Shown piece by piece: positions 1 through 64,000 of a stretch of DNA of 64,000 bases. Made by a program: the position numbers and the translations under genes. The stretch is taken from contig JBEKHN010000007.1 in assembly GCA_050012255.1 (NCBI GenBank), forward strand, positions 1-64,000, read 5' to 3'. Under the pieces are notes generated by a model. That model was given only the letters and a program-made list of their open reading frames with translations, had not been told where the DNA came from and did not search any database. The stretch's first letter is position 1; each line of letters begins with the position of its first letter. The DNA comes from Candidatus Bathyarchaeia archaeon (GTDB lineage: Archaea > Thermoproteota > Bathyarchaeia > Bathyarchaeales > Bathycorpusculaceae).

Positions 1-5
1 ATGGC

Positions 6-863
6 TTGGCCCCAGCCACGGTGTACTGCATGGTAAAGTGCATCCAATTCTTCTTCCAGCTTAACGGTGTCAAATTTAGAATGCCCTATCGAAGATCGCG
101 GTGGGGCATTTACGAAGAACGCGCACCCACGCCGGAAGAACTCCAAAAGATCATAAGCGTAGCTGATGCCCGCGGCAAGGTCATAGTCGCACTAATGGCT
201 GTCGGTGGTTTTCGAAACGGAACCCTGGTTCAGCTCAAATATCGCCACGTTAGACAAGACCTGGAAAAGGGAAGAACCTCCATTCATGTTCATGTAGAAC
301 CCGCGATAACAAAAGGGAAGCGCCATAATTACGACACCTTTCTGAACAAGGAAGCTTCAGAATACCTCAAAGCCTATTTGGATGCTCGAAGAAACGGGAC
401 CAAAAAGAGACAGCCAGAATGCCTCAACGATGAATCGCCTCTGATCAGCAACTTTTTCAAGATTAGACCATTAACTTCGCCGCAGATTGGAGATATCGTG
501 AACGCGCTCTACGTCAAGGCTGGTCTATTAACTAAGAACTCAAGAATCAAGAGATATGACCTAAGGGCACACAGCCTCCGCAAATTCTTCCTAACTCAAA
601 TGGTTTCCTTGGGCGTGGAACGCGACTACATTGAGTACATGATGGGCCACACTTTAAGCATATACCACGATGTCAAAATGAAAGGAGTCGATTTCCTGCG
701 AGCAGTCTATTTAGCATCAGGCTTTAGCATACAACCAAGAACCAAAGCCAGCAAGATAATCGACCTAATAGAAATCATCAATTCGTGGGGACTAAACCCA
801 GAAGAATTCCTGACACAAGAAGCATTAGATCAGTTCTACAGAGCTCGTGCAGCCACATCGTAG
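6..863 (+). CDS. Tyrosine recombinase/integrase (probably 5'-truncated by window edge)
   Basis: Catalytic residues R (GFRNG), HxxR (HSLRK), H (MMGH), Y (SIYHD). Confidence 0.92.
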   Translation: MAPATVYCMVKCIQFFFQLNGVKFRMPYRRSRWGIYEERAPTPEELQKIISVADARGKVIVALMAVGGFRNGTLVQLKYRHVRQDLEKGRTSIHVHVEPAITKGKRHNYDTFLNKEASEYLKAYLDARRNGTKKRQPECLNDESPLISNFFKIRPLTSPQIGDIVNALYVKAGLLTKNSRIKRYDLRAHSLRKFFLTQMVSLGVERDYIEYMMGHTLSIYHDVKMKGVDFLRAVYLASGFSIQPRTKASKIIDLIEIINSWGLNPEEFLTQEALDQFYRARAATS

Positions 864-945
864 ATCTTTGAGTTCGTCAAGCCCATGGCAAAGCCACCTA
901 AAAAGGGTTATTTGAAGAAGATGGCTTATTTGTCGTGGGGAGTTT

Positions 946-1060
946 GTGGTGAAGACGCTTAAGGTTTCGGACGAGGTTCATAGGAAGTTGACGGCGGCTC
1001 TTAGGGCTCTCATGTCTGAGACGGGCAGGATGCAGACGTATCAAGACGCGTTGGAGGCTA
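946..1060 (+). pseudogene. Truncated ribbon-helix-helix/antitoxin-like DNA-binding protein
   Basis: MVKTLKVSDEVHRKL...TYQDALEA is RHH-like; the rest of ORF 946-1254 is antisense read-through of the 1071-1607 gene. Confidence 0.5.
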
Positions 1061-1070
1061 CACAAGTCAG

Positions 1071-1607
1071 TTATCTTGCTGGAGCAGCTCGCGCGCGCTT
1101 GAAGCCGCCCGTTTGTCTTGAGAGTGGGGACAAGACTGCCAACCAAGCCGCCCAACTTACAATCAAGAATATCACCGCAAGCACCCCAACCAAGAAGCTT
1201 ACAGTCAGCGCAATCAATACTAATGCGGCAAACATGGAGAACAAGGCGATGTAGAAAATTATCCAGATTCTTCCAATACAGTTTGCCATGTTAGCTTCGT
1301 CTTCTCTGGAAAAACCTGCTCCCGTATTCTGTCCGACCATACCGAAGGTTATGGCAGAAAACATGAACAACACAAAAGCCAGCATTATTGGAATAAGCGT
1401 CAATTCTGACGCTTTCAAAGGCATTGCGAAATTAATAGACATCCAGGAAGGGGGCTGGAAGTGAAGATTGTCTCCTTGCTGAATAATCAAGATCAAACTT
1501 GTGAAACAAACGCCTGCAAGGAAAGTCGAAACTGTAGCCATTGCATCAAATCCCGCCGTTGTGGATTGGTATCTGCGGAATTCTTCCTCATGCATGACTG
1601 AACACAC
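1071..1607 (-). CDS. Hypothetical multi-pass membrane protein
   Basis: About 4 hydrophobic helices in 178 aa. Confidence 0.7.
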   Translation of the reverse strand: MCSVMHEEEFRRYQSTTAGFDAMATVSTFLAGVCFTSLILIIQQGDNLHFQPPSWMSINFAMPLKASELTLIPIMLAFVLFMFSAITFGMVGQNTGAGFSREDEANMANCIGRIWIIFYIALFSMFAALVLIALTVSFLVGVLAVIFLIVSWAAWLAVLSPLSRQTGGFKRARAAPAR

Positions 1608-1753
1608 TCAATAGCTTGGCGCGGGCGCTACTAGTCTTCTGTGCCATAAAGCCTACCAGACAATGCATAAGTTCGTAGTAGTCTCAGAAATGCTTTTTGC
1701 TGTGTGCCTTCATATGATGGGCTCAATGTTGAATAAGCCGTGAGATTGAAACG

Positions 1754-2461
1754 ATGCCCGACCAGAAAACCGAAATCTTCGTTTCTACTCTACTAGAGTG
1801 GGCTAAGAACAACCTCAGAGACTATCCTTGGAGAGTAACCAAAGATCCGTACAAAATCATGATTGCGGAGATCATGCTCCAAAGAACCAGGGCGGAGCAG
1901 GTGGTCCCTGTATACCAACGTTTCTTGCGAAAGTATCCTGACCTTATCTCACTCTCAAAGGCGCCTGTCTCGGACGTCCGACTGGCGATTCTGTCCCTCG
2001 GCCTTGAGAAGCGCGCGGAGGGAATAAAGCAGCTTGCGAATCAGATTGTGGAGCAATATCATGGCAGAATACCTCGAACCAGGGAGGAGCTTATGCGACT
2101 GCATTGGGTCGGGAACTACATAGCAAATGCTATTCTATGCTACGCCTACCGAGTGGACGTGCCCACCGTTGACGTTAATTTCGCCAGAGTCCTTGACAGA
2201 GTGTTTTCGCTAAAACCGAAGCCACCAGCACAAAAAGACAGGCGCGTGCACGAATTTGCTCAGCGCCTGATGCCGTCTGCGAAGGGTAGATGTCGAGTTT
2301 TGAACCTGGGAATTCTTGATCTTGCCAGCAAAATCTGCACCGCAAGGAAGCCGTCTTGCAGAATATGTCCTGTGAATTCTGTCTGCGATTACGGCGCGCT
2401 TGTGCTTAAGGACCTCGAGACCCAAGGCAAACCATCCGTCTCTACTTTAGGAAGAATCTGA
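1754..2461 (+). CDS. mig: Mig-type T:G/U:G mismatch DNA glycosylase (HhH-GPD, 4Fe-4S)
   Basis: RDYPWR, EIMLQRT, HhH VGNY (Tyr as in Mig.MthI, not Lys/Ser), GLE instead of MutY GYY, VDVNFAR, C-x6-C-x2-C-x5-C; no MutY C-terminal domain. Confidence 0.8.
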   Translation: MPDQKTEIFVSTLLEWAKNNLRDYPWRVTKDPYKIMIAEIMLQRTRAEQVVPVYQRFLRKYPDLISLSKAPVSDVRLAILSLGLEKRAEGIKQLANQIVEQYHGRIPRTREELMRLHWVGNYIANAILCYAYRVDVPTVDVNFARVLDRVFSLKPKPPAQKDRRVHEFAQRLMPSAKGRCRVLNLGILDLASKICTARKPSCRICPVNSVCDYGALVLKDLETQGKPSVSTLGRI

Positions 2462-3446
2462 TGTCTCCAAGGTACTTTTCTGGGCCGATTAGAATTCGAC
2501 GAACATCCAGGTACGAATCGGGATGAGTCTTGTTCCGAGATACGCCATAAACGCACTTCAACAATCTCTTTACCTTCTGCTCGGAATAGAAATACCACCC
2601 GTTAATCGTGCAGATCTCCCGATTTGCCGCAACGGAAACTTTTGCCAGCTCGCCCTTCGTTTGTTTGATTTGTGCCTCTATGTCTTGACTTTCTTGCCTG
2701 CATTCGACTGCGCCCCTGCACTCCTTGCTCGTATACCTTTCATACCGCGACTTCTTCCGCCCTAACCTATCGGTTAACCACAACAGTCTTCTTTCGAGTT
2801 TCTCCTTTTCAAGCGCTATGACCGTTTTTAGAGGACAGAGCACGTGCAGGCCTTCTGGAAGCTCTCCGCGTCTTCCCAGAACTCGTTCTATGTCATGCGG
2901 TAAACCTGCTGTAGTGAACTGATAGAGCCAGATACGGTAGTCGCGCCCTCCAAATCGAAGCAGGACATCCGTGTGCTGGGGGATGTCTTCTTCGGGCTTC
3001 ACCGTGATGCTGAAATCCTTTCTGGACAAGCCCGAAGCCCTGATGAACCGTTCCAGATTCTCTCCAAAATCACGTTCTCGCAATAAAGACGGAAAGGTTC
3101 TAAGTCCTCTGGCCATGACTCCCTCGAAATGTTCGGTGGATGCCGTCTTGAAGTCGAAATTCAGAGCAAGCTTTTGAAGAAAGAGACACGGAAGTTTTTC
3201 TGGGCTCCTAGAAGCCTCATTAAAAGCTCTTGAATAACTTATGTTGATGCCCTTCAGGAACTGTTCTTCGGCAGATCTTTTCAGCCCAGTTACAGACTCG
3301 CCAGTGATGTTCTGATTCAGCAGGTGGGATTTCCTCAGAGCGCTACGTATTCTCCTTTTAATTTCGGACTGGCCTCGGACCGTAGATAATTGCCTTCCCC
3401 ATGTGATTCCAGCCCATGAATCTGTCAATTCTCTTGTCTTTGTCAC
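2442..3446 (-). CDS. TaqI-fold endonuclease-like protein with coiled-coil insert
   Basis: ARGLRTFPSLLRE, EDIPQHTDVLL and INGWYFYSE resemble recalled TaqI motifs (EARLYRT, ELDAQGIDAL, ENGFVIFRE). Confidence 0.55.
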   Translation of the reverse strand: MTKTRELTDSWAGITWGRQLSTVRGQSEIKRRIRSALRKSHLLNQNITGESVTGLKRSAEEQFLKGINISYSRAFNEASRSPEKLPCLFLQKLALNFDFKTASTEHFEGVMARGLRTFPSLLRERDFGENLERFIRASGLSRKDFSITVKPEEDIPQHTDVLLRFGGRDYRIWLYQFTTAGLPHDIERVLGRRGELPEGLHVLCPLKTVIALEKEKLERRLLWLTDRLGRKKSRYERYTSKECRGAVECRQESQDIEAQIKQTKGELAKVSVAANREICTINGWYFYSEQKVKRLLKCVYGVSRNKTHPDSYLDVRRILIGPEKYLGDIRFFLK

Positions 3447-3459
3447 CAGCAGCCACCGT

Positions 3460-4056
3460 CTATTTCTTCAATCGTTTCTCCATCTCGCCGACCAGGTCCT
3501 CAACGTCTTTTTCAGAATAAAGGTAGAAATCGCCTACCTTCTTCGTTGATCGACCGCCCAAGTCCAACACGATGTCAATATGTATCCCATGGAACTTGTG
3601 CCTCCTGCTTTTGATTCTTCTTCCGAACCTTCCCCTGCTTGTGCCAACGTAGCCGTGGACATAGAATGTCGTTCCTCTGTACTGGAGAGTGTGATCCACT
3701 CCTCCTGCAATATCAGTATCCTGGCTATAGGACGCCTCCAGTCCCTTTTCCTTTAACAGCGCATTAAGGTGAACATCCCTCACAAACGAGGGATAGGTTC
3801 GTCTCAACCTTGCCTCCAATCCCGTTTTCAGGCTCTGGCTGGAAAGGACCGAACTTAATTCGGCCGCGTTATCCTCGAAATATCTTTCAACAAAATCTTC
3901 CTGGGATGGTATCGTCCCCTTTTCTCGGATGAATCTGTTGAAGGTTTCGACGAACATCGGAAACTTGATTTCCCATTCTACTCTCTCATCTCTCACATCG
4001 AGGAACTTGAGCTTGTAATTTTCTATTTGTTCTTCTATTTCTTTTGAAGTCTGCAT
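3460..4056 (-). CDS. TaqI-fold endonuclease-like protein (start MQTSK)
   Basis: GLEARLRRTYPSFVRDVHL and DTDIAGGVDH resemble the TaqI core; the longer ORF overlaps the upstream gene, so ATG 4056 was chosen. Confidence 0.6.
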   Translation of the reverse strand: MQTSKEIEEQIENYKLKFLDVRDERVEWEIKFPMFVETFNRFIREKGTIPSQEDFVERYFEDNAAELSSVLSSQSLKTGLEARLRRTYPSFVRDVHLNALLKEKGLEASYSQDTDIAGGVDHTLQYRGTTFYVHGYVGTSRGRFGRRIKSRRHKFHGIHIDIVLDLGGRSTKKVGDFYLYSEKDVEDLVGEMEKRLKK

Positions 4057-4070
4057 CTGCGCGTCCTCTG

Positions 4071-4790
4071 CTACCCTTTCCGAATATGGAGGGAACCGCG
4101 GTAGTCGCCATCGATGTGTTTTACCCAGGGCTCTATTAGGGCCTTCTTGGTGGCAGAAATGTTGGGGTAGTTTATCGGCATGCCCTTCTCGGATCGGATG
4201 CTGAAAACCATCTTCGGCCACATTGAATCAAACGCCGACCTTTTGTCCAAAATCCTCCATGTGCTGGGAATGAGAGGATCTGTGAATTCAAGAATGCACT
4301 CCGCAGGATATGGTGAATCATGTGCTCCAGTGCCTTCGAAAAGGAAATAATTGATCAGGGGCCTCAGATACTCCCTTCTCTGCACACTACTTCCGAACGG
4401 ACAATACGCGCTCGAGGAAGGAACATCTTCGCCTATCTTTCCATCGATGCGTAGTCTCCAATATTCTGAAACCATTTCGTCCAGCGGGTCTATGCTCAAG
4501 CCTACGACGTTGCACACGCGGAGCCATTTTTCCCTGGTCGTGTGATTTACGATGGCTGGAGGTGCGGCGCGGGTGCTTTTGACCGAATATCCCTTTCCGT
4601 TGATCATCACGTCCCTTTTGGCAGATGTGGGTGCTTTCAAGATCCGACTTCTTTGAATGCCAGCCTGATATTCGATGCCATCGTACGAGGCAACGCTAGT
4701 TATATCTCCCAACGGTTCCACGTACTTGCCCTTCAGAGATACCAGATTCTCTATCAATCTGGGTTCATCTTGTTCTCCGACGTTTACCAA
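4071..4790 (-). CDS. Putative Type II restriction endonuclease (PD-(D/E)xK-like)
   Basis: GEQDE...AKRDVMINGKGYSVKS catalytic-like motif; divergent from the C5 MTase. Confidence 0.6.
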   Translation of the reverse strand: MVNVGEQDEPRLIENLVSLKGKYVEPLGDITSVASYDGIEYQAGIQRSRILKAPTSAKRDVMINGKGYSVKSTRAAPPAIVNHTTREKWLRVCNVVGLSIDPLDEMVSEYWRLRIDGKIGEDVPSSSAYCPFGSSVQRREYLRPLINYFLFEGTGAHDSPYPAECILEFTDPLIPSTWRILDKRSAFDSMWPKMVFSIRSEKGMPINYPNISATKKALIEPWVKHIDGDYRGSLHIRKG

Positions 4791-4846
4791 AGAGACACCC
4801 AGTTGTTCTATGTGCTCTGTACCCTAAAAGAGTTACAGAAAATTGC

Positions 4847-5941
4847 GTGACCAAAACGTTAAGTATCGTCAAATCTCGTATACTAACCGATCTTAACTCG
4901 GTGGGAAACCTGCTGAAAGAGCAAAACTATCGCGCCGTCGACTTATTCGCGGGCATCGGCGGAATACGATTAGGATTCCAACAGGCATGTAGAGAAAGGA
5001 TAGAGTTCGTCTACTCAAATGACATAGACAAACGCTGCTGCGAAACATACAGAGCGAATTTCGGAGACATCGACGAACGAGACATAAACGACGTAATCAA
5101 AGATATGTCCCGCTTTCCTGAACATGATATTCTGCTCGCCGGGTTTCCATGCCAGCCCTTTTCCATAGCTGGGGAGAAGAAGGGATTTGGGGACAAGACC
5201 CGGGGCACGCTGTTTTACGCAATAGCCACCATCCTGAGCGCTAAGAAACCCGAAGCCTTCCTTCTGGAGAACGTCGAACACTTCAAGCATCACAACAAAG
5301 GCGAAACTTGGAAGGTAGTCAAGGACGTTCTTCAGAATGACCTTGACTATGCCGTCCACGATGACGTCCTAAACGCAAAGCGTTTTGGTCTTCCACAAAA
5401 CCGTCCGCGGTTCTTCATCGTGGGCTTCAAAGACAAGGGCGTGGTATTTGATATGCCAAAGGGCAGCTCGAACATCGTAACACTAGCAACGATTCTTGAG
5501 AAGAATGTCGCGGAAAAATACTACATCGGGCAGCAGTACCTGAACAGTCTGAAGGAGCACAGGAGGAGGCATGAGGCCCTCGGACACGGCTTCGGCTACA
5601 GAGTACTGAATCCCGAGAAAGACATCGCAGGTACCCTGGTCGCTGGAGGAATGGGGAAGGAAAGAAACCTCATCAAGAACGCCCCACTGCCAAACTGCTG
5701 GAAGAAAGGAGACGACCCGCTAAAGAAAAAGAACGACGAGGGCGTTAGAAAACTCACGCCTCGCGAGTGCGCAAGACTTCAAGGATTTGATGATTCTTTC
5801 AAGATACCGGTTTCGGACACGCAAGCCTATAGGCAGTTTGCAAATTCCGTCCCTGTTCCGGTGATAAAGTCGATCGCGAATAACATGCTAGCTGCAATAG
5901 AGGGAAGGATCAGACAGGCGTCAATTTCCGTTTACGCGTGA
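4847..5941 (+). CDS. dcm: DNA cytosine-5 methyltransferase, M.HpaII-like (predicted CCGG)
   Basis: Motifs DLFAGIGG, GFPCQPFS, ENV, PQNRPR, RLQGF, QFANSV; TRD HEALGHGFGY...GGMGKERNLI matches recalled M.HpaII. Confidence 0.93.
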   Translation: MTKTLSIVKSRILTDLNSVGNLLKEQNYRAVDLFAGIGGIRLGFQQACRERIEFVYSNDIDKRCCETYRANFGDIDERDINDVIKDMSRFPEHDILLAGFPCQPFSIAGEKKGFGDKTRGTLFYAIATILSAKKPEAFLLENVEHFKHHNKGETWKVVKDVLQNDLDYAVHDDVLNAKRFGLPQNRPRFFIVGFKDKGVVFDMPKGSSNIVTLATILEKNVAEKYYIGQQYLNSLKEHRRRHEALGHGFGYRVLNPEKDIAGTLVAGGMGKERNLIKNAPLPNCWKKGDDPLKKKNDEGVRKLTPRECARLQGFDDSFKIPVSDTQAYRQFANSVPVPVIKSIANNMLAAIEGRIRQASISVYA

Positions 5942-6012
5942 GTTTTCAGCCCGCGCTATTTCTGCTTATTGAGTCTTTGGTTTGGCGGGTACTGTCCACT
6001 TAATCGGGATAA

Positions 6013-6729
6013 TCACTGAGGCGCAGTTGTCAGGGGTTTGCCTGTGCGGAAGTAATACAAAGCAAAGAGTATGACCAAAGTGCTAGGTCCCACGCTTGCA
6101 GCAACATATCCAATACTATCTCTGTATTCTAGATTGAATGCGACACGAAACAGAAGCATTATCACACCTGCTGTGAGAAAGGCTGCAATTTGAACAACCA
6201 ATAGAAGTGCAACTAACCCAAGAGCGTTGGAATAACGCAATTTGTCATAAATTTTTCTCAAGAAGCCGCGCTTCGCTCTAGAACCTACATTGACTTGAAA
6301 TGCTTGCTCGACTGTTTGTTCTATTCTTTCCTCTATCCATGTTTCATAAGAAGCAAAGATTACACTCTTTGGTGTCAGAACAGAATATTGATTGTTCAAG
6401 ACGGCATAGTAGAATCCGCTAGAAGGTGGTCTGAAGCTCACTTCGCCGAAGATAAGTCTTGGAGCAATAATGAAGGCAACGTTGGGAGCATTTGTTACCC
6501 ATTTTTGGAAATTAGCATCATCGGCAACAAAGAAGTTTATGTCGAAATCTTGTCTTCCTGCTGGTTGAAGAACAGAAAGAGTGAAGAAGACGACTTGTTC
6601 TTTTTTTCCTTCAGTCGCGATATTGAAACGGAAAAATCTGTAGCCGCCCTTACTCGCAGGTACTAAAACTGTACTAGAGGGTATTACCTCTCTTCTTTTT
6701 AACTCCACAGTTTTCCTAGGTTGGCTCAT
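6013..6729 (-). CDS. Membrane-anchored beta-sandwich (GOLD/emp24-like) protein
   Basis: DINFFV...SGFYYAVLNNQYSVLTPKSV pattern plus two C-terminal TM helices. Confidence 0.55.
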   Translation of the reverse strand: MSQPRKTVELKRREVIPSSTVLVPASKGGYRFFRFNIATEGKKEQVVFFTLSVLQPAGRQDFDINFFVADDANFQKWVTNAPNVAFIIAPRLIFGEVSFRPPSSGFYYAVLNNQYSVLTPKSVIFASYETWIEERIEQTVEQAFQVNVGSRAKRGFLRKIYDKLRYSNALGLVALLLVVQIAAFLTAGVIMLLFRVAFNLEYRDSIGYVAASVGPSTLVILFALYYFRTGKPLTTAPQ

Positions 6730-6940
6730 ATATAATGGAATGATATTTAGCCCTTATATTGCTTTGTTTCCATGCAAATGCCACCATGATTAAGTAACAG
6801 TATCGTTTTGGCGCAAGCTTCTTTTTCCTTTGTGTGAGTTATCGTCCACTTTAACTCTACTCTCTGTGCTGTTCGCAGATGTCGTTGTATCGTCATCTTT
6901 TTAATCATTCTAATTGAAGACAAAAAAGGAGAGATGAGCT

Positions 6941-7177
6941 ATGCATCGTAAAAAACTGGCTTTCTTTCAGATGGTCGACGACAGGAGGCATGATGATGAC
7001 ATGTTTGTTGACTTGGCGATCTACGATGTTCCAGCAGGCCTGCTCAGAGAGTTCGGCGAGAAAGTAGTTCATTCCAGCTACCCAAGCGGAGTCAACGAAG
7101 CAATCAAGGACCTACTGCGAAAAGCCATAATAGACCAAGATTCAAGACGCAATGAAGCACATGTTCCAGCCATGTAG
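6941..7177 (+). CDS. Small hypothetical DNA-binding (RHH-like) protein
   Basis: SD GGAGA; YPSGVNEAIKDLLRKAI resembles RHH helix 2. Confidence 0.5.
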   Translation: MHRKKLAFFQMVDDRRHDDDMFVDLAIYDVPAGLLREFGEKVVHSSYPSGVNEAIKDLLRKAIIDQDSRRNEAHVPAM

Positions 7178-7204
7178 AGTAAGACTTAGGAGCTTCTGCA
7201 TAAA

Positions 7205-7489
7205 TTGGTTCGAATCCAGCGCAGAGTCTCAAAGAGACATTACCTGAGGGCGAAACGCACCTACGAGTATGGACGCATGTCTCTAGACATACCCAAGAAG
7301 TTCCATGAGGTCCTCAAGCCATTTCTAGAGAAGGAACTCAATGTTGACGTTAAGCTGGAAAACGATGTTGCGGTCATCTCTTTGTCCCCCGTGAAAACGT
7401 TTCGGCATGCCGAAAACACCCCCGACAAAACACGCTCAGAAATCAGTTATGACGTGCTCTGGCAACATCAAGCCTCAGATTTTGTTTAA
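7205..7489 (+). CDS. Small basic AbrB-like protein
   Basis: YEYGRMSLDIPKKFHEVLKPF...VDVKLENDVAVI. Confidence 0.5.
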   Translation: MVRIQRRVSKRHYLRAKRTYEYGRMSLDIPKKFHEVLKPFLEKELNVDVKLENDVAVISLSPVKTFRHAENTPDKTRSEISYDVLWQHQASDFV

Positions 7490-7536
7490 ATATCTGCCTG
7501 CAGAAACGTCTTCTAGCGTGCTCGAACAAGCTGTGT

Positions 7537-9444
7537 TCAGGAAGCATTGGGCATGGTTCTGATCCAGTATAGGTAGATTCCTTCTGAAGAGAAGATTCTG
7601 CCTATCAAATCTGGCGTTACTGTTTTGACCTTGACGAAGGGCTGCTGGACAAACTCGGTAAGATAGCTCAACAAAATTCTCCTGTCCTCTTCACTCAAGT
7701 GACTGAAGAAGTCACTACAGTAAGCTTTGGATCTGGCTAGCTTTGAATCGAAGCCGTGCTCGTCCAGGAACGCCTGAATCTTCTTGTCAGCAGCGTTTCC
7801 ACCCCTTCTATAATCGACTCTGAGCATGCCCGCCTTTTCAAAGAAAGGATTGTATCTCGCCATAACCGCTAAAACCTCAACAACTCTTGTGTTAGTCTTT
7901 GAGAGGGTTTCTTTCACCAGAAGCTCACCTAGCCCAATTGCTCTGAACTTTGGGTGGATGATAACGCGGCTTATTCTCGCGATCTCCTCATTAACCAAAC
8001 GAGCCTTATGCAAATCGCCAGGCGTGAAAACATATCGTTCTCCAAACACCATGTTCCTAGGCTTCAAGTTAAGAAAAGAATGCGAATACACAATAACCCC
8101 GATGAGACTGTCACCGTAAAGAAGCTTGTAGCAGTCTTTCATCCTGAGACTTGCAGACTCTTTTTCGTTCTTGCTCCTGTAGTGGAAACGCTTCAGCTTC
8201 TCGTAATCTTCAAGACTACCCTTCTCTACGCGCATGTTCTTCAAGATGCTACACTTCTTAGGCCCGACTGCGTTTCTGACAACGTCAATCTCGTCTTCAA
8301 AGCCCTTCCTAACCACAACGTCAGGCTGAAAATCGTCAATCAAATCCTCATGCGTAGTCGCCACAACAACAGTCTTTCCCAGCCTCCTTGCAACTTTCTG
8401 AAACAGGAAAGCAACAACCCTTGCCATAACACGGTCAAGCGAAGCACAAAACTCATCAACCAGCCAAACAGTCTTTTCTCCACAATTCACCAGTTTTGCC
8501 AGCTTGTAACGGTATTTCTGCCCATCACTAAGCTCCTTAAACCTTCGCAGAAAAAGAAAAGCATCATTCAAACCGCACAAACTCAGAATTTCAATGGCTT
8601 CCTTCACATCCTTGCCCACGCCTTCCACCAGCGTTTCTTCAGGATCAACCTGCAAATCAGAAAGCTCAACCGCCTCATCTCCAAAATAGTTCTTGAAAAC
8701 CTTAAGAAGCAAAGTCTTCCCCCCGCCAGAATCCCCAGTAACATAAACCAGGTCGCCCCGTCGAAACACGAGAGAAAAATCGTCGAAAACCACGAACCGC
8801 TTAGCCTCATCCACCCCAAGCCCAAACGCCTCACAAACTGCCAAAGTCCGCTCGGTAACCTCGGCCTTCGTGGAAAACTCGACATGACATTTCAGCGTTA
8901 AAGGCTCTCCAGAACGCGCTCGCTCCAGTTCATCAAGCTTATTGCTTTCCACTCTTGAACTGAATTTCCCTGCTAAAGCCTTCAAGTCCTCATCGCTGTA
9001 AACCGCAGGCTCCCTAAGCTTCAACAGGTTATCAATGCGCAAATCTGTCTCATTCAACAAAGCCTTCAGCAAATCACGCTTATCCCCAGAAACGATGCGG
9101 TAGTATTCTTCAGCGTCCATGAACAGATCGTGCTCGCCCCTGAGCTTGTTCATCACCTGCCTTATCAAGCGCCGATCCACCTCGTCAACAGGCAGCCGAA
9201 CAACGCTGACCTGCTTCAGTCCCAACTCTTTCGCTGCCTTAAGCCTGTGTTCACCATCAGCCACCAGCAAGTCTCTATTCGTAATAACAGGAACCACAAA
9301 CCCGTAACGCTGAATACTCTTCTTCAAAGCCTCAAAACGCCTAGAACCCATGCGATTAGGATTTTCACCATCCACCCTCAACATTTCAACGGATACAAGC
9401 TCCGCAGGAGGAACCCTAACTTCCAACTCAGCCACTGTCCTCAT
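7537..9444 (-). CDS. ParB/Srx - ABC-type ATPase - GNAT acetyltransferase fusion (COG2401-like)
   Basis: ParB NPN...DGEHRL; Walker A GDSGGGKT, LSDGQ, WLVDE, TTH; GNAT ISRVIIHPKFRAIGLG, NPFFEKAG; start MRTVAE chosen. Confidence 0.85.
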   Translation of the reverse strand: MRTVAELEVRVPPAELVSVEMLRVDGENPNRMGSRRFEALKKSIQRYGFVVPVITNRDLLVADGEHRLKAAKELGLKQVSVVRLPVDEVDRRLIRQVMNKLRGEHDLFMDAEEYYRIVSGDKRDLLKALLNETDLRIDNLLKLREPAVYSDEDLKALAGKFSSRVESNKLDELERARSGEPLTLKCHVEFSTKAEVTERTLAVCEAFGLGVDEAKRFVVFDDFSLVFRRGDLVYVTGDSGGGKTLLLKVFKNYFGDEAVELSDLQVDPEETLVEGVGKDVKEAIEILSLCGLNDAFLFLRRFKELSDGQKYRYKLAKLVNCGEKTVWLVDEFCASLDRVMARVVAFLFQKVARRLGKTVVVATTHEDLIDDFQPDVVVRKGFEDEIDVVRNAVGPKKCSILKNMRVEKGSLEDYEKLKRFHYRSKNEKESASLRMKDCYKLLYGDSLIGVIVYSHSFLNLKPRNMVFGERYVFTPGDLHKARLVNEEIARISRVIIHPKFRAIGLGELLVKETLSKTNTRVVEVLAVMARYNPFFEKAGMLRVDYRRGGNAADKKIQAFLDEHGFDSKLARSKAYCSDFFSHLSEEDRRILLSYLTEFVQQPFVKVKTVTPDLIGRIFSSEGIYLYWIRTMPNAS

Positions 9445-9961
9445 CCCCCTCCTCGTCTTCCCTCTCGTTCTCCTGTTCACTGGCCATTCTTTCCAGCTCA
9501 TCCTGGCTGAAGCCTCCTCTGGGAAGGCGATACAACTTGTTCTGCATGTCATTCTGCCTGTAGTCGATAAGAAATTCCTCGCGATCCTTCGCTGACCATT
9601 TCTTCACGTTGCCTATGCATTCGATCAGGTCCTGCATGAAATTCCAGAAGTGCAGCCTGAAATACCACTCTTCAATCTCGCCGCCTCCAAAAGCCTTAGG
9701 CATCACCGTAGAAAACAATTCTACAGCACGTCTGACAATAATCTCAAGGGCCTTCGAAAATAGCTCCATGTTTTCCACCAGAACATTATCAGGCGGCACA
9801 GCACCGCTATACTCATCGATGATCTCGTAAACTCGTTCAAAGAGACGCTTCTCACTTTCAGACAAGCAGGCCGGATCAATCCTCGTGCTGCTCTGCACCG
9901 AACTATCCATCATCCTGCCAGCAAGACCGCCCAAACGCCTTTTCAATTCCCAGCTTCTCAA
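9428..9961 (-). CDS. Hypothetical protein (element-associated)
   Basis: Overlap-coupled between the HTH gene and the ParB fusion. Confidence 0.65.
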   Translation of the reverse strand: MRSWELKRRLGGLAGRMMDSSVQSSTRIDPACLSESEKRLFERVYEIIDEYSGAVPPDNVLVENMELFSKALEIIVRRAVELFSTVMPKAFGGGEIEEWYFRLHFWNFMQDLIECIGNVKKWSAKDREEFLIDYRQNDMQNKLYRLPRGGFSQDELERMASEQENEREDEEGDEDSG

Positions 9962-10350
9962 GACACAAACACTCCTCTCTTCGCTTTGTCCTCCAACACC
10001 TTCAAACGACCAAGAACCTCGGGCAAAACAGCCGTTTCAAAGAGCGCAGCGTTAGCCTTCAACATGACATTCAACGCGCCAAGCTGACACGCTTCCTCAG
10101 CAGCTGTCAAAAGCCGAATGCTCGCTTGACGATAAATCTGCTCATAACGGTTAACCACCTTGAATAATATGCCCTGAGCACCGACAAGGCTCTGCACGAC
10201 AGGCTGCCAGCCTTCCCTAGTTTCAAAGTCATTGTACACGGTCCGCTTGGAACATGCGAATTTCTGGCTCAATTCCTTCACAACCTCAGCCTGAGAAAAA
10301 CCCAAACCTTCAAGCTTTAGCAATTCCAAGCGCCTAGAAACCACATCCAC
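9958..10350 (-). CDS. HTH protein, terminase small subunit-like
   Basis: RRLELLKL...GFSQAEVVKELSQKFACSKRTVYNDF HTH followed by a helical region. Confidence 0.6.
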   Translation of the reverse strand: MDVVSRRLELLKLEGLGFSQAEVVKELSQKFACSKRTVYNDFETREGWQPVVQSLVGAQGILFKVVNRYEQIYRQASIRLLTAAEEACQLGALNVMLKANAALFETAVLPEVLGRLKVLEDKAKRGVFVS

Positions 10351-10379
10351 GCTCGCTTACCCCCTTAAATTGCAGCTTT

Positions 10380-10460
10380 TCTGCAGCAGAATGAAGCCCA
10401 GTGCTAACAGCTTCCAACATCTCAGCACGCCTCTTCAACAGCCTGATGTTCAAGGTATCC
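10380..10460 (-). pseudogene. N-terminal fragment of a paralogous HTH protein
   Basis: LNIRLLKRRAEMLEAVSTGLH parallels VVSRRLELLKLEGLGFS, then the similarity stops. Confidence 0.35.
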
Positions 10461-10699
10461 CACTTTTTTTGCTCAAACCTGAGCAATACTACGAGGCTTC
10501 CAACGCTTGCCTTGTCTCCCACACCTTGGAGAAAATAGACACCATCAAACACTACAGCTTATGAGCTGGTAAAGACACCTGAATAGAAACAGACACCAAA
10601 TAGCAAACAGTCTTTTCACCTAAAAAATCTTTTTATCAAGACCCACAAAGAAACATGGGGGATTGCGGGAGAAAAGTCGGGAAAGACTCGACAACAATA

Positions 10700-10900
10700 G
10701 CGCGCGCGGTTTATAACGCGAACGACGACGACAAAACATGCGACGACTGCAACAGTTTAGACGGACACACGTTTGATGTGGAAGATATTTCAGAGTTCAG
10801 CGAGATTTTTCCGTACGGACAAGCTGAGGGTGACGACCTGTTTCGGCCTAACCTACATCATCGTTGTCGCTGCCTACTTATCCTCATTGAAACGTACTGG
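10700..10900 (+). pseudogene. Phage Mu gpF-like minor head protein fragment
   Basis: DDKTCDDCNSLDGHTF...PNLHHRCRC signature; N-terminus missing. Confidence 0.65.
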
Positions 10901-11441
10901 ACAAGCCTAGGCTTTTTCGCGCAGAAACCCATCTTCCCTGAAGGGTCCTGTGGCGCCGTTAGGAGTCATGACTCTTATTTGCTGCCCCCTCTGAAACCAG
11001 ACTTTTCTGTCCGCTTCCAAGACTTCCATTCATTGTGTACCGCGGCATAATGTTGAACTTTCCCAAGGGGGAATTCCCTAGGGGCCTTGCTTCTTATGGA
11101 AATCGAGGGGGAACGAGCCAAACAAAGAGAGATTGAAGCTGGAAAAGTCGGAAGAGATAAGCAATTGGGGGTAGGTTCATTTGAACCCTACGACAAGTGG
11201 AGACATCTCCCGAACAACGAAATTGGATTGCCGAGTTCCTCTTCCGCCTTATCCAAGCTATACAGCAAAAAACTAACTTATAAGAATTGTTTCGCTCGGT
11301 TCTGATTCATATTCGGGAGCCCTAGAAAACTGATTCACGCGGGAGCTACGACATGGAGTATGTACTATAAGGACTGATGGAACGGTACTGTTAAGTTAAG
11401 TTACCTAAAAAAAGAGGGTTATCAAGGGTATTTCACCTAGG

Positions 11442-11624
11442 CTATTTCTTTTCGCGTTTGAAGTATGCAATTACATCAAGGCTCTTTTCTACCTTGAGAA
11501 CGACTGTTGATACCAGTTCCCATCCTTCAGAACCGAGTTGGTCCAACATATCTTTTTGGTCAGATTTTCCTATTCGTTTCAAATCTGTAATTATGGGGAT
11601 TGCAGCATATTCCCATTTTGCCAT
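11442..11624 (-). CDS. DUF4177-like small protein
   Basis: MAKWEY...LDQLGSEGWELVS...YFKR; SD GAGGTG. Confidence 0.85.
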   Translation of the reverse strand: MAKWEYAAIPIITDLKRIGKSDQKDMLDQLGSEGWELVSTVVLKVEKSLDVIAYFKREKK

Positions 11625-12103
11625 AACCTCACCTCAATCCTGTAGATTAAAGAATCTGAAAGAAAAGTCTTTACTGAGAGCGGGTACTGTTGCCCTAATG
11701 TAGTTTTGCTAAAAAGGGCTCTATGCACAATTCCGATTTTTCTATTGGTGAATGTAAACTTGCCCTATTATAGAAGGTACACGAAATACAAGAAGCGACA
11801 AGCTCAAAGCGCGCGCGTGGCGAAGTTAGTAGATCTTAATCCTGGGAACACAGACGATCACCACAACAGGAACTGTCTCAGGCTTTCCCTTCCAGGGAAA
11901 CGACACGATGCGAGTAATATCTCCTTAACTTCCCTTTTTTTGTATGACGATTTAGAGAGCTTGTGCTCTGGCCGTCCGTTTATAAAACTTATCGAGTTTT
12001 CTTCTATAATCCAGCTCTATGGCGCACGCGCTAATTTAAAAGTGTTCTCGGAAACTTGAGAGTTATGTGTGTTGGTTCTGTTAACTGAGGGTCTTAAGAG
12101 AGC

Positions 12104-12274
12104 CTTGCCCAAGTGCTGTTCAAAAACGAACAAGAATACGTGACAAAGGTAGCTCACAACGTTAACGAAGCCTGCGCTCTCATCGAAGACGGATTGAAGT
12201 ACAATACGGGTGAATATGCTGACGGGGGCAAGATCTTCGCAAAACCCAAGGATCCTTTGGCTTCTGATCAGTAA
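12104..12274 (+). pseudogene. C-terminal remnant of a second integrase
   Basis: LAQVLFKNEQEYVTKVAHNVNEACALIEDGLKYNTGEYADGGKIFAKPK resembles Bathyarchaeia-type integrase tails; no start; next to a tRNA fragment. Confidence 0.6.
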
Positions 12275-12311
12275 ACGTTGATTTCAGGACCCTCGTCATC
12301 TTTCAACATAC

Positions 12312-12339
12312 TGGTGCGGGGGGTGGGATTTGAACCTAC
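12312..12339 (-). repeat. tRNA-Leu 3'-end fragment (att-like scar)
   Basis: Reverse complement GTAGGTTCAAATCCCACCCCCCGCACCA (T-arm, acceptor, CCA); no 5' half. Confidence 0.8.
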
Positions 12340-12560
12340 CCTTGAATTTGACAGTAAGGCTCGTGATATTGTTGCTCGCCAGATCGGATTGAGTTCCACA
12401 ACCTTTCAGCGTGCCCCTCTACACGTCGGACCAGGGCCCGTAAGAGTCATGACTCCTAACGAGGAAAAGCAGAAAAAAGGGGGGTTCTGCGGGAGATGTC
12501 TCCACAAGCTCACGTTTAAATACTTAAACTCGAATAGATTCGCGAAAGGAGAACGTTTCC

Positions 12561-12677
12561 ATGGACATAGGAGCATACTTTGAAATAATCAAGTATATGC
12601 TCATGACGGCGACGTTCGTTGTCCTCGTTCTGGTATTCTTAGACATATTCTACGGCAAAGAAGAGAAGCGGGAATAA
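12561..12677 (+). CDS. 38-aa single-TM small protein
   Basis: MDIGAYFEIIKYMLMTATFVVLVLVFLDIFYGKEEKRE; upstream TTTAAATA and AAGGAG. Confidence 0.5.
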   Translation: MDIGAYFEIIKYMLMTATFVVLVLVFLDIFYGKEEKRE

Positions 12678-12699
12678 ACGGCCTCTTTGTTCATCCCCT

Positions 12700-12994
12700 T
12701 GCGGGTCAAGAGAAAGACAATGATACTTAATGCTGCAAGCACTATTGCAAACAAAATCAGCTAAGCTGCTTCTGGACCTGCCCCGAAAACTATGGGGATC
12801 GGCGCGATAAATATGACTCCACTATAGCTTGCTGAGCCGCGTGAAGCAAGCGTTGCAACTGCGAGAATTACGATGCCTAGAAGAACGATGAAAAGGCCCA
12901 ACATGAACAGGACTAACACTCTTGACACTCTTGCCGACTTGTTGTTCACGTGAAACATGACTCTTTCTGTGACCAGCATGCAGTCCCAACTCAT
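12700..12994 (-). pseudogene. DUF131/TIGR00304 membrane protein with in-frame TAG and probable frameshift
   Basis: IFIAPIPIVFGAGPEAA*LILFAIVLAALSIIVF; the TM helix continues past TAG 12761-12763. Confidence 0.65.
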
Positions 12995-13254
12995 CTGGAC
13001 ATGAAGTGGATTACAACTGTCAGCATTATAAGAAGCACCGTCAACGCTATGGCCAACAGCAAGACCGTTCTAAGCGACTCTTTGTCGGTGCCGAAGACTA
13101 TTGGTACAGGACCTATTATTATTGCGCCGCCTCCCCTGGCCTTTCCTTTCCCCTTAACATTCGAGAAAAGCATGAGAAGAGTGGCAATCACCATTATTAT
13201 CACTCCGACAAGTATCAAAGTTGACCCTAAACCGTAGAGTGTCCCCGTATCCAT
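12991..13254 (-). CDS. DUF131/TIGR00304 membrane protein
   Basis: GGGAIIIGPVPIVFGTD signature. Confidence 0.88.
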   Translation of the reverse strand: MDTGTLYGLGSTLILVGVIIMVIATLLMLFSNVKGKGKARGGGAIIIGPVPIVFGTDKESLRTVLLLAIALTVLLIMLTVVIHFMSR

Positions 13255-13353
13255 TTTGGTGTTGCAGCCCCTTACACGTTGAAAATCGTCAATGGCTTTT
13301 AATAAGTCTTTCAGCATCACTTGTCTGTCAGCCTGAGCTATGCTGGAACTGAA

Positions 13354-14517
13354 ATGAAGACCGAGGAGATCATCAGACAGATCCGCGCGGCATGTCCATG
13401 GATTTCAACAGACCAAATTCTAAATAGACTTGACAAAGAAAAGCGGAAAACTGGCGGCTTCATTTCAGACGAAACCCTTCTGAGCATGATTGCCGCCGAG
13501 TTCGGCTGCGCGAGCCCAAAGGGTGAGAACCCTGTGCCTTCGCTGTCGCTGGCAGACCTGATTCCTGGTCTAAATAATGTCACCGCTGTTGGACGCGTTC
13601 TGGCAACCTTCCCTCCTAAAGCCTTTGAGGGAACAAGAAAAGGAAAGTTTGCGAGCCTGCTCATCGCTGACAAGAGCTGCATCTTGCGAGTTGTTTTGTG
13701 GAACGATAAAGCGAGCCTAATTGAGTCCGGCGGAATAAGTGCAGGTCAGGTTGTGCGGTTTTCTCACGGGTACACACGAGAAGACCTCAGCAGAAAAGTA
13801 GAACTGCACGTTGGAGACAGATGCGAGGTTGAGGTTAACCCACAAGGGTTGGAAACGAAGGATTACCCCGGCATCGGGAAATTTGTGACGACAATCGGGG
13901 AACTGAACGCAAGCCACAAGAACAAGAGAATAAACATCATCGGCACGGTCAAGAAGACGTTTCCTGCGTCAAGTTTTAAGAAGGGAGATTCAAGTCAGGG
14001 AAGAATAATGCGTTTCGTGCTAAGCGGTCAAACCGGTGAGATCCCAGTCGTGGCTTGGAACGAAAAGGCTGTTGAACTAGAAAAAACGCTTCTGGTCGGC
14101 GCCAGACTGAAAATAGTGAATGCAAAGGTCAAAAAAGCCCTAGGAAGAGAAGGGCTAGAAGTTCACGTTGACGCTGCAACTCACGCGGGTCCACTGGCGC
14201 AGGATGAGGAGCTCTTAAGCATAGCCGACCTGAAAGATGGCCAGAGCGGTTTTGCAGTTGAAGGGGAAGTCGCCACGAAACCCACGCTCAGAGATGTAAA
14301 AACTGCTAAGGGAGAACTTCTGAAACTGGCAACGTTCGAACTCAAGGATGAAACTGGCAGAATATGTGTCTCCGCATGGCGAAAACAAGCAGACATCGCT
14401 GGTCGCCTCAAGCTCGGTGACAAGATAATCGTCAAAGACGCCTACGCAAAAAAGGGGTTCAGCGACCAACTCGAAATATCAACGAGAACCCACACATCCA
14501 TTACTATCCTTCAATGA
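13354..14517 (+). CDS. Replication protein A-like multi-OB-fold ssDNA-binding protein
   Basis: Three OB folds (DKSCILRVVLW, GQTGEIPVVAW, DETGRICVSAW) after a short N-terminal domain. Confidence 0.85.
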   Translation: MKTEEIIRQIRAACPWISTDQILNRLDKEKRKTGGFISDETLLSMIAAEFGCASPKGENPVPSLSLADLIPGLNNVTAVGRVLATFPPKAFEGTRKGKFASLLIADKSCILRVVLWNDKASLIESGGISAGQVVRFSHGYTREDLSRKVELHVGDRCEVEVNPQGLETKDYPGIGKFVTTIGELNASHKNKRINIIGTVKKTFPASSFKKGDSSQGRIMRFVLSGQTGEIPVVAWNEKAVELEKTLLVGARLKIVNAKVKKALGREGLEVHVDAATHAGPLAQDEELLSIADLKDGQSGFAVEGEVATKPTLRDVKTAKGELLKLATFELKDETGRICVSAWRKQADIAGRLKLGDKIIVKDAYAKKGFSDQLEISTRTHTSITILQ

Positions 14518-14545
14518 CACCGACTTTGGTGGCGGCGTGCTCTTA

Positions 14546-14562
14546 GTGGTGCCGAGGGCGGG
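14546..14562 (-). repeat. 17-bp copy (16/17) of the tRNA-Met 3' end; candidate distal att of the gas vesicle island
   Basis: GTGGTGCCGAGGGCGGG vs GTGGTGCCGGGGGCGGG at 32507-32523, same orientation. Confidence 0.65.
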
Positions 14563-14721
14563 CAGCGCGCGCCAAGTCCAGCTGATCATGCTTCATCCAT
14601 CCTATTACAACATAGTTCGTTTCAGCGATGACCCACGCGACTTGCCAAGCGTCCCATCCATTCCAATCTTTCTGAAAAAATTGAAGCGGGTTGTAAGGAA
14701 TTTTGCAGACTGCGCGCGCGC

Positions 14722-14744
14722 TTCAAATCCCCGCGACCGCGCCA
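14722..14744 (+). repeat. tRNA-Gly-like 3'-end fragment
   Basis: TTCAAATCCCCGCGACCGCGCCA (T-loop plus acceptor strand complementary to GCGGTCG). Confidence 0.5.
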
Positions 14745-14941
14745 GATTTTAGCATACACGCCTCAAAAACCACCCTGATATTTCAGAGTGGAACCTCAGG
14801 ATTCTTCAAGGGGACCTAAGAGGGAAAAGAGAACAGTTTGATAGGCTTCAAACGCTCGTCTTGGTAAAGGGCTTGAATGAATAACCCGAAAAGCGCACGC
14901 ATACAGAATGTGACACGGTGGTGTGCTGTGAAATCATCGGT

Positions 14942-15706
14942 CTAAGCATCTTTCTTTCCAGAACGCTTTGCCTTGACTAGCTTGATTTCCAAGATACCGT
15001 TCCTGAACTTTGATTCAGCAGGGTTCTTCTTGACAGATGTCGGAAGTTTCACTTCTTTATAGTACTTTCTTGCAGAAGTGTCAGCCCTTATCGTTAAGAG
15101 ATCGTTCTCTACTTCCAGTTTTACCTTGTTTTCTTCTATACCAGGCAGTTCAGCCATGACATTCACGAAGTCCCCGTCTTCGAAGACATCAACCATTGGT
15201 TCTCTCTCCTTTATTGGAGTCTGAGGAATCTGCGTAGGCGCAGAAGAAATCTTGCTCTGAGGCTTACTTATCTTTATTCTGTCTGCCACAGGTGCCGCAG
15301 ACCCTTTTATCGGACGAGAAGTCACGCGGAAGTTGACTTCCCCTGTTTTTCCAAGTTCGATTCTTTTTTGATATGTCTCAGATTTTTCCGCTAGTTTGCT
15401 TAAATCATTGATTAATCCAACGAATCCTTGACCCTTCGGTTTTCCGCCCCGGCTCTTCTCCGATGTGCCAAAAATGCCGAAACCAACGTCAAGCAGACCT
15501 GAGACATTCTCGATGACCTTGCCTAGATCTCCTTCGCCAGTTTTCTCTTCTCGGATTTGAGCTCCCATCTTTTCCATTTTTTCTTTTAACTGTTCAATTT
15601 CTTTTCTTTTTTGTTCAATCTCTGCCTTGAGCGCTTCTAAATCTTTTTTAGGTTCGGTTTTTTCCATTTTTTCTTTTTTGGTCGTTTTTTCACCTCCTTT
15701 GTTCAC
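14942..15706 (-). CDS. Hsp20/alpha-crystallin protein with N-terminal coiled coil
   Basis: REPMVDVFED...AELPGI...KYYKEVKLP...FRNGILEIKL. Confidence 0.88.
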   Translation of the reverse strand: MNKGGEKTTKKEKMEKTEPKKDLEALKAEIEQKRKEIEQLKEKMEKMGAQIREEKTGEGDLGKVIENVSGLLDVGFGIFGTSEKSRGGKPKGQGFVGLINDLSKLAEKSETYQKRIELGKTGEVNFRVTSRPIKGSAAPVADRIKISKPQSKISSAPTQIPQTPIKEREPMVDVFEDGDFVNVMAELPGIEENKVKLEVENDLLTIRADTSARKYYKEVKLPTSVKKNPAESKFRNGILEIKLVKAKRSGKKDA

Positions 15707-16682
15707 TGGTTGCTTGCAGCCTTTCCTCCATGGCTAGGTAATCTTCCGGCGTCGCAAAATATCTGGCCTTGAGCGGGGGGGTCTTTTCCAAAGCGATTTT
15801 CACGCCCTCAATCCAATGTTTGTCTAGAACGGCCTTTGCGAGTGGGTAGCCTAAGTAATATGAGAGCCCTTTGATTATCTGGGAGCATTTGAAGAGCTCT
15901 TCGACCAAGTTCTCCGCATTTGCTTCTCGGTTTCGAGACCCTTCGCATGGCAGGGACATTTCGGCTTTTTTTGCCCCTTCTGTGCTTCTTCTGCTTTCGA
16001 GGGCAAAGAGAAGCTTTACACATTTTGCATGCCCTATCAGCAGTTCTTTTTCTAGCGACGCCGTGTCTGATGCATACCCTGTGTTGCGCAGGGTTCGGAG
16101 AGCTATCGCCTCGCAGCACCCTTCTTTGAAGACGCTTTTGAAAACGGTATCTATATACATGTCCAAATATTCCTGGAAAATCTTTGTGCTTTTAGTTCTT
16201 TTTGCTTCGACGTATTTCTTGATGAGAGCTTGGGCGGGTACTTCAGGAGGCTTCGAAAGATAAGTGGATAGAAGTTTCTCCGATAGCTCGTGTGTGCATA
16301 TGGGAATTACTCTTTCTGGGTGGTTTGCTATGACATTTTCATTCATGTACAGAATCTCGTCTTTCGGGTTATAGAAAGCGAAGTTTTCGAAAAATCCTTC
16401 TAACTGGTTCTTTGAAAGGCTGACGGAGATCTGTTTCATGTCGTCGTTGCTGTACGCTACGCCGCTTTCCTTGAGATCGCTCCACATGCGTTTGGCTAAT
16501 TGCTTAAGGAGTTCGGGTTGCTTCATTATCTTAATGTCTTTGAAGTACGCGAAATCGACGCCGAATAATTCCACCATTTTTACATGGATTTTCCAGAGTG
16601 TTTGACTGATCCATTCTTTTGTATATTCTACATCTCCTTGAGACTTCAAACCTTGAATCTCTTTAGCCGTCAGTTTTTTCAT
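15690..16682 (-). CDS. Zincin-like protein with atypical HELSE motif
   Basis: AFYNP..., THELSE, KEGCCE, SYYLGY...PEDY; overlaps cdc48 and hsp20. Confidence 0.5.
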
Positions 16683-18874
16683 GGGAACGGTTCTTCCTGA
16701 TTCTTGTCAACTGATTTTTTGCGTTCCTTTGTTCTCTTGATTGCTTCTCGGAAGTCCTCCATAGTCACTTCAAGCTTGGAGTGTTTTCGTTTGTCTTCAT
16801 CTTGTTCTGTGTTATTGCCTATGTATCTTCTGATGGCCAGCATTACGGCCTCTCTGCAGGTCCCTTCTATGTCAGCCCCCGTGTATCCTTCGGTTTCTGC
16901 AACCAATTTCTCAAGAGAAACGCTCTTGGCGAGAGAACTCCTCTTGGTGTAAATCCTGAAGATTTCCGCTCTCGCCTTTTCGTCTGGGGTTGGGATTGAA
17001 AGAAGATAGTCAAATCTTCCCGCTCTCAGCAGTGCTGGGTCAATTAGATCCATTCGGTTTGTTGCGGCTAAAATAATTACTCCGTGAAGTTCCTCCAGCC
17101 CGTCCATTTCCGTTAGAAGTTGGCTTATTACTCTCTCTGAAACATGCGAGTCTGTAATTCCGCTTCCACGTCTAGGCGTCATAGAGTCTATTTCATCAAA
17201 GAAGATTATGCACGGTGCGGTTTGTTTTGCTTTCCGAAAGGTTTCCCTTATGCCTTTCTCCGACTCGCCCACGAATTTGCTCATGAGCGAGGGCCCCTTA
17301 ACGTGAATGAAGTTAGCCTCGCTTTCCTTTGCCACGGCTTTGGCCAACAGAGTTTTTCCAGCTCCAGGAGGCCCGTATAACAATATGCCTTTCGGGGGCT
17401 TCGCCCCCATTTTTTCAAAGATGTCAGCGTATTTCAATGGCCATTCAATGGCTTCCATTAGGGCTTGTTTCACTTCTTCTAGCCCTCCAACGTCTCTCCA
17501 TCCGACGTTGGGTGTTTCGATCAATACTTCCCTTAGGGCGGAGGGCTCTACAAAACGCAGGGCATCCAGAAAATCTTCCATCGTTACTACAAGTTTGTTA
17601 AGAACTTCTGTCGGGATAAACTCTGCTTCGAAGTCAATCTCGGGCAGAACTCTCCGCAAGGCTTTCATGGCTGCCTCTTTGCATAATCCTGATATGTCAG
17701 CACCAGTGAAGCCATGAGTCACGTCGCCGAGTCTTCGCAAGTTGACGTCTTCGGTTAGCGGCATACCCCTCGTGTGAATTTGAAGAATCTCGAATCGTCC
17801 TTCCCTGTTGGGTATCCCTATTTCTATTTCCCGGTCGAATCTCCCTGATCTTCTAAGAGCTGGGTCAATGGCATTAGGTCGATTTGTCGCTCCAATAATC
17901 ATCACCTGTCCTCTAGGTTCTAGTCCATCCATCAGAGCTAGCAATTGGGAAACCACTCGCTTCTCAACTTCTCCCGTAACCTCTTCTCTCTTGGGTGCTA
18001 TGGCATCGATTTCGTCAATGAATATGATGCACGGCTTGTTTTGCGCGGCTTCATTGAAGATTTCCCTCAGGCGGGCCTCAGATTCTCCGTAGTATTTACC
18101 GTGGATTTCGGCGCCGCTGAGGCTGATGAAAGTTGCGAAAGTTTCGTTCGCGACGGCTTTTGCAATGAGGGTTTTTCCTGTGCCTGGTGGCCCGTGCAGC
18201 AAGACGCCTTTGGGTGGTTCTATACCTAGTCGGTCAAAGACCTCTGGGTGTCGAAGCGGAAGCTCTATCATCTCCCTTATTCTCTGAGTCTGTTCGCGAA
18301 GGCCGCCAATGTCTTCGTATGTGATCGCTGCTCTTCTTCCTGTTTCCGCGGCCTTTTCTTGTATCATCATTTTCGTGGTAGGGTAAACTATAACAGCCAT
18401 ATTCTTCGGTTTCAATTGTGCTACGACGAAAGAGGCACTTGTCCCGAGAAAACTAAGTCTGACTTGGTCTCCTTCAGTCAGCGGCAAACCTTCCAAAAGC
18501 TTCCTCGCATGCTCTTCGTACGTCTTCTCTCTAGGCCAAGACTGAGTTTTGTCCAAAGGTGCGAGAACAACGCTTTCGGCCTTTTCAGCAACAACCTTCT
18601 CGATGTGAACCTTGTCGTCAATTCCAATAAGTGCGTTGTTTCTGGCTATCCCGTCGATCTGGATGATACCTTTTCCCCGGTTTTCCGGGTATGCTGGCAT
18701 AACCTTGGCAGCGGTTCTTTTCTTTCCAGTAATCATGATAACGTCCCCTGTTTCAGCCTTGATTTTCGCTAGATCTTCAGGGTCGACTCTAGCTATACCC
18801 CTGCCGAAGTCTCTTTGCGCGGCTTCAGCCACACGAAGCGTTAAGATATTCGATTTTTGTGTGTGTTCTGTCAT
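16679..18874 (-). CDS. cdc48: Cdc48/VAT AAA+ ATPase
   Basis: N domain [11 protein letters not shown]; two AAA modules ([32 protein letters not shown]). Confidence 0.96.
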
Positions 18875-18958
18875 GCGCCCACCCTTCTTCAATTGGACGT
18901 AAATAATTCTTTGTTTATACCAAGAGGTGCCAACGCATAAATATTATTATTGGCTTGG

Positions 18959-19531
18959 TTACACTTTTTCGCACAGTTTTTTCAATCTAAGCTGCAGAAT
19001 GTTATTTCTGTAGGTTAACTCAGCTGCGTCTTTATCGATGCGGGTTGGAAGTCTGACTATCTTAAGATACTTCTTCGCCGCATTCTCCGCCGTTATGGTT
19101 ACAGAGTCTTCATCTGCCTTTATATTCACGTCTTTCTCATCTACGCCAGGTAGCTCTGTCAAAACTGTCAAGTAGTTTTCTTCTTCAAAAACGTCGATTG
19201 TTGGCTGTCTCTCGTCTGTCAAACTGGGTATATGATGAAGCAACGCCAAGCTTTGCGTTGCCCCTGGTCGTTTTAATCTTCTTGCGGCGTTAAAAGAGCC
19301 TCTCAATGTCATCGTACTGAAGGAAACTGCTTTCCTCGTGGCGTGCGTCTGAGGGACATAGGCTTGTTCAAAGCGAACGAAGTGTCTGCAACCTTGGCAA
19401 TGGCCTATGTTGACTCTGTCTCTTTTGGTGCTCCTAATCGAAGGACAGAAAACCCATTCAGCCCCCGCGATACCTCTAACCAAGAGCTTGTTCTTTCCTC
19501 TTCCGAGAGTTGCTTTACAAGTCAGCCACAT
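18959..19531 (-). CDS. Hsp20 domain protein with Cys-rich N-terminus
   Basis: FCPS...CQGCRHF, then PTIDVFEE...ELPGV...YRNNILQLRL. Confidence 0.8.
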   Translation of the reverse strand: MWLTCKATLGRGKNKLLVRGIAGAEWVFCPSIRSTKRDRVNIGHCQGCRHFVRFEQAYVPQTHATRKAVSFSTMTLRGSFNAARRLKRPGATQSLALLHHIPSLTDERQPTIDVFEEENYLTVLTELPGVDEKDVNIKADEDSVTITAENAAKKYLKIVRLPTRIDKDAAELTYRNNILQLRLKKLCEKV

Positions 19532-19633
19532 TTAACATTCACGTGTGATAGGTATAGATTTAAGAGAATGTGTATAAACCATATTTCACAATTTGGCATA
19601 TTCCGTGGGTCATAGTGCACTTTTGTATCGTTT

Positions 19634-19678
19634 TTCGATACGAAGCCAGTTACGCTCCATTGAATATATCTTAAATAG
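19634..19678 (+). promoter_or_regulatory. Promoter copy 1 (TTCGATACGAA palindrome plus BRE/TATA)
   Basis: 41/45 identical to 20652-20696. Confidence 0.8.
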
Positions 19679-19713
19679 TAAGACACTATAAAAAGTCGAA
19701 AAGAGGATTAAAA

Positions 19714-20082
19714 ATGAGCGATTTAGAAAAGCTAGGCAAATACGCATTCATGGCATGCATCATGATAGCACTAGTCGCTGGAGTAGCGTCTGTCTTCGCA
19801 GATTTCAGTTCTGCATGGATCGCGTTGGTACTAGTCGTCCTCGGCGTGTGCGTGGGCCTTACCACTATTACTGGGAAAGAAGTTACACCGCTTCTGCTGG
19901 CTGCAATAGCCTTGACAGTTGCAAGTTCAGGTGGCTGGTTCTTGATTATCAACGAAGCAGTGGCTAAACTTGGGACGTTCATTAACAACACAATGTACAA
20001 CATGGTGTCCTTTGTAGCTCCAGCTGCAATCATACTGGCAACAAAGATGATCTACCAACTACCGCGCGCTAGCGAAAAATAG
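19714..20082 (+). CDS. 4-TM membrane protein
   Basis: Hydrophobic helices, SD GAGGA, followed by a T-run. Confidence 0.8.
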   Translation: MSDLEKLGKYAFMACIMIALVAGVASVFADFSSAWIALVLVVLGVCVGLTTITGKEVTPLLLAAIALTVASSGGWFLIINEAVAKLGTFINNTMYNMVSFVAPAAIILATKMIYQLPRASEK

Positions 20083-20088
20083 ACTCAT

Positions 20089-20100
20089 CCTCCTTTTTTT
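20089..20100 (+). terminator. Oligo-T terminator
   Basis: CCTCCTTTTTTT after the stop; similar CCTCCCTTTTTTT at ~21498-21510. Confidence 0.5.
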
Positions 20101-20114
20101 CTGAAAAATCAGTC

Positions 20115-20480
20115 TCATAATTTAGACTCAGGTTGAACCGAGGATTTGATTTGACCCTTTCTAACGCTTGTCATGTGCGCCTGGTAGACTTTCAGTGCAC
20201 TCTTCCTTGATTTGATGCTTCTACCCACCGCAGAGAGAAACAACAATATGACTAAGAAATTCAGAACAGCAAATGAGTTGAAATCAGTCTTCAAGAAATC
20301 GAGTCCAATCTTGAAATTCCACATCACGAGGAGTATGAAGCACATGAACAATGTTAGGTTTCGCCTATGTTTGAAGTTAAACATGTTGTTCTTCCACATT
20401 TTGCAGTAGCGCTCAAGTTCGTCGCAACGATCGCAGCTATCGTTGAAAGCGCAATATTCGCCAAAACATCGTCTATCCAT
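20115..20480 (-). CDS. Two-TM protein with N-terminal five-Cys cluster
   Basis: CFGEYCAFNDSCDRCDELERYC followed by two TM helices. Confidence 0.6.
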   Translation of the reverse strand: MDRRCFGEYCAFNDSCDRCDELERYCKMWKNNMFNFKHRRNLTLFMCFILLVMWNFKIGLDFLKTDFNSFAVLNFLVILLFLSAVGRSIKSRKSALKVYQAHMTSVRKGQIKSSVQPESKL

Positions 20481-20651
20481 TGTTCGCTCACACTGTTGAA
20501 CAACTCATTTTGCGTTAAAACCTATGTTCCCAAAACCGCTAATTACCCACTTGGGAATATCCTTGTGCATCAAACGTGTCAAAAGGCGCGGATGATTTTG
20601 CTCAAGCCCGCAGTATGACGTGAGCTGCAATTTGGTCAACAAATATCGACC

Positions 20652-20696
20652 TTCGATACGAAGTCAGTTACATCCCATTGAATATATCTTAAATAG
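20652..20696 (+). promoter_or_regulatory. gvpA promoter (copy 2)
   Basis: TTCGATACGAAGTCAGTTACATCCCATTGAATATATCTTAAATAG. Confidence 0.8.
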
Positions 20697-20744
20697 CACT
20701 ATTCACTACTTAGGACGTCGTATAAAATAAAAAGGTGAAAAAAA

Positions 20745-20969
20745 ATGGTCGGACAAACTCCTAACTCAACCAGTTTGGCTGAAGTTCTCGACAGAGTGCT
20801 TGACAAGGGAATCGTCGTTGACCTTTGGGCCAGAGTCTCTCCAGTGGGCATCGAACTCTTGACCATCGAAGCAAGAGTTGTGGTTGCCTCTGTAGACACC
20901 TTCCTGCACTACGCCGAAGAGATCACGAAGATAGAACAAGCAGCCATCGGAGTACCTGCTACCGCATAA
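20745..20969 (+). CDS. gvpA: Major gas vesicle structural protein GvpA
   Basis: [51 protein letters not shown]. Confidence 0.97.
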
Positions 20970-21011
20970 GACCGTTGAACAGCAAGCGGCCCTATACAGG
21001 AGAGGAAAAAA

Positions 21012-21491
21012 ATGTCTAAAAAAGAGAAAAAAGCGGCAAAGCATGTGCAAGCGGTTGCTGAGACTGCAAAAACGGCACCTGCGAAAAAGCACAGTCAAGG
21101 GGCCGCCATGCAAGTGAAAGAGCCAAAAGAGACCCTCCCTCCTTCGACAGTCAGAGGCAAGATTGAGGCAATCCAAAGAGAAATAGAAGCAATTCAGATC
21201 AAAAGAGGGGCTATTGAAGAAGGCGCCGCTGAAATCCACAAAGGCATACGAGCTATGGAAGCAAGCATAAACAAGCAGATCGACAAATACAAAGACGCTA
21301 TCGTTAACTTCTATGCACGTGTTGGAGACTTCAATAACTGTATCCTTGCGCAGTCGAAGGAAAACGAAAGAGCTGCCGCAGCCATCTATTCTGGCACAAG
21401 AGAAATCCAAGCAGGCACAGAAGCCATGCGGTCAAGGATTGAAGACAAGATAAAGGAAAATGCAGGGTACGCGAAGAACTTCTACGGGTAA
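21012..21491 (+). CDS. GvpC-like helical repeat protein
   Basis: Between gvpA and gvpN; internal repeats AAEIHKG/AAAIYSG and NFYA/NFYG. Confidence 0.55.
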   Translation: MSKKEKKAAKHVQAVAETAKTAPAKKHSQGAAMQVKEPKETLPPSTVRGKIEAIQREIEAIQIKRGAIEEGAAEIHKGIRAMEASINKQIDKYKDAIVNFYARVGDFNNCILAQSKENERAAAAIYSGTREIQAGTEAMRSRIEDKIKENAGYAKNFYG

Positions 21492-21541
21492 ATACACCCT
21501 CCCTTTTTTTCAATTCGTCAAGCTTATGTTAGACTCATGAT

Positions 21542-21727
21542 TTGGAGGTGACAAAAATCACCATTATGAGACCAAAAACCCAGTTGCGCGCTCAAGAAAG
21601 AGAAAGAAAGCAAAAGTGGTACATGCATGTCATGGGAAGACTGCAACACCTTTCTGTCGCTATGCGTCCACAAGCGATTCGCGCCTTATGGGTAAGAGAT
21701 GTTGTTAAAAAAGAAGAGGAAGAATAA
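21542..21727 (+). CDS. Small hypothetical protein in gvp cluster
   Basis: Short co-oriented ORF with GGAGGTG SD-like sequence; start uncertain. Confidence 0.4.
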   Translation: MEVTKITIMRPKTQLRAQERERKQKWYMHVMGRLQHLSVAMRPQAIRALWVRDVVKKEEEE

Positions 21728-21884
21728 CCGTCCGCAAAAGGACATCTCCTTTCTATTTCCCAGTTCCGATGTTTCAATATGCTGATAATTCTGGTTTGGG
21801 TTTCTGCGTCAAATGGGTCTTCAACCTCAAAGCTCTATCTATAATCTGTTTATCTTCCGGAGATTTACGATTTCTGACACAGAA

Positions 21885-21916
21885 TTCGTATCGACCTCTT
21901 GAATATTGCTTAAGTA
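21885..21916 (+). promoter_or_regulatory. gvpN promoter (TTCGTATCG-N5-TTGAATATTGCTTAAGTA)
   Basis: Same motif and spacing as 25777-25808. Confidence 0.7.
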
Positions 21917-21960
21917 AGTATACATAAGATTCTTCTTCAAAAAGAGCGTGATTCTGAAAG

Positions 21961-22989
21961 ATGAAATACAAACCCGCACACAAAAGAGAAGTTAGAGGAA
22001 ATAGAATTCATGAAACAATGGAAGAAAGGCTTTCAAAACAGGAAGGTGAACAGTACGCTGTAGAACTCTTGGTTGAAAGTGCCAAAACAGAATTTCTAAC
22101 GCCAACCGTTGAGAATTTTGTTGAAACAGAGCATGTTAAGAAACTGAAGGATAGAGTCAAACTTTGGGTCAATGCAGGATGCCCTCCTCACATTGTAGGA
22201 CCAACAGGTTGTGGAAAAACAACACTAGCGATGGAAGTCGCAAAGGAATTGGGAAGACCTACTGTGTGGATCAACGGTGACGAAGAAATGACAACAACAG
22301 ATTTGATCGGAGGATACTCGGAAATGGAGGCCGAAAGCCTGAGAGACAAATATGTTCACAACGTCATGATAGCTAGAGATAGGACCAAATTCTCATGGAT
22401 AGACAACCCCTTGACCCTGGCGTGCAAATACGGCTACACACTCGTCTACAATGAGTTCTCCAGATCCAAACCGGAAGCCAACAACGTTCTTCTCTCAGTG
22501 CTGGAAGAGAAGATTCTCGAACTTCCAACAATGTTTGGAGATAAGAGATACATCAAGGTCCATCCGGATTTTGCGATAATCTTGACAAGCAACTGCATAG
22601 AATATGCAGGAATACACAAACCTCAGGACGCCTTGCTTGACAGGATAGTAGACATTTACATGGACTACTACGACTATGATACTGAACTAAAGATTGCTCA
22701 AGTTCACACTCACTTGCCGTCTACTGAAGCAGAAAAAGTTGTGAAAGCTGTCAGAACAATCAGAGAAAAGATGCCTGAACCTTACAAGCCAGGCACCAGG
22801 GCAGAAATAATGATCTGCCAAGGACTGAAAGCATTGGGACGCAACCGCTCAAAAGAAAGCATTGAACAAATATACATGGATGTTCTTGCAACAAAAATAG
22901 GCGACCAAAGAGAACTGTTGAAGAAAAGTGACCTCATACATACCGTAATCAAAGAAGCCCACGGAGACTCTCACGATGAAAACACTTAA
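21961..22989 (+). CDS. gvpN: Gas vesicle AAA ATPase GvpN
   Basis: GPTGCGKT, WIDNPLTLACKYGYTLVYNEFSRSKPEANNVLLSVLEE, QDALLDR. Confidence 0.95.
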   Translation: MKYKPAHKREVRGNRIHETMEERLSKQEGEQYAVELLVESAKTEFLTPTVENFVETEHVKKLKDRVKLWVNAGCPPHIVGPTGCGKTTLAMEVAKELGRPTVWINGDEEMTTTDLIGGYSEMEAESLRDKYVHNVMIARDRTKFSWIDNPLTLACKYGYTLVYNEFSRSKPEANNVLLSVLEEKILELPTMFGDKRYIKVHPDFAIILTSNCIEYAGIHKPQDALLDRIVDIYMDYYDYDTELKIAQVHTHLPSTEAEKVVKAVRTIREKMPEPYKPGTRAEIMICQGLKALGRNRSKESIEQIYMDVLATKIGDQRELLKKSDLIHTVIKEAHGDSHDENT

Positions 22990-23070
22990 CGACACGGCTC
23001 AGCATGAAGATAAACAATTTTCAGGCTTGGGAATCAGGGGCACCCTTCTGTCCCTTAGGAGAGATATGGA

Positions 23071-23370
23071 ATGATGGCAAAGGAAACTAGCATGTCAATA
23101 GAAAAGGTCGCCGATCTGGCATTCACCATCGCAAAGAAGCACCTACGTAAGGAACCAGAAGCCATCATAAGTGCCGAAGAACTAAAGGGAGAATGGAGGA
23201 TAACTGTTGAAGTGTTGGAGAGAAGGTCCATACCAGACTCGCTGGATCTTCTGGGAAGATACGAGATCAGACTCAGCAAGAACGGCGCTCTAATCGGCTG
23301 GACACAGAAGGTCATTAGAAGACGATGCGACCTAGTGTCGTCATCTGAAACCGAGACAGAAACTAGTTAA
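23071..23370 (+). CDS. gvpO: Gas vesicle protein GvpO
   Basis: EWRITVEVLERRSIPDSLDLLGRYEIRL. Confidence 0.9.
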   Translation: MMAKETSMSIEKVADLAFTIAKKHLRKEPEAIISAEELKGEWRITVEVLERRSIPDSLDLLGRYEIRLSKNGALIGWTQKVIRRRCDLVSSSETETETS

Positions 23371-23381
23371 GGGATGCAACT

Positions 23382-23666
23382 ATGGGGAGAGAAAGCTGGT
23401 GGCAGAGAAGCCTAAACAGTTACTTTTACTCGATGAGAACAAAATCCCCCCATGACCTGGAATCAAAGCAGAGAATAGAGAGAAGCATGAAACTTCAAAA
23501 GGATCACGCCATGCAACATTCTAGAAGAAACTCCGAAATAGTAATCGTAACGACAAGACGCGTAGATTCGGTGGAGAGAAGAAGGGTAGCTAAAGACTTA
23601 GCATGGAAGGCGAAATGGGGCACAAGAACAGCCAAACGCAACAGAAGAGCAGAGAGGTACAGGTAA
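23382..23666 (+). CDS. Small highly basic protein (GvpI-like by character only)
   Basis: Arg/Lys-rich, co-oriented directly after gvpO. Confidence 0.45.
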   Translation: MGRESWWQRSLNSYFYSMRTKSPHDLESKQRIERSMKLQKDHAMQHSRRNSEIVIVTTRRVDSVERRRVAKDLAWKAKWGTRTAKRNRRAERYR

Positions 23667-23708
23667 CCATTCTGGATTATACAATTGCTATTATAGAGGT
23701 GAGAGGGC

Positions 23709-24542
23709 ATGGAATCGGTTAGTTTGAAGCCACGGTCTAACACAAGACTTGAGGGTTTAGACCATACCCTCCATCTATACACGTCGAAAGTGAATAAATA
23801 CGAAATTCAAAGAGCTTTTTTGGTTTTTATGAGAAAAGAGGAAAGGGCAGTAATCGTAACTAGAGACGATCTCACATCACTTGTCGAAGAGTTCAAGTCC
23901 ATGAACGTTGATTTAGAAATCATAAAACCAGAAGAACTAAGAGATCTTGAAAACAAGGCAAACTGCAACCTACGCATAATCATAGACGCTGGATCAATGC
24001 TTGACCAAAAAGACCAAGAAATCAGAGAAAGGGAACACTACATAAACGAGCTGGGCAAGAAGCAGCCTCTACGTTGTTTGTGCACATACGACGTTACTAG
24101 ACTTGATCCAGACACAATCAGACAATTTGCAGCATACCACAATCACCTTCAACTGACAACAAACGACATAACAATGCTGTCTGGAAATTTCGTTGACAAA
24201 TCCAGGTTATCATACGACTCCGTCGAAAAAATGGTGAAAGACAATCTTGAGACCATAATCCTTGCCCTTCTTCAAAGGAAAACCATGTGTGGAATTGAAA
24301 TAATAGGAGCTATACATCTTGAATTTAACGTGCTACTCAGCCCAGGAACGATTTATCCTCTCCTTCAGTCATTAAAAGATAAAGGTCTGTTGATTTCTGA
24401 CAAGAATGGCAAAGCAAAAACGTATGCTCCTGCAAGAGACGCAGAACTAAGAATAAAAAACATGCTTAAGGAGCACATTCAAATCCGTAAGCTACTAACC
24501 AACTATCTACAGGCGGAACAAACAGTCAAGGAGCCTGATTGA
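23709..24542 (+). CDS. MEDS-like sensor - PadR transcription regulator
   Basis: DHTLHLY...IIIDA...CLCTYD...H (MEDS-like); EFNVLLSPGTIYPLL (PadR wHTH). Confidence 0.75.
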   Translation: MESVSLKPRSNTRLEGLDHTLHLYTSKVNKYEIQRAFLVFMRKEERAVIVTRDDLTSLVEEFKSMNVDLEIIKPEELRDLENKANCNLRIIIDAGSMLDQKDQEIREREHYINELGKKQPLRCLCTYDVTRLDPDTIRQFAAYHNHLQLTTNDITMLSGNFVDKSRLSYDSVEKMVKDNLETIILALLQRKTMCGIEIIGAIHLEFNVLLSPGTIYPLLQSLKDKGLLISDKNGKAKTYAPARDAELRIKNMLKEHIQIRKLLTNYLQAEQTVKEPD

Positions 24543-24543
24543 A

Positions 24544-25251
24544 GTGACAACCGAAGAATGCAACGAGCTTTTGAAAAAGCCTGAGGAAAAAGAGGAGAGA
24601 CGGGAGGAACAAGGAAAATATCTCTATGGCATTATACTGTGCAGCGAAGAAAAAAGTTTTGGGCACATAGGAATAAACGGCGAGGAAGTACACACGATTC
24701 CCTATGAAGAAATCGCAGCCGTAGTCAGCAATTCGCCTATGAAGGATTACGAGATTACCGAAGACAATACACGGAGGCACATAGAAGTCTTAAGACAGAT
24801 AATGGAAAGACACACCGTCATACCAGCGGAATTCGGAACGACGATAAAAAACGACAGAATATTGAAGCACTTATTGACAAAGTCTCATGATCTAACTAGA
24901 AAATGTCTAAAGCTGGTTGATAACATGGTTGAGCTGGGCGTGAAGGCCATTCTAAACTCAGACACCGGGTTCACTGATCCGGAGAAAAGAAAGGAATGCA
25001 CATCAGATATCCTGGGGACACTGAACACAATGGCAAAACAATCAGTCACAGGCAACTTGTTCACCAACAGACTGGTTTTAAACGCATCTTTTCTAGTCAA
25101 CAAAGAAGATATTGATGCGTTTTCAGAGAAGGTGGCAAGGCTGCAGGAAAAATACCCCATGGTGAAACTTCTTTATAGCGGCCTCTGGCCCCCACACAAT
25201 TTCGTTTACATAAAAATCGGGGCCCAAGGCATCGAAATCAACAGAAAGTAG
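24544..25251 (+). CDS. gvpF: Gas vesicle protein GvpF
   Basis: YLYGII, IAAVVS, TVIPAEFG, LNASFLV, SGLWPPHNF; precedes gvpG. Confidence 0.85.
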   Translation: MTTEECNELLKKPEEKEERREEQGKYLYGIILCSEEKSFGHIGINGEEVHTIPYEEIAAVVSNSPMKDYEITEDNTRRHIEVLRQIMERHTVIPAEFGTTIKNDRILKHLLTKSHDLTRKCLKLVDNMVELGVKAILNSDTGFTDPEKRKECTSDILGTLNTMAKQSVTGNLFTNRLVLNASFLVNKEDIDAFSEKVARLQEKYPMVKLLYSGLWPPHNFVYIKIGAQGIEINRK

Positions 25252-25259
25252 GTGAACCA

Positions 25260-25553
25260 ATGCCTTTTCTAATAGATGACATTTTGCTTCGAGCACTCGG
25301 CATATCTGTACCGCCATTTGATTTACTCTGGCTAATGGAAACCATCACAAATTACGGTGAGGATGCAAGACGTGAGGAGATCCAGCGAAGAATTAACGAC
25401 AAAATAAAAGAGAACAGATTACTCTACGAACTGGGTGAAATAACAAGAGAGGAATACGAAAACATAAACGGGAAATTAAACCAGCAGCAAAAGATAAGCA
25501 ATCTTGGGGACAAAAAGGACCTCAATAAGAAGATGAATATCAGAATAGAATGA
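25260..25553 (+). CDS. gvpG: Gas vesicle protein GvpG
   Basis: MPFLIDDIL...IKENRLLYELGEITREEY. Confidence 0.88.
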   Translation: MPFLIDDILLRALGISVPPFDLLWLMETITNYGEDARREEIQRRINDKIKENRLLYELGEITREEYENINGKLNQQQKISNLGDKKDLNKKMNIRIE

Positions 25554-25776
25554 TGAAAACAAAGAAGACTCTAAACCGAGTCGTCTCCTCCACAAGCATA
25601 TTCTGGTGTATACTCCCGACAGATGCAAAGCTGCTTTTTCTAGATCAATGATAAGAATGCGGAGATAAAGGCTTGTCACACGAGCAAAAATATCGAGCTG
25701 ATTATTGCCACCGTTTTTGAATGGATACCAACGAAGGAGACAACGTGGCAAGAGCTTGTCAATTCTTGTAACAGGT

Positions 25777-25808
25777 TTCGTATCGGGCTTTTGAATATTG
25801 CTTATGTA
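25777..25808 (+). promoter_or_regulatory. gvpJ operon promoter (TTCGTATCG-N5-TTGAATATTGCTTATGTA)
   Basis: Matches 21885-21916. Confidence 0.7.
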
Positions 25809-25930
25809 CATTCAATTCACACAAATGTAGAAACTGAGGTTAACGCTATTGTGTACTTTGGGACGAGCAGAAAGACGTCCGGAATCAGTTCGGATCACAG
25901 AGTCTCAAGAGATACGGAGGGCCCTGTTGT

Positions 25931-26341
25931 ATGGCGAACCTTAGATCTGTCGAGGAAGAAGAGATGACAACATTAATGCCTCAGAAGGGAAATTCTTCGG
26001 GAGGTTTGGCAGATGCCCTAGACAGGATTCTGGACAAGGGATTGGTGATCAACGCTGACATCGTTGTTTCTGTTGCCGGCGTTGAACTACTTGGAATCAA
26101 AATAAGAGCTGCGCTGGCCTCTTTCGAGACTGCGGCGAAATACGGTTTAGAGTTTCCATCTGGCACAAGCTTAGAGACGAAGGCGTGGAAAGAAGCCGCG
26201 AAAGAAAAAGAACAATGCCCGCAATGCAGCAAAATTGTGGAGAAGGAGCAACTGCTCAATGATCAGTGTCCTTGGTGCGGATGGAGAAGCGCAAGCGCCA
26301 AGATTAAGGAAGAAGCACTGGTGAGGGTAAAGCTCACTTAA
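25931..26341 (+). CDS. gvpJ: GvpJ with C-terminal Zn ribbon
   Basis: LDRILDKGLVINADIVVSVAGVELL...ASFETAAKYGLEFP; CPQC...CPWC. Confidence 0.88.
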   Translation: MANLRSVEEEEMTTLMPQKGNSSGGLADALDRILDKGLVINADIVVSVAGVELLGIKIRAALASFETAAKYGLEFPSGTSLETKAWKEAAKEKEQCPQCSKIVEKEQLLNDQCPWCGWRSASAKIKEEALVRVKLT

Positions 26342-26371
26342 TTGTAGCTCTGGCCAACTGAGGCGACAAGA

Positions 26372-26917
26372 ATGCTTTGGAAACCATCAAGTTCGCACTT
26401 AGGCTCAACGAATACAAATCAAGTCATGAACGCGTTAGATGAGAAGAGCTTCCAGATCCTGGTGTGCCTTCTAAAAGAGAAGCACGCAGGGATCAGAAAG
26501 CTGGCTGATCTCATCGATGCCACTTGCGACATGGAAGTGCTAGTCAGAATAAGGGAGGTCATTAATCCAAAGGTTCAAGAGAGTACGGGGAAGTCCCTCA
26601 TCATTTTTGAACCTTGCAAACTTGATCCACTGACAGGCGAAAAAATCACTTTTTCGTGGTGGTTGAACGAAGAACTAGTAGATCATGCGCCTAGCTGTAA
26701 ATCACTTGACCTCCAGGAGGAAAAGGATACTCTAACGGTAATAGCTTCGATACCCTTGCAGGAAGAAGACGCTAGAGTTGAAGTTAAAGATGATTTTCTC
26801 ATTATAGCTGGAAAAGAATACTATCAGGAAGTCTTTCTCACCAGTGCCGTTGAGGGAGATGTGAAGAAGACAGTTAACAATGGCGTTTTAGAAGTTGTGC
26901 TGAAGAAGAAGCGGTGA
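26372..26917 (+). CDS. HTH + Hsp20-like protein (GvpH-like)
   Basis: HAGIRKLADLI HTH; C-terminal VNNGVLEVVLKK. Confidence 0.65.
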   Translation: MLWKPSSSHLGSTNTNQVMNALDEKSFQILVCLLKEKHAGIRKLADLIDATCDMEVLVRIREVINPKVQESTGKSLIIFEPCKLDPLTGEKITFSWWLNEELVDHAPSCKSLDLQEEKDTLTVIASIPLQEEDARVEVKDDFLIIAGKEYYQEVFLTSAVEGDVKKTVNNGVLEVVLKKKR

Positions 26918-26923
26918 CAAGAC

Positions 26924-27229
26924 ATGGTAATCAAGGTTGATGAAGGAAACCTCAAACAAGGTTTGCTAGGGCTCGTTGTTGCTTTGGTTGAGATAATAGA
27001 AGAAGCTCTTGAGAGGCAAGCCCTAAGGCGAATTGAGAACGGCAGATTAACTGCTGAAGAAGAGACGAGGCTTGGTGAAGCGCTAGCCGACCTTAACGAG
27101 GCATTGAAACGCATAAAGAAAGAGAACGACATTGAGGATGTCGTAGATTCTGTAATTGATGGTCTTTCTGAAGTGACTGACGTATTTTTAAACCCGGAAA
27201 GATGGGAAGAGGAGATGAAGAAAACATGA
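26924..27229 (+). CDS. gvpK: Gas vesicle protein GvpK
   Basis: GLLGLVVALVEIIEEALERQALRRIENGRLTAEEETRLG. Confidence 0.93.
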   Translation: MVIKVDEGNLKQGLLGLVVALVEIIEEALERQALRRIENGRLTAEEETRLGEALADLNEALKRIKKENDIEDVVDSVIDGLSEVTDVFLNPERWEEEMKKT

Positions 27230-28032
27230 AAGAAACGAAAGTCATCGGAGAAACTAGTCTCAGAGAAGGAAGATACGTGTACTGTGTCGTCGACAGCGGA
27301 GCAAAGTTGCGCTTGGGTAACATAGGAATAGCGAAAGCCGAAGTCTACACAGTTCCCCACAGGGATATTGCAGCAGTAGTGCATGCTTGTCAGAGTCAGC
27401 CCTACCAGTCAGAGGATGCAAACAAGGTCATGGAGTGGATCCTAAGCTACAATGATGTAGTCGACGGGGCTACAGAGCAGTTTGGCACGGTAATTCCCTT
27501 TTCTTTCGACACCATTGTCAAAGGTGATGACATCGCCATCGAGAACTGGCTAGGAAGGAGCTATGAGAAACTCAAGCATGATCTCGAAAGGCTCTGCCAG
27601 AGAGCAGAATATGTGGTTCAGATCTTCTCTGACCAGGACAAGTTAGTAGAAAAAATCCTGGCCGAAAATCAAGCTCTAAGGGAGCTGAAGCAGAAAACAA
27701 GCCAGATGCCTGAACGAGCTGGATACCTTCTTCGTCGAAAATTTGAACTAGGACTAAAAGATGCCTTTAATGCAACGCGAGCCAAACTGGCTGCAGAGTT
27801 CGCTTCCAAGATAAAAGAACACGCTGAAGAAATGGAGATCGAGAGAAGAGTTTCACATTTACCAGAGAACTATAAAGACAAGAAACTAATTGTACCGTTT
27901 TCCTGCCTAGTCCACAAGGATAAGGTCAAAGGTCTGGGCCAAGCGCTCGGTAAAATAAGTCAGGAAGGTTATGCAGTTCGCTTCACTGGGCCATGGGCAC
28001 CATTTAGTTTCGTCAAGCCTGAGGAGATTTAG
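27226..28032 (+). CDS. gvpL: Gas vesicle protein GvpL
   Basis: GRYVYCVV, TVIPFSFDT, TGPWAPFSF; ATGA-coupled to gvpK. Confidence 0.88.
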   Translation: MKETKVIGETSLREGRYVYCVVDSGAKLRLGNIGIAKAEVYTVPHRDIAAVVHACQSQPYQSEDANKVMEWILSYNDVVDGATEQFGTVIPFSFDTIVKGDDIAIENWLGRSYEKLKHDLERLCQRAEYVVQIFSDQDKLVEKILAENQALRELKQKTSQMPERAGYLLRRKFELGLKDAFNATRAKLAAEFASKIKEHAEEMEIERRVSHLPENYKDKKLIVPFSCLVHKDKVKGLGQALGKISQEGYAVRFTGPWAPFSFVKPEEI

Positions 28033-28034
28033 GA

Positions 28035-28628
28035 ATGAGACCTAGCCACCGAGAATGCGACATCAACGACATTCTGCAGAAACTGTTAGACAAGGGGCTA
28101 GTTCTGAACGCGGACCTGATCCTGTCTGTTGCAGGCGTTCCGCTGCTGGGAGTGAACTTGAAGGCGGCAATCGCAGGGATAGAGACCATGCTTGAATATG
28201 GAATGATGGAAGCGTGGGACAAGCGCACAAGAGAATGGTATGAGAAAGAATGCACGAAAAAAGCAGTAGTGCCGCTAGCCATGGATGAGGAGATAATAAC
28301 CAAAGCCTTTGGATCGGTCTGGAGTAACCAAGGCATCGTGAACACATGGAAGCCAGGCGTCTGGTACCTCACGAACAATAGACTCTTTCTTTGGAGGAAG
28401 GAGCCTACTGAGGTTGTTTTTGAAGCACCTTTAGGTAAGATAGAGGGACTTGTGGTGCAAAAGGAAGCCCACTTCAAGAAAGAGCGTGATGAGCTTTATC
28501 TCCAGTTCACTGGTGGCGAAGTGGGCCGTGTTTACACTTCAGACATTGGGGAATTCAAGGAAGCGATTGGAAATGCGTTGCTCGCTTCACTCAGTCGCAA
28601 GCAAGATCACAGGAGTGAAATGAGGTGA
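28035..28628 (+). CDS. gvpM: GvpM (GvpA family) fused to PH/GRAM-like domain
   Basis: LLDKGLVLNADLILSVAGVPLLGVNLKAAIAGIETMLEYG; C-terminal GVWYLTNNRLFLW. Confidence 0.75.
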   Translation: MRPSHRECDINDILQKLLDKGLVLNADLILSVAGVPLLGVNLKAAIAGIETMLEYGMMEAWDKRTREWYEKECTKKAVVPLAMDEEIITKAFGSVWSNQGIVNTWKPGVWYLTNNRLFLWRKEPTEVVFEAPLGKIEGLVVQKEAHFKKERDELYLQFTGGEVGRVYTSDIGEFKEAIGNALLASLSRKQDHRSEMR

Positions 28629-29620
28629 AGAGAAGTATGGATAAGACGAGAAAGTATGTCTATGGAATTGTAGGATCAGCAGATGAAGAGAGCTTCGGCC
28701 GCATTGGCATTGACAACAGCGAGGTGTGTGTAGTTCGATACGAAGATATTGGCACCGCAGTTAGTGATGTCCCTGAAAGCTTGAAGATTGACGTAGAAGA
28801 GGCTGGGGTTCACGAGAAGGCATTGCAGAAAATTATGGAGACTCACACAGTAATCCCCATTGGTTTTGGCGTCGTAGCCAGAGATGAGACAGAGATAAGA
28901 AACGTTTTGAAGCGAGCTCGAAAGAAGTTCCAGCACATCTTGAGAAACATAGACCACAAAGTCCAGGTCAACGTCAAGATTTCATGGGACAAAGCAATCC
29001 TAGTATCCATTCTGGAAGAAAACGAAGAAATACGAACATTGAGCAGAGAAATAACGGAGAACAGCGACCAGTCGTTAAGAATTGAGCTTGGAAAGAAAGT
29101 CAAGTCAGCCCTGGACAGGAAGAAAAACGAATACTTAGAGAATATAGAAATCGCTTTGAAGAGTTTGGCGGATGGGTTTAAAGAAAACAAAATCGTTGAT
29201 CATGACACCTTAATGAGCGCTTCTTTTCTGGTTGAAAAGAGACAAGGACAGGAATTCAATGCTAAATTAGAGGAATTGGAAAGAAAGTACAAGGGGAAAC
29301 TTGAGTTCAAAAGCCTCAGTCCTCTGCCGCCATACAATTTCGTGAATGTTGAAATGAAAAGGATAGATTTCAAGGCTGTAGAAGGAGCACGAAGAATCTT
29401 GGATCTTGGTCAGGAAATAAGCATATCCGAAGTAAACTCAGCATACGATCTGCTTGCGCGGGAATGTCACCCAGACCTCCACTCAGACGACCCCCTTTCT
29501 GAAGAGAAATTTAAGAAGCTCAAAGACGCACACGAATTGCTAATAAAATACTGCGAGCATTATCTCTGCTCTCTCGAGAAATCCAAGGTTGAAGAAACTC
29601 TCCTTATACAAGAAAGTTAG
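28625..29620 (+). CDS. GvpF/L family protein with C-terminal J-domain
   Basis: YVYGIV, TVIPIGFG, PLPPYNF, then ILDL...AYDLLARECHPD...EKFKKLKDAHELL. Confidence 0.9.
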   Translation: MKRSMDKTRKYVYGIVGSADEESFGRIGIDNSEVCVVRYEDIGTAVSDVPESLKIDVEEAGVHEKALQKIMETHTVIPIGFGVVARDETEIRNVLKRARKKFQHILRNIDHKVQVNVKISWDKAILVSILEENEEIRTLSREITENSDQSLRIELGKKVKSALDRKKNEYLENIEIALKSLADGFKENKIVDHDTLMSASFLVEKRQGQEFNAKLEELERKYKGKLEFKSLSPLPPYNFVNVEMKRIDFKAVEGARRILDLGQEISISEVNSAYDLLARECHPDLHSDDPLSEEKFKKLKDAHELLIKYCEHYLCSLEKSKVEETLLIQES

Positions 29621-29650
29621 CTGAACTATCCTCCGGGATGGCAGATTGGA

Positions 29651-31570
29651 ATGAGCCGAACAGTAGGAATAGACCTCGGAACTACCAACTCTGCTGCAGC
29701 TGTGCTGAAAGATGGTAAAATAAGGCTTGTTCCAGCATCTGAAGGAGCGACTCCATATGGAAAAATGTTTCCCTCTGTCGTAGCTTTTAGAGAAGATGGC
29801 GAAATAACCATCGGGAAAAACGCGCAGACGTACGCTTACATTCGTCCTGACAGGACGATAAGATGGATCAAGAGACAAATCGGCACAGACTACGCTGTAG
29901 AGATAGATGGTCACAAGTACACACCTCAAGAGATTTCTGCGCTCATGATAAAGAAGATAAAAGAAGATGCTGAAACGTACCTAGAAGAGAAAATAGACAA
30001 AGCGGTAATCTCAACTCCCGCGTATTTCAATAACAACCAAAGAAACGCTACAAAAGAGGCGGGAGAAAAAGCAGGGTTAAAGGTTTTGCGAATTATCAGC
30101 GAACCGACGGCAGCCTCATTAGCTTACGGTCTAGACAAGATTGGCCAGAACCTGAAAATCGCGGTGTTGGATCTGGGCTCTGGAACCTTTGATGTGACGA
30201 TCCTGCAAATGAGTAACGGAATTTTCAAAGTCCTGTCTACAAGCGGAGACACCCATCTCGGTGGTAAAGACATGGACGACAGAATTCTAGACCACCTCGT
30301 CAAGGAAGTCGAAGAAAGATACAACGTTAACGTACGAAATGACCAGATAATTTTGAATAAGCTCAGAGACGCTGGTGAACTAGCCAAGATTCATCTGTCT
30401 AGCAGGCGTTCAACAATCGTAAAGACTCGGATCAGCATCGAAGGGACAGAAATCAACCCAAGCATCGTTCTAACACGAGACAAGCTAGAGGAACTCATAA
30501 AGCCTGAAATTAATAGGCTCCAATATCCGTTGGGACAAGCCTTGAAAGATTCCGGCCTTGATTCTCAAGACATAAATAAACTCATTCTCGTGGGCGGACC
30601 AACCAGAATGCCAATAGTTAGAAAATACTTCAAAGATTTCTTCTCAAGATTAGAACCTGAGAAGGGCATAGATCCGATGGGGATCGTTGCAATTGGCGCT
30701 TGTATACAGGCAAGCGTTCTGGAAGGTGAAATGAGAGATATGCTCTTGCTGGATGTTACTCCTCTGTCCTTAGGCGTCGAGACCTCTGGTGGAATATTCA
30801 CCAGGTTGATCAAGAGGAATACAACAATTCCAGCCGAGGCATGCATGGTTTTTGCAACGGAAGAAGACGACCAGACTTCAATGATGATCCACGTTCTACA
30901 AGGAGAAAGGGAGATGGCGAAGGACAACATATCACTAGGTTTGTTTAAGCTAGATGGCATTTTGCCAGAGCCCAGATACGAACAGAAGGTCGAAGTCACC
31001 TTCAAAATCGATGCTAATGGCATACTGGGCGTCTCTGCCGAAATTCTGGAGACCGGGAAAAAAGAAACGATCAAAGTATTAAAGTCGACAGCGCTGTCAG
31101 CAGAAGAAATCACCAGAATGGTCATCGAGGCAACCAAGTTTAACGATTTAGACGAAAAGAGAAAAGAGATCATCGAAATCCGTTGCCGGGCAAAGAATGT
31201 GATTTACGAGGCAAAGAAAGCGATAAAAGAGCTAATCGGAAAAATCACTGAAAACGAAAAATGGACTCTGGAAGAAACTTTAGGCAGACTTGAGAGGGCG
31301 TTGAATAGCAGCAATGCTCAGAAAATCGAAGACTACATTGATACGTTAGTGGAGCAGACCAACGGAATGACGATGAAGGTGAAAATGGTAAGCCAAGCCA
31401 AGATATTGGCCCTTGCAGTAGAGAGAAGACTGAGTGACAACACATCCAGCGAAGAAAGAAGAAAAATCACGGAAACAATAAAGAAACTTGAAGAAGCGCC
31501 ATACAGAGACACCGAAAAAGAGATGAACAAACTGAAAGAAATCATAACTCTTTTAGAAGCGAGACAATGA
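29651..31570 (+). CDS. dnaK: Hsp70 chaperone DnaK
   Basis: GIDLGTTNS, EPTAASLAYG, DLGSGTFDV, LVGGPTRMP, DVTPLSLG. Confidence 0.95.
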   Translation: MSRTVGIDLGTTNSAAAVLKDGKIRLVPASEGATPYGKMFPSVVAFREDGEITIGKNAQTYAYIRPDRTIRWIKRQIGTDYAVEIDGHKYTPQEISALMIKKIKEDAETYLEEKIDKAVISTPAYFNNNQRNATKEAGEKAGLKVLRIISEPTAASLAYGLDKIGQNLKIAVLDLGSGTFDVTILQMSNGIFKVLSTSGDTHLGGKDMDDRILDHLVKEVEERYNVNVRNDQIILNKLRDAGELAKIHLSSRRSTIVKTRISIEGTEINPSIVLTRDKLEELIKPEINRLQYPLGQALKDSGLDSQDINKLILVGGPTRMPIVRKYFKDFFSRLEPEKGIDPMGIVAIGACIQASVLEGEMRDMLLLDVTPLSLGVETSGGIFTRLIKRNTTIPAEACMVFATEEDDQTSMMIHVLQGEREMAKDNISLGLFKLDGILPEPRYEQKVEVTFKIDANGILGVSAEILETGKKETIKVLKSTALSAEEITRMVIEATKFNDLDEKRKEIIEIRCRAKNVIYEAKKAIKELIGKITENEKWTLEETLGRLERALNSSNAQKIEDYIDTLVEQTNGMTMKVKMVSQAKILALAVERRLSDNTSSEERRKITETIKKLEEAPYRDTEKEMNKLKEIITLLEARQ

Positions 31571-31608
31571 AAAAAAGGGTTAAGGCCCCGCATGGAAATT
31601 CGGAATGC

Positions 31609-31980
31609 CTACGAATCATTCGGAGGATCTTTTCCATTTCTTTTCACGAAGTTCTCCAGATGATTTATTGACAATCTGAACGCCGCGAACGCATTCTGCA
31701 ATCTTTTTCTCCCCTCATTGGTGGGTTCGTAAACTTTCTTCCCTCCCTCAACACGTGATTCTACCAATTTCTTTTCCTCCAACAAATGAAGAAGAGGGTA
31801 CAGAGAACCTGGACTAAGCAAGACGCCGAACTCCTTGTGTATATCCGCCATTATCTTGTACCCGTACATAGGCTTGCCGTTCAATATTGCCAAAACCACC
31901 AAATCAAGGGTTGTTTTAACGTACCTTCCAGAAGTCCTTTCTTCGAGTCGCCCAACGTTTACAAAGTTGTTTGCGGTCAT
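31609..31980 (-). CDS. PadR family regulator
   Basis: PMYGYKIM...EFGVLLSPGSLYPLL...KKVYEPTNEG. Confidence 0.9.
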   Translation of the reverse strand: MTANNFVNVGRLEERTSGRYVKTTLDLVVLAILNGKPMYGYKIMADIHKEFGVLLSPGSLYPLLHLLEEKKLVESRVEGGKKVYEPTNEGRKRLQNAFAAFRLSINHLENFVKRNGKDPPNDS

Positions 31981-31998
31981 AAATTCCCTTCTTAATTT

Positions 31999-32041
31999 TT
32001 CGTGTCGATTTCTGTTACTACTACCGATTGTCTACCGATTG
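31999..32041. promoter_or_regulatory. Possible operator of padR (TTCGTGTCGA) and tandem CTACCGATTG repeat
   Basis: One mismatch from TTCGTATCGA; direct repeat at 32021-32030 and 32032-32041. Confidence 0.4.
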
Positions 32042-32507
32042 CATTCTTAATGGTTATGAACTTCAAATATGAATCAGGGATATGTCTACCACGCGCATTA
32101 CGGTTTCCTTCACTGATGTCTCACCGAAATGGAGCTTATGCTAAATATCCCAAAACGAGTGAGCGTGCATGCGCGTTATTGAATTCTTTTTCTGGGTGTG
32201 ACAGGGCTGAATGAAGTGTCTCACAGCATTTTTGCGGCTTAAATTATTGTCACCACAAATAAAGTAGGCAAACCCAAAAGAACGGAACCCTTCAGAAAAG
32301 CGAATTAGGACCAGGCCAATAGCGGTGAACGCGCGCACTTTGCATCGTCAACGGCAAATGCTTAGGTGACGTGAAAAAGAGAAACCAGTCCACAATCTTC
32401 GCCCACCTTAATCTCACGCTCTTGCAGCGGATTAATCTCTAAACTCAAAGAATCTAAACTAGGATTGACATAACTACGATCAAGATGGCTTATTAGGTCC
32501 ATGATGG

Positions 32508-32623
32508 TGGTGCCGGGGGCGGGATTCGAGCCCGCGACCTCTGGACATCAGGCGCTCACATGCCCCGTTCTTTGTTCTCCAGATTATGAGTCTGGCGCCC
32601 TGGCCAGGCTAGGCTACCCCGGC
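32508..32623 (-). tRNA. tRNA-Met(CAT), elongator type, 38-nt intron at 45/46 (32539-32576), CCA encoded
   Basis: GCCGGGG acceptor; CCAGA-CTCATAA-TCTGG anticodon arm; T-arm GCGGG-CTCGAAT-CCCGC. Confidence 0.92.
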
Positions 32624-32864
32624 CGTCCTGCCTTGGCAAATTTGGATTAGCTAAGCCTTGATTTAAGGGTATTTGGTTCCTCACTTTTTCCCGAAACCGC
32701 TCATCTATCTTTGCTCAGAGACCGGTTTTGTCCCGTTTGAAGTCATGATTCTTTGGTAGACATTGCTGGCTCCGCAGAGCGTCTCGTAAGGTTTTCTTTT
32801 TTGGGAATATTGCGGTTACAGAATAAAGTATTATATATTAAGATACCCTGTATGCCTTAAGAGG

Positions 32865-33182
32865 GTGAGCCAGATGTTGGAAAAAACGGAGATAGGCGAG
32901 CACACCGACCAAGATGAAGAGACCGATATAAGAGAGAAGATAGAAATCACCCTGCGCAGGCTGCAAGAATTGAAAGGAAGAGTGGCGGAACTGAAACGCA
33001 GATGCGAAGAACTCCGACAGATGGAGTCAGAGCGCACGGAAGAAGAAGACGTGGAAAACACGTTGCGGTGCGACAAGTGCGGACGCGCACTGGACCCAGA
33101 GCAGCAAGTTGCGGTCAAAGATTCTGACGGCGTGGAGCGAAGCCACTACCACAAAGAGTGCTTCCAGACATTGTTCAAGTGA
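32865..33182 (+). CDS. Coiled-coil + C-terminal Zn-finger hypothetical protein
   Basis: CDKC...HKEC. Confidence 0.7.
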   Translation: MSQMLEKTEIGEHTDQDEETDIREKIEITLRRLQELKGRVAELKRRCEELRQMESERTEEEDVENTLRCDKCGRALDPEQQVAVKDSDGVERSHYHKECFQTLFK

Positions 33183-33209
33183 TAAGGCTCAGTTCGAGAA
33201 CGGAAAAAT

Positions 33210-33917
33210 CTATTTCTTCTTCAGCTTCTCTACGCCAGAACTCTTTCCAATGTACACTATGTCTGCCATTCCAACGAAGAGCCCCGTCTCCACGACTCCT
33301 GAAACAGCTTTTAGGTCTCGTGCCAAGTCAGTAGGCTTGCGTATAAGTCCAAAATCCACGTCGAGGATCACGTTGCCGTTGTCCGTTATGACCGGCCCAA
33401 CTTTTCCCGTCCCTTCCCTGATGATAGGCGTTCCACCGATCTCTTTCAGTATGCGCATCGCGAAAGGCAATGCCAAAGGCAACACTTCTATCGGCACTGG
33501 CTGACCGTTTTCACCGAGTACTCTAACCTTTTTACTCGCATCTGCAACGATGATGTTCTGCTTGGAGGCGCAGGCAACAATCTTCTCGCGCGTCAAGGCC
33601 CCGCCCATCCCTTTGATCAGGTTCAATTCCACATCAACCTGGTCTGCACCGTCAATCGTCACATCCAACACAGGATGCTCATCAAGCGTCGTTACTGGAA
33701 TTCCATGCTTGACGGCAAACATGAAAGCTTGATACGAGGTTGGAACGCCAAAAACGTGCAGTCTCTTGCGTGCAATTTCGCTTCCGATCTCTTCGATGGC
33801 GTAGGCCGCCGTGCTACCGCTTCCCAAGCCCACGATGAAACCGTCTTTCACGTGTTTGACGGCTTCCAAGGCCGCCATTTTCTTCGCCGTTTCAACCCAT
33901 TCGCTCTTAGGATTCAA
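33210..33917 (-). CDS. rpiA: Ribose-5-phosphate isomerase A
   Basis: GLGSGST, DGADQVD, IKGMGGALTREK, ITDNGN, GVVETGLF. Confidence 0.97.
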   Translation of the reverse strand: MNPKSEWVETAKKMAALEAVKHVKDGFIVGLGSGSTAAYAIEEIGSEIARKRLHVFGVPTSYQAFMFAVKHGIPVTTLDEHPVLDVTIDGADQVDVELNLIKGMGGALTREKIVACASKQNIIVADASKKVRVLGENGQPVPIEVLPLALPFAMRILKEIGGTPIIREGTGKVGPVITDNGNVILDVDFGLIRKPTDLARDLKAVSGVVETGLFVGMADIVYIGKSSGVEKLKKK

Positions 33918-34605
33918 TCTCCATCTGCCCCAGCCTGTCTAGAACCTTTTCCACTTCTGACCGGATTTCCTCAATCCTTTTTTCAGCTTCAGTCCTTGGA
34001 CTGGCCTTGGCCGGCGCTTGTTTCTTCTTTCTCTTGGCCTTTTCTTCGGCGCCAGCTTTCTCCTCCGAACCCGGTGTCTCGGCTTCCGCAGTTTTAGGTG
34101 CGATAGCTATCTCCTTTATCGATCTAACCTCTGTTTTGGAGCGCAGTTCGTCGATTTTTGAGGTGAGTTCGTCGAAGCGGTCGCTGAACAGTTTCATCAG
34201 GTCTTCTTGCATGGTTTCAAGCTCATGCAGAGCAACTAGAGACTCGTCCTTCGAAATAGCGTCCTTCACGGTCATCATTCTGGACTTGTACGTCTGTGCG
34301 AGTCTCTCCCTCTCTTCCTCGGTTATTTTTCCTTCGGCATGAGCCTCGTACAGCCTCCGGATAGCGTCGCTTAGGATTTCCCTCTCCAAGTCCAATATTC
34401 GCAGCTCGTCTCTGGCGTGTGAAGCATCTTCTGTTGGAACACTCTTAACGACCTTGAAGGGATAGCCTCTAAGTTCAGGTGGAACCATTGCCTCTTTGCG
34501 GATTCTCTCCTTCTTCGGCCGCTTTCTCATCGCGAAAATCACGATTACACAGGCGATAATTGCCCCTACTGCGATGAGTGTGATTGTTAGGGGATCAAGG
34601 GACAA
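33907..34605 (-). CDS. Membrane-anchored coiled-coil protein
   Basis: N-terminal TM, long coiled coil, overlaps rpiA start. Confidence 0.75.
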   Translation of the reverse strand: MSLDPLTITLIAVGAIIACVIVIFAMRKRPKKERIRKEAMVPPELRGYPFKVVKSVPTEDASHARDELRILDLEREILSDAIRRLYEAHAEGKITEEERERLAQTYKSRMMTVKDAISKDESLVALHELETMQEDLMKLFSDRFDELTSKIDELRSKTEVRSIKEIAIAPKTAEAETPGSEEKAGAEEKAKRKKKQAPAKASPRTEAEKRIEEIRSEVEKVLDRLGQMEIES

Positions 34606-34726
34606 TAACCAATTCCCTCTCTATCTTCATTGCTTACTGTCCATATATAAATTGTTTAATCGAATCGCACGGAAGGTTCCGCCCCGTAACAAAAAAGATT
34701 TCAGCCGAGACTACCAGTTTCTACTG

Positions 34727-34969
34727 CTATTTGACGAGGACGCCGACGAGCTTAACCCTTTCAACAACGTCATCTCCGTGAGGCGCGAGCGCCATCTCTT
34801 CCGTCAAGTCTCTCCCAGCCGCGTGCTCACCCTGATGGTCACCTCCCGTCCAAAGGAAATCATCCGTGACATCGTAGACCTTGCCTTTGTAAGCTACGTA
34901 AGCCGGCCTTCCATCCTTCCCATCATGGTTTTTCAGTTCTTCCAGCGTGAACTTTCTCTCAGCACTCAC
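34727..34969 (-). CDS. Cytochrome b5-like heme/steroid-binding protein
   Basis: FTLEELKNHDGKDGRPAYVAYKGKVYDVT...HAAGRDLT...APHG. Confidence 0.92.
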   Translation of the reverse strand: MSAERKFTLEELKNHDGKDGRPAYVAYKGKVYDVTDDFLWTGGDHQGEHAAGRDLTEEMALAPHGDDVVERVKLVGVLVK

Positions 34970-35052
34970 GACATCATCACTCTGACGAATTAAACGATTG
35001 AAGGTTATTTGAGATTTGCGGACCGAAGCAGAGAACCGCCATGAAAGAAACA

Positions 35053-35130
35053 TGGAGCCTCGGGCGGGATTTGAACCCGCGACCCCCGCCTTACCAAGGC
35101 GGAGCCCCAACCGAGCTAGGCTACCGAGGC
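35053..35130 (-). tRNA. tRNA-Thr(GGT)
   Basis: GCCTCGG acceptor; CCGCC-TTGGTAA-GGCGG; TTCAAAT; TCCA. Confidence 0.95.
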
Positions 35131-35370
35131 ACACGTGCACACCCTATTAGTGACAAACGGTTTCTTATGTTTTGAGGCTTCCAGAACCCTTCAAGTCAAG
35201 AAACGATCCTTGTAGCAGGCGTTGAAAAGAATAATGTTATCGCATTAAGGTTTGGAAGTCATTATTTGCATGTGTTTTGTTGGTGTAATGGTTCAACGTG
35301 TGCCCACTGCTGGATAGAACTTAGTATCAGAATTCTTAAATACAATGAACACGCAGTACTAGTCTAGACG

Positions 35371-36981
35371 TTGGGAGACGGGAGAATGGACAAGAGAAAG
35401 GCAGCAGTGTTAATAGTGCTCTTTCTCATGGTTCTTTCCCTAGTCAGAATGAACCCGTCTGTTAAAGCCGACCTGGGAACCCCTATCGACAGCGGATGGG
35501 CCTCGCCACCGCCAGTCATAAATGGAAATATCACGGCGGGCGAATGGGCAAATGCAACGGTTCGTGATTTTACAATCCAAATGAGAAGCCGATTAGACGG
35601 TAGTATAAACAAGACACTCAATGGCAGATTGTATGTTGAAAACAACTTGACTTATGTCTTCTTGGCGGTCCAGATTTTCAACGATGACTATGAGGCGCAT
35701 GACTTCGGCGGTCACTGGAAGGGGCTTGCTGTTTTGTTTAGCGATAATGACAGTAGCACTTTAGTCGTAGGCGATAACGGAGAGGGAGTTACCACTTATG
35801 TTTCCTCACCGTTCTATACAAATAACGATCTATATTACACCGGAGGCGGACCTGGCGCCTGGGATGCAGACGTTAGTGCTGGCAAAACCAACGACGGATC
35901 CATGAAATGGTCGCACACTAATGCAACCCAGGGTGCGCTTGGAAACTGGACCTTCGAGATGATGATTCCGCTTGTTGGAAGTGACGGGTCCTCGTACGAC
36001 TTCAACATCACTAGTCTGCCGTATACGGTCGGATTCAAAGTATGGTTCGAAGACAACTTCTACACACTGGATGCAGTTTACCCCGATGATCCGACAATTG
36101 CTAAGAGCATTTATCAAACATCAAATGCCTCGACTTTTGGCGATATTACATTCTATCCCTTATACAATCTAACTATGGTCACGACCATAGGTGGAACAAC
36201 AAACCCAGCTCCTGGACTGCATCAGTACGCCTACAACACAGTCGTCACCGCTACGGCAACTCCCGATCCCTGGTACGCGTTTGACCACTGGGAACTTGAC
36301 AGTGTCAACGTGGGAACAACCAACCCCTACAACGTCACGATGAACCAGAACCACACGTTGAAAGCCTTCTTCCACCCTCTATACGCGCTGAACATCACCA
36401 CAACCGCCGGGGGAACAACAACCCCAGCTCCAGGCACGTACATTTACGACAACGGAACACTCGTCAACGTGACAGCAACAGCGAACCTTGGATACGACTT
36501 CGACCATTGGATACTTGACGGCTTTGACGTGGGCACGAGCAACCCGTACCACGTTTTGATGACTCAGAACCACACGTTGAACGCCGTGTTCGTGATCCTG
36601 CCCTCAGTCACCATCAGCCCCACAGCCATCACTATAACCCTTGGAAACTCTGTCCTGTTTACCTCAATCGTAACAGGGGGAACAGCTCCATACTCTTACC
36701 AGTGGTACTTGGGCACGAGCCCATACCTAGGTGCAACATCCAGCTCATGGACATTCACTCCAGGATCAATCGGCACCTACTACGTGTATCTAAACGTGAC
36801 AGACCTCAGAGGCCGAATCGCCGTCTCCAACACTTCAAAAGTCATCGTGATCCCCATCGCAGTAGGAGGATACACCGTTTCGCTGGAGAGAACAGCGTCA
36901 ACCCTTCCGATCTTCTGCTACGGCGCGCTCATCGCAGCCTTCGGAACTGTAACTAGCATAATTAGACGCAAGAAAAAGTGA
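35371..36981 (+). CDS. Secreted cell-surface protein (CBM9/DOMON-like, two InlB-B-like repeats, PKD-like, C-terminal anchor)
   Basis: Signal peptide; two ~73-aa repeats (YxLxxxTTxGGTTxPAPG...NHTLxAxF); AVGG + TM + RRKKK. Confidence 0.8.
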   Translation: MGDGRMDKRKAAVLIVLFLMVLSLVRMNPSVKADLGTPIDSGWASPPPVINGNITAGEWANATVRDFTIQMRSRLDGSINKTLNGRLYVENNLTYVFLAVQIFNDDYEAHDFGGHWKGLAVLFSDNDSSTLVVGDNGEGVTTYVSSPFYTNNDLYYTGGGPGAWDADVSAGKTNDGSMKWSHTNATQGALGNWTFEMMIPLVGSDGSSYDFNITSLPYTVGFKVWFEDNFYTLDAVYPDDPTIAKSIYQTSNASTFGDITFYPLYNLTMVTTIGGTTNPAPGLHQYAYNTVVTATATPDPWYAFDHWELDSVNVGTTNPYNVTMNQNHTLKAFFHPLYALNITTTAGGTTTPAPGTYIYDNGTLVNVTATANLGYDFDHWILDGFDVGTSNPYHVLMTQNHTLNAVFVILPSVTISPTAITITLGNSVLFTSIVTGGTAPYSYQWYLGTSPYLGATSSSWTFTPGSIGTYYVYLNVTDLRGRIAVSNTSKVIVIPIAVGGYTVSLERTASTLPIFCYGALIAAFGTVTSIIRRKKK

Positions 36982-37222
36982 CAGCTCCAATCGCCCCAGA
37001 ACGGTGCTGCTTTTCTGGTGAGAACAAACCAAACAACGACGAAGCCCAAATTCCTCAAGAAACCTGTCAACAGCCAACTCATGCGGCACCTTTTTTTATG
37101 GCTGATGATTCTTGATTCTTCAATTACAATACAGACCGTTTCTTGGGCTTTAAAAATTCCTGAACCCCACAACTAAACAAATATAAAAGAAAACACAGTT
37201 TCAACATCTGAAGACCACCATT

Positions 37223-37340
37223 GCGGGGGTGTCCGAGTCTGGCCAAAGGAGACAGGCTTAGGAAAGCGTCGACGATGCACGAGCTTTATGAAACCTGTTG
37301 CCGCAGGGCTGCGTGGGTTCAAACCCCATCCCCCGCACCA
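37223..37340 (+). tRNA. tRNA-Leu(TAG) with canonical 30-nt intron (37263-37292)
   Basis: GCGGGGG acceptor; ACAGG-CTTAGG^A-CCTGT; BHB bulges GGA/AAA; long variable arm; CCA. Confidence 0.92.
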
Positions 37341-37511
37341 CAATTTCAGCCCTATTTCAAGCTTATTTCAGCTGAACAAGCACAATTCAAGACGTTGTAA
37401 ACGGGCGCGCGTTTCCTTATTAGTTATCTGAGAATGTGAGGTTAAATGTGAAAGTGTTCCCAAACGCCTTTAGCCCTCATACTAAAGTAAGGCATGTGCT
37501 GTCTTTGAGGG

Positions 37512-38255
37512 ATGGAAATGGAAAAACTCGTCAGCTCGATGTATGAACGCTTAGTCTCTCTTATGATTGAAAATCTTGATTTCGAAAGAGCATCGGTCAT
37601 CCTTGAGGTCGGTGCAGGCAGGGGGCAGCTGACAATTCCACTTGTGAGAAGACTCGGGAGAACCAAGGGCGATTTTAGATTGATTGCCCTTGACACTTCA
37701 GCGGGACCATAAAAGGGCGCCTTGGAGACTCTGAAGCGGGATTTGCGAAAAGAAAAACTTGAGGATCTTGTTACGGTCGTCCACGGCGATGTCAGAAACA
37801 TGAGTGCGATGGAAACTGAAAGTACCGACATGATCATTTCGAACGAGACTTTGTGTGAATTGAACAGGGAAGGGCTTGAAAAGGCTGTTCAGGAGTTTCA
37901 CCGAATCCTGAAGCCTTATGGCGAGATGGGGCATGGCGAACTCGTCCCCGTTGCTGAAAACGAAGCATAGAAGCTGGTCATCGATGCGAATGCCAATTCG
38001 ATGGAGACATCGCTGCCGAAGCCAGAATGGTTTTCGCCCTTCTCGGACGAAGTCGTGGTGCTGATGCACAGGACAGGTTTCAAGAACATAAGAACTGCGT
38101 ATCTTGAGACAAGAGTAGAAATGGATTGTGACACGGCAACAAGCAAGTTGAAGGAATGGGCGGTCCATCCGTCGTGGGTTGAGGAGCATCTTAATGACCT
38201 TAAGAGGTTTGGCCTAGAACTTCCAATGGAACACGTCGTCTTCTGCGAGAAATAA
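37512..38255 (+). pseudogene. Class I SAM-dependent methyltransferase with two in-frame stops
   Basis: ILEVGAGRG, HGDVR, EFHRILKP all in one frame, broken by TAA 37710 and TAG 37968. Confidence 0.85.
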
Positions 38256-38373
38256 AGCGCGCACTTTTTCGTCTTTCCAAGCAGGATTTGAGAGTGCGAA
38301 GTTGAACGGGAAAGTGGAACATTAGATTTATTAATGTTACCGTCAATGCATTAAGGTTAAAGGCGTATGGAAA

Positions 38374-38730
38374 ATGTCGCTCGGATCCAAGCTGAGGATT
38401 GAGAGCTGGGGGATGTTCGCAACATCTGTTTTCTACGCAATCGTCGGCATAGCATTTCTTGCTCTTTTGCCTCTGAGTGGCTTCCCACCGCACGTTGGGA
38501 TCCTCGGCATACTAAGCCTGATTGCCGCCTATGGCATGTTTAGGAAGAGAGCTTGGTCGTTCTGGTTTATCATAATCTTGTTCTTTACTAGCACAACTTT
38601 CTCATCGTATGTCATATACAGTGTTTTGACAAGAGATTATCTTCTCGGCGTCGGAATGATTTTCTATCTCATTCTAACATGGGTCTTCACGGCATACGCC
38701 GCAAACAAGAGAAAAGTTCTTGAAGAATGA
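38374..38730 (+). CDS. 4-TM membrane protein
   Basis: Hydrophobic helices, FPPHVG. Confidence 0.75.
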   Translation: MSLGSKLRIESWGMFATSVFYAIVGIAFLALLPLSGFPPHVGILGILSLIAAYGMFRKRAWSFWFIIILFFTSTTFSSYVIYSVLTRDYLLGVGMIFYLILTWVFTAYAANKRKVLEE

Positions 38731-38793
38731 GGACATCTTTTCTCGTTTTGTGTAATCGCGCCAACATTCGTCTTCTCAAATTCTCTTTGTCGT

Positions 38794-40044
38794 TTACGGC
38801 ATTTTTCGAAAAAGTCGCACCGCGACTTCCTCGTCTGCATCCACGAATTGCACGTTTTCAGGTATCTCGACATAACCATCTGCTCTCATGAGGGTCGTTA
38901 TCGCTCCAGAATCCCCAGCTAGAATAGGCTCGGCCACAGTCCTGTTTAGCCTATCGCGCTTCAGGGCTACCATGACAAATGTTCTTCTTCCCTTTGCCGG
39001 GAACATCCTTACCATTGTTATAGCCTTCACTTCTAAGTCTTCCTCTGCTCTTCTCCCTCCCATTGCCTGTATTATCGGGCGGGCAAGTAGATGGAAAACC
39101 AACAATGCAGATGTAGGATGTCCAGGAAGCGAGAACACTGGTTTATCACGAATCAGCCCTATCGTCGTGGGTTTTCCAGGCTTGATAGCGATTCCAGATA
39201 TGATCGTGCCGGGTTTTCCGAGAGAAGCCAACGCTTTTGGCATAACATCTTTTGGGCCTACCGAGACACCGCCAGATGTTACCACAACGTCGGCGGAGGC
39301 CAAAGCGTGCCTCAACGCTTTCTGAAGCTTGACGAGGTCATCAGGGAAAACGCCGAGAAAAATAGGCTTCCCCCCGCTTTCGATCACAGCTGCGCTCAGG
39401 CTGTACGCGTTGATGTCATAAATCTTCCCATTGAGCAGGCTTCTGCCTGGCTCGGTTACCTCAGCTCCTGTCGAAAAAACTGCTACCCGAGGAACCATGT
39501 AAACCTTGACTCTCGCCATGCCCAAGGCAGCCAGAACACCGACTTCTCTCGAATCCAGCAGTTTGCCAGATTTGAGAACAGTCTCGCCTTTTCCGATGTC
39601 TTGTCCTGCCTTCATTATGTTCTCATGCCTTGCGACTGCGCTGAAGACACGAATACGGTTGGCCTTTCTTTCAGTCTGCTCAACCATGACAACAGCGTCT
39701 GCGCCTTCGGGAATGGGTGCTCCTGTGACTATTTCTGCTGCTTCTTTCTTTCTGACAACTATCTTAGGAGCTTCGCCAACGCGCACTGCTCCGTGGGCCA
39801 TCAGCGCAATCGGTCTGTTTTCCTCGGCACCAAAGGTGTCTTGCGCCTTGACAGCGTATCCGTCAACTGTTGACCGATCAAATGGTGGGATGTCTCTGCT
39901 GGCCGTTATGTCTTGTGCTAGAACACGGCTGCTAGCCTCCAGAAGCGAAATCTCTTCAATGCCCAAATGCCTAGGTCTGAATCGTTCTAGAATGACTTTT
40001 TTTGCCTCTTCAAAAGTCAACAGTTTCCTAAACATAATCTCCAA
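38794..40044 (-). CDS. moeA: Molybdopterin molybdotransferase MoeA
   Basis: PPFDRSTVDGYA, TGAPIPEGADAV, SGGVSVG, KPGKP, LPGHP. Confidence 0.95.
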   Translation of the reverse strand: MEIMFRKLLTFEEAKKVILERFRPRHLGIEEISLLEASSRVLAQDITASRDIPPFDRSTVDGYAVKAQDTFGAEENRPIALMAHGAVRVGEAPKIVVRKKEAAEIVTGAPIPEGADAVVMVEQTERKANRIRVFSAVARHENIMKAGQDIGKGETVLKSGKLLDSREVGVLAALGMARVKVYMVPRVAVFSTGAEVTEPGRSLLNGKIYDINAYSLSAAVIESGGKPIFLGVFPDDLVKLQKALRHALASADVVVTSGGVSVGPKDVMPKALASLGKPGTIISGIAIKPGKPTTIGLIRDKPVFSLPGHPTSALLVFHLLARPIIQAMGGRRAEEDLEVKAITMVRMFPAKGRRTFVMVALKRDRLNRTVAEPILAGDSGAITTLMRADGYVEIPENVQFVDADEEVAVRLFRKMP

Positions 40045-41326
40045 TCGCCTTTAAATCGTCAAACATGTGCACCGAGACAATGTCTCCTTCTTCTAAGCCT
40101 TCTACGTTTTCTGGCACGACGGTATAACCGTTAGATCTTGTCATAGTGGAAATCAGACTTGAACCTCGAGTGCTGATAGGTTCAGCGAGGAAATCATCAT
40201 ACTTTTGAAGAACGCGGACACGAACGAAATTCTTCCTTCCTAGGGTGGTAGCGATTCTCCTAGTCATTCTTGCCCTCAACATGGGTCTCGGCTCTACCCG
40301 TTTAAGCCCCAGCATCCTGCTCACTAACGGTCTGCCAAAAACCTCGAAGCTCAGCATAGCGGCAACAGGGTTGCCTGGGAGTACGATGATGGGCTTGTCT
40401 TTAACGATTGCCAGCGCCGTTGGCATGCCTGGACGCATTGCTACGCCATGAACGATGACGCCTGGCTCTCCAACCTTGTTAACAGTTTCTGGAACGAGAT
40501 CAAGGCCCCCGACACTGGTTCCACCAGAACTGATCACGCCATCAGCTTTCACAAGGCCTAGCCTCAGCTTTTCCGAGATTTCATCTACATCATCCCTTGC
40601 AATGCCCAAATCTAGAGTTTGTGCTCCTAGCTCATTGCATAATGCACATAGAACAGTTCTGTTCGTGTCAAATACCTGTTCTCTTCGCAGTTTACAACCC
40701 AACTCAACAAGCTCATTTCCAGTTGCCAAAATGGCAATCCTGGGCCTTCGAAAGACCTTTACGTCGGCGATGCCAAAGGCAGCTATCAGTCCCAGATGCT
40801 GAGGCTTCAAACGAGTTCCCGCTTCGGCAACGACCTGTCCTTTTCGCACGTCTTCGCCCTTTTTCGAAACGTTTTCCCATCGAGTTAACGGGCTCAACAC
40901 GGCGATCTTGTCTCCACCCAGTTTAGCATTTTCCAGCATCACGACGGCGTCTGTGCGACTGGGAACCGAGTTGCCCGTCCACACCTGCTTTGCTTGGTTC
41001 TCGTTTATCACGTCCTTGTAGACGATCTTGAGAGTTTTTGGTCTATGCTGTGTTGCTTCGGCAGTGCTGTCGGCGTTTACAGCGTATCCATCAACTGCTG
41101 ACCTGTTAGTCCTCGGCAAATCCGTCCTTGCGATTATTTGTTCGGCTAGGACACGATTTAGGGCTAAGTGCAAGGGACTAGACGTTTCTTTCGGTTTGAT
41201 CCGCAACGTTCCAAGAAACGTTTGCAACGCGGTTTCTACTGAGACTAGTTTCTGAAATCCTCTCAATCGAACCAAAACATGTCCCCTTGAAGCAGCACCA
41301 CAGGACAGTGTAAAAACGTATCGCAC
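40028..41326 (-). CDS. moeA: Molybdopterin molybdotransferase MoeA paralog
   Basis: RSAVDGYA, TGNEL, SGGTSVG, RPGMP, LPGNP. Confidence 0.95.
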   Translation of the reverse strand: MRYVFTLSCGAASRGHVLVRLRGFQKLVSVETALQTFLGTLRIKPKETSSPLHLALNRVLAEQIIARTDLPRTNRSAVDGYAVNADSTAEATQHRPKTLKIVYKDVINENQAKQVWTGNSVPSRTDAVVMLENAKLGGDKIAVLSPLTRWENVSKKGEDVRKGQVVAEAGTRLKPQHLGLIAAFGIADVKVFRRPRIAILATGNELVELGCKLRREQVFDTNRTVLCALCNELGAQTLDLGIARDDVDEISEKLRLGLVKADGVISSGGTSVGGLDLVPETVNKVGEPGVIVHGVAMRPGMPTALAIVKDKPIIVLPGNPVAAMLSFEVFGRPLVSRMLGLKRVEPRPMLRARMTRRIATTLGRKNFVRVRVLQKYDDFLAEPISTRGSSLISTMTRSNGYTVVPENVEGLEEGDIVSVHMFDDLKAIGDYV

Positions 41327-41330
41327 TTTC

Positions 41331-42197
41331 TTAACTCTTGTCTAACTCTTCTTGAAGTATGTCACGCATCTTCATTGCGTCCAGATCTAGGATTGGGCTT
41401 TCGCTTATGATGACTGGTTTCAACTGGAATTCAATGATGACCCTTGCAAGCAATCGGAAGTCTGGTCCATAACGTGCTTCCTGCAGCGTGTGATGGCGTC
41501 TTTCACCCTTGTCAGTGAACTCGATCTTTGTGAAGTGACAGTGCAAGTTCTTGAGAGCGTCAGTTCCAAGTCGGTTCTCAATGGCCTCCGCAACCTTGCG
41601 GAAATCCTCAACGCTTCTGAAACGCCCTCTGTCTCTTGCGTGAAGATGGGACCAATCAACAACCATTTGCGTGCGTTCAACTGTCTCGCACAGATTCAAA
41701 GCTTCGTCGAGGCTTCCCAGCTGACAAGTCCTGCCCATCGTTTCTGGTCCTATTCTAACGTTCCTAATCCCCAGGCTCAGCATATTTTCAACAACCTCTT
41801 CCAAGGCTTCTGAACACGTTTTAAGAGCTTCCATCGGCGATTTCCTGCCGTAGAAACCAGGATGGAAAACCACAACATGAGCACTCATCCATTCAGCGGC
41901 CGTTGCACACGCGATCAAGCGTTGTTTGCTTGCTTCAACAATTGTTCTTTCGCCGCAGAAGTTTATGAAGTAAGAACCGTGGAGACTGAGCCAAACGTCG
42001 TTCTGCTTGGCTTCCAGCTCTAGCTTCTGAGCCTCTTCTTTCCTCATTTGGGGCTTCTTTCCCCATTGAACGGCTTCATACTCGAAAGCGTCAAGTCCCT
42101 CTTCGCGTAGAAGTCTGGGAATGTCCGTCAAAGTAGCCTTCATAGACTTGAACAGTGGCGGAACCCCAGCTGGACCGAACCTGGGGCGTCGATCCAT
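41331..42197 (-). CDS. nfo: Endonuclease IV (archaeal TIM-barrel AP endonuclease)
   Basis: RFGPAG, HGSYFIN, HPGFY, ETMG, DWSHLHAR, GERRH, ISESP. Confidence 0.88.
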   Translation of the reverse strand: MDRRPRFGPAGVPPLFKSMKATLTDIPRLLREEGLDAFEYEAVQWGKKPQMRKEEAQKLELEAKQNDVWLSLHGSYFINFCGERTIVEASKQRLIACATAAEWMSAHVVVFHPGFYGRKSPMEALKTCSEALEEVVENMLSLGIRNVRIGPETMGRTCQLGSLDEALNLCETVERTQMVVDWSHLHARDRGRFRSVEDFRKVAEAIENRLGTDALKNLHCHFTKIEFTDKGERRHHTLQEARYGPDFRLLARVIIEFQLKPVIISESPILDLDAMKMRDILQEELDKS

Positions 42198-42216
42198 AGA
42201 AATCCCGTGAATCTGG

Positions 42217-43146
42217 CTATTTCTTGTACCGGTAGCCTTTCCCGGTTCGCTCTCCGTAAATGATGATTAATAGCACAGAAACCCAGGCTGCAGCGTTTTG
42301 GAAAAGCAAGAATTTGTCAACATTGCCTAGGGTTGCTATTGGACTGATCAAGCTCCCAAGACCAACTCCTAGATTTCTGACACTTGGTGCAGCAGCAATC
42401 AGGGCGTTGTTTATGGAAGTGCTGATCCAGCCTATGGGCCCCAAAGCTTGGGCCACTCCATTCGCCCAGTTGTTCACCGAGATGACGAAGTTGCGCAACG
42501 AAGCGTCGCTCTGATAAGCGTTCGACACAAACCGAAAGATTGCCTGCGGGTAGGCCAAAAGAGAGAAAAGCAGGGTGAGAGCTGCAAAAGCCAGCAGTAC
42601 AATCAAGGCGCTTCTGACTGTGGCTCTTGCAAAGTGTATTCTTTCGGAAAGGTGAGAAATCCGCTTGATTTTCGGTAGCCTTGACTCTATCCTCCTAAAA
42701 TAGTTCCTTGCGGCGCGACATATTCTTGATGCTAGTCCCCTCTTTTCGACCCTCTGCCTTGGAAAGGTTTCAACCTTTCCTCTTCGTATCTCTCGTCGTC
42801 TCAATGATACCTTCTTGGTGAGGTACGTCCAGCTGAGTGCAAGCATGATTATGACGCAAATGGGGACCAGATGGAACGCTGGGCTTATCGCTATCGTCAC
42901 TGGCCAACTCGTCCCTGGAAAGTTGAAACTCCATTGCAAGACTGACGTGTCCTCAACGCCCAACCTCATGGCGTAGAGAACGACAAGAAACTCGATTAAA
43001 GCTGCCACTGCGAGAAACAGGATCAACGGAGTCAATCCTTTCAGTGTGGTCCAGCGGATCACTCGCCGTTTTTGTTCAGACTGCGTTTGCAAATATTTCA
43101 CCGCATGTTCTTGGCAGCGTTTTGGTTCAATTATGAAGATTCTCAT
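42217..43146 (-). CDS. Hypothetical membrane protein
   Basis: Several TM helices and a basic loop. Confidence 0.7.
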   Translation of the reverse strand: MRIFIIEPKRCQEHAVKYLQTQSEQKRRVIRWTTLKGLTPLILFLAVAALIEFLVVLYAMRLGVEDTSVLQWSFNFPGTSWPVTIAISPAFHLVPICVIIMLALSWTYLTKKVSLRRREIRRGKVETFPRQRVEKRGLASRICRAARNYFRRIESRLPKIKRISHLSERIHFARATVRSALIVLLAFAALTLLFSLLAYPQAIFRFVSNAYQSDASLRNFVISVNNWANGVAQALGPIGWISTSINNALIAAAPSVRNLGVGLGSLISPIATLGNVDKFLLFQNAAAWVSVLLIIIYGERTGKGYRYKK

Positions 43147-43206
43147 TAAAAAATGTGACTGTGACCCAGCGGCCCCCGTGAATGTGCAGGAGATGACGGT
43201 ACGATC

Positions 43207-43404
43207 TTAGGTTTCGGTCAAAGGGAATTCGTGTCTGCACCTCGGGCATTTTGCCCCTGTGCAGTGCACTGAAGATGAGCAGCCTGAGCAGGCGAAAGCT
43301 CTACCGTAGGTTATGTCAAATGGGAAACCGCATCTTGGACAGCGAACCATTCGTCTGGGACCGGCGCTCACTCTAATCACTTTTTCCATGTCTCGATCAA
43401 ACAA
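43207..43404 (-). CDS. Small Cys-rich zinc-ribbon protein
   Basis: CPRC, CSGC, C...CPRC. Confidence 0.7.
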   Translation of the reverse strand: MFDRDMEKVIRVSAGPRRMVRCPRCGFPFDITYGRAFACSGCSSSVHCTGAKCPRCRHEFPLTET

Positions 43405-43494
43405 ATTTTAAAAGCTTTCCTGGATATGTTTAAACGAGTGGAACTAGAAATAATCTCTGAAAGGAACTAAGCAGCTCGGTTAACTTGGAGTGGA

Positions 43495-44481
43495 TTGTAC
43501 ACGTCGGGTAAAGCAGAAAGGATGGAACTCTACAAAGATCGAAATACGCAAGTCCTACTGAACAAGTTCTTGAACGGTGAGATAAGCGAACTTCAACCAA
43601 TCTGTGATTCTAAGCTGGGATACCGGTACCCGACGATTGAGATAATTGCTGGAGACGCGTCAAGCGCTGAGTCATTTCTCAAGAAGCTTTACGAAGGTGG
43701 AATACTCGAGAGAATACTCTTTGACAAAGTTATCTTCTGCCCAAAGTGTGATTCAGCAAGTATTTCCATCCATTATTGTTGCCCTTACTGCAAATCTTTC
43801 GACATACGGAAAAGTTCCCTGATCGAGCACGTTAAGTGTGGATACATGGATGTCGAGGAAAACTTTCACAAAGATGACAAGCTCATCTGTCCAAAATGCA
43901 AAGATGAACTGAGAAAACCCGATGCTGATTACAGAAGAGCTGGAATATGGTGCACTTGCAAGGACTGCGGCAAGAGTTTCGACATCCCAGTTGCCGCACT
44001 TTTTTGCCGGGACTGCCATGGAAACTTCACTTACGAAGATGTGAAGGTCAAAGATGTGTACGCGTACAAGCTGAAGAAAGAGGCCAAAGAAGAAGCTGCT
44101 CTGGGCTGGGTTCTGATTGCGCCGATAAAAGAGTTTCTTGCAGAAAATGGGTTTCAGGTTGAAGGCCCCGCCTTTCTGAAAGGCAAATCCGGGGCTAATC
44201 ATATGTTCGACATAGTCGCTCGTAGGGGAGACACTGCAGAGAAAGTGACAGTCATTGATTTGGCAACGTCAACCGACACTGGCGTGACGGAACAGCCTGT
44301 CATCGCATTGTTTGCCAAGATGTTTGACGTTTCGCCAGAGGATGCATACCTTATCGCAATTCCGAAAATAAACGACAACGGAAAAAGAATAGCGGAATTA
44401 TACAAGATTCATCTGATTGAGGTGAAGGACCAGAAAGACGCAACGAAGATTCTCAAAGAAGAGCTGCATACCAAGAAATAG
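43495..44481 (+). CDS. TackOD1-like multi-Zn-ribbon protein with C-terminal REase-like domain
   Basis: GYRYP, CPKC, CPYC, LIEHVKCG, further CxxC; GKSGANHMFDI. Confidence 0.75.
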   Translation: MYTSGKAERMELYKDRNTQVLLNKFLNGEISELQPICDSKLGYRYPTIEIIAGDASSAESFLKKLYEGGILERILFDKVIFCPKCDSASISIHYCCPYCKSFDIRKSSLIEHVKCGYMDVEENFHKDDKLICPKCKDELRKPDADYRRAGIWCTCKDCGKSFDIPVAALFCRDCHGNFTYEDVKVKDVYAYKLKKEAKEEAALGWVLIAPIKEFLAENGFQVEGPAFLKGKSGANHMFDIVARRGDTAEKVTVIDLATSTDTGVTEQPVIALFAKMFDVSPEDAYLIAIPKINDNGKRIAELYKIHLIEVKDQKDATKILKEELHTKK

Positions 44482-44498
44482 AAATGTTCAAGCTGAAA

Positions 44499-46460
44499 CT
44501 AGGGGTTTTGCCAAGAGGGTTTGAACACTGAAACGGTTCCTCTTTCAGTAATGACCTTGACAATGGACGCGTTATAGACTAGGCCCATATCGCCGCGAGT
44601 GTAATTGACTGAATCTCCAGCGTTGATGAACAAGTTCATGTCATATCTTTGATGGATTGTTGTGCTATCTGCCCATAGAGAAACCAGATGAGCAGTCACG
44701 GAGCCCTTGTTCTGCAACGTAAACGTTGCTCCATCAACGATAACTGCTCTGACACCTAAGAAGTCAATGTCAACAGAAGTCTGATTAACATCCATTTGCT
44801 CGTCTTGTAATTTCACGTAGATGGTGCCGTTGTTAGTAATGTAGCTGCGGCACTGGTCGGTCAGATTGAGATCGTAAATGTCCCAGCCTGTAGTGGGTGT
44901 ATGACCCGCGGTAGAGTTGAAGCCGTTATCAGAGTATTCCCCCGCTGTCCAGTTAAAGGCTTTCAGATACCAGTTCTCACCTGAGTCATTTGCACGATAT
45001 CTCAATTGGATTTCAACAGTTTGAATGGAGGTGACAGGTATTGTGCCCAAATCGATAGTAAAGGTTCCGACAACTTCTAGCTTCTTGGATTGTCCGCCCT
45101 GAACCTCTTGTGCACCATAAGCAACTAAATTGTCTCTTCCGCTTTCGTAGCTAGCCTTGATCCACGCGTCGCTTCTTGCAACGTTGGAAATCCGCACTTC
45201 ATCAATGATGCCGTTCAAATAGCCTCCTGAATAAAAACAATAAGCGAGGTAAAGAGGTGCTGAATTGTAAACGATGTTTCCAGTCACTGTGTGAGTTGAG
45301 CCCACTTGCTGAGCATCTACAATATCCGTAATCTTTGAGCCGTCATATGTAAAAGTCCAATAATACCATGTGTCTGTCTGGAAAGGATAATTCTCATCAT
45401 TGGCCCCTGTCCACCCATCGGCACCGTCTGTTCTCACCAAGTTTCTTATGGCGTGTGAGTTTATGAAGCCAATCTGCCACTGATTGTCCTTTCTTGCAAT
45501 AACCGTTTCGGTGGTTGGCAAAGAGCTGAGTTTTACCCATGCTTCGATCGTGAGTTGGCTGTTTGTGAAGTCGATGCTTGGGCTGTCCTGTAACTGAACT
45601 CTACCATTTGTCCCGTTAAACGCGTCCGCACCGTCTATTTCGCCGGAAACGCCCTGTGTTACCCCACCTTGGGGAACCCCAACGTTGCTGTTCGAAGTCG
45701 AATCTTGATGAACGCCGCTGGACTCAGGCAGATGCAAGACAAGCCTAAAGTTGCTGTCCCACACGTTCATGGCAGCAGTTGAGGCTGCATCTCCCACATG
45801 CGCAGTATTGTCAGCTTGATTCTTGTCGTAATACAAATACAGTAGAGTGTCTTGTGAACTGCTTATACTGGGAACTTTGGTCCACAGCCACGCTTCTCTG
45901 TTGGTGGCATCCCATCTTTCAATCTCTACGAAGCACTGAGTTATGCCATCGTTTGTTGTGATTGCAATTTTCTTCCTGTTGTCGGCACTTTGCAACTCAT
46001 CGAACACGTAAGAAACGTCATTCCTGAACCTGCCAGAAGAATTGCTAAGGTATACCATTACCGGGAAATCGTTCAGCGGATTAACGATTTTACTGTGGTC
46101 AATTGTGATCCTAATTCGTTTGCTCCAGCCTCCTAGCCAACCTCCTCCAGAATAGCTTTCCCTGAACGTTTCGTAGTGACCATCAATGGCTTGAGTATCC
46201 ACATAGGACCCGCTTACGTGACTGCCAACATTAACGGCATATTCATTTTGAGCTACCGACCAGGAAGAACTGTCTGTTTTGGCTACGTTAACGATTTCAA
46301 CATTTTCTTGCATTCTTTCCCAGTCGAATTGATTCATCTGGTAACTCCACAAGATCACGTTAGAAACAATGATCACGACTAGAACCAGGCTTAGCATGAC
46401 GACTATCACGTTGCTTATTCCATGCTTATCCAGTCTAAGGCGCTTCATAGTAAGCAACAA
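44499..46460 (-). CDS. Large pilin-like adhesin with DUF2341 and LamG/ConA-like domains
   Basis: Class III signal DKHG/ISNVIVVML; EIERWD...AWLWTKVP...LYLYY; GIIDEVRISNVARSDAWI. Confidence 0.8.
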   Translation of the reverse strand: MLLTMKRLRLDKHGISNVIVVMLSLVLVVIIVSNVILWSYQMNQFDWERMQENVEIVNVAKTDSSSWSVAQNEYAVNVGSHVSGSYVDTQAIDGHYETFRESYSGGGWLGGWSKRIRITIDHSKIVNPLNDFPVMVYLSNSSGRFRNDVSYVFDELQSADNRKKIAITTNDGITQCFVEIERWDATNREAWLWTKVPSISSSQDTLLYLYYDKNQADNTAHVGDAASTAAMNVWDSNFRLVLHLPESSGVHQDSTSNSNVGVPQGGVTQGVSGEIDGADAFNGTNGRVQLQDSPSIDFTNSQLTIEAWVKLSSLPTTETVIARKDNQWQIGFINSHAIRNLVRTDGADGWTGANDENYPFQTDTWYYWTFTYDGSKITDIVDAQQVGSTHTVTGNIVYNSAPLYLAYCFYSGGYLNGIIDEVRISNVARSDAWIKASYESGRDNLVAYGAQEVQGGQSKKLEVVGTFTIDLGTIPVTSIQTVEIQLRYRANDSGENWYLKAFNWTAGEYSDNGFNSTAGHTPTTGWDIYDLNLTDQCRSYITNNGTIYVKLQDEQMDVNQTSVDIDFLGVRAVIVDGATFTLQNKGSVTAHLVSLWADSTTIHQRYDMNLFINAGDSVNYTRGDMGLVYNASIVKVITERGTVSVFKPSWQNP

Positions 46461-46851
46461 CCTGTGTCCCCCTTGTGGTTAAAACATCAATGTAGTACAG
46501 GCTATGTGGAACCCAATTTTGGGAAATGTTCAGCCACTGGTGTTCGCTGATTTCCAGCCTTAAAGGGTTGGTGAAAGATTGAGAGGCGTTGTTGACATAG
46601 ACTGCAAGAATGTATACTGCAACCTTTCCAACATTTCGAACATAAATGTCAATATTATTGGTGTAATTGTTGAACCATACATCTTCCACGATTACGCGTT
46701 CACTCATGTTTTCACGCAGATTAGTCGTTATGACGTAAGTTGCTGATGTAGCAATCGCCATTGCAGCAACAGCGACGACTGTGAGCAAGAGATTGCTCAG
46801 AACAGGGGTTATACCCCGTTTATCGCTGAAGATCTTAAACAATCTCTGCAT
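46435..46851 (-). CDS. Archaeal type IV pilin
   Basis: DKRG/ITPVLSNLLLTVVAVA; IYVRNVG. Confidence 0.88.
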   Translation of the reverse strand: MQRLFKIFSDKRGITPVLSNLLLTVVAVAAMAIATSATYVITTNLRENMSERVIVEDVWFNNYTNNIDIYVRNVGKVAVYILAVYVNNASQSFTNPLRLEISEHQWLNISQNWVPHSLYYIDVLTTRGTQVVAYYEAP

Positions 46852-46861
46852 TTTCTTACCT

Positions 46862-47689
46862 CTACAAGAAGAGTTTCAATGCCAGGTAACCACAGATCAT
46901 CAGTATTAAGCAATGTTTCAACCCAGCGTTGATTGTCCCCTCCCCCATTTTTCCAGCTACAAGTCCTCCGAAAAAGGCTTGAACTAATGTCATGTGGAAG
47001 AACATGCGCCTCATTTCTTCAGGCGCCATAAGCGCTGTTCCCAGCGTTGGCAACTGTTCTATGCTTACGAAGAACGACTTAAAGAGTAGCAGTATTGTGA
47101 AGATGAAAACGAAGAAGGCCACGTAGACTATTGCTATGTAGGGTCTTGCTTGAATCTTGCGCTCCTTGTCGAGTAGAAGCGTTGTCTGTATGAATTTTCC
47201 CATCGGTTCAAAGACTTTTTCAACGTGTCCTCCAGAACGGCTTGCCTCGAGTATCATGGGCACTGTTCTTTGCACTAGTACTGTGCTGACACGTTTTCCC
47301 AGGGCCACAAGAGCATCTTCAAAACTCATTCCCCACGAGATTTGCGCGGTCATTTTTCTCAACTCTGCAGTAAGCGGTCCATAGTCTCTTTTTGCAGCTT
47401 CCTCTAAGGCTTGAGGAAGCGTCATGCCTGTTTCTTGCGCTTGAACTATTGTTCTGAACAGGTCTGGCAAGTGTTCATCTATGGCCTTTCTCCACATGTA
47501 ATCAACGTAGGTCAGGATTGCAGGAGGAAAGATGCCCACAGTGATCGCGAAGAACACTAACTCGTCCAATGTTGCGGTTCCCCAGAATACGAAAACGCCG
47601 AATGAAACTATGGCTATGGCTAGCGCAGCTGAGACTATCCATGTGATTTGCTTCACCTTTGTCCTTATTTTTGGCATTTTCACTACCAT
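46862..47689 (-). CDS. TadC/T2SS-F pilus platform protein
   Basis: LPDLFR...GMTLPQAL, YGPLTAEL, LVAGKMGEG. Confidence 0.9.
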   Translation of the reverse strand: MVVKMPKIRTKVKQITWIVSAALAIAIVSFGVFVFWGTATLDELVFFAITVGIFPPAILTYVDYMWRKAIDEHLPDLFRTIVQAQETGMTLPQALEEAAKRDYGPLTAELRKMTAQISWGMSFEDALVALGKRVSTVLVQRTVPMILEASRSGGHVEKVFEPMGKFIQTTLLLDKERKIQARPYIAIVYVAFFVFIFTILLLFKSFFVSIEQLPTLGTALMAPEEMRRMFFHMTLVQAFFGGLVAGKMGEGTINAGLKHCLILMICGYLALKLFL

Positions 47690-48693
47690 TTCGGTGATGT
47701 CGCATCAAGGATAATTAGGAATATTACAGAGCCTAACGGTATTCCTACGTACGTGAGCAGGCTCAGTAGGACGTCTGGGCTCAGGAATCCCAGGCTGCTA
47801 TTACCAAGCATGGCCATTACTGTCAACATGATGACTAGCATCAGGGGGCCTGTGAGAAGAACGGCCACGTAAAACTCTGACAACATTGACAAGGTGTCCG
47901 CATATTTCTTGAGACCTATCCTCTTCAGCTTCATGTACTGCGCGGATTTTTCGCGCAGGTAACTCGCTAAATTGCCGCCAGAGTGAATCATCGAGATAAA
48001 TCCTTCAATCATCTCGCGGAATCTTGCGGAAGGTGTTCGTTTCGAGGCGTCTTCGAGGGCAGAGATTATGTCGCAACCAAATAGGTTTACGTCTCTTACA
48101 ACATCTTTGGCCTGCGCGGAGACGGCTAGAGCAACGGGAAGATTTGCGAGAGAGCTGAAAATGTTCTCAGGAGAAACGCCTGCGCTTGTGAGGATCGCCA
48201 TGTACCCCGTCGTGAATGGTAGCTCGTCTTCTAACTGTCTTTTTGTAGCGTCTGCACGATAAATGGGGTAACCGTAGAATCCTATGGTTGTGAGGGCAAT
48301 TGCTAGAAGGCTGCCACCTAGTCCGAACAGAATGGCTGGTATGAGGCTCACGTTGAGTAGAAAGAAGAGTAGGCATGGAACAGCAGTCAGGATTGCAAGG
48401 AAGAGCGAGATCGTGCAAAACACTGTTAGAGTGACGTAAGCTTTGAAGTTGACCTTCAGCCCTGATCTTTGCAAGTTTGTGTCAAGATCCTTGAAAAGCG
48501 GCAAGATACGTCCTGTCTTTTCTCCGAAGAGTTCGTAAGCTATCCTTTGGAGGCTGCCCAAGGTCAGCTTGACCTTTGCTTGCGGGGTATCGGATGTGTT
48601 ACTGGGCACCTTGAAAGCAGAAGGTCTTAGTCTTGCTTTGAGCCAATTGAAAACTGTCTTGACTCTTTCTAAAAGAGTGTGTGTCGTTTTCAT
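47683..48693 (-). CDS. TadB/C-like T2SS-F membrane protein
   Basis: ELPF...MAILTSAG, TPS, SGGNL. Confidence 0.9.
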   Translation of the reverse strand: MKTTHTLLERVKTVFNWLKARLRPSAFKVPSNTSDTPQAKVKLTLGSLQRIAYELFGEKTGRILPLFKDLDTNLQRSGLKVNFKAYVTLTVFCTISLFLAILTAVPCLLFFLLNVSLIPAILFGLGGSLLAIALTTIGFYGYPIYRADATKRQLEDELPFTTGYMAILTSAGVSPENIFSSLANLPVALAVSAQAKDVVRDVNLFGCDIISALEDASKRTPSARFREMIEGFISMIHSGGNLASYLREKSAQYMKLKRIGLKKYADTLSMLSEFYVAVLLTGPLMLVIMLTVMAMLGNSSLGFLSPDVLLSLLTYVGIPLGSVIFLIILDATSPKW

Positions 48694-50348
48694 TTGAGGC
48701 CAACTCTGGCTTTTTGGAAAACCCTCTCTGGATTAGCGTAATACTCTCTGATTATGTTTGCAACGTCGGTGTATCGTCGAATGCCTTCACGGGTCGCCCA
48801 GTCCAGAACCATCTGTCTTCGGTTCAGCTCGCGCTTAACATCTTCTTGATTGATGCCCAACTTGTTCATGTGTCTCTCTAGAAGGACGCTGTTGCCGAGA
48901 GACGAGAACTTATCAAACTTGGGATTCCAACTGAACATCTCTTTCGTTGAAATATTGCTTTTTTCAGGGTTCAGTTCAACGACTTCTGCGGTTGCGCTAG
49001 CTCTTCTTGCTGGTCTTCCGTCAATCTCTGTTCTGGTCATGACCATGATCACGCTTGTCATTGCAATAAGCGGTTTCGGAATGTTCATCGGTTCAGATTC
49101 AAGCCGGTTTATGGCAGCTTCAACCGATTCTGCATGTATTGTAGACATTCCCAGGTGTCCTGTTGCCATCGCTTGAAAAAGGGTGTATGCCTCGTCTCCA
49201 CGAACCTCGCCCACGATAATGTAGTCGGGTCTCTGTCTAACAGCAGCTTTCAGGAGATCGAACATGGTTATCGTACCGCTTCTCTTATCTTCATGTCCAA
49301 AGCCTAACCTTACAACTGATGGTATCCAATTTTCGTGTGGGAGATTGAGTTCTTGCGTGTCTTCCACACTCACTACTTTCATTTCAGGTTTTATGAACAT
49401 TGACAGACAATTGAGCATGGTTGTTTTTCCAGAGGCCACACCGCCCGCCACGAGCACTGAGGCTCTGTTTTCTATTATGTACCACAGGTATGCAGCCATT
49501 TCCGAAGAAATGGTATTGAACGCGATTAGGTCTGAGATTGTCAACGGGTCTACCCTGAAGCGGCGAATAGTGAACGTTGACCCTCTTCTTGTGACCTCTT
49601 TCCCATACGTTAGCTGAATTCGGCTGCCGTCTGGAAGCGAAGCGTCTAGCATTGGTGATGCTATGGAAACGTTCTTCCTAGATAGGTATGCCAGACGAAC
49701 TATGAATGAGTCCAGTTCTGATTCTTCTTTGAATATGATGTTTGTTGGTATTGATTCATACATTCTGTGCCAGACATAGATCGGTATGTTCACGCCGTCC
49801 GCGGATATGTCTTCAATGAGATGGTCCTTCATTAAGGGGTCAATTCTTCCATAGCCTATGAAGTCCCTTACGACGTAGTAAACTAGCTTGTCGACCGCTT
49901 CTGGCACGATCTTCATTCTGTACTTCTTTACTATTCCCTTTGTCCTTTCTCTAAGGTAATCTTCTGCTTTGTCTTTAGTTTCTATTTCATTCGAGTTTAC
50001 GTCAACTTCCTGCATCAAGAAGCTCTTCAGCTCTTTCAGTTGTTTCTCTTCTTCTTCTTGAAGTGTTGGCTCTATGATTTCGTAACGCACTTTCTGAGTT
50101 TCTGGGTCTTTGATTATTGCCGCGTACACGTATGGTTCTTGTATTGGATAGGCCTCTCTAAAGACAGCCAGCTTCTTTGCTTGGCCCTCTATGATGACGC
50201 CTGGCGACGCTTCCTCTCGACTGTTTGAGGGCTTTGCCTGTTCTGTCGTAGTTTTCACTGCCCTTTTGGGTTTACAGTCTATAGTGGTGTTGAATATATA
50301 TTGTGTAGTGAGTCTTAATAAGTTATATGCACGCCCAATCCTTAGCAC
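48690..50348 (-). CDS. Pilus assembly ATPase (VirB11/ArlI family); true start likely ~50258
   Basis: GGVASGKTT, VEDTQEL, RQRPDYIIVGEVRG, TGH. Confidence 0.95.
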   Translation of the reverse strand: MLRIGRAYNLLRLTTQYIFNTTIDCKPKRAVKTTTEQAKPSNSREEASPGVIIEGQAKKLAVFREAYPIQEPYVYAAIIKDPETQKVRYEIIEPTLQEEEEKQLKELKSFLMQEVDVNSNEIETKDKAEDYLRERTKGIVKKYRMKIVPEAVDKLVYYVVRDFIGYGRIDPLMKDHLIEDISADGVNIPIYVWHRMYESIPTNIIFKEESELDSFIVRLAYLSRKNVSIASPMLDASLPDGSRIQLTYGKEVTRRGSTFTIRRFRVDPLTISDLIAFNTISSEMAAYLWYIIENRASVLVAGGVASGKTTMLNCLSMFIKPEMKVVSVEDTQELNLPHENWIPSVVRLGFGHEDKRSGTITMFDLLKAAVRQRPDYIIVGEVRGDEAYTLFQAMATGHLGMSTIHAESVEAAINRLESEPMNIPKPLIAMTSVIMVMTRTEIDGRPARRASATAEVVELNPEKSNISTKEMFSWNPKFDKFSSLGNSVLLERHMNKLGINQEDVKRELNRRQMVLDWATREGIRRYTDVANIIREYYANPERVFQKARVGLK

Positions 50349-50553
50349 ACTTATCGCAGGTCAACCTTAATAGAAGCAGAGCGCACGTGTTGTTTTAGGG
50401 CTTCGGATGACTGGGGTCACAGAAGACGCCGAGCGCGTGCGAAGACCAAAGTTGCCAAAGCGAAGATTGCTCAGAAGGCAGAGAAAGAGGCTCAAGTGTG
50501 CCCATGACGGTGGACAAGAGATCAAGCCAAAGCGGACTGGTTACAAGCGAGGC

Positions 50554-50730
50554 ATGTTGTTTTGTCCGCAGTGTGGTTCAACGAATCTCTTCTGGGCTTC
50601 TGGCCTGCCGCATCTTTGGTCCATCTGGGAATGCAAGAACTGTGGATATCGCGGAGCTTTCATTGTCAGAAATGGCAAGCTTGCAGAGAAAGTCAGAGAG
50701 AACTATGGGAAAAGGACCGCAAAAGAATAG
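50554..50730 (+). CDS. Small zinc-ribbon protein
   Basis: FCPQCGS...WECKNCGYRG. Confidence 0.7.
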   Translation: MLFCPQCGSTNLFWASGLPHLWSIWECKNCGYRGAFIVRNGKLAEKVRENYGKRTAKE

Positions 50731-50875
50731 AGCTTACTGTGCTTTGATGCGAGGTTTCGAGTTTTTGTTCTGTTGTTGTGTGTCTGCGCTTCAGGTCTTC
50801 CTCGGTTCGTCTAAGCCGACGGCGCCCTCTCCTCTGCTGCTGCTGACCGTTTCGATTGGCTAATCGAAACACCCT

Positions 50876-51703
50876 TCACGCAAGAGTTAAGATTGAAAGC
50901 TTTGTGGCTCCAAGAGTTCTTCTTAGGAGGTCGTATACTGATGGAATTCCTACGAATAAGCGAACGTAGACTGCTGATACCAAAATTATGATCGTTAAGA
51001 TTATGAGGATGAAATCGCCCCTGTGCATTCTGAGCACGTAAAGGTTGGTGCGGTTTTTTGTGGCTCCCCAAGCGCGGGATTCCATGGCTTCGGCTAATTC
51101 CAAGCTTCTACGGATCGCGCTTACGATCAGCGGTATGAGGATCGGAATGTAGTTTCTGATCCTTTTTAGAAAGTTTCCGCGTTCAAGCTCCAGTCCTCTT
51201 GCTTTTTGGGCGTCCATGATTGTCTGTGCCTCCTCAGCCAGCACTGGGACAAAGCGTACTGCGGTTGTGAAGGCGAAGACGAACTCGTAAGGCACGTGTG
51301 TCTGTTCCAACGCTAGACCCAGGTGGTCAGGCGAGGTCGTCAGGAAGAAGACTGAGAATGACTCAACAAGCACTATGAAGCGGAGAGTCAGGGCTATGGC
51401 CCCTTCGGCGTTTTTAGGTGTGACTGTGTAGCCGGCTCCGATGAATGAGAAGATGAAGTTTGTGAGGAAAATCACGATGGCCAAGAAGGCTGCTCCGCGC
51501 ATTGAGCGCAGCCACTCGCGTCTGACGCCTGCAAGAATTACGAATGGGACCTGGATCAGGAAGAGCACGATTAGAGGTAGCAGTTCCCAAAAGATGATCG
51601 CGGCGACGAAGATTGCGCAGACGTAGAGAAACTTTATCCTCGGGTCTAGGCTGTGGATGGGTGAGTAGATTTTTCGAAACTTGAGTCCGGTGAAAACGCT
51701 CAT
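50876..51703 (-). CDS. ecfT: ECF transporter T component
   Basis: LDPRIK, RFVP, AQKARG, AMESR. Confidence 0.93.
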   Translation of the reverse strand: MSVFTGLKFRKIYSPIHSLDPRIKFLYVCAIFVAAIIFWELLPLIVLFLIQVPFVILAGVRREWLRSMRGAAFLAIVIFLTNFIFSFIGAGYTVTPKNAEGAIALTLRFIVLVESFSVFFLTTSPDHLGLALEQTHVPYEFVFAFTTAVRFVPVLAEEAQTIMDAQKARGLELERGNFLKRIRNYIPILIPLIVSAIRRSLELAEAMESRAWGATKNRTNLYVLRMHRGDFILIILTIIILVSAVYVRLFVGIPSVYDLLRRTLGATKLSILTLA

Positions 51704-52524
51704 GTTGCGCGTTTCTCCAGAATCCGAAGGAGGATTCTCTGCGCCTCGTAGACGTCGATCACGTTCTTCGGAAGGCCTAGACCAGGCAGGTCCAAGAAAA
51801 TTTGAGCTATTTGCGGTGGCACGATTGATGCTCGTTCCAAGGTTTGCGCATCGGTCAGGATTTTTCCAGCCTCTCCGTCAGCGATGATTTTTCCGTCCAG
51901 CATCAGCACGACTCTTGGGTTGCATTCAGCCACAAACTCGACATCATGCGTAACGATGATCGTTGTTTTCTTCTGAGTTTTCATTTGCAGGATGAACTGT
52001 CTCAGTTTCTCCTTCTGCTCATAATCCTGTCCTATCGTTGGTTCGTCTAGTATCAGCGTTTCAGGGTCCCAGGCTAACACTGAGGCCAAGGCCACACGTT
52101 TTCTTTCTCCGCCGCTGAGCATGAAGGGTGAGGTTTTTCTGTACTGGGTTAGGCCTAGAAGGTTAAGGGCCCAAGTTATCCGTTTTTCAGTTATGTTTTC
52201 GTCAAACCCGAAATTTCTCAATGCGAAGGCGATTTCTTCTTCCACTGTTTCACTGAAGAGCTGATGATCTGGGTTTTGGAAGACGAAGCCGACGTTTCGA
52301 GATAGCTTTGCCACGCTTGTTTTTGCAGTGTCAACGCTATCAACGAGCACACTTCCTTGACTTGGTTTGAGTAAGCCGTTGAAATGCTTCACAAGTGTCG
52401 TCTTGCCAGCGCCGTTCTGCCCCATGATTGCCAAAAAATCGCCGTTTTCAATCTTTAAAGATACGCCTTTCAATGCTTCCACGCCGTTTGGGTACGTGAA
52501 ATGGATGTCGTTCACTTCGATCAT
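51700..52524 (-). CDS. ecfA: ECF transporter ATPase
   Basis: GQNGAGKT, FQNPDHQ, LSGGE, DEPT. Confidence 0.93.
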   Translation of the reverse strand: MIEVNDIHFTYPNGVEALKGVSLKIENGDFLAIMGQNGAGKTTLVKHFNGLLKPSQGSVLVDSVDTAKTSVAKLSRNVGFVFQNPDHQLFSETVEEEIAFALRNFGFDENITEKRITWALNLLGLTQYRKTSPFMLSGGERKRVALASVLAWDPETLILDEPTIGQDYEQKEKLRQFILQMKTQKKTTIIVTHDVEFVAECNPRVVLMLDGKIIADGEAGKILTDAQTLERASIVPPQIAQIFLDLPGLGLPKNVIDVYEAQRILLRILEKRAT

Positions 52525-53372
52525 CCGATTTTGAGAGCCTCCAGGAGCATCGTTGCCATTTCTTCCGAAGACAGCGGAAGTGTGCCGCCCAGTTTCACTC
52601 CGGCCTTTCGTAGCATCTCATAGAGACGCGTTGCTTTTGGAATTCCAACTCCGATCAGACGTGTTTCTTCTGACTGCAGAATATCGTGAGGGTCGCCGTC
52701 GGAGACGACCTTTCCCTCGTTCATTATGATTATGTGGTTCGCAAACCTGGCTGTCAAATCTAGCCTGTGTTCCACCAGCACCACTGTTATTCCCAGAGTT
52801 CTGTTCAGCTGGTGGATCGTCTCGAATATTCTTCTTGCGCTCAAGGGGTCGAGGAAGGAGGTTGGTTCATCCAGCACTATCACTTCAGGCTGCATCGCAA
52901 GGACGGAGGCTATCGCAACGCGTTGTTGCTGTCCGCCTGAAAGCTCGTGCGGAGCTCTCTCCCTCAGATCGTAGATCCCTGTTAACTCGAGGGCCCAGTC
53001 CACTTTTTTGCGCATTTCTTCCCTTGGGACTCCTAGGTTTTCAAGCCCGAACGCCACGTCTTTTTCGACGGAAAGCGCGAAGAGCTGGTTCTCCGGGTTT
53101 TGGAAGACAAGCCCTGCGTGTTTAGCTAGCTCATAGATCTGGTGGTCAGCAACGTTCAGGCCAGCGAGAAAGACCTGGCCTTTGATTTCGCCTTGGTAGA
53201 AGTGAGGGATTAGGCCGTTGAAGCATCGGCAGAGGGTTGTTTTTCCGCAGCCGCTTGGGCCGGTGATCAGTGTGAACTCGCCTTTCTCTATTTTTATGGA
53301 AATGTCTTCGATGGAGTGTCTTGTTGCGCCTGGGTAGGTGTAAGTAAGTTCTTTTGTTTCGATGAGGGCCAT
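52521..53372 (-). CDS. ecfA: ECF transporter ATPase
   Basis: GPSGCGKT, FQNPENQ, LSGGQ, DEPT. Confidence 0.93.
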   Translation of the reverse strand: MALIETKELTYTYPGATRHSIEDISIKIEKGEFTLITGPSGCGKTTLCRCFNGLIPHFYQGEIKGQVFLAGLNVADHQIYELAKHAGLVFQNPENQLFALSVEKDVAFGLENLGVPREEMRKKVDWALELTGIYDLRERAPHELSGGQQQRVAIASVLAMQPEVIVLDEPTSFLDPLSARRIFETIHQLNRTLGITVVLVEHRLDLTARFANHIIIMNEGKVVSDGDPHDILQSEETRLIGVGIPKATRLYEMLRKAGVKLGGTLPLSSEEMATMLLEALKIG

Positions 53373-53428
53373 AGAACCGGTGCCTGCCTGTCTTGAAGCG
53401 GGTTTTCGGCTCATTTAAGAGTAGCTAC

Positions 53429-54424
53429 TTAATTGTGGCTACCCAGCCTTTCCTTAAGAAGGGAAAAGCACCATTTAAGCCCGATCTCTATGTCTCCCTC
53501 ACCGTTTACTCCAGCGGCCGTGGCGTGTCCTCCGCCCATGCCGTGGAGGTGTTCGCCCAGCGGTTTCGCTATGTCTCTTCCCAAGTGTATGTTGGTCTGT
53601 TTGTGGAACTCAAGGGAGCTACGTAGGCTGATTTCGATCTTGCCGTTTTTTGTTCCCGCGACGGCTGCGACGTGGGCGCCCAGTTCGATGAGGGCTCGGG
53701 CTGCTGAGGCTTCGTAGGCGCTGACGTGGGAGAGGGCTATTATCCATTCGTTGATCTTGAAGAGTTTGGTTCTTCGCGAGGCCTTGAGTCTCGCTACTCG
53801 TTCGGAGAAGTCCATCGGCAGAGAGAGCATCGCTATGGTTTCCTGCGCGTTCACGCCGGCGTCGATGAGTTCTGCGATGTTTTTCAGTGTCGTCGAGCTG
53901 GCTAGGACGAAGTGCCGCGTGTCGAATGTTATGCCTAGGAACAGTGCTTTGGCTTCGGTTTCGCCGAGCTTTGCGCCCGTTTCCTTGTAGAAGTTGTAGA
54001 CGATTTCGCATGTTGATGATGATTCTTCGTTGATTATACAGATTCTTGCGAGGCTTTCTGTTTCGGGGTGGCTTGCGTGATGATCGATCACTATGATTGG
54101 CGCTTTTGAGCCTTTCACTTTTTCGGAGAGGCTGTCCAACTGCTGGATCGTGTTGGTGTCGAGCAGCACGATTACGTCTGCTTTCTCGACGCTGGGTTGT
54201 GGTTTAACGTTTATGGGCAAGTATTGTAGAAGATGTTTTGAGAGTCTGCTTATTCCTTGGGCGGCTCCGACCTCAATCTCTGTTTGCGGGCACGTCTGTT
54301 TGAGCAGGCTTGCGAAGGCGTACGAGGAGCAGATTGCGTCCGGGTCAGCGTTGTGGTGGCACAGAAGGACGACTAGTCTTGCATCCAGTGTTTCGAATAG
54401 TTTGGCTATTTCCGCGTATGGCAA
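53429..54424 (-). CDS. DHH/DHHA1 phosphoesterase
   Basis: HHNADPDA, IDHH, GGGHATAAG. Confidence 0.92.
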   Translation of the reverse strand: MPYAEIAKLFETLDARLVVLLCHHNADPDAICSSYAFASLLKQTCPQTEIEVGAAQGISRLSKHLLQYLPINVKPQPSVEKADVIVLLDTNTIQQLDSLSEKVKGSKAPIIVIDHHASHPETESLARICIINEESSSTCEIVYNFYKETGAKLGETEAKALFLGITFDTRHFVLASSTTLKNIAELIDAGVNAQETIAMLSLPMDFSERVARLKASRRTKLFKINEWIIALSHVSAYEASAARALIELGAHVAAVAGTKNGKIEISLRSSLEFHKQTNIHLGRDIAKPLGEHLHGMGGGHATAAGVNGEGDIEIGLKWCFSLLKERLGSHN

Positions 54425-54708
54425 GCCAGTTCCCTCAGGTATTTTTCAGCCGAGGCGAATGCTTCTCTCACGGCTTCGTCAGCGAGTTTTTGTACGTCAA
54501 GACTTTCTGCGCGTGTTGACAGCTGGATGTCTACGTCGACAGCTAGTCTCAGGGGTTTTGTGCGGTCTGCTTCAGCGCTTATGTTCAGGGTTTCTATCAA
54601 TTTTGATGGGACCCGTCTTAAAACGTGCTTCCTCGCTACTTCTTCCGCGGTCGAGCACAGTTGCTCGACCTGTTCGCTGGTTAAGTCTGGCAGGCCGAGC
54701 CCTTCCAC
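54406..54708 (-). CDS. DUF3194-like conserved archaeal protein
   Basis: GLPDLT..., located between pfdB and DHH. Confidence 0.7.
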   Translation of the reverse strand: MEGLGLPDLTSEQVEQLCSTAEEVARKHVLRRVPSKLIETLNISAEADRTKPLRLAVDVDIQLSTRAESLDVQKLADEAVREAFASAEKYLRELACHTRK

Positions 54709-54728
54709 GTTTTCACCCGTTTTTGCGG

Positions 54729-55097
54729 CTAGGCGGGTGGGGAAATGGGGTTCAGGTCTTGTTGAAGCTTGGTTTGGACGTCTTTCAGTTGACCTCGTAA
54801 GCGCTCTTCCTGCTTTCCGAGGACTGTTACTCGCGTTTTGAGCAGTTCTTTTCGTTCGTTCAGGTCTGTTGTTACCCTGGTTTTTTCAGATTTAACTAGA
54901 AGTGAGCCTGTTGCCTTGTAAATGACTGCGTCGTCGGTCAGTTTTTGCAGTTCATTCAAGGCTTGGTCGATCTCCATCAGTTCCAGTTCCACTTGCTGCT
55001 TCTGCCCCAGGACTGATTGGAGCGTTTGTTGAAGCTGCTGAAGTCTCAGCAGACGCTCTTGAACTTGGAGCGGAAGCGTTGACTCTTCATCACTCAC
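54729..55097 (-). CDS. pfdB: Prefoldin beta subunit
   Basis: LQQLQQTLQ, IYKATGSLLVK hairpin, coiled coils. Confidence 0.93.
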   Translation of the reverse strand: MSDEESTLPLQVQERLLRLQQLQQTLQSVLGQKQQVELELMEIDQALNELQKLTDDAVIYKATGSLLVKSEKTRVTTDLNERKELLKTRVTVLGKQEERLRGQLKDVQTKLQQDLNPISPPA

Positions 55098-55246
55098 CTT
55101 TATTCCTTCGATCTGGACTGCAATAAGCCGAGCTGTTAATTAACATTTTCTCAGCGTTCCATGAAGCAGCGCTGTCATTGCTGTTGCCCGTGTTCGCGTT
55201 TTAGCGGAAGGCTTAACATCCCTGTATTCGCGTTTTCACCTCGTCT

Positions 55247-55463
55247 ATTTCACCCTCCCCCCTAGGGTGTTAGTACTGCAGACGGTCGTTGGTGAGGGCC
55301 TTTCTGACTTTGTGCGGGCTGGAAAGCGGGCGCGTGATGAGGGCTGGGCAGAAGGTTTTGGTTAGGGCTTAGAAACCGTTCGGTGCGCTCTACAATCCCT
55401 TCGTCTTCTACGCACACTTGTTCATTAGGGTCTGAACAAGTACTTCTCAATGGAGGGTGAGAT
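55247..55463 (+). ncRNA. Candidate structured RNA
   Basis: Terminal stem ATTTCACCCTCC/GGAGGGTGAGAT, 9-bp hairpin 55416-55441, TGATGA and CTGA boxes. Confidence 0.35.
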
Positions 55464-55720
55464 TATCGTGCTTCTAGAACTTCGAGGACGTTCAAGATGG
55501 AGTTTATCCATCTGAGGTATGCGTTCAGAGACGCGCGCAACGCTACGGTGTCGTCGGCTTCAACACTCAGAACTAGGGACCTGTCTTCTTGCTTCAGGAG
55601 CGTTCGCGCTCGAGTGGTGGCCGGGTTTTTGGCTTCTGGCTTCAAGGAGTTGAGAACCGTTTGTAACTTTTCTTCTGAAGAGAACTTTAAACGTACGGTT
55701 GCTCTTGTCTTCACTGCCAA
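55463..55720 (-). CDS. pcc1: KEOPS subunit Pcc1
   Basis: SLKPE...ADDTVALRASLNAYLRWI. Confidence 0.92.
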   Translation of the reverse strand: MAVKTRATVRLKFSSEEKLQTVLNSLKPEAKNPATTRARTLLKQEDRSLVLSVEADDTVALRASLNAYLRWINSILNVLEVLEAR

Positions 55721-55780
55721 GCTTCAAACCCACTGTTAATCGTAAAAACGGTTTTGGACAGAATAGTGAAGTGGGAGAAA

Positions 55781-56086
55781 TTAGGCGGCTTCTGTTTCTT
55801 CTTCTGCTGTTTTCATCGTCTCTTCGGCTGGTAATCCCTTGGCTGAACGTTTCGCTACTACGCCGAGTTTTGTGACTGGCGTGTAGGCCCCGCCCGTGTA
55901 GGTGAACCCGCACTTTCTGCACTTCCAGACGCCGACGCTTTCTCTCTTGACTCTGAGGAATCCGCATTGTGGGCACCGGTGAGGTTTTCTCATTCCTTCC
56001 ATTACTTTGATGTAGCGTTTTCTCACCGTGGAGCCGTAGCGAGGTCCCAGGCCTCGTGCGAGTCCGACTTTCTTAGTTCTCGGCAT
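55781..56086 (-). CDS. rpl37ae: 50S ribosomal protein L37ae
   Basis: PRYGSTVRKR, CPQC, WKCRKC, GGAY. Confidence 0.96.
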   Translation of the reverse strand: MPRTKKVGLARGLGPRYGSTVRKRYIKVMEGMRKPHRCPQCGFLRVKRESVGVWKCRKCGFTYTGGAYTPVTKLGVVAKRSAKGLPAEETMKTAEEETEAA

Positions 56087-56094
56087 GTGGGGTG

Positions 56095-56886
56095 TCACCA
56101 GTTCAGTTTCTTGCGCATTTCCTTGACCTTTTGTTCAATTATCTTCGCTGCTTCCAGCACTTGGCTCGGTTCGAAGTACCCACTGCCGCCCTTCTGTATC
56201 GCGCATATGTGCCCATCGTCATCAATAGCCATTGAAATCCTTGCGTCCATGACCTGTTCCTCTTCTAGCAGCGGGTCAACGAGGAGCTTGTTCCCTATCT
56301 TCGCGACGGTAACTGTTATCGGCCGCTTGTTTATTGGAAGTTTTTCGTAGCCCGGTTTGATTTTGACTTCTCCTTCTTTGACTTCGTAGTTGGCCATTTT
56401 CGTGTTAAGCAAGGCGGCCACTGCGGCCAACGCTGACGCGTCTATGAGGTTTCCATCGTGGTTGAGAACGTAGATGTCCACGAAGACTACGAAGACCTTC
56501 TTTCCGGCTTCGATGACGAGTTTGTCTGTGTCGATGGCCTTTGACTCTCTTATTCCCCTGTCAACGATTCTTGCAAGTTCTATGGAGTCCTCGTCTGGTG
56601 GTCCTGCCTCGAAAGCCGGTGAGGCTATTGGCGTGAGTTCCGCGTTGACTGTCAAGACGCCTTCGTTAGGCGTGTCTGGAAACGGTTCGCCCATTTCGAT
56701 CTTCACTCCGACCACGACCTCTGTTTTGCCGAGGAGTACCCTGGCAGAGCCTTCAGCGCGTTCGATGATGCCTTGCTCGATTTTCATCTCGCGATAATCT
56801 GTCAGGTCGCGGCCGTCCATGCGTTTTTCTTTGTCTATCATTTCTGTAATCTGCTTCTGCTTTACACGCGTGAGGATTTGGGCCAT
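56095..56886 (-). CDS. rrp42: Exosome subunit Rrp42
   Basis: RMDGR, AEGSA, PFPDTP, ELARIVDRGIRE, DGNLIDA. Confidence 0.96.
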   Translation of the reverse strand: MAQILTRVKQKQITEMIDKEKRMDGRDLTDYREMKIEQGIIERAEGSARVLLGKTEVVVGVKIEMGEPFPDTPNEGVLTVNAELTPIASPAFEAGPPDEDSIELARIVDRGIRESKAIDTDKLVIEAGKKVFVVFVDIYVLNHDGNLIDASALAAVAALLNTKMANYEVKEGEVKIKPGYEKLPINKRPITVTVAKIGNKLLVDPLLEEEQVMDARISMAIDDDGHICAIQKGGSGYFEPSQVLEAAKIIEQKVKEMRKKLNW

Positions 56887-57635
56887 TAATCTTCAGCCTC
56901 CTCCTTGATGTCTTCGCTAACGTTGACGTACTTCGTCTTCAGAGCCTCCTTCTGCATGGCGTAGATCTTTCTGCATCCCTCAAGGGCCATGTTAACAGCG
57001 GTCTCGAACTCTTCACGCGTCAGTAAGCCGTCCATCTGCAGAAGTGTCACAGCGTTCAGGTTGGGCATCAGAGCCACCGGGACGTCTGCAGAGCCCACTT
57101 TGTCCTCCGTGTCCATCAGGTCCAGCACCACCGTGTTGTCGATCTTGCCCGCTGCGCACGCTACGACGAGGTCCCTCATGGGAATTCCTGAATCGGCAAG
57201 GGCTAAGGCCGCGGCTGTTATGCTCGCGCATCTTGTTCCCCCGTCAGCCTGCAGCACTTCTATGAAAACATTTACCATTGTTCGGGGGTAGTACTCCATG
57301 AAGACGGCGGGTTCAAGAGATTCTCTTATCATTTTTGAGAGTTCAATTTCCCTTCTTGAGGGTGCTGGCGATTTGCGTTCTTGCACAGAGAATGGTGCCA
57401 TGTGATAGCGACACTTTAAGACTGTTCGGTCTTGAAGTGCTAAGTGTTTAGGATGCACTTCTCTCGGGCCGTACACGGCTGCCAGAATCTTGTTTTTTCC
57501 ATGTTCAACGTACGCTGAGCCGTCGGCGTTCGATATGACGCCGACTTCAAGCTTTACAGGCCTCAGCTCGTCTGGTTTTCTGCCATCCAGTCTTAGGCCT
57601 TTTTTGTCGATTAACTTTTCAGGTTTATCATTCAT
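56886..57635 (-). CDS. rrp41: Exosome subunit Rrp41
   Basis: [26 protein letters not shown]. Confidence 0.97.
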
Positions 57636-58339
57636 TTCTTGTTTTCCTCCCTTTTTGATTTTTCTTCTCGAAGCATCTGGGTTATGCGGTCTGTTAGGCC
57701 GCTGGTATGTGACTCCTGTTCAATTTTAAGGATCGCTCTCAGCGCGAGCTCTTCGTCTTCTAATGTTTTCCCGGTGATCAGAACGACTCCGTTGAGTCCC
57801 AGGATTATGTTGCATCCCGTTTCCTGCTTTATCATGGATATCATCGAGCCTTTTCTTCCGATCACACGTGGGATCTTCGTCGGTGTGATTTTGACTATTT
57901 GTCCACGGGTGATCTTTCCCAATCCTGGTTCTGCAACGGTCAGCTGCGGGTCGTGTGTTCTGTCATAGGAGACTATTTTTGCAACCACAAGGTCTCCCGC
58001 GTCGAGCACTTGCGGCAGGTCGTCCTTCTGAGGCTTGAAAGGCCTGCTGAGGACGTCTGATGCTCTCAAGAGGGCGATGTATGGTGAGTTTATGTCCACT
58101 GTCCACCCGTTGAATCCGACCTCTGTGATCGTTCCTATGACTATGTCTCCCGCTCTTGGGATGTAGAAGGCTTTTAGGGCCACTACGTCCACTCTCTTGT
58201 TTTCGATTTCAATTATTCCGACGCGCGCTGCGTAGATTTTGTTGTTTTCTACGAACGTGTTCTCTCCGGCGATGTACTCGCCTTCTGCGATCAAGTCTCC
58301 AGGGGTCACAAGTTGTTTTCTTTCCAAAAGTATTGGCAT
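57632..58339 (-). CDS. rrp4: Exosome RNA-binding subunit Rrp4
   Basis: [33 protein letters not shown]. Confidence 0.96.
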
Positions 58340-58367
58340 ATTCTACACCTGACCGTTCATAAAACTC

Positions 58368-59057
58368 TTAGCGAACTATTCTTGCTTCCCCGCTTCCTTT
58401 GGTTACTTCACCGAGTTTATCTAGGAAGGGGGCGTAGGTACCTGCGGGCATCTCCACAATGCCGTACCATGAGCCATCTGGGCGCCATTCTTCGTGTTTG
58501 ATCGTTCCGAAGCCCTTGATAGACCCGTAAGCTCTTACTGAGTACGCTGCCGGAATCGTGACGCCCAGCGATATTTGCTCCATTTTAAGTGGCAGAATAG
58601 CTCGCAACGCCTTGATTATCTCCTTTGCCTGCTCTTCCACGGGCTTGAATGGATCTATCGAATAGCGCACCTGTTCCATGGCGTTTTCTATCCGTGCAGG
58701 CGGGTGCGGAAGGTTTGTCTTGGGGTCAACGCTCTGCCTCGATATGAAGTCGACGATCTGTTTCCTCTTGTCCTCGATCATCTTTCTCCGTTGCTCTGTC
58801 GTAAGCTGCAAAGTTCCCTTGGTCAGTATCACTTCTGCTATTTTCAAGGCGTCAGTCGTGTCAAACGCTTTGCGCAGGTTTTCCTCTGAAGCCCTCGTGC
58901 CCTTGTTCGCGTCTGAAAATATCGTTTCGGCAGCCAAGACCTCGGTTACCGAGGCCGTTTTCCCCATGCGGTAGTCTAAGGCCTTCTGGGGTTTAACGAG
59001 GACCTCAAAGTGTTCGTTGTCCTTTGTCATGCGTGCAACGGTGTACTTATCACTCAT
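58368..59057 (-). CDS. Ribosome maturation factor SBDS/Sdo1
   Basis: FEVLV, IFSDANKG, DPKTNLPHPPARIE. Confidence 0.95.
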   Translation of the reverse strand: MSDKYTVARMTKDNEHFEVLVKPQKALDYRMGKTASVTEVLAAETIFSDANKGTRASEENLRKAFDTTDALKIAEVILTKGTLQLTTEQRRKMIEDKRKQIVDFISRQSVDPKTNLPHPPARIENAMEQVRYSIDPFKPVEEQAKEIIKALRAILPLKMEQISLGVTIPAAYSVRAYGSIKGFGTIKHEEWRPDGSWYGIVEMPAGTYAPFLDKLGEVTKGSGEARIVR

Positions 59058-59064
59058 CGATGTT

Positions 59065-59793
59065 TCACTTGCCCACGCCTAGCTCTTTCATGATGGCATC
59101 GACTTTCTCGTCGCCCAGAATCTCGATCTTCTTGGTCTCCAATGGGATCACTGCTACTTTCACTCTTGGAGGAAGCTGCCTTGCTTCCAGGGCTTTTGCT
59201 AGGCATTTCACGGCAAGCTTTGTGGCTTCTTTGAGGTCCATTTCTTCCTTGTACTCTTCTTTCAGTATGTTGAAGACTGTTTCTCTTCCAGCGCCCTCTG
59301 CTCTTGCCTTGTATCCTCTGTACGTTCCGCTTGGGTGGGTTCCGAACACGCGGCTTCCAGTCTTGTCGACACCAGCAAAGATCATAGAGACTCCGAAGGG
59401 TCTCACGCCCGCGTGTTGCGTGTAGAGCTGTTTTATGTCACATATCCTCTTGGTCACGACTTCCGTGTCGATCGGCTCGTCGTACGTAAGCTTGTTCGAT
59501 TGAGCGTAAACCCTGGCCTGGTCAATCAGTATGCGCGCATCTGAGCTCAAGCCCACTATGCCCGCGCACACGTGGTCGTCTATCTTGAAGATCTTCCAAG
59601 AGTATTCTGATTCTTCAAGGGGGTCCACAGTCTCTTCCGCTCCCAAAACGGCTCCCCCTGAGCAGCGGACGGCTAAAATCGTAGCTCCACGGTTGACCAA
59701 CTCCATCGCGTATTCAACTTGAAAAAGCCGGCCGTCTGGTGAAAAAACAGTTATGGCACGGTCGTATGCGCCTGGTGCTGCAAATACGGACAT
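59065..59793 (-). CDS. psmA: Proteasome alpha subunit
   Basis: YDRAITVFSPDGRLFQVEYA, YTQHAGVRPFG. Confidence 0.97.
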   Translation of the reverse strand: MSVFAAPGAYDRAITVFSPDGRLFQVEYAMELVNRGATILAVRCSGGAVLGAEETVDPLEESEYSWKIFKIDDHVCAGIVGLSSDARILIDQARVYAQSNKLTYDEPIDTEVVTKRICDIKQLYTQHAGVRPFGVSMIFAGVDKTGSRVFGTHPSGTYRGYKARAEGAGRETVFNILKEEYKEEMDLKEATKLAVKCLAKALEARQLPPRVKVAVIPLETKKIEILGDEKVDAIMKELGVGK

Positions 59794-60183
59794 TCATGCA
59801 TTCCTCACAATCTATCCTAATCTATTGCAGTCTTTCATACGACAACTAAACTAAAAACCTTTCCTATCTGAAACTCTTTTAATCTGAGTCCATATTTCAG
59901 CCTTCGAACGATCCTGCTTCATGTTGCCAAAAGCATGTTATGCGCGCAAAGACCGTATTCTTGTCGACTTGCTGTTCTTTCCGCGAAAGAACGCGATTTC
60001 TGAATCGGTTCTCTGGAGTCCATGAAAACTGGGCTCCATCTAAGCGTGAACGCGAGCTACGTCTTCCTTTTCTTGATTTTCCAAACCAGTGGTATCCTAC
60101 TCAATGATCGAGGTGCGTGGGCTCTGAGCCGATAAACAAAGTGTATAAGCAAGATTTGTCTGTTTGTTCTTTCAGGGAAGGAG

Positions 60184-60510
60184 TTGGACAGGAAGGCTAG
60201 GTTCTGGTTAGGTTTCCTTTTTGTCGTTGTCATGTATTCGCTTCCCATTGCCGGTTTTGCGTATGCTAGATGGGTTTGGCCCTTGGCATTTGTCCTAGGG
60301 GCCTTCGGCTTTTCGATTTACATGGTGTATCGGATGACGATCAAGAATATCAGACTGAAATATCCCATTGTGTCCCCTGAAGGGCACCCGGACATCTATA
60401 CTGGACGCATGCCTAGACCCATATACGAGGACATGCAACGATTCCCTTGGTTCTTCAAGAAGAAGCGAACCAAAAAACTCGGCAGCAAAAAAATCAAAAA
60501 GAAAAAATAA
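60184..60510 (+). CDS. Small membrane protein
   Basis: Two TM helices, Lys-rich tail. Confidence 0.65.
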   Translation: MDRKARFWLGFLFVVVMYSLPIAGFAYARWVWPLAFVLGAFGFSIYMVYRMTIKNIRLKYPIVSPEGHPDIYTGRMPRPIYEDMQRFPWFFKKKRTKKLGSKKIKKKK

Positions 60511-60526
60511 CGCTTACTCTGGCGAA

Positions 60527-61753
60527 CTATTCTCTCCAGTCCAGAAGTCTCTTCTCGCCCTCAAGCTTCTTTATGTCCGTCAAGTCCTGTGTGACTTCCA
60601 TCGTTCCAAGATATTTTCCGCTCTTATCTCTAACCGCGAAGTATCTGATGTGAACGAAGCGACCGCCCATCGTGATCCAGAATTCAGCAGAATCTTTCCT
60701 GCCTTTTTTGAAGGCATCCACGATCTTGTTCACTATGTGGACGCTTTTCTGCGGGTGGCACATCTGCACTTTTCGGCCGATGACGGCCTTTGTGCGCACG
60801 AAGATCCTCTTTTCAGCCTTGTTGAAGTACTTCACGCTGTCATTCCTGTCAACGAACGATATGTCTACGGGAAGCGAGTCAAGAATAGCCTCAACTTCTT
60901 CTTTTGAAAGGCTTCCGGTCTCAAACTTCAGTGTTTCCTCAGTCAAGGGTTCCGCTTTGCCTCTTGGCTCTTCTACCTGCATTCTCACCGTTGCGGCTGG
61001 AGGTGTGAAGCAGCAGTAGCCTATCTCGTCGAACTCTTTCCTAGCCTCTTCCCACTCTTCGATCGAAACTGATTCCAGAGCCGCTGGGAACAGTATGTTG
61101 TTTTCTTTGTAAAAGTGAGATGGAAGCAGGCTGCATAATGGTTTCGTCGCGTCGCTCAGTCTTTTCTTGAACTCTTCGTAAGTCATGGTGTTCCATTTTT
61201 CAACAAGGTTGGTGAACTTCTTCTTGACCTCTCTTATCTTGTCGTGTTCCATCCACATGATAGCCGGAGGTTCTGTGATTCCGTGCTTCTCTACCATGGG
61301 AAAGAGGACGTTCTCCTCCCTCAGGTAATGTTTTTCCGAGTCCTGAAATTCCTTTGCTATGCTTTGCAGTTCAGTCAAGACGTCTCCAACGTAAACGGAG
61401 TCGCACGCCTCTTCAACCATGCCCAAAAGCGTCTCCAGTCTCTCAGCGCGTTGAAGCATAATACTGTGCTCTTCAATGAGAATGCTGATGGGGTGTCCAC
61501 GCGGAATGTGCAACTCCTGCTCCTGCAGTTGTTCGCCGAAGATTGCCATGTGTATGTCACAGAGCTTCTGCAGTTCTTCGCGTGGCATTCCTTCCTTGAC
61601 AAGTTCCTGTTCAACCTTGACGATGTCCTCGGAGGTTACGCCCTTGAGGGCTTCTCTGAACTTTTCTTTTACCTCCTCCGGCCGTGCTCCTCCCGGTAAC
61701 TGCTTGATTATCTCTTTCAACAGCTTTTTCTTAGCTTCATCCATCCCACTCAT
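60527..61753 (-). CDS. DUF438 - hemerythrin - PAS_10 protein
   Basis: LCDIH, GHPI...EH, HYLREENVLFP, WMEHD, CHPQKS. Confidence 0.9.
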   Translation of the reverse strand: MSGMDEAKKKLLKEIIKQLPGGARPEEVKEKFREALKGVTSEDIVKVEQELVKEGMPREELQKLCDIHMAIFGEQLQEQELHIPRGHPISILIEEHSIMLQRAERLETLLGMVEEACDSVYVGDVLTELQSIAKEFQDSEKHYLREENVLFPMVEKHGITEPPAIMWMEHDKIREVKKKFTNLVEKWNTMTYEEFKKRLSDATKPLCSLLPSHFYKENNILFPAALESVSIEEWEEARKEFDEIGYCCFTPPAATVRMQVEEPRGKAEPLTEETLKFETGSLSKEEVEAILDSLPVDISFVDRNDSVKYFNKAEKRIFVRTKAVIGRKVQMCHPQKSVHIVNKIVDAFKKGRKDSAEFWITMGGRFVHIRYFAVRDKSGKYLGTMEVTQDLTDIKKLEGEKRLLDWRE

Positions 61754-61823
61754 ACTGTTTGCACCTTCTCAGAATGCTAGATTCACTCATTACGGGTATT
61801 AAAACGATAGCGGCCCAGATCTT

Positions 61824-63011
61824 CTAGTCTTCTTCCTTGATTTTCTTTGCAAGAATCTTCCCATACTCGACTATCTTGTTGATGTCGGTTTCTGTCGGTG
61901 GACCATTGATCTCTAGTGTTCCAACGATTTCCATTTTTGTTGGTCCCAGCGTTTCCTGAATGTGTTTTATCGCCCCTCCGCTCCAGCCATACGAGGTGAG
62001 CACGACCGCAAACTTTGTCGGTGGACGAAGGACCCTTGCCAAGTACGTCGCGTACATAGCTAGCGGGTGAGCGCCGCCGAGCACTGTGGGGGCGCCTAGG
62101 ACAATTGCTCGAGAGTCAACCAAGTCTCTTGCCAATTCACCTATGTCTCCAACGGCCAAGTTGTGCTTTGCCACTTCTATTCCTTCAGAGGCTAAGGTAT
62201 CTTCAATCGCTTTGACCATTTTCTCTGTGCTGTTCCACATGGTCGCGTAGACTATGATCGTCTTCTGTCTGGTTTCTCCGTTCACCCATTTTCGGTAAGC
62301 AGACAGAATTCGTTCTGGGTTTCTGTGTATGGGCCCGTGGCTCGGTGCGATCATGTTGATCTCTAGGTCTTTGATTTTTTCCATGCCTTTTTGGGCGTTG
62401 AATCTGAAGGGCATCATGATTTCGCCGAAATACTTCTGGGCGAATACGAGTAGATCTTCTATTTCATCGTCGAACAGTCCCTGTGCGACGTGTGAACCGA
62501 AGAAGTCACATGGAAACAGGGTCTTGTTCTCTGGAAGGTAAGTGAACATTGTTTCGGGCCAGTGAAGCATCGGGGCCTCGATGAACCTCAGCGTCTTGCC
62601 ACCAAGATCCAGCGAATCTCCGTTTGCAACGGCCTTTATCCTGTTTTCAGGCACCTTGTAAAAGACGCGTGCCATCTTTGCCCCCTGACTCGTGGTAACG
62701 AGAATGGCCTTGCTGTTGATTGACATAATGTGCGGAATTGAGCCTGCGTGGTCAGGTTCGGCATGGTTCATTATAACGTAGTCGACGTCAGCAGGGTTCA
62801 CAACTTTGCTGATTTTTTCTTCCCATTCCTTTTCAAAACCCGGATTGACAGTGTCAATCACCGCCTTTTTTGCAGTTCCGATCACTAAATATGAATTGTA
62901 TGTTGTCCCTCTGGGAAGCGGAATCAACGCGTCGAAGAGTCTTCTGTTATAGTCTCTTATGCCTACCCAGTAGACTTCTTTAGAGATTTCAGCAACGTTT
63001 CTCCAACTCAT
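61824..63011 (-). CDS. fprA: Flavodiiron protein (A-type flavoprotein)
   Basis: HAEPDH, HWPE, CDFFGSH, PSHG, flavodoxin SYGWSGG. Confidence 0.95.
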   Translation of the reverse strand: MSWRNVAEISKEVYWVGIRDYNRRLFDALIPLPRGTTYNSYLVIGTAKKAVIDTVNPGFEKEWEEKISKVVNPADVDYVIMNHAEPDHAGSIPHIMSINSKAILVTTSQGAKMARVFYKVPENRIKAVANGDSLDLGGKTLRFIEAPMLHWPETMFTYLPENKTLFPCDFFGSHVAQGLFDDEIEDLLVFAQKYFGEIMMPFRFNAQKGMEKIKDLEINMIAPSHGPIHRNPERILSAYRKWVNGETRQKTIIVYATMWNSTEKMVKAIEDTLASEGIEVAKHNLAVGDIGELARDLVDSRAIVLGAPTVLGGAHPLAMYATYLARVLRPPTKFAVVLTSYGWSGGAIKHIQETLGPTKMEIVGTLEINGPPTETDINKIVEYGKILAKKIKEED

Positions 63012-63092
63012 TTTTTCACCTTCAAGTGGATATGACGATTGTAATAAAGTATATTTATGCCTTTCTACAACTACTAGTCGGAAGCCTCGTCA

Positions 63093-63491
63093 ATGTCTGT
63101 TCCATGCGAAGTTGCCGTCAAATGCGTCTTGCCAGTAGTCCGCGCCATGATAGCCAAGGAGCTCATGGCCAACTACGGGCTTAGGCAGGTTGAAGCGGCC
63201 AAGCTCCTCGACGTCAGCCAGCCAGCCATAAGCTTGTACTGCAGAAACATCAGGGGAAAGGCCATCGATTTGGAGAATGACCGTGACGTTAAGCGTTTGG
63301 TGGCCAACATGTCCGCGTCATTAGTTAAGGAAAGTTCTTCGCATCGGGACTTGATCGTCATGTATTGTGGAGTGTGCAGGACGATCAGGGCAAAGGGTTT
63401 GCTGTGTAAGCTGCATAAGACCTTTGACCCGTTGGTCGACATTGAGAAATGTGAGCTTTGCGTGGCCAGCGAGTCTGTTAGGTGTGTCTAG
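63093..63491 (+). CDS. HTH transcriptional regulator (COG2522-like, Cys-rich)
   Basis: PCEVAV...LRQVEAAKLLDVSQPAISLY, CGVC, CKLH, CELC. Confidence 0.85.
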   Translation: MSVPCEVAVKCVLPVVRAMIAKELMANYGLRQVEAAKLLDVSQPAISLYCRNIRGKAIDLENDRDVKRLVANMSASLVKESSSHRDLIVMYCGVCRTIRAKGLLCKLHKTFDPLVDIEKCELCVASESVRCV

Positions 63492-63555
63492 CGAAGCGCG
63501 CGCCATTTGAATGAACTGCAAATCTTATATGGCGATCCTTCTCAAGTTGTAAGCG

Positions 63556-64000
63556 ATGATTTCCATGTTGAAACGAGACGGCGCTTTGAAGAATTGGGTT
63601 GATATCCTACGTCATGTTGGTTTTGTCCTGCTTGCATTATCACTGGCAGTCTCTCTGATATTCTGTTTTTCATCAAGGTTTTCTGTTAGCGCGCAGACCG
63701 ATGAGGCCTTGGCAGTCATGTATTCGCCGGTTCTCCACTTCACGCAGAGCTAGAAATTCTATCCTACGACTGTTGATTAAATCATTTCTAGGTCTATGCT
63801 CGTACGCCATTCAGACATGGTCGTCATTAACAGCGCCCCTACAGCTGGCACTTTGGGGCTTGACACTTCCTCAGACCTGCTCCTGAATAACACGCTGGGA
63901 ACGCTGGATGCGATAGCAGCAGATTATGCTTTGGAAGCGAAAAACAGTGGGTACTACGCCTACGTTCATGTTGTCACCAGCGGCTCATCAAAAGTGATTC
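63556..64000 (+). pseudogene. Secreted Vps62-like protein with two in-frame stops (runs off window)
   Basis: Signal peptide, YSPVLHFTQS*KFYPTTVD*IIS...YAYVHVV; TAG 63751, TAA 63778. Confidence 0.6.

Follow-up and report, generated by a model that had tools for sequence, protein, structure and literature searches.

The window analysed here, a 64,000-nt stretch of a contig from a Candidatus Bathyarchaeia archaeon, contains a gas vesicle (gvp) gene cluster that also encodes chaperones, a Cdc48-type ATPase and regulators. All the genes named in an earlier sequence-only reading of positions 14942–31980 (gvpA, gvpN, gvpO, gvpF, gvpG, gvpJ, gvpK, gvpL, gvpM, a third GvpF/L gene, and the genes for DnaK, Cdc48, three Hsp20 and two PadR proteins) are open frames. 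The window also encodes an archaeal exosome, proteasome and prefoldin and a TackOD1 domain protein. The cluster and its borders comprise:

14546..14562, unstranded: left direct repeat (attL-like) that partially duplicates the tRNA-gene 3′ end, by comparison with the empty sites in genomes G007 and G001
14942..15706, minus strand: Hsp20a, 254 aa, N-terminal coiled coil and C-terminal alpha-crystallin domain (PF00011, 31.6 bits)
15690..16682, minus strand: unk330, a 330-aa zincin-like protein between Cdc48 and Hsp20a
16679..18892, minus strand: Cdc48, a cluster-specific Cdc48/VAT-type double AAA+ ATPase (TIGR01243, 1005 bits; cut-off 802)
18959..19531, minus strand: Hsp20b, Cys-rich N-terminus and alpha-crystallin domain (PF00011, 22.2 bits)
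19660..19673, plus strand: 14-nt motif copy 1, upstream of TM122 and part of the 53-nt repeat D3
19714..20082, plus strand: TM122, a small hydrophobic membrane protein
20115..20480, minus strand: 121-aa Cys-rich ORF with a hydrophobic segment, a candidate extra gene
20678..20691, plus strand: 14-nt motif copy 2, upstream of gvpA
20745..20969, plus strand: gvpA, major shell protein, 74 aa (PF00741, 54 bits)
21012..21491, plus strand: CC159 (C-like), repeat-containing helical protein at the gvpC position, a candidate GvpC analogue
21542..21727, plus strand: sm61, a conserved small basic protein encoded between the gvpC-like gene and gvpN
21899..21912, plus strand: 14-nt motif copy 3, upstream of gvpN
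21961..22989, plus strand: gvpN, AAA+ ATPase (Pfam AAA_5)
23071..23370, plus strand: gvpO (PF05800, 60.3 bits)
23382..23666, plus strand: unk94, small, very basic protein
23709..24542, plus strand: MEDS-PadR regulator, sensor-like domain and winged helix (PF14417, 31.2 bits; PF03551, 29.7 bits)
24544..25251, plus strand: gvpF (PF06386, 145.8 bits)
25260..25553, plus strand: gvpG (PF05120, 24.4 bits; under the 30.6 cut-off)
25791..25804, plus strand: 14-nt motif copy 4, upstream of gvpJ
25931..26341, plus strand: gvpJ (PF00741, 60.9 bits), with a C-terminal CxxC...CxxC zinc-ribbon extension
26372..26917, plus strand: Hsp20c, 181 aa, alpha-crystallin domain in the C-terminal half, at the gvpH position
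26924..27229, plus strand: gvpK (PF05121, 65.5 bits)
27202..28032, plus strand: gvpL (PF06386, 201 bits; NF045778, 208.7, cut-off 200)
28035..28628, plus strand: gvpM-like, GvpA-family N-terminus and a C-terminal domain of ~130 aa (PF00741, 46.1 bits)
28625..29620, plus strand: GvpF/L-J fusion, the third GvpF/L (PF06386, 186.7 bits; C-terminal DnaJ domain PF00226, 41.2 bits)
29651..31570, plus strand: cluster DnaK, an Hsp70 paralog (PF00012, 592 bits; NCBIfam NF001413 above cut-off)
31609..31980, minus strand: PadR-family regulator (PF03551, 58.8 bits)
32507..32523, unstranded: right direct repeat, attR-like, inside the 3′ end of the tRNA gene
32511..32623, minus strand: tRNA with an intron and a CAT anticodon, target of the integration (Rfam RF00005, 56.6 bits, E 4.6e-10)

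The shell protein GvpA exceeds the cut-off of its NCBIfam model (NF046092, 129.5 against 112), and 59–66 of its 74 residues were aligned to PDB entries 8gbs (E 1.5e-22) and 7r1c (E 4.3e-22), with which it shares a conserved hydrophobic beta-hairpin core; both structures are bacterial, and the comparison is restricted to the shell protein. GvpN (TIGR02640, 321.6 against a cut-off of 266.8) is 42–45% identical to haloarchaeal GvpN across 96% of its length and has an intact Walker A motif, while its Walker B motif reads Asn-Glu, with Asn replacing Asp, in 11/11 orthologs. The scores of GvpG, GvpJ and GvpM all lie under curated family cut-offs: gvpG matches NF045779 (E 1.1e-7) and is syntenic across all clusters compared, GvpJ has halo_gas_GvpJ as its top NCBIfam match (98.9 bits) together with a weak zinc-finger match (NF041910), and the GvpM-like protein is closest to halo_gas_GvpM (80.1 bits), its ortholog on contig C26 showing a weak bPH_3 match. 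The gene previously called C-like was upheld as an open frame whose product contains internal helical repeats, scoring above all 30 shuffles each in 8/8 orthologs (28–85% identical), but it has no GvpC family match in Pfam even at E≤1. The adjacent sm61 has orthologs in eight loci and a dN/dS of 0.12.

The 14-nt promoter- or operator-like motif occurs in four exact copies in the window, all of them in the cluster, where 0.27 would be expected by chance; it is also conserved upstream of gvpA and gvpN in five other loci, the gvpA copies lying in L008, L010, L012, L013 and L014. The MEDS-PadR gene occupies the position of haloarchaeal gvpD/E and has orthologs in 8/8 other cluster loci as well as in L011 and L016. 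Among the small ORFs, TM122 contains hydrophobic segments and has orthologs adjoining the clusters in L010, L014 and L028, and unk94 has orthologs in L010, L011, L012 and L014; neither has a family match in Pfam or NCBIfam. The Cys-rich ORF is 83% identical to its counterpart in L010 and 62% identical over 105 aa in L012.

The J domain of the third GvpF/L protein retains its HPD motif in 12/12 orthologs; the fusion protein is represented by 259 protein clusters in metagenomes, and both domains are present in the 120/120 best clusters. The DnaK encoded next to it is 48% identical to the housekeeping DnaK, which is encoded on contig C10 in a canonical grpE-dnaK-dnaJ operon, and ten cluster DnaKs split from five housekeeping DnaKs as a clade of their own (100/100 support). 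GrpE is present in a single copy in the genome, within the housekeeping operon, and none is encoded in the cluster. Hsp20a and Hsp20b match NF041800 (E 2.4e-29 and 2.2e-25), as does Hsp20c (E 2.2e-10), which has no Pfam match and whose profile, built from eight orthologs, matches the solved Hsp20 structure 4rzk (E 1.5e-10). Orthologs of Hsp20a lie in seven cluster loci, and Hsp20b weakly resembles GvpH (PF05455, E 0.0024, under cut-off); haloarchaeal GvpH is described as preventing the aggregation of GvpM (PMC6107691).

The cluster Cdc48 is 57% identical to the housekeeping Cdc48 on contig C2 and 77% identical to the copy on C26, and a conserved HbYX-type C-terminus is absent. The unk330 frame overlaps that of Cdc48 by 4 nt and that of Hsp20a by 17 nt; the protein has no Pfam or NCBIfam match and only 19 representatives among 1.84 billion proteins. 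Its AF2 model (pLDDT 80.3) was matched by VIA-align to 3cmn (Z 14.4), M1 aminopeptidases (Z 9–10.4) and thermolysin (7.9), and its H-E-x-x-E-K and E-G-x-x-E motifs are invariant in 17/17 sequences, from which a zincin-protease-like fold with metal-site-like invariant residues is predicted. The protein may be catalytically inactive, because H-E-x-x-E replaces the zincin H-E-x-x-H.

Eight further cluster loci contain the whole gene set, at 31–97% protein identity, so it is not a chance neighbourhood; five of these eight come from MAGs titled Bathyarchaeia/ota. Across the nine near-complete clusters (the window, L008, L010, L012, L013, L014, L015, L026 and L027), DnaK and the J-domain fusion are present in 9/9, as is MEDS-PadR, and Cdc48, unk330 and Hsp20a occur together in 8/9, the exception being L026, where they were not found in the 19.9 kb covered. 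The chaperone-rich architecture proposed from the sequence is thus borne out, the chaperone genes being an integral and conserved part of the cluster. The dN/dS ratio is below 1 in 22/22 genes (0.06–0.68, against the closest relative, L010), and the gas-vesicle gene set is under purifying selection. Contig C26 carries a divergent second copy of the cluster. The L013 genome belongs to the same family as the window genome, and the architecture persists in a different family of the class, where protein identity falls to 31–57%. GvpA-family genes were found in 6/400 sampled genomes of the class Bathyarchaeia and the cluster in 0/10 same-genus genomes; this makes it an accessory island of rare occurrence rather than a trait of the lineage. 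In G032, a genome from the same order, all that is left is GvpM, DnaK, a J fusion in truncated form and the membrane protein, so the cluster can decay. The host habitats on record are peat, wetland and sediment, settings in which a benefit of buoyancy is not obvious, and the flotation for dispersal or redox positioning proposed from the sequence is a candidate role.

The cluster forms a 17.9-kb insertion (14563–32506) at the 3′ end of the tRNA gene, which was missed by ARAGORN. Same-genus homology ends at 14562, and the insertion site lacks the cluster in two same-genus genomes: in G007 position 14562 is joined directly to 32507, and in G001 this tRNA site is occupied by other inserts. The island is 92.6% identical in nucleotide sequence to L010 over 17,269 nt; the L010 genome holds its cluster at a different locus, and its homologs of the window flanks are only 66–85% identical. 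These features indicate that the island is probably mobile and was acquired horizontally. No integrase gene was found in it.

It is probable, on the strength of this comparative evidence, that the island is a horizontally acquired, complete and selectively maintained gvp system at the 3′ end of tRNA(CAT), equipped with dedicated Hsp70/J, sHsp and Cdc48/zincin-like quality control. Its function is predicted from conservation; the cluster locus was found in no RNA run. GvpA would form the ribbed shell, GvpJ and GvpM together with GvpF, GvpG, GvpK, GvpL and GvpO would nucleate and build the vesicle, and GvpN with the repeat-helix GvpC analogue would enlarge and stiffen it. GvpA is described as aggregation-prone, and gas-vesicle expression as causing proteotoxic stress in E. 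coli (PMC12848028). The J-domain GvpF/L could recruit the cluster DnaK to hydrophobic, aggregation-prone GvpA-family proteins or to the growing vesicle, with the single housekeeping GrpE presumably serving as exchange factor, while the three sHsps would hold unassembled subunits. The divergent operon Hsp20b-Cdc48-zincin-like-Hsp20a may pull out and unfold shell protein that is misassembled or has collapsed, or a regulator, and may also degrade it, in which case the Cdc48/zincin-like pair would resemble a split FtsH-type unfoldase/metalloprotease. At least four promoters sharing the 14-nt motif are predicted to be controlled by the PadR-type regulators, of which there are two and one has a MEDS sensor.

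In haloarchaea, GvpE is lost in a GvpD-dependent manner, and by analogy the gvp genes could be functional with the Cdc48/zincin-like/sHsp operon and DnaK/J serving mainly regulated turnover (vesicle dismantling or regulator degradation) instead of assembly. Cdc48-type ATPases are unfoldases, the adjacent unk330 has a protease-like fold, the operon is divergent from gvpA and lacks the 14-nt motif on its own strand, and MEDS-PadR stands at the gvpD/E place of the haloarchaeal gene order given in PMC6107691; however, fusion of the J domain to the GvpF/L assembly-factor fold points to shell-protein clients, sHsps are holdases rather than degraders, and the second His that is canonical in the zincin motif is missing from unk330, so that we consider this account rather unlikely. 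Less probable still is a silent or decaying cargo whose genes are intact because it arrived recently and which yields no vesicles in the host. The closeness to L010 relative to its flank homologs, the absence from all ten congeners, the G032 remnant and the missing integrase would fit such cargo, but selection on all 22 genes, the same architecture in another family, the many metagenome clusters of the fusion protein and the motif conserved across clusters speak against it.

That the chaperones form a general stress island merely beside the gvp genes, with no specific link to gas vesicles, is very improbable: although Hsp20, DnaK and Cdc48 are proteins of general stress responses and unrelated cargo often accumulates in mobile islands, every ortholog has the J domain and GvpF/L in a single polypeptide, the genes are interleaved (Hsp20c between gvpJ and gvpK, DnaK next to gvpM), chaperone and gvp genes co-occur in 9/9 clusters, the cluster DnaKs form their separate clade, and housekeeping dnaK, dnaJ, grpE and cdc48 are kept elsewhere in the genome. 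Chimerism or misbinning of a methanogen or other organism, a concern raised in the sequence-only reading, is hardly credible. Bin contamination is 5.04%, and the flanks of the C26 cluster were not found in four congeners, but both window flanks are 91–94% identical in nucleotide sequence to same-genus genomes in which the site is empty in two, and a 7.9-kb metagenome contig runs across the left junction and matches 13500–15336 with 0 differences; the contig is therefore not chimeric. The archaeal exosome, proteasome and prefoldin and the TackOD1 protein agree with this, and the assignment to a Bathyarchaeon holds, 6/7 related loci lying in MAGs titled Bathyarchaeia/ota.

Taken as a gas vesicle system with built-in quality control, the cluster shares the core genes A, N, O, F, G, J, K, L and M with the haloarchaeal vac regions (p-vac and c-vac of Halobacterium salinarum, gvpACNO and gvpDEFGHIJKLM), in a similar order (A, C-like, N, O, regulator, F, G, (J), H-like sHsp, K, L, M), and haloarchaeal models are the top NCBIfam matches for its GvpA, GvpJ and GvpM. 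An Hsp20-like protein stands at the position of GvpH, which is reported to keep GvpM soluble (PMC6107691). The window differs in having one continuous plus-strand gvp series instead of two divergent gvp operons, no sequence-recognisable GvpC, and no GvpD, GvpE or GvpI homologs in the cluster at E≤0.01, MEDS-PadR and PadR standing in for the haloarchaeal regulators; the J-domain GvpF/L, DnaK, Cdc48, zincin-like protein and two further sHsps lie outside the 14-gene haloarchaeal set described in PMC6107691.

The earlier statement that no characterised example is known from TACK archaea stands, and no paper on Bathyarchaeial gas vesicles was found in the literature, but it does not extend to genes: gas-vacuole genes are noted in ammonia-oxidising archaea (PMC5767755, PMC7554672), with Ca. 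Nitrosotalea mentioned in the former, and GvpA-family genes occur in five genomes outside the class among 400 phylum genomes sampled. Other Thermoproteota, probably ammonia oxidisers (G576, G755, G490 and G650), have GvpA-family, GvpK and GvpL homologs; within ±10 kb at two loci, only A, J, K and L were detected with the window proteins (26–65% identity), with no DnaK, J fusion, Cdc48, GvpN or MEDS-PadR.

A protein of 360 aa that joins GvpL/GvpF to a C-terminal DnaJ domain (PF06386, 145.9 bits; PF00226, 28.0 against a cut-off of 27.8) is also encoded in the gvp cluster of plasmid pOA238_160 of Octadecabacter arcticus 238, an alphaproteobacterium of a genus described as gas-vesiculate (PMC7876419), and was the only plasmid match reaching the J domain among the 10 matches listed of 35 records. 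This bacterial, plasmid-borne cluster likewise contains an Hsp20 gene, but the 28.8 kb shown has no annotated gene for DnaK, Cdc48 or a zincin-like protein, and its fusion, 29.9% identical to that of the window, appears to have arisen independently. FtsH and Cdc48/VAT-protease pairs combine an AAA+ unfoldase with a protease; the putative pair in the window is a double-ring Cdc48 translationally coupled through the 4-nt overlap to a thermolysin/M1-like zincin-fold protein, the two being separate polypeptides and the motif H-E-x-x-E in place of H-E-x-x-H. The cluster suggests that peat and sediment Bathyarchaeia may be able to make flotation organelles. Its built-in proteostasis module appears to be what separates it from characterised gvp clusters, and a system with its own folding and unfolding helpers may represent a new way of organelle assembly.

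At the genomic level, the locus is a genuine gas-vesicle island of a Bathyarchaeon, intact and conserved, and is distinguished by a built-in module of predicted chaperones and an unfoldase. Its 17.2-kb core corresponds to window 14928-32174. All of the genes named in the sequence-only reading were recovered by ORF listing and family scans, and they are arranged as follows.

Genes of the gas-vesicle island (window coordinates)
14942-15706, minus strand: Hsp20a, in the series divergent from gvpA
15690-16682, minus strand: 330-aa protein (unk330), same series
16679-18892, minus strand: Cdc48, same series
18959-19531, minus strand: Hsp20b, same series
19714-20082, plus strand: small membrane protein TM122, first of the plus-strand series
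20745-20969, plus strand: gvpA
21012-21491, plus strand: CC159, a 159-aa helical protein, 3′ of gvpA
Next, plus strand: 61-aa basic protein
21961-22989, plus strand: gvpN
Next, plus strand, in order: gvpO, 94-aa basic protein, MEDS-PadR, gvpF, gvpG
Next, plus strand, in order: gvpJ, 181-aa Hsp20 (Hsp20c), gvpK, gvpL, 197-aa GvpM-like protein, third GvpF/L, DnaK
31609-31980, minus strand: PadR

GvpA matched PF00741 at 54 bits against a cut-off of 25, as well as NF046092 (129.5 against 112) and NF006874 (126.4 against 100), and was similar to the solved gas-vesicle shell proteins 8gbs and 7r1c at E values of approximately 1e-22. NCBIfam cut-offs were also passed by GvpN, GvpL, Cdc48 and DnaK; GvpN, which has an intact Walker A motif, scored 321.6 against 266.8 for the equivalog TIGR02640, and GvpL scored 208.7 against 200 for NF045778. 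PF06386 was detected in three proteins of the window, namely GvpF, GvpL and the third GvpF/L protein (145.8, 201.1 and 186.7 bits, respectively). GvpK (65.5 bits) and GvpO (60.3 bits) both exceeded the cut-off of 25, and GvpG reached only 24.4 bits against a cut-off of 30.6, yet is syntenic in all nine near-complete clusters. The GvpJ and GvpM-like proteins matched PF00741 at 60.9 and 46.1 bits, which identifies them as minor GvpA-family proteins; their top NCBIfam models, halo_gas_GvpJ (98.9) and halo_gas_GvpM (80.1), were both matched below the lineage-specific cut-offs, and the gvpJ product carries a C-terminal zinc ribbon. The Walker B motif contains Asn-Glu in place of Asp-Glu in 11 of 11 GvpN proteins of the Bathyarchaeial type (that of the window and 10 orthologs).

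CC159 had been labeled “C-like” from the sequence, a label that its position and internal repeats favor but that finds no GvpC signature behind it. Internal helical repeats were present in all eight orthologs analyzed and were stronger than in all 30 shuffles, and four orthologs gave no match to PF01304 or another GvpC model at E<=1. By its position after gvpA and its architecture, CC159 may be regarded as a GvpC analogue, a placement distinct from demonstrated family membership. The MEDS-PadR protein was also considered as a GvpD/E homolog and rejected, having no GvpD-family match at E<=0.01. Between the TM122 gene and gvpA, a Cys-rich, 121-aa ORF that includes a hydrophobic segment (20115-20480, minus strand) is kept in the cluster L010 (83%) and in that of the Bathyarchaeial genome BA2 (62%); it is probably an additional gene of the cluster. 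Three other minus-strand ORFs were not accepted as genes: 19686-20033 and 20766-21410 are antisense to TM122 and to gvpA/CC159, respectively, and 25476-25811 is split in L010.

The sequence-only reading had overlooked a J domain at the C-terminus of the third GvpF/L protein (PF00226, 41.2 bits against a cut-off of 27.8), and the HPD motif is present in 12 of 12 orthologs of this fusion. A search with the fusion retrieved 259 metagenome protein clusters at E<=1e-5, and both domains were found in the best 120 of these 259. The cluster DnaK matched PF00012 at 591.9 bits over model positions 2-74 and 101-595, covering the nucleotide-binding and substrate-binding domains; it passed NF001413 (659.7 against 648) and fell below the cut-off of TIGR02350 (651 against 822). 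A canonical grpE-dnaK-dnaJ operon is located elsewhere in the genome, on contig C10; its housekeeping DnaK is only 48% identical to the cluster DnaK, and a tree split 10 cluster DnaKs from five housekeeping DnaKs with support of 100/100. The cluster has no GrpE of its own, the sole GrpE match of the genome being that of the C10 operon. Hsp20c was detected by profile only (4rzk, E 1.5e-10); it occupies an H-like position and matches generic Hsp20 only, and the GvpH model PF05455 was matched by Hsp20b alone, below the cut-off (E 0.0024, 18.4 against 22 bits). A reduced locus was observed in a genome of the same order (G032, locus L028, C4 4880-8620), which retains only the GvpM-like protein, DnaK, the membrane protein TM122 and a truncated J-domain fusion (223 aa, HPD intact), with gvpA absent genome-wide; this locus represents a cluster in decay or, alternatively, the chaperone pair put to a new use.

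The cluster Cdc48 contains CDC48_N, CDC48_2 and two AAA domains (TIGR01243, 1005 against 802.65) and is 57% identical to the housekeeping Cdc48 on contig C2. The C-termini of eight cluster Cdc48 orthologs are unconserved and lack the hydrophobic-Tyr-X ending of the HbYX 20S-docking motif. The adjoining 330-aa protein belongs to a very small family, with 19 representatives among 1.84 billion proteins, and its sequence profile had no match in the PDB at E<0.1. A structure model built from a 17-sequence input (pLDDT 80.3), which supersedes an 8-sequence model (pLDDT 57.5), matched 3cmn with a Z score of 14.4 over 237 aligned residues (rmsd 4.1), M1 aminopeptidase catalytic domains with Z scores of 9-10.4 and thermolysin with 7.9; judged from entry titles, nearly all of the 50 structural matches listed are metallopeptidases. 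Foldseek returned no match to this model at E<=0.001, with 3cmn at E 6e-3, and an atlas search gave Zincin_2 at 0.89, just under the trust level of 0.9. All 17 members retain residues H131, E132, E135, K136, E187, G188 and E191, and the sequence H131-E132-x-x-E135-K136 carries Glu in place of the second His of H-E-x-x-H. The protein is thus classed as zincin-like and not as a gluzincin member, with a predicted thermolysin-like fold and zincin-like site. Complex prediction for the Cdc48 N domain (1-205) and the 330-aa protein scored 0.00 against a mark of 0.32, a value that neither supports nor opposes binding.

The right border of the island lies inside the 3′ end of an intron-containing tRNA(CAT) (32511-32623), which was found with Rfam (56.6 bits) and missed by ARAGORN, and part of this end is repeated in a 17-nt copy at 14546-14562. 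In the same-genus genome G007, the position corresponding to window 14562 directly adjoins that corresponding to 32507, forming an empty site, and the same tRNA site in a second congener, G001, is occupied by different small inserts, with recurring partial copies of the same sequence at their borders. Insertion at a tRNA 3′ end, direct repeats and empty sites in relatives together identify a tRNA-targeted element; since Rfam at the gathering threshold found no tRNA in seven related loci, this targeting is documented for the window alone. An empty-site joint (14537 to 32505) was also present in a wetland metagenome contig of run X5, a weak instance whose shorter side spans only 23 letters. No integrase was found among the 24 ORFs scanned in 14942-31980, the nearest being at window 6-863. 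The G001 site (L031, G001:C1, ~4440-8990) was observed to carry its other insertions between several partial tRNA 3′-end copies, and the tRNA(CAT) site resembles a hot spot for integration.

The cluster is 92.6% identical to L010 at the nucleotide level over 17,269 nt, whereas homologs of the window flanks in the L010 genome lie ~0.9 Mb from its cluster and are only 66-85% identical, which indicates that the whole unit was exchanged recently between otherwise well-diverged genomes. Such a recent transfer of a whole 17-kb unit is suggestive of a gene set that functions as a portable module. Chimerism of the window is very unlikely: both flanks match same-genus genomes at 91-94% nucleotide identity, a 7.9-kb metagenome contig spans 13500-15336 with 0 differences, and genes for the archaeal exosome, proteasome alpha, SBDS, prefoldin and a TackOD1 protein are present elsewhere in the window. 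The Bathyarchaeial origin proposed in the sequence-only reading is upheld.

Several features outside the island were also recorded. Window 1-12515, to the left of the conserved flank and without counterpart in G001, encodes a tyrosine integrase (6-863), an HhH-GPD glycosylase, a C-5 cytosine methylase (4847-5941) and a 671-aa ABC-like ATPase (7537-9552), and is possibly another mobile or defence island. Sequences of ~28-45 nt at ~12304-12340 and ~37301-37345, present in many copies at 85-96% identity across several congener contigs, may be a dispersed repeat element of the genus. The regions 43495-50348 and 60527-63011 encode a TackOD1 output-domain protein, a hemerythrin-PAS protein and a flavodiiron-type protein (61824-63011), the last of which fits an oxygen-sensitive lifestyle, and an archaeal type IV pilus-like ATPase/platform set is located at 46862-50348.

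A second, divergent cluster with the same gene and chaperone set (L008, 1346-17641) was found on the 19.8-kb contig C26 of the same bin, with an additional 108-aa GvpJ-like gene (7328-7654) and an ArsR-family regulator (13046-13678). Its proteins are 32-85% identical to those of the window cluster, and it is not a recent duplicate, because its DnaK groups in the tree with that of another near-complete cluster, L015, and not with that of the window. The C26 flanks are absent from four congeners, so the assignment of this contig to the genome is a matter of binning alone. C26 also carries a UvrC fragment, and tblastn detected no other copy of this C-terminal region of UvrC in the bin. A tRNA-Lys(CTT) directly follows the last cluster gene (17688-17765), an adjacency only.

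Relative to L010, dN/dS was 0.06-0.68 in 22 of 22 genes, the counts being low in short genes. Four exact copies of a 14-nt motif are present in the 64-kb window, where 0.27 would be expected; each is on the plus strand inside the cluster, upstream of the TM122 gene (19660), gvpA (20678), gvpN (21899) and gvpJ (25791), and the motif also precedes gvpA and gvpN in the C26 cluster, L010, BA2 (L012), L013 and L014. This pattern would fit a common regulator, for which the two PadR-type proteins are the obvious candidates.

The distribution was assessed by counting GvpA-family genes (PF00741), which were present in 1 of the 40 nearest relatives and in none of 10 same-genus genomes. In an even sample of the class, 6 of 400 genomes carried them, divided equally between the family of the window (3 of 103) and a second family (3 of 71). 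They also occurred in 7 of 400 genomes of the phylum, five of them outside the class; any suggestion of uniqueness within TACK in the sequence-only reading needs softening, being valid only for characterised vesicles. Two of the non-Bathyarchaeial phylum loci contain only A, J, K and L within +/-10 kb. A GvpN-profile search of species-representative genomes yielded seven loci, six of which are in Bathyarchaeia or Bathyarchaeota MAGs, including BA2; the seventh, a 6-kb contig of a “Pseudomonadota” MAG, has the same archaeal-type architecture and is suspected to be mis-binned. One Bathyarchaeia MAG locus (L013) agrees in contig coordinates and scores with a genome assigned to the same family as that of the window. 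In the second Bathyarchaeial family (L026 and L027), DnaK, the J fusion and MEDS-PadR are kept at 31-57% identity, and L027 additionally retains Cdc48, the zincin-like protein and Hsp20a. The DNA runs with the locus are labeled as peat, wetland and freshwater-sediment metagenomes, and no RNA run was found among the sequencing runs holding it. In peat run X1, the window's own sequence (13500-33400) was at a depth of ~14, whereas contigs of a 90-99% similar cluster variant reached 270-370, which indicates a much more abundant cluster-bearing relative in the same sample.

The core gvp set should build a vesicle as in haloarchaea and bacteria, and the extra cluster genes could constitute a portable proteostasis kit. 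The J-domain adaptor on a GvpF/L fold would bring the matched Hsp70 to the shell subunits and so aim it at the nascent vesicle; the three small heat-shock proteins would act as holdases; and Cdc48, coupled to the atypical H-E-x-x-E zincin-like protein as a disaggregase/protease pair behind the Hsp70 machine, would clear or recycle misassembled material, in hosts that would be widespread archaea of peat, wetland and sediment. That vesicle assembly depends on this dedicated, co-transferred machinery, that the kit is self-sufficient and that its J-domain step is general is a tentative proposal, somewhat more likely to fail than to hold. If true, the island would be a self-sufficient portable kit for making a hydrophobic protein organelle in a naive host, and the J-domain logic would be a general, overlooked step of gas-vesicle biogenesis; an independent case of it is present in the bacterium Octadecabacter. 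Bathyarchaeia, of which almost none are in culture, rank with the most abundant archaea in anoxic sediment and peat. If some of them make a flotation organelle, the view of their dispersal and vertical positioning would change, and flotation, or the density shift that follows pressure collapse, would provide a physical handle for enriching them. In a foreign host, the hydrophobic shell protein forms aggregates and imposes proteotoxic stress, which assembly factors relieve, and this aggregation is a known bottleneck for gas-vesicle biology and engineered acoustic reporters (PMC12848028); the J-domain GvpF/L with its matched Hsp70, the three small heat-shock proteins and the Cdc48/zincin-like pair are concrete candidate helper genes.

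Public annotation already places these proteins in the GvpL/GvpF family in Bathyarchaeia, and the carrier BA2 is in GenBank. A literature search, with subscription journals and supplementary tables outside its scope, returned nothing on gas vesicles in Bathyarchaeia and, as judged from titles, nothing on a GvpL-DnaJ fusion or its Octadecabacter counterpart; as far as could be searched, Bathyarchaeial gvp genes are thus visible in databases yet undiscussed. That counterpart is encoded on plasmid pOA238_160 of Octadecabacter arcticus 238 (L043, 13764-14846), where a GvpL/GvpF protein with a C-terminal DnaJ domain sits in a gvp cluster that includes an Hsp20 gene; the genus is described as gas-vesiculate in PMC7876419. 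This independent fusion argues for a genuine connection of Hsp70 with vesicle formation, and shows that the fusion of GvpF/L to a J domain also exists outside archaea. Among characterised systems, the haloarchaeal vac region comes closest; there, gvpA, F, G, J, K, L, M, N and O are required, C, D, E, H and I are dispensable and GvpH is reported to prevent GvpM aggregation (PMC6107691). The core families and a similar gene order are common to both, and the GvpN of the window is 42-45% identical to haloarchaeal GvpN. Unlike the vac region, the window cluster has other regulators and lacks GvpC, D, E and I, and it is set apart by its chaperone/unfoldase module.
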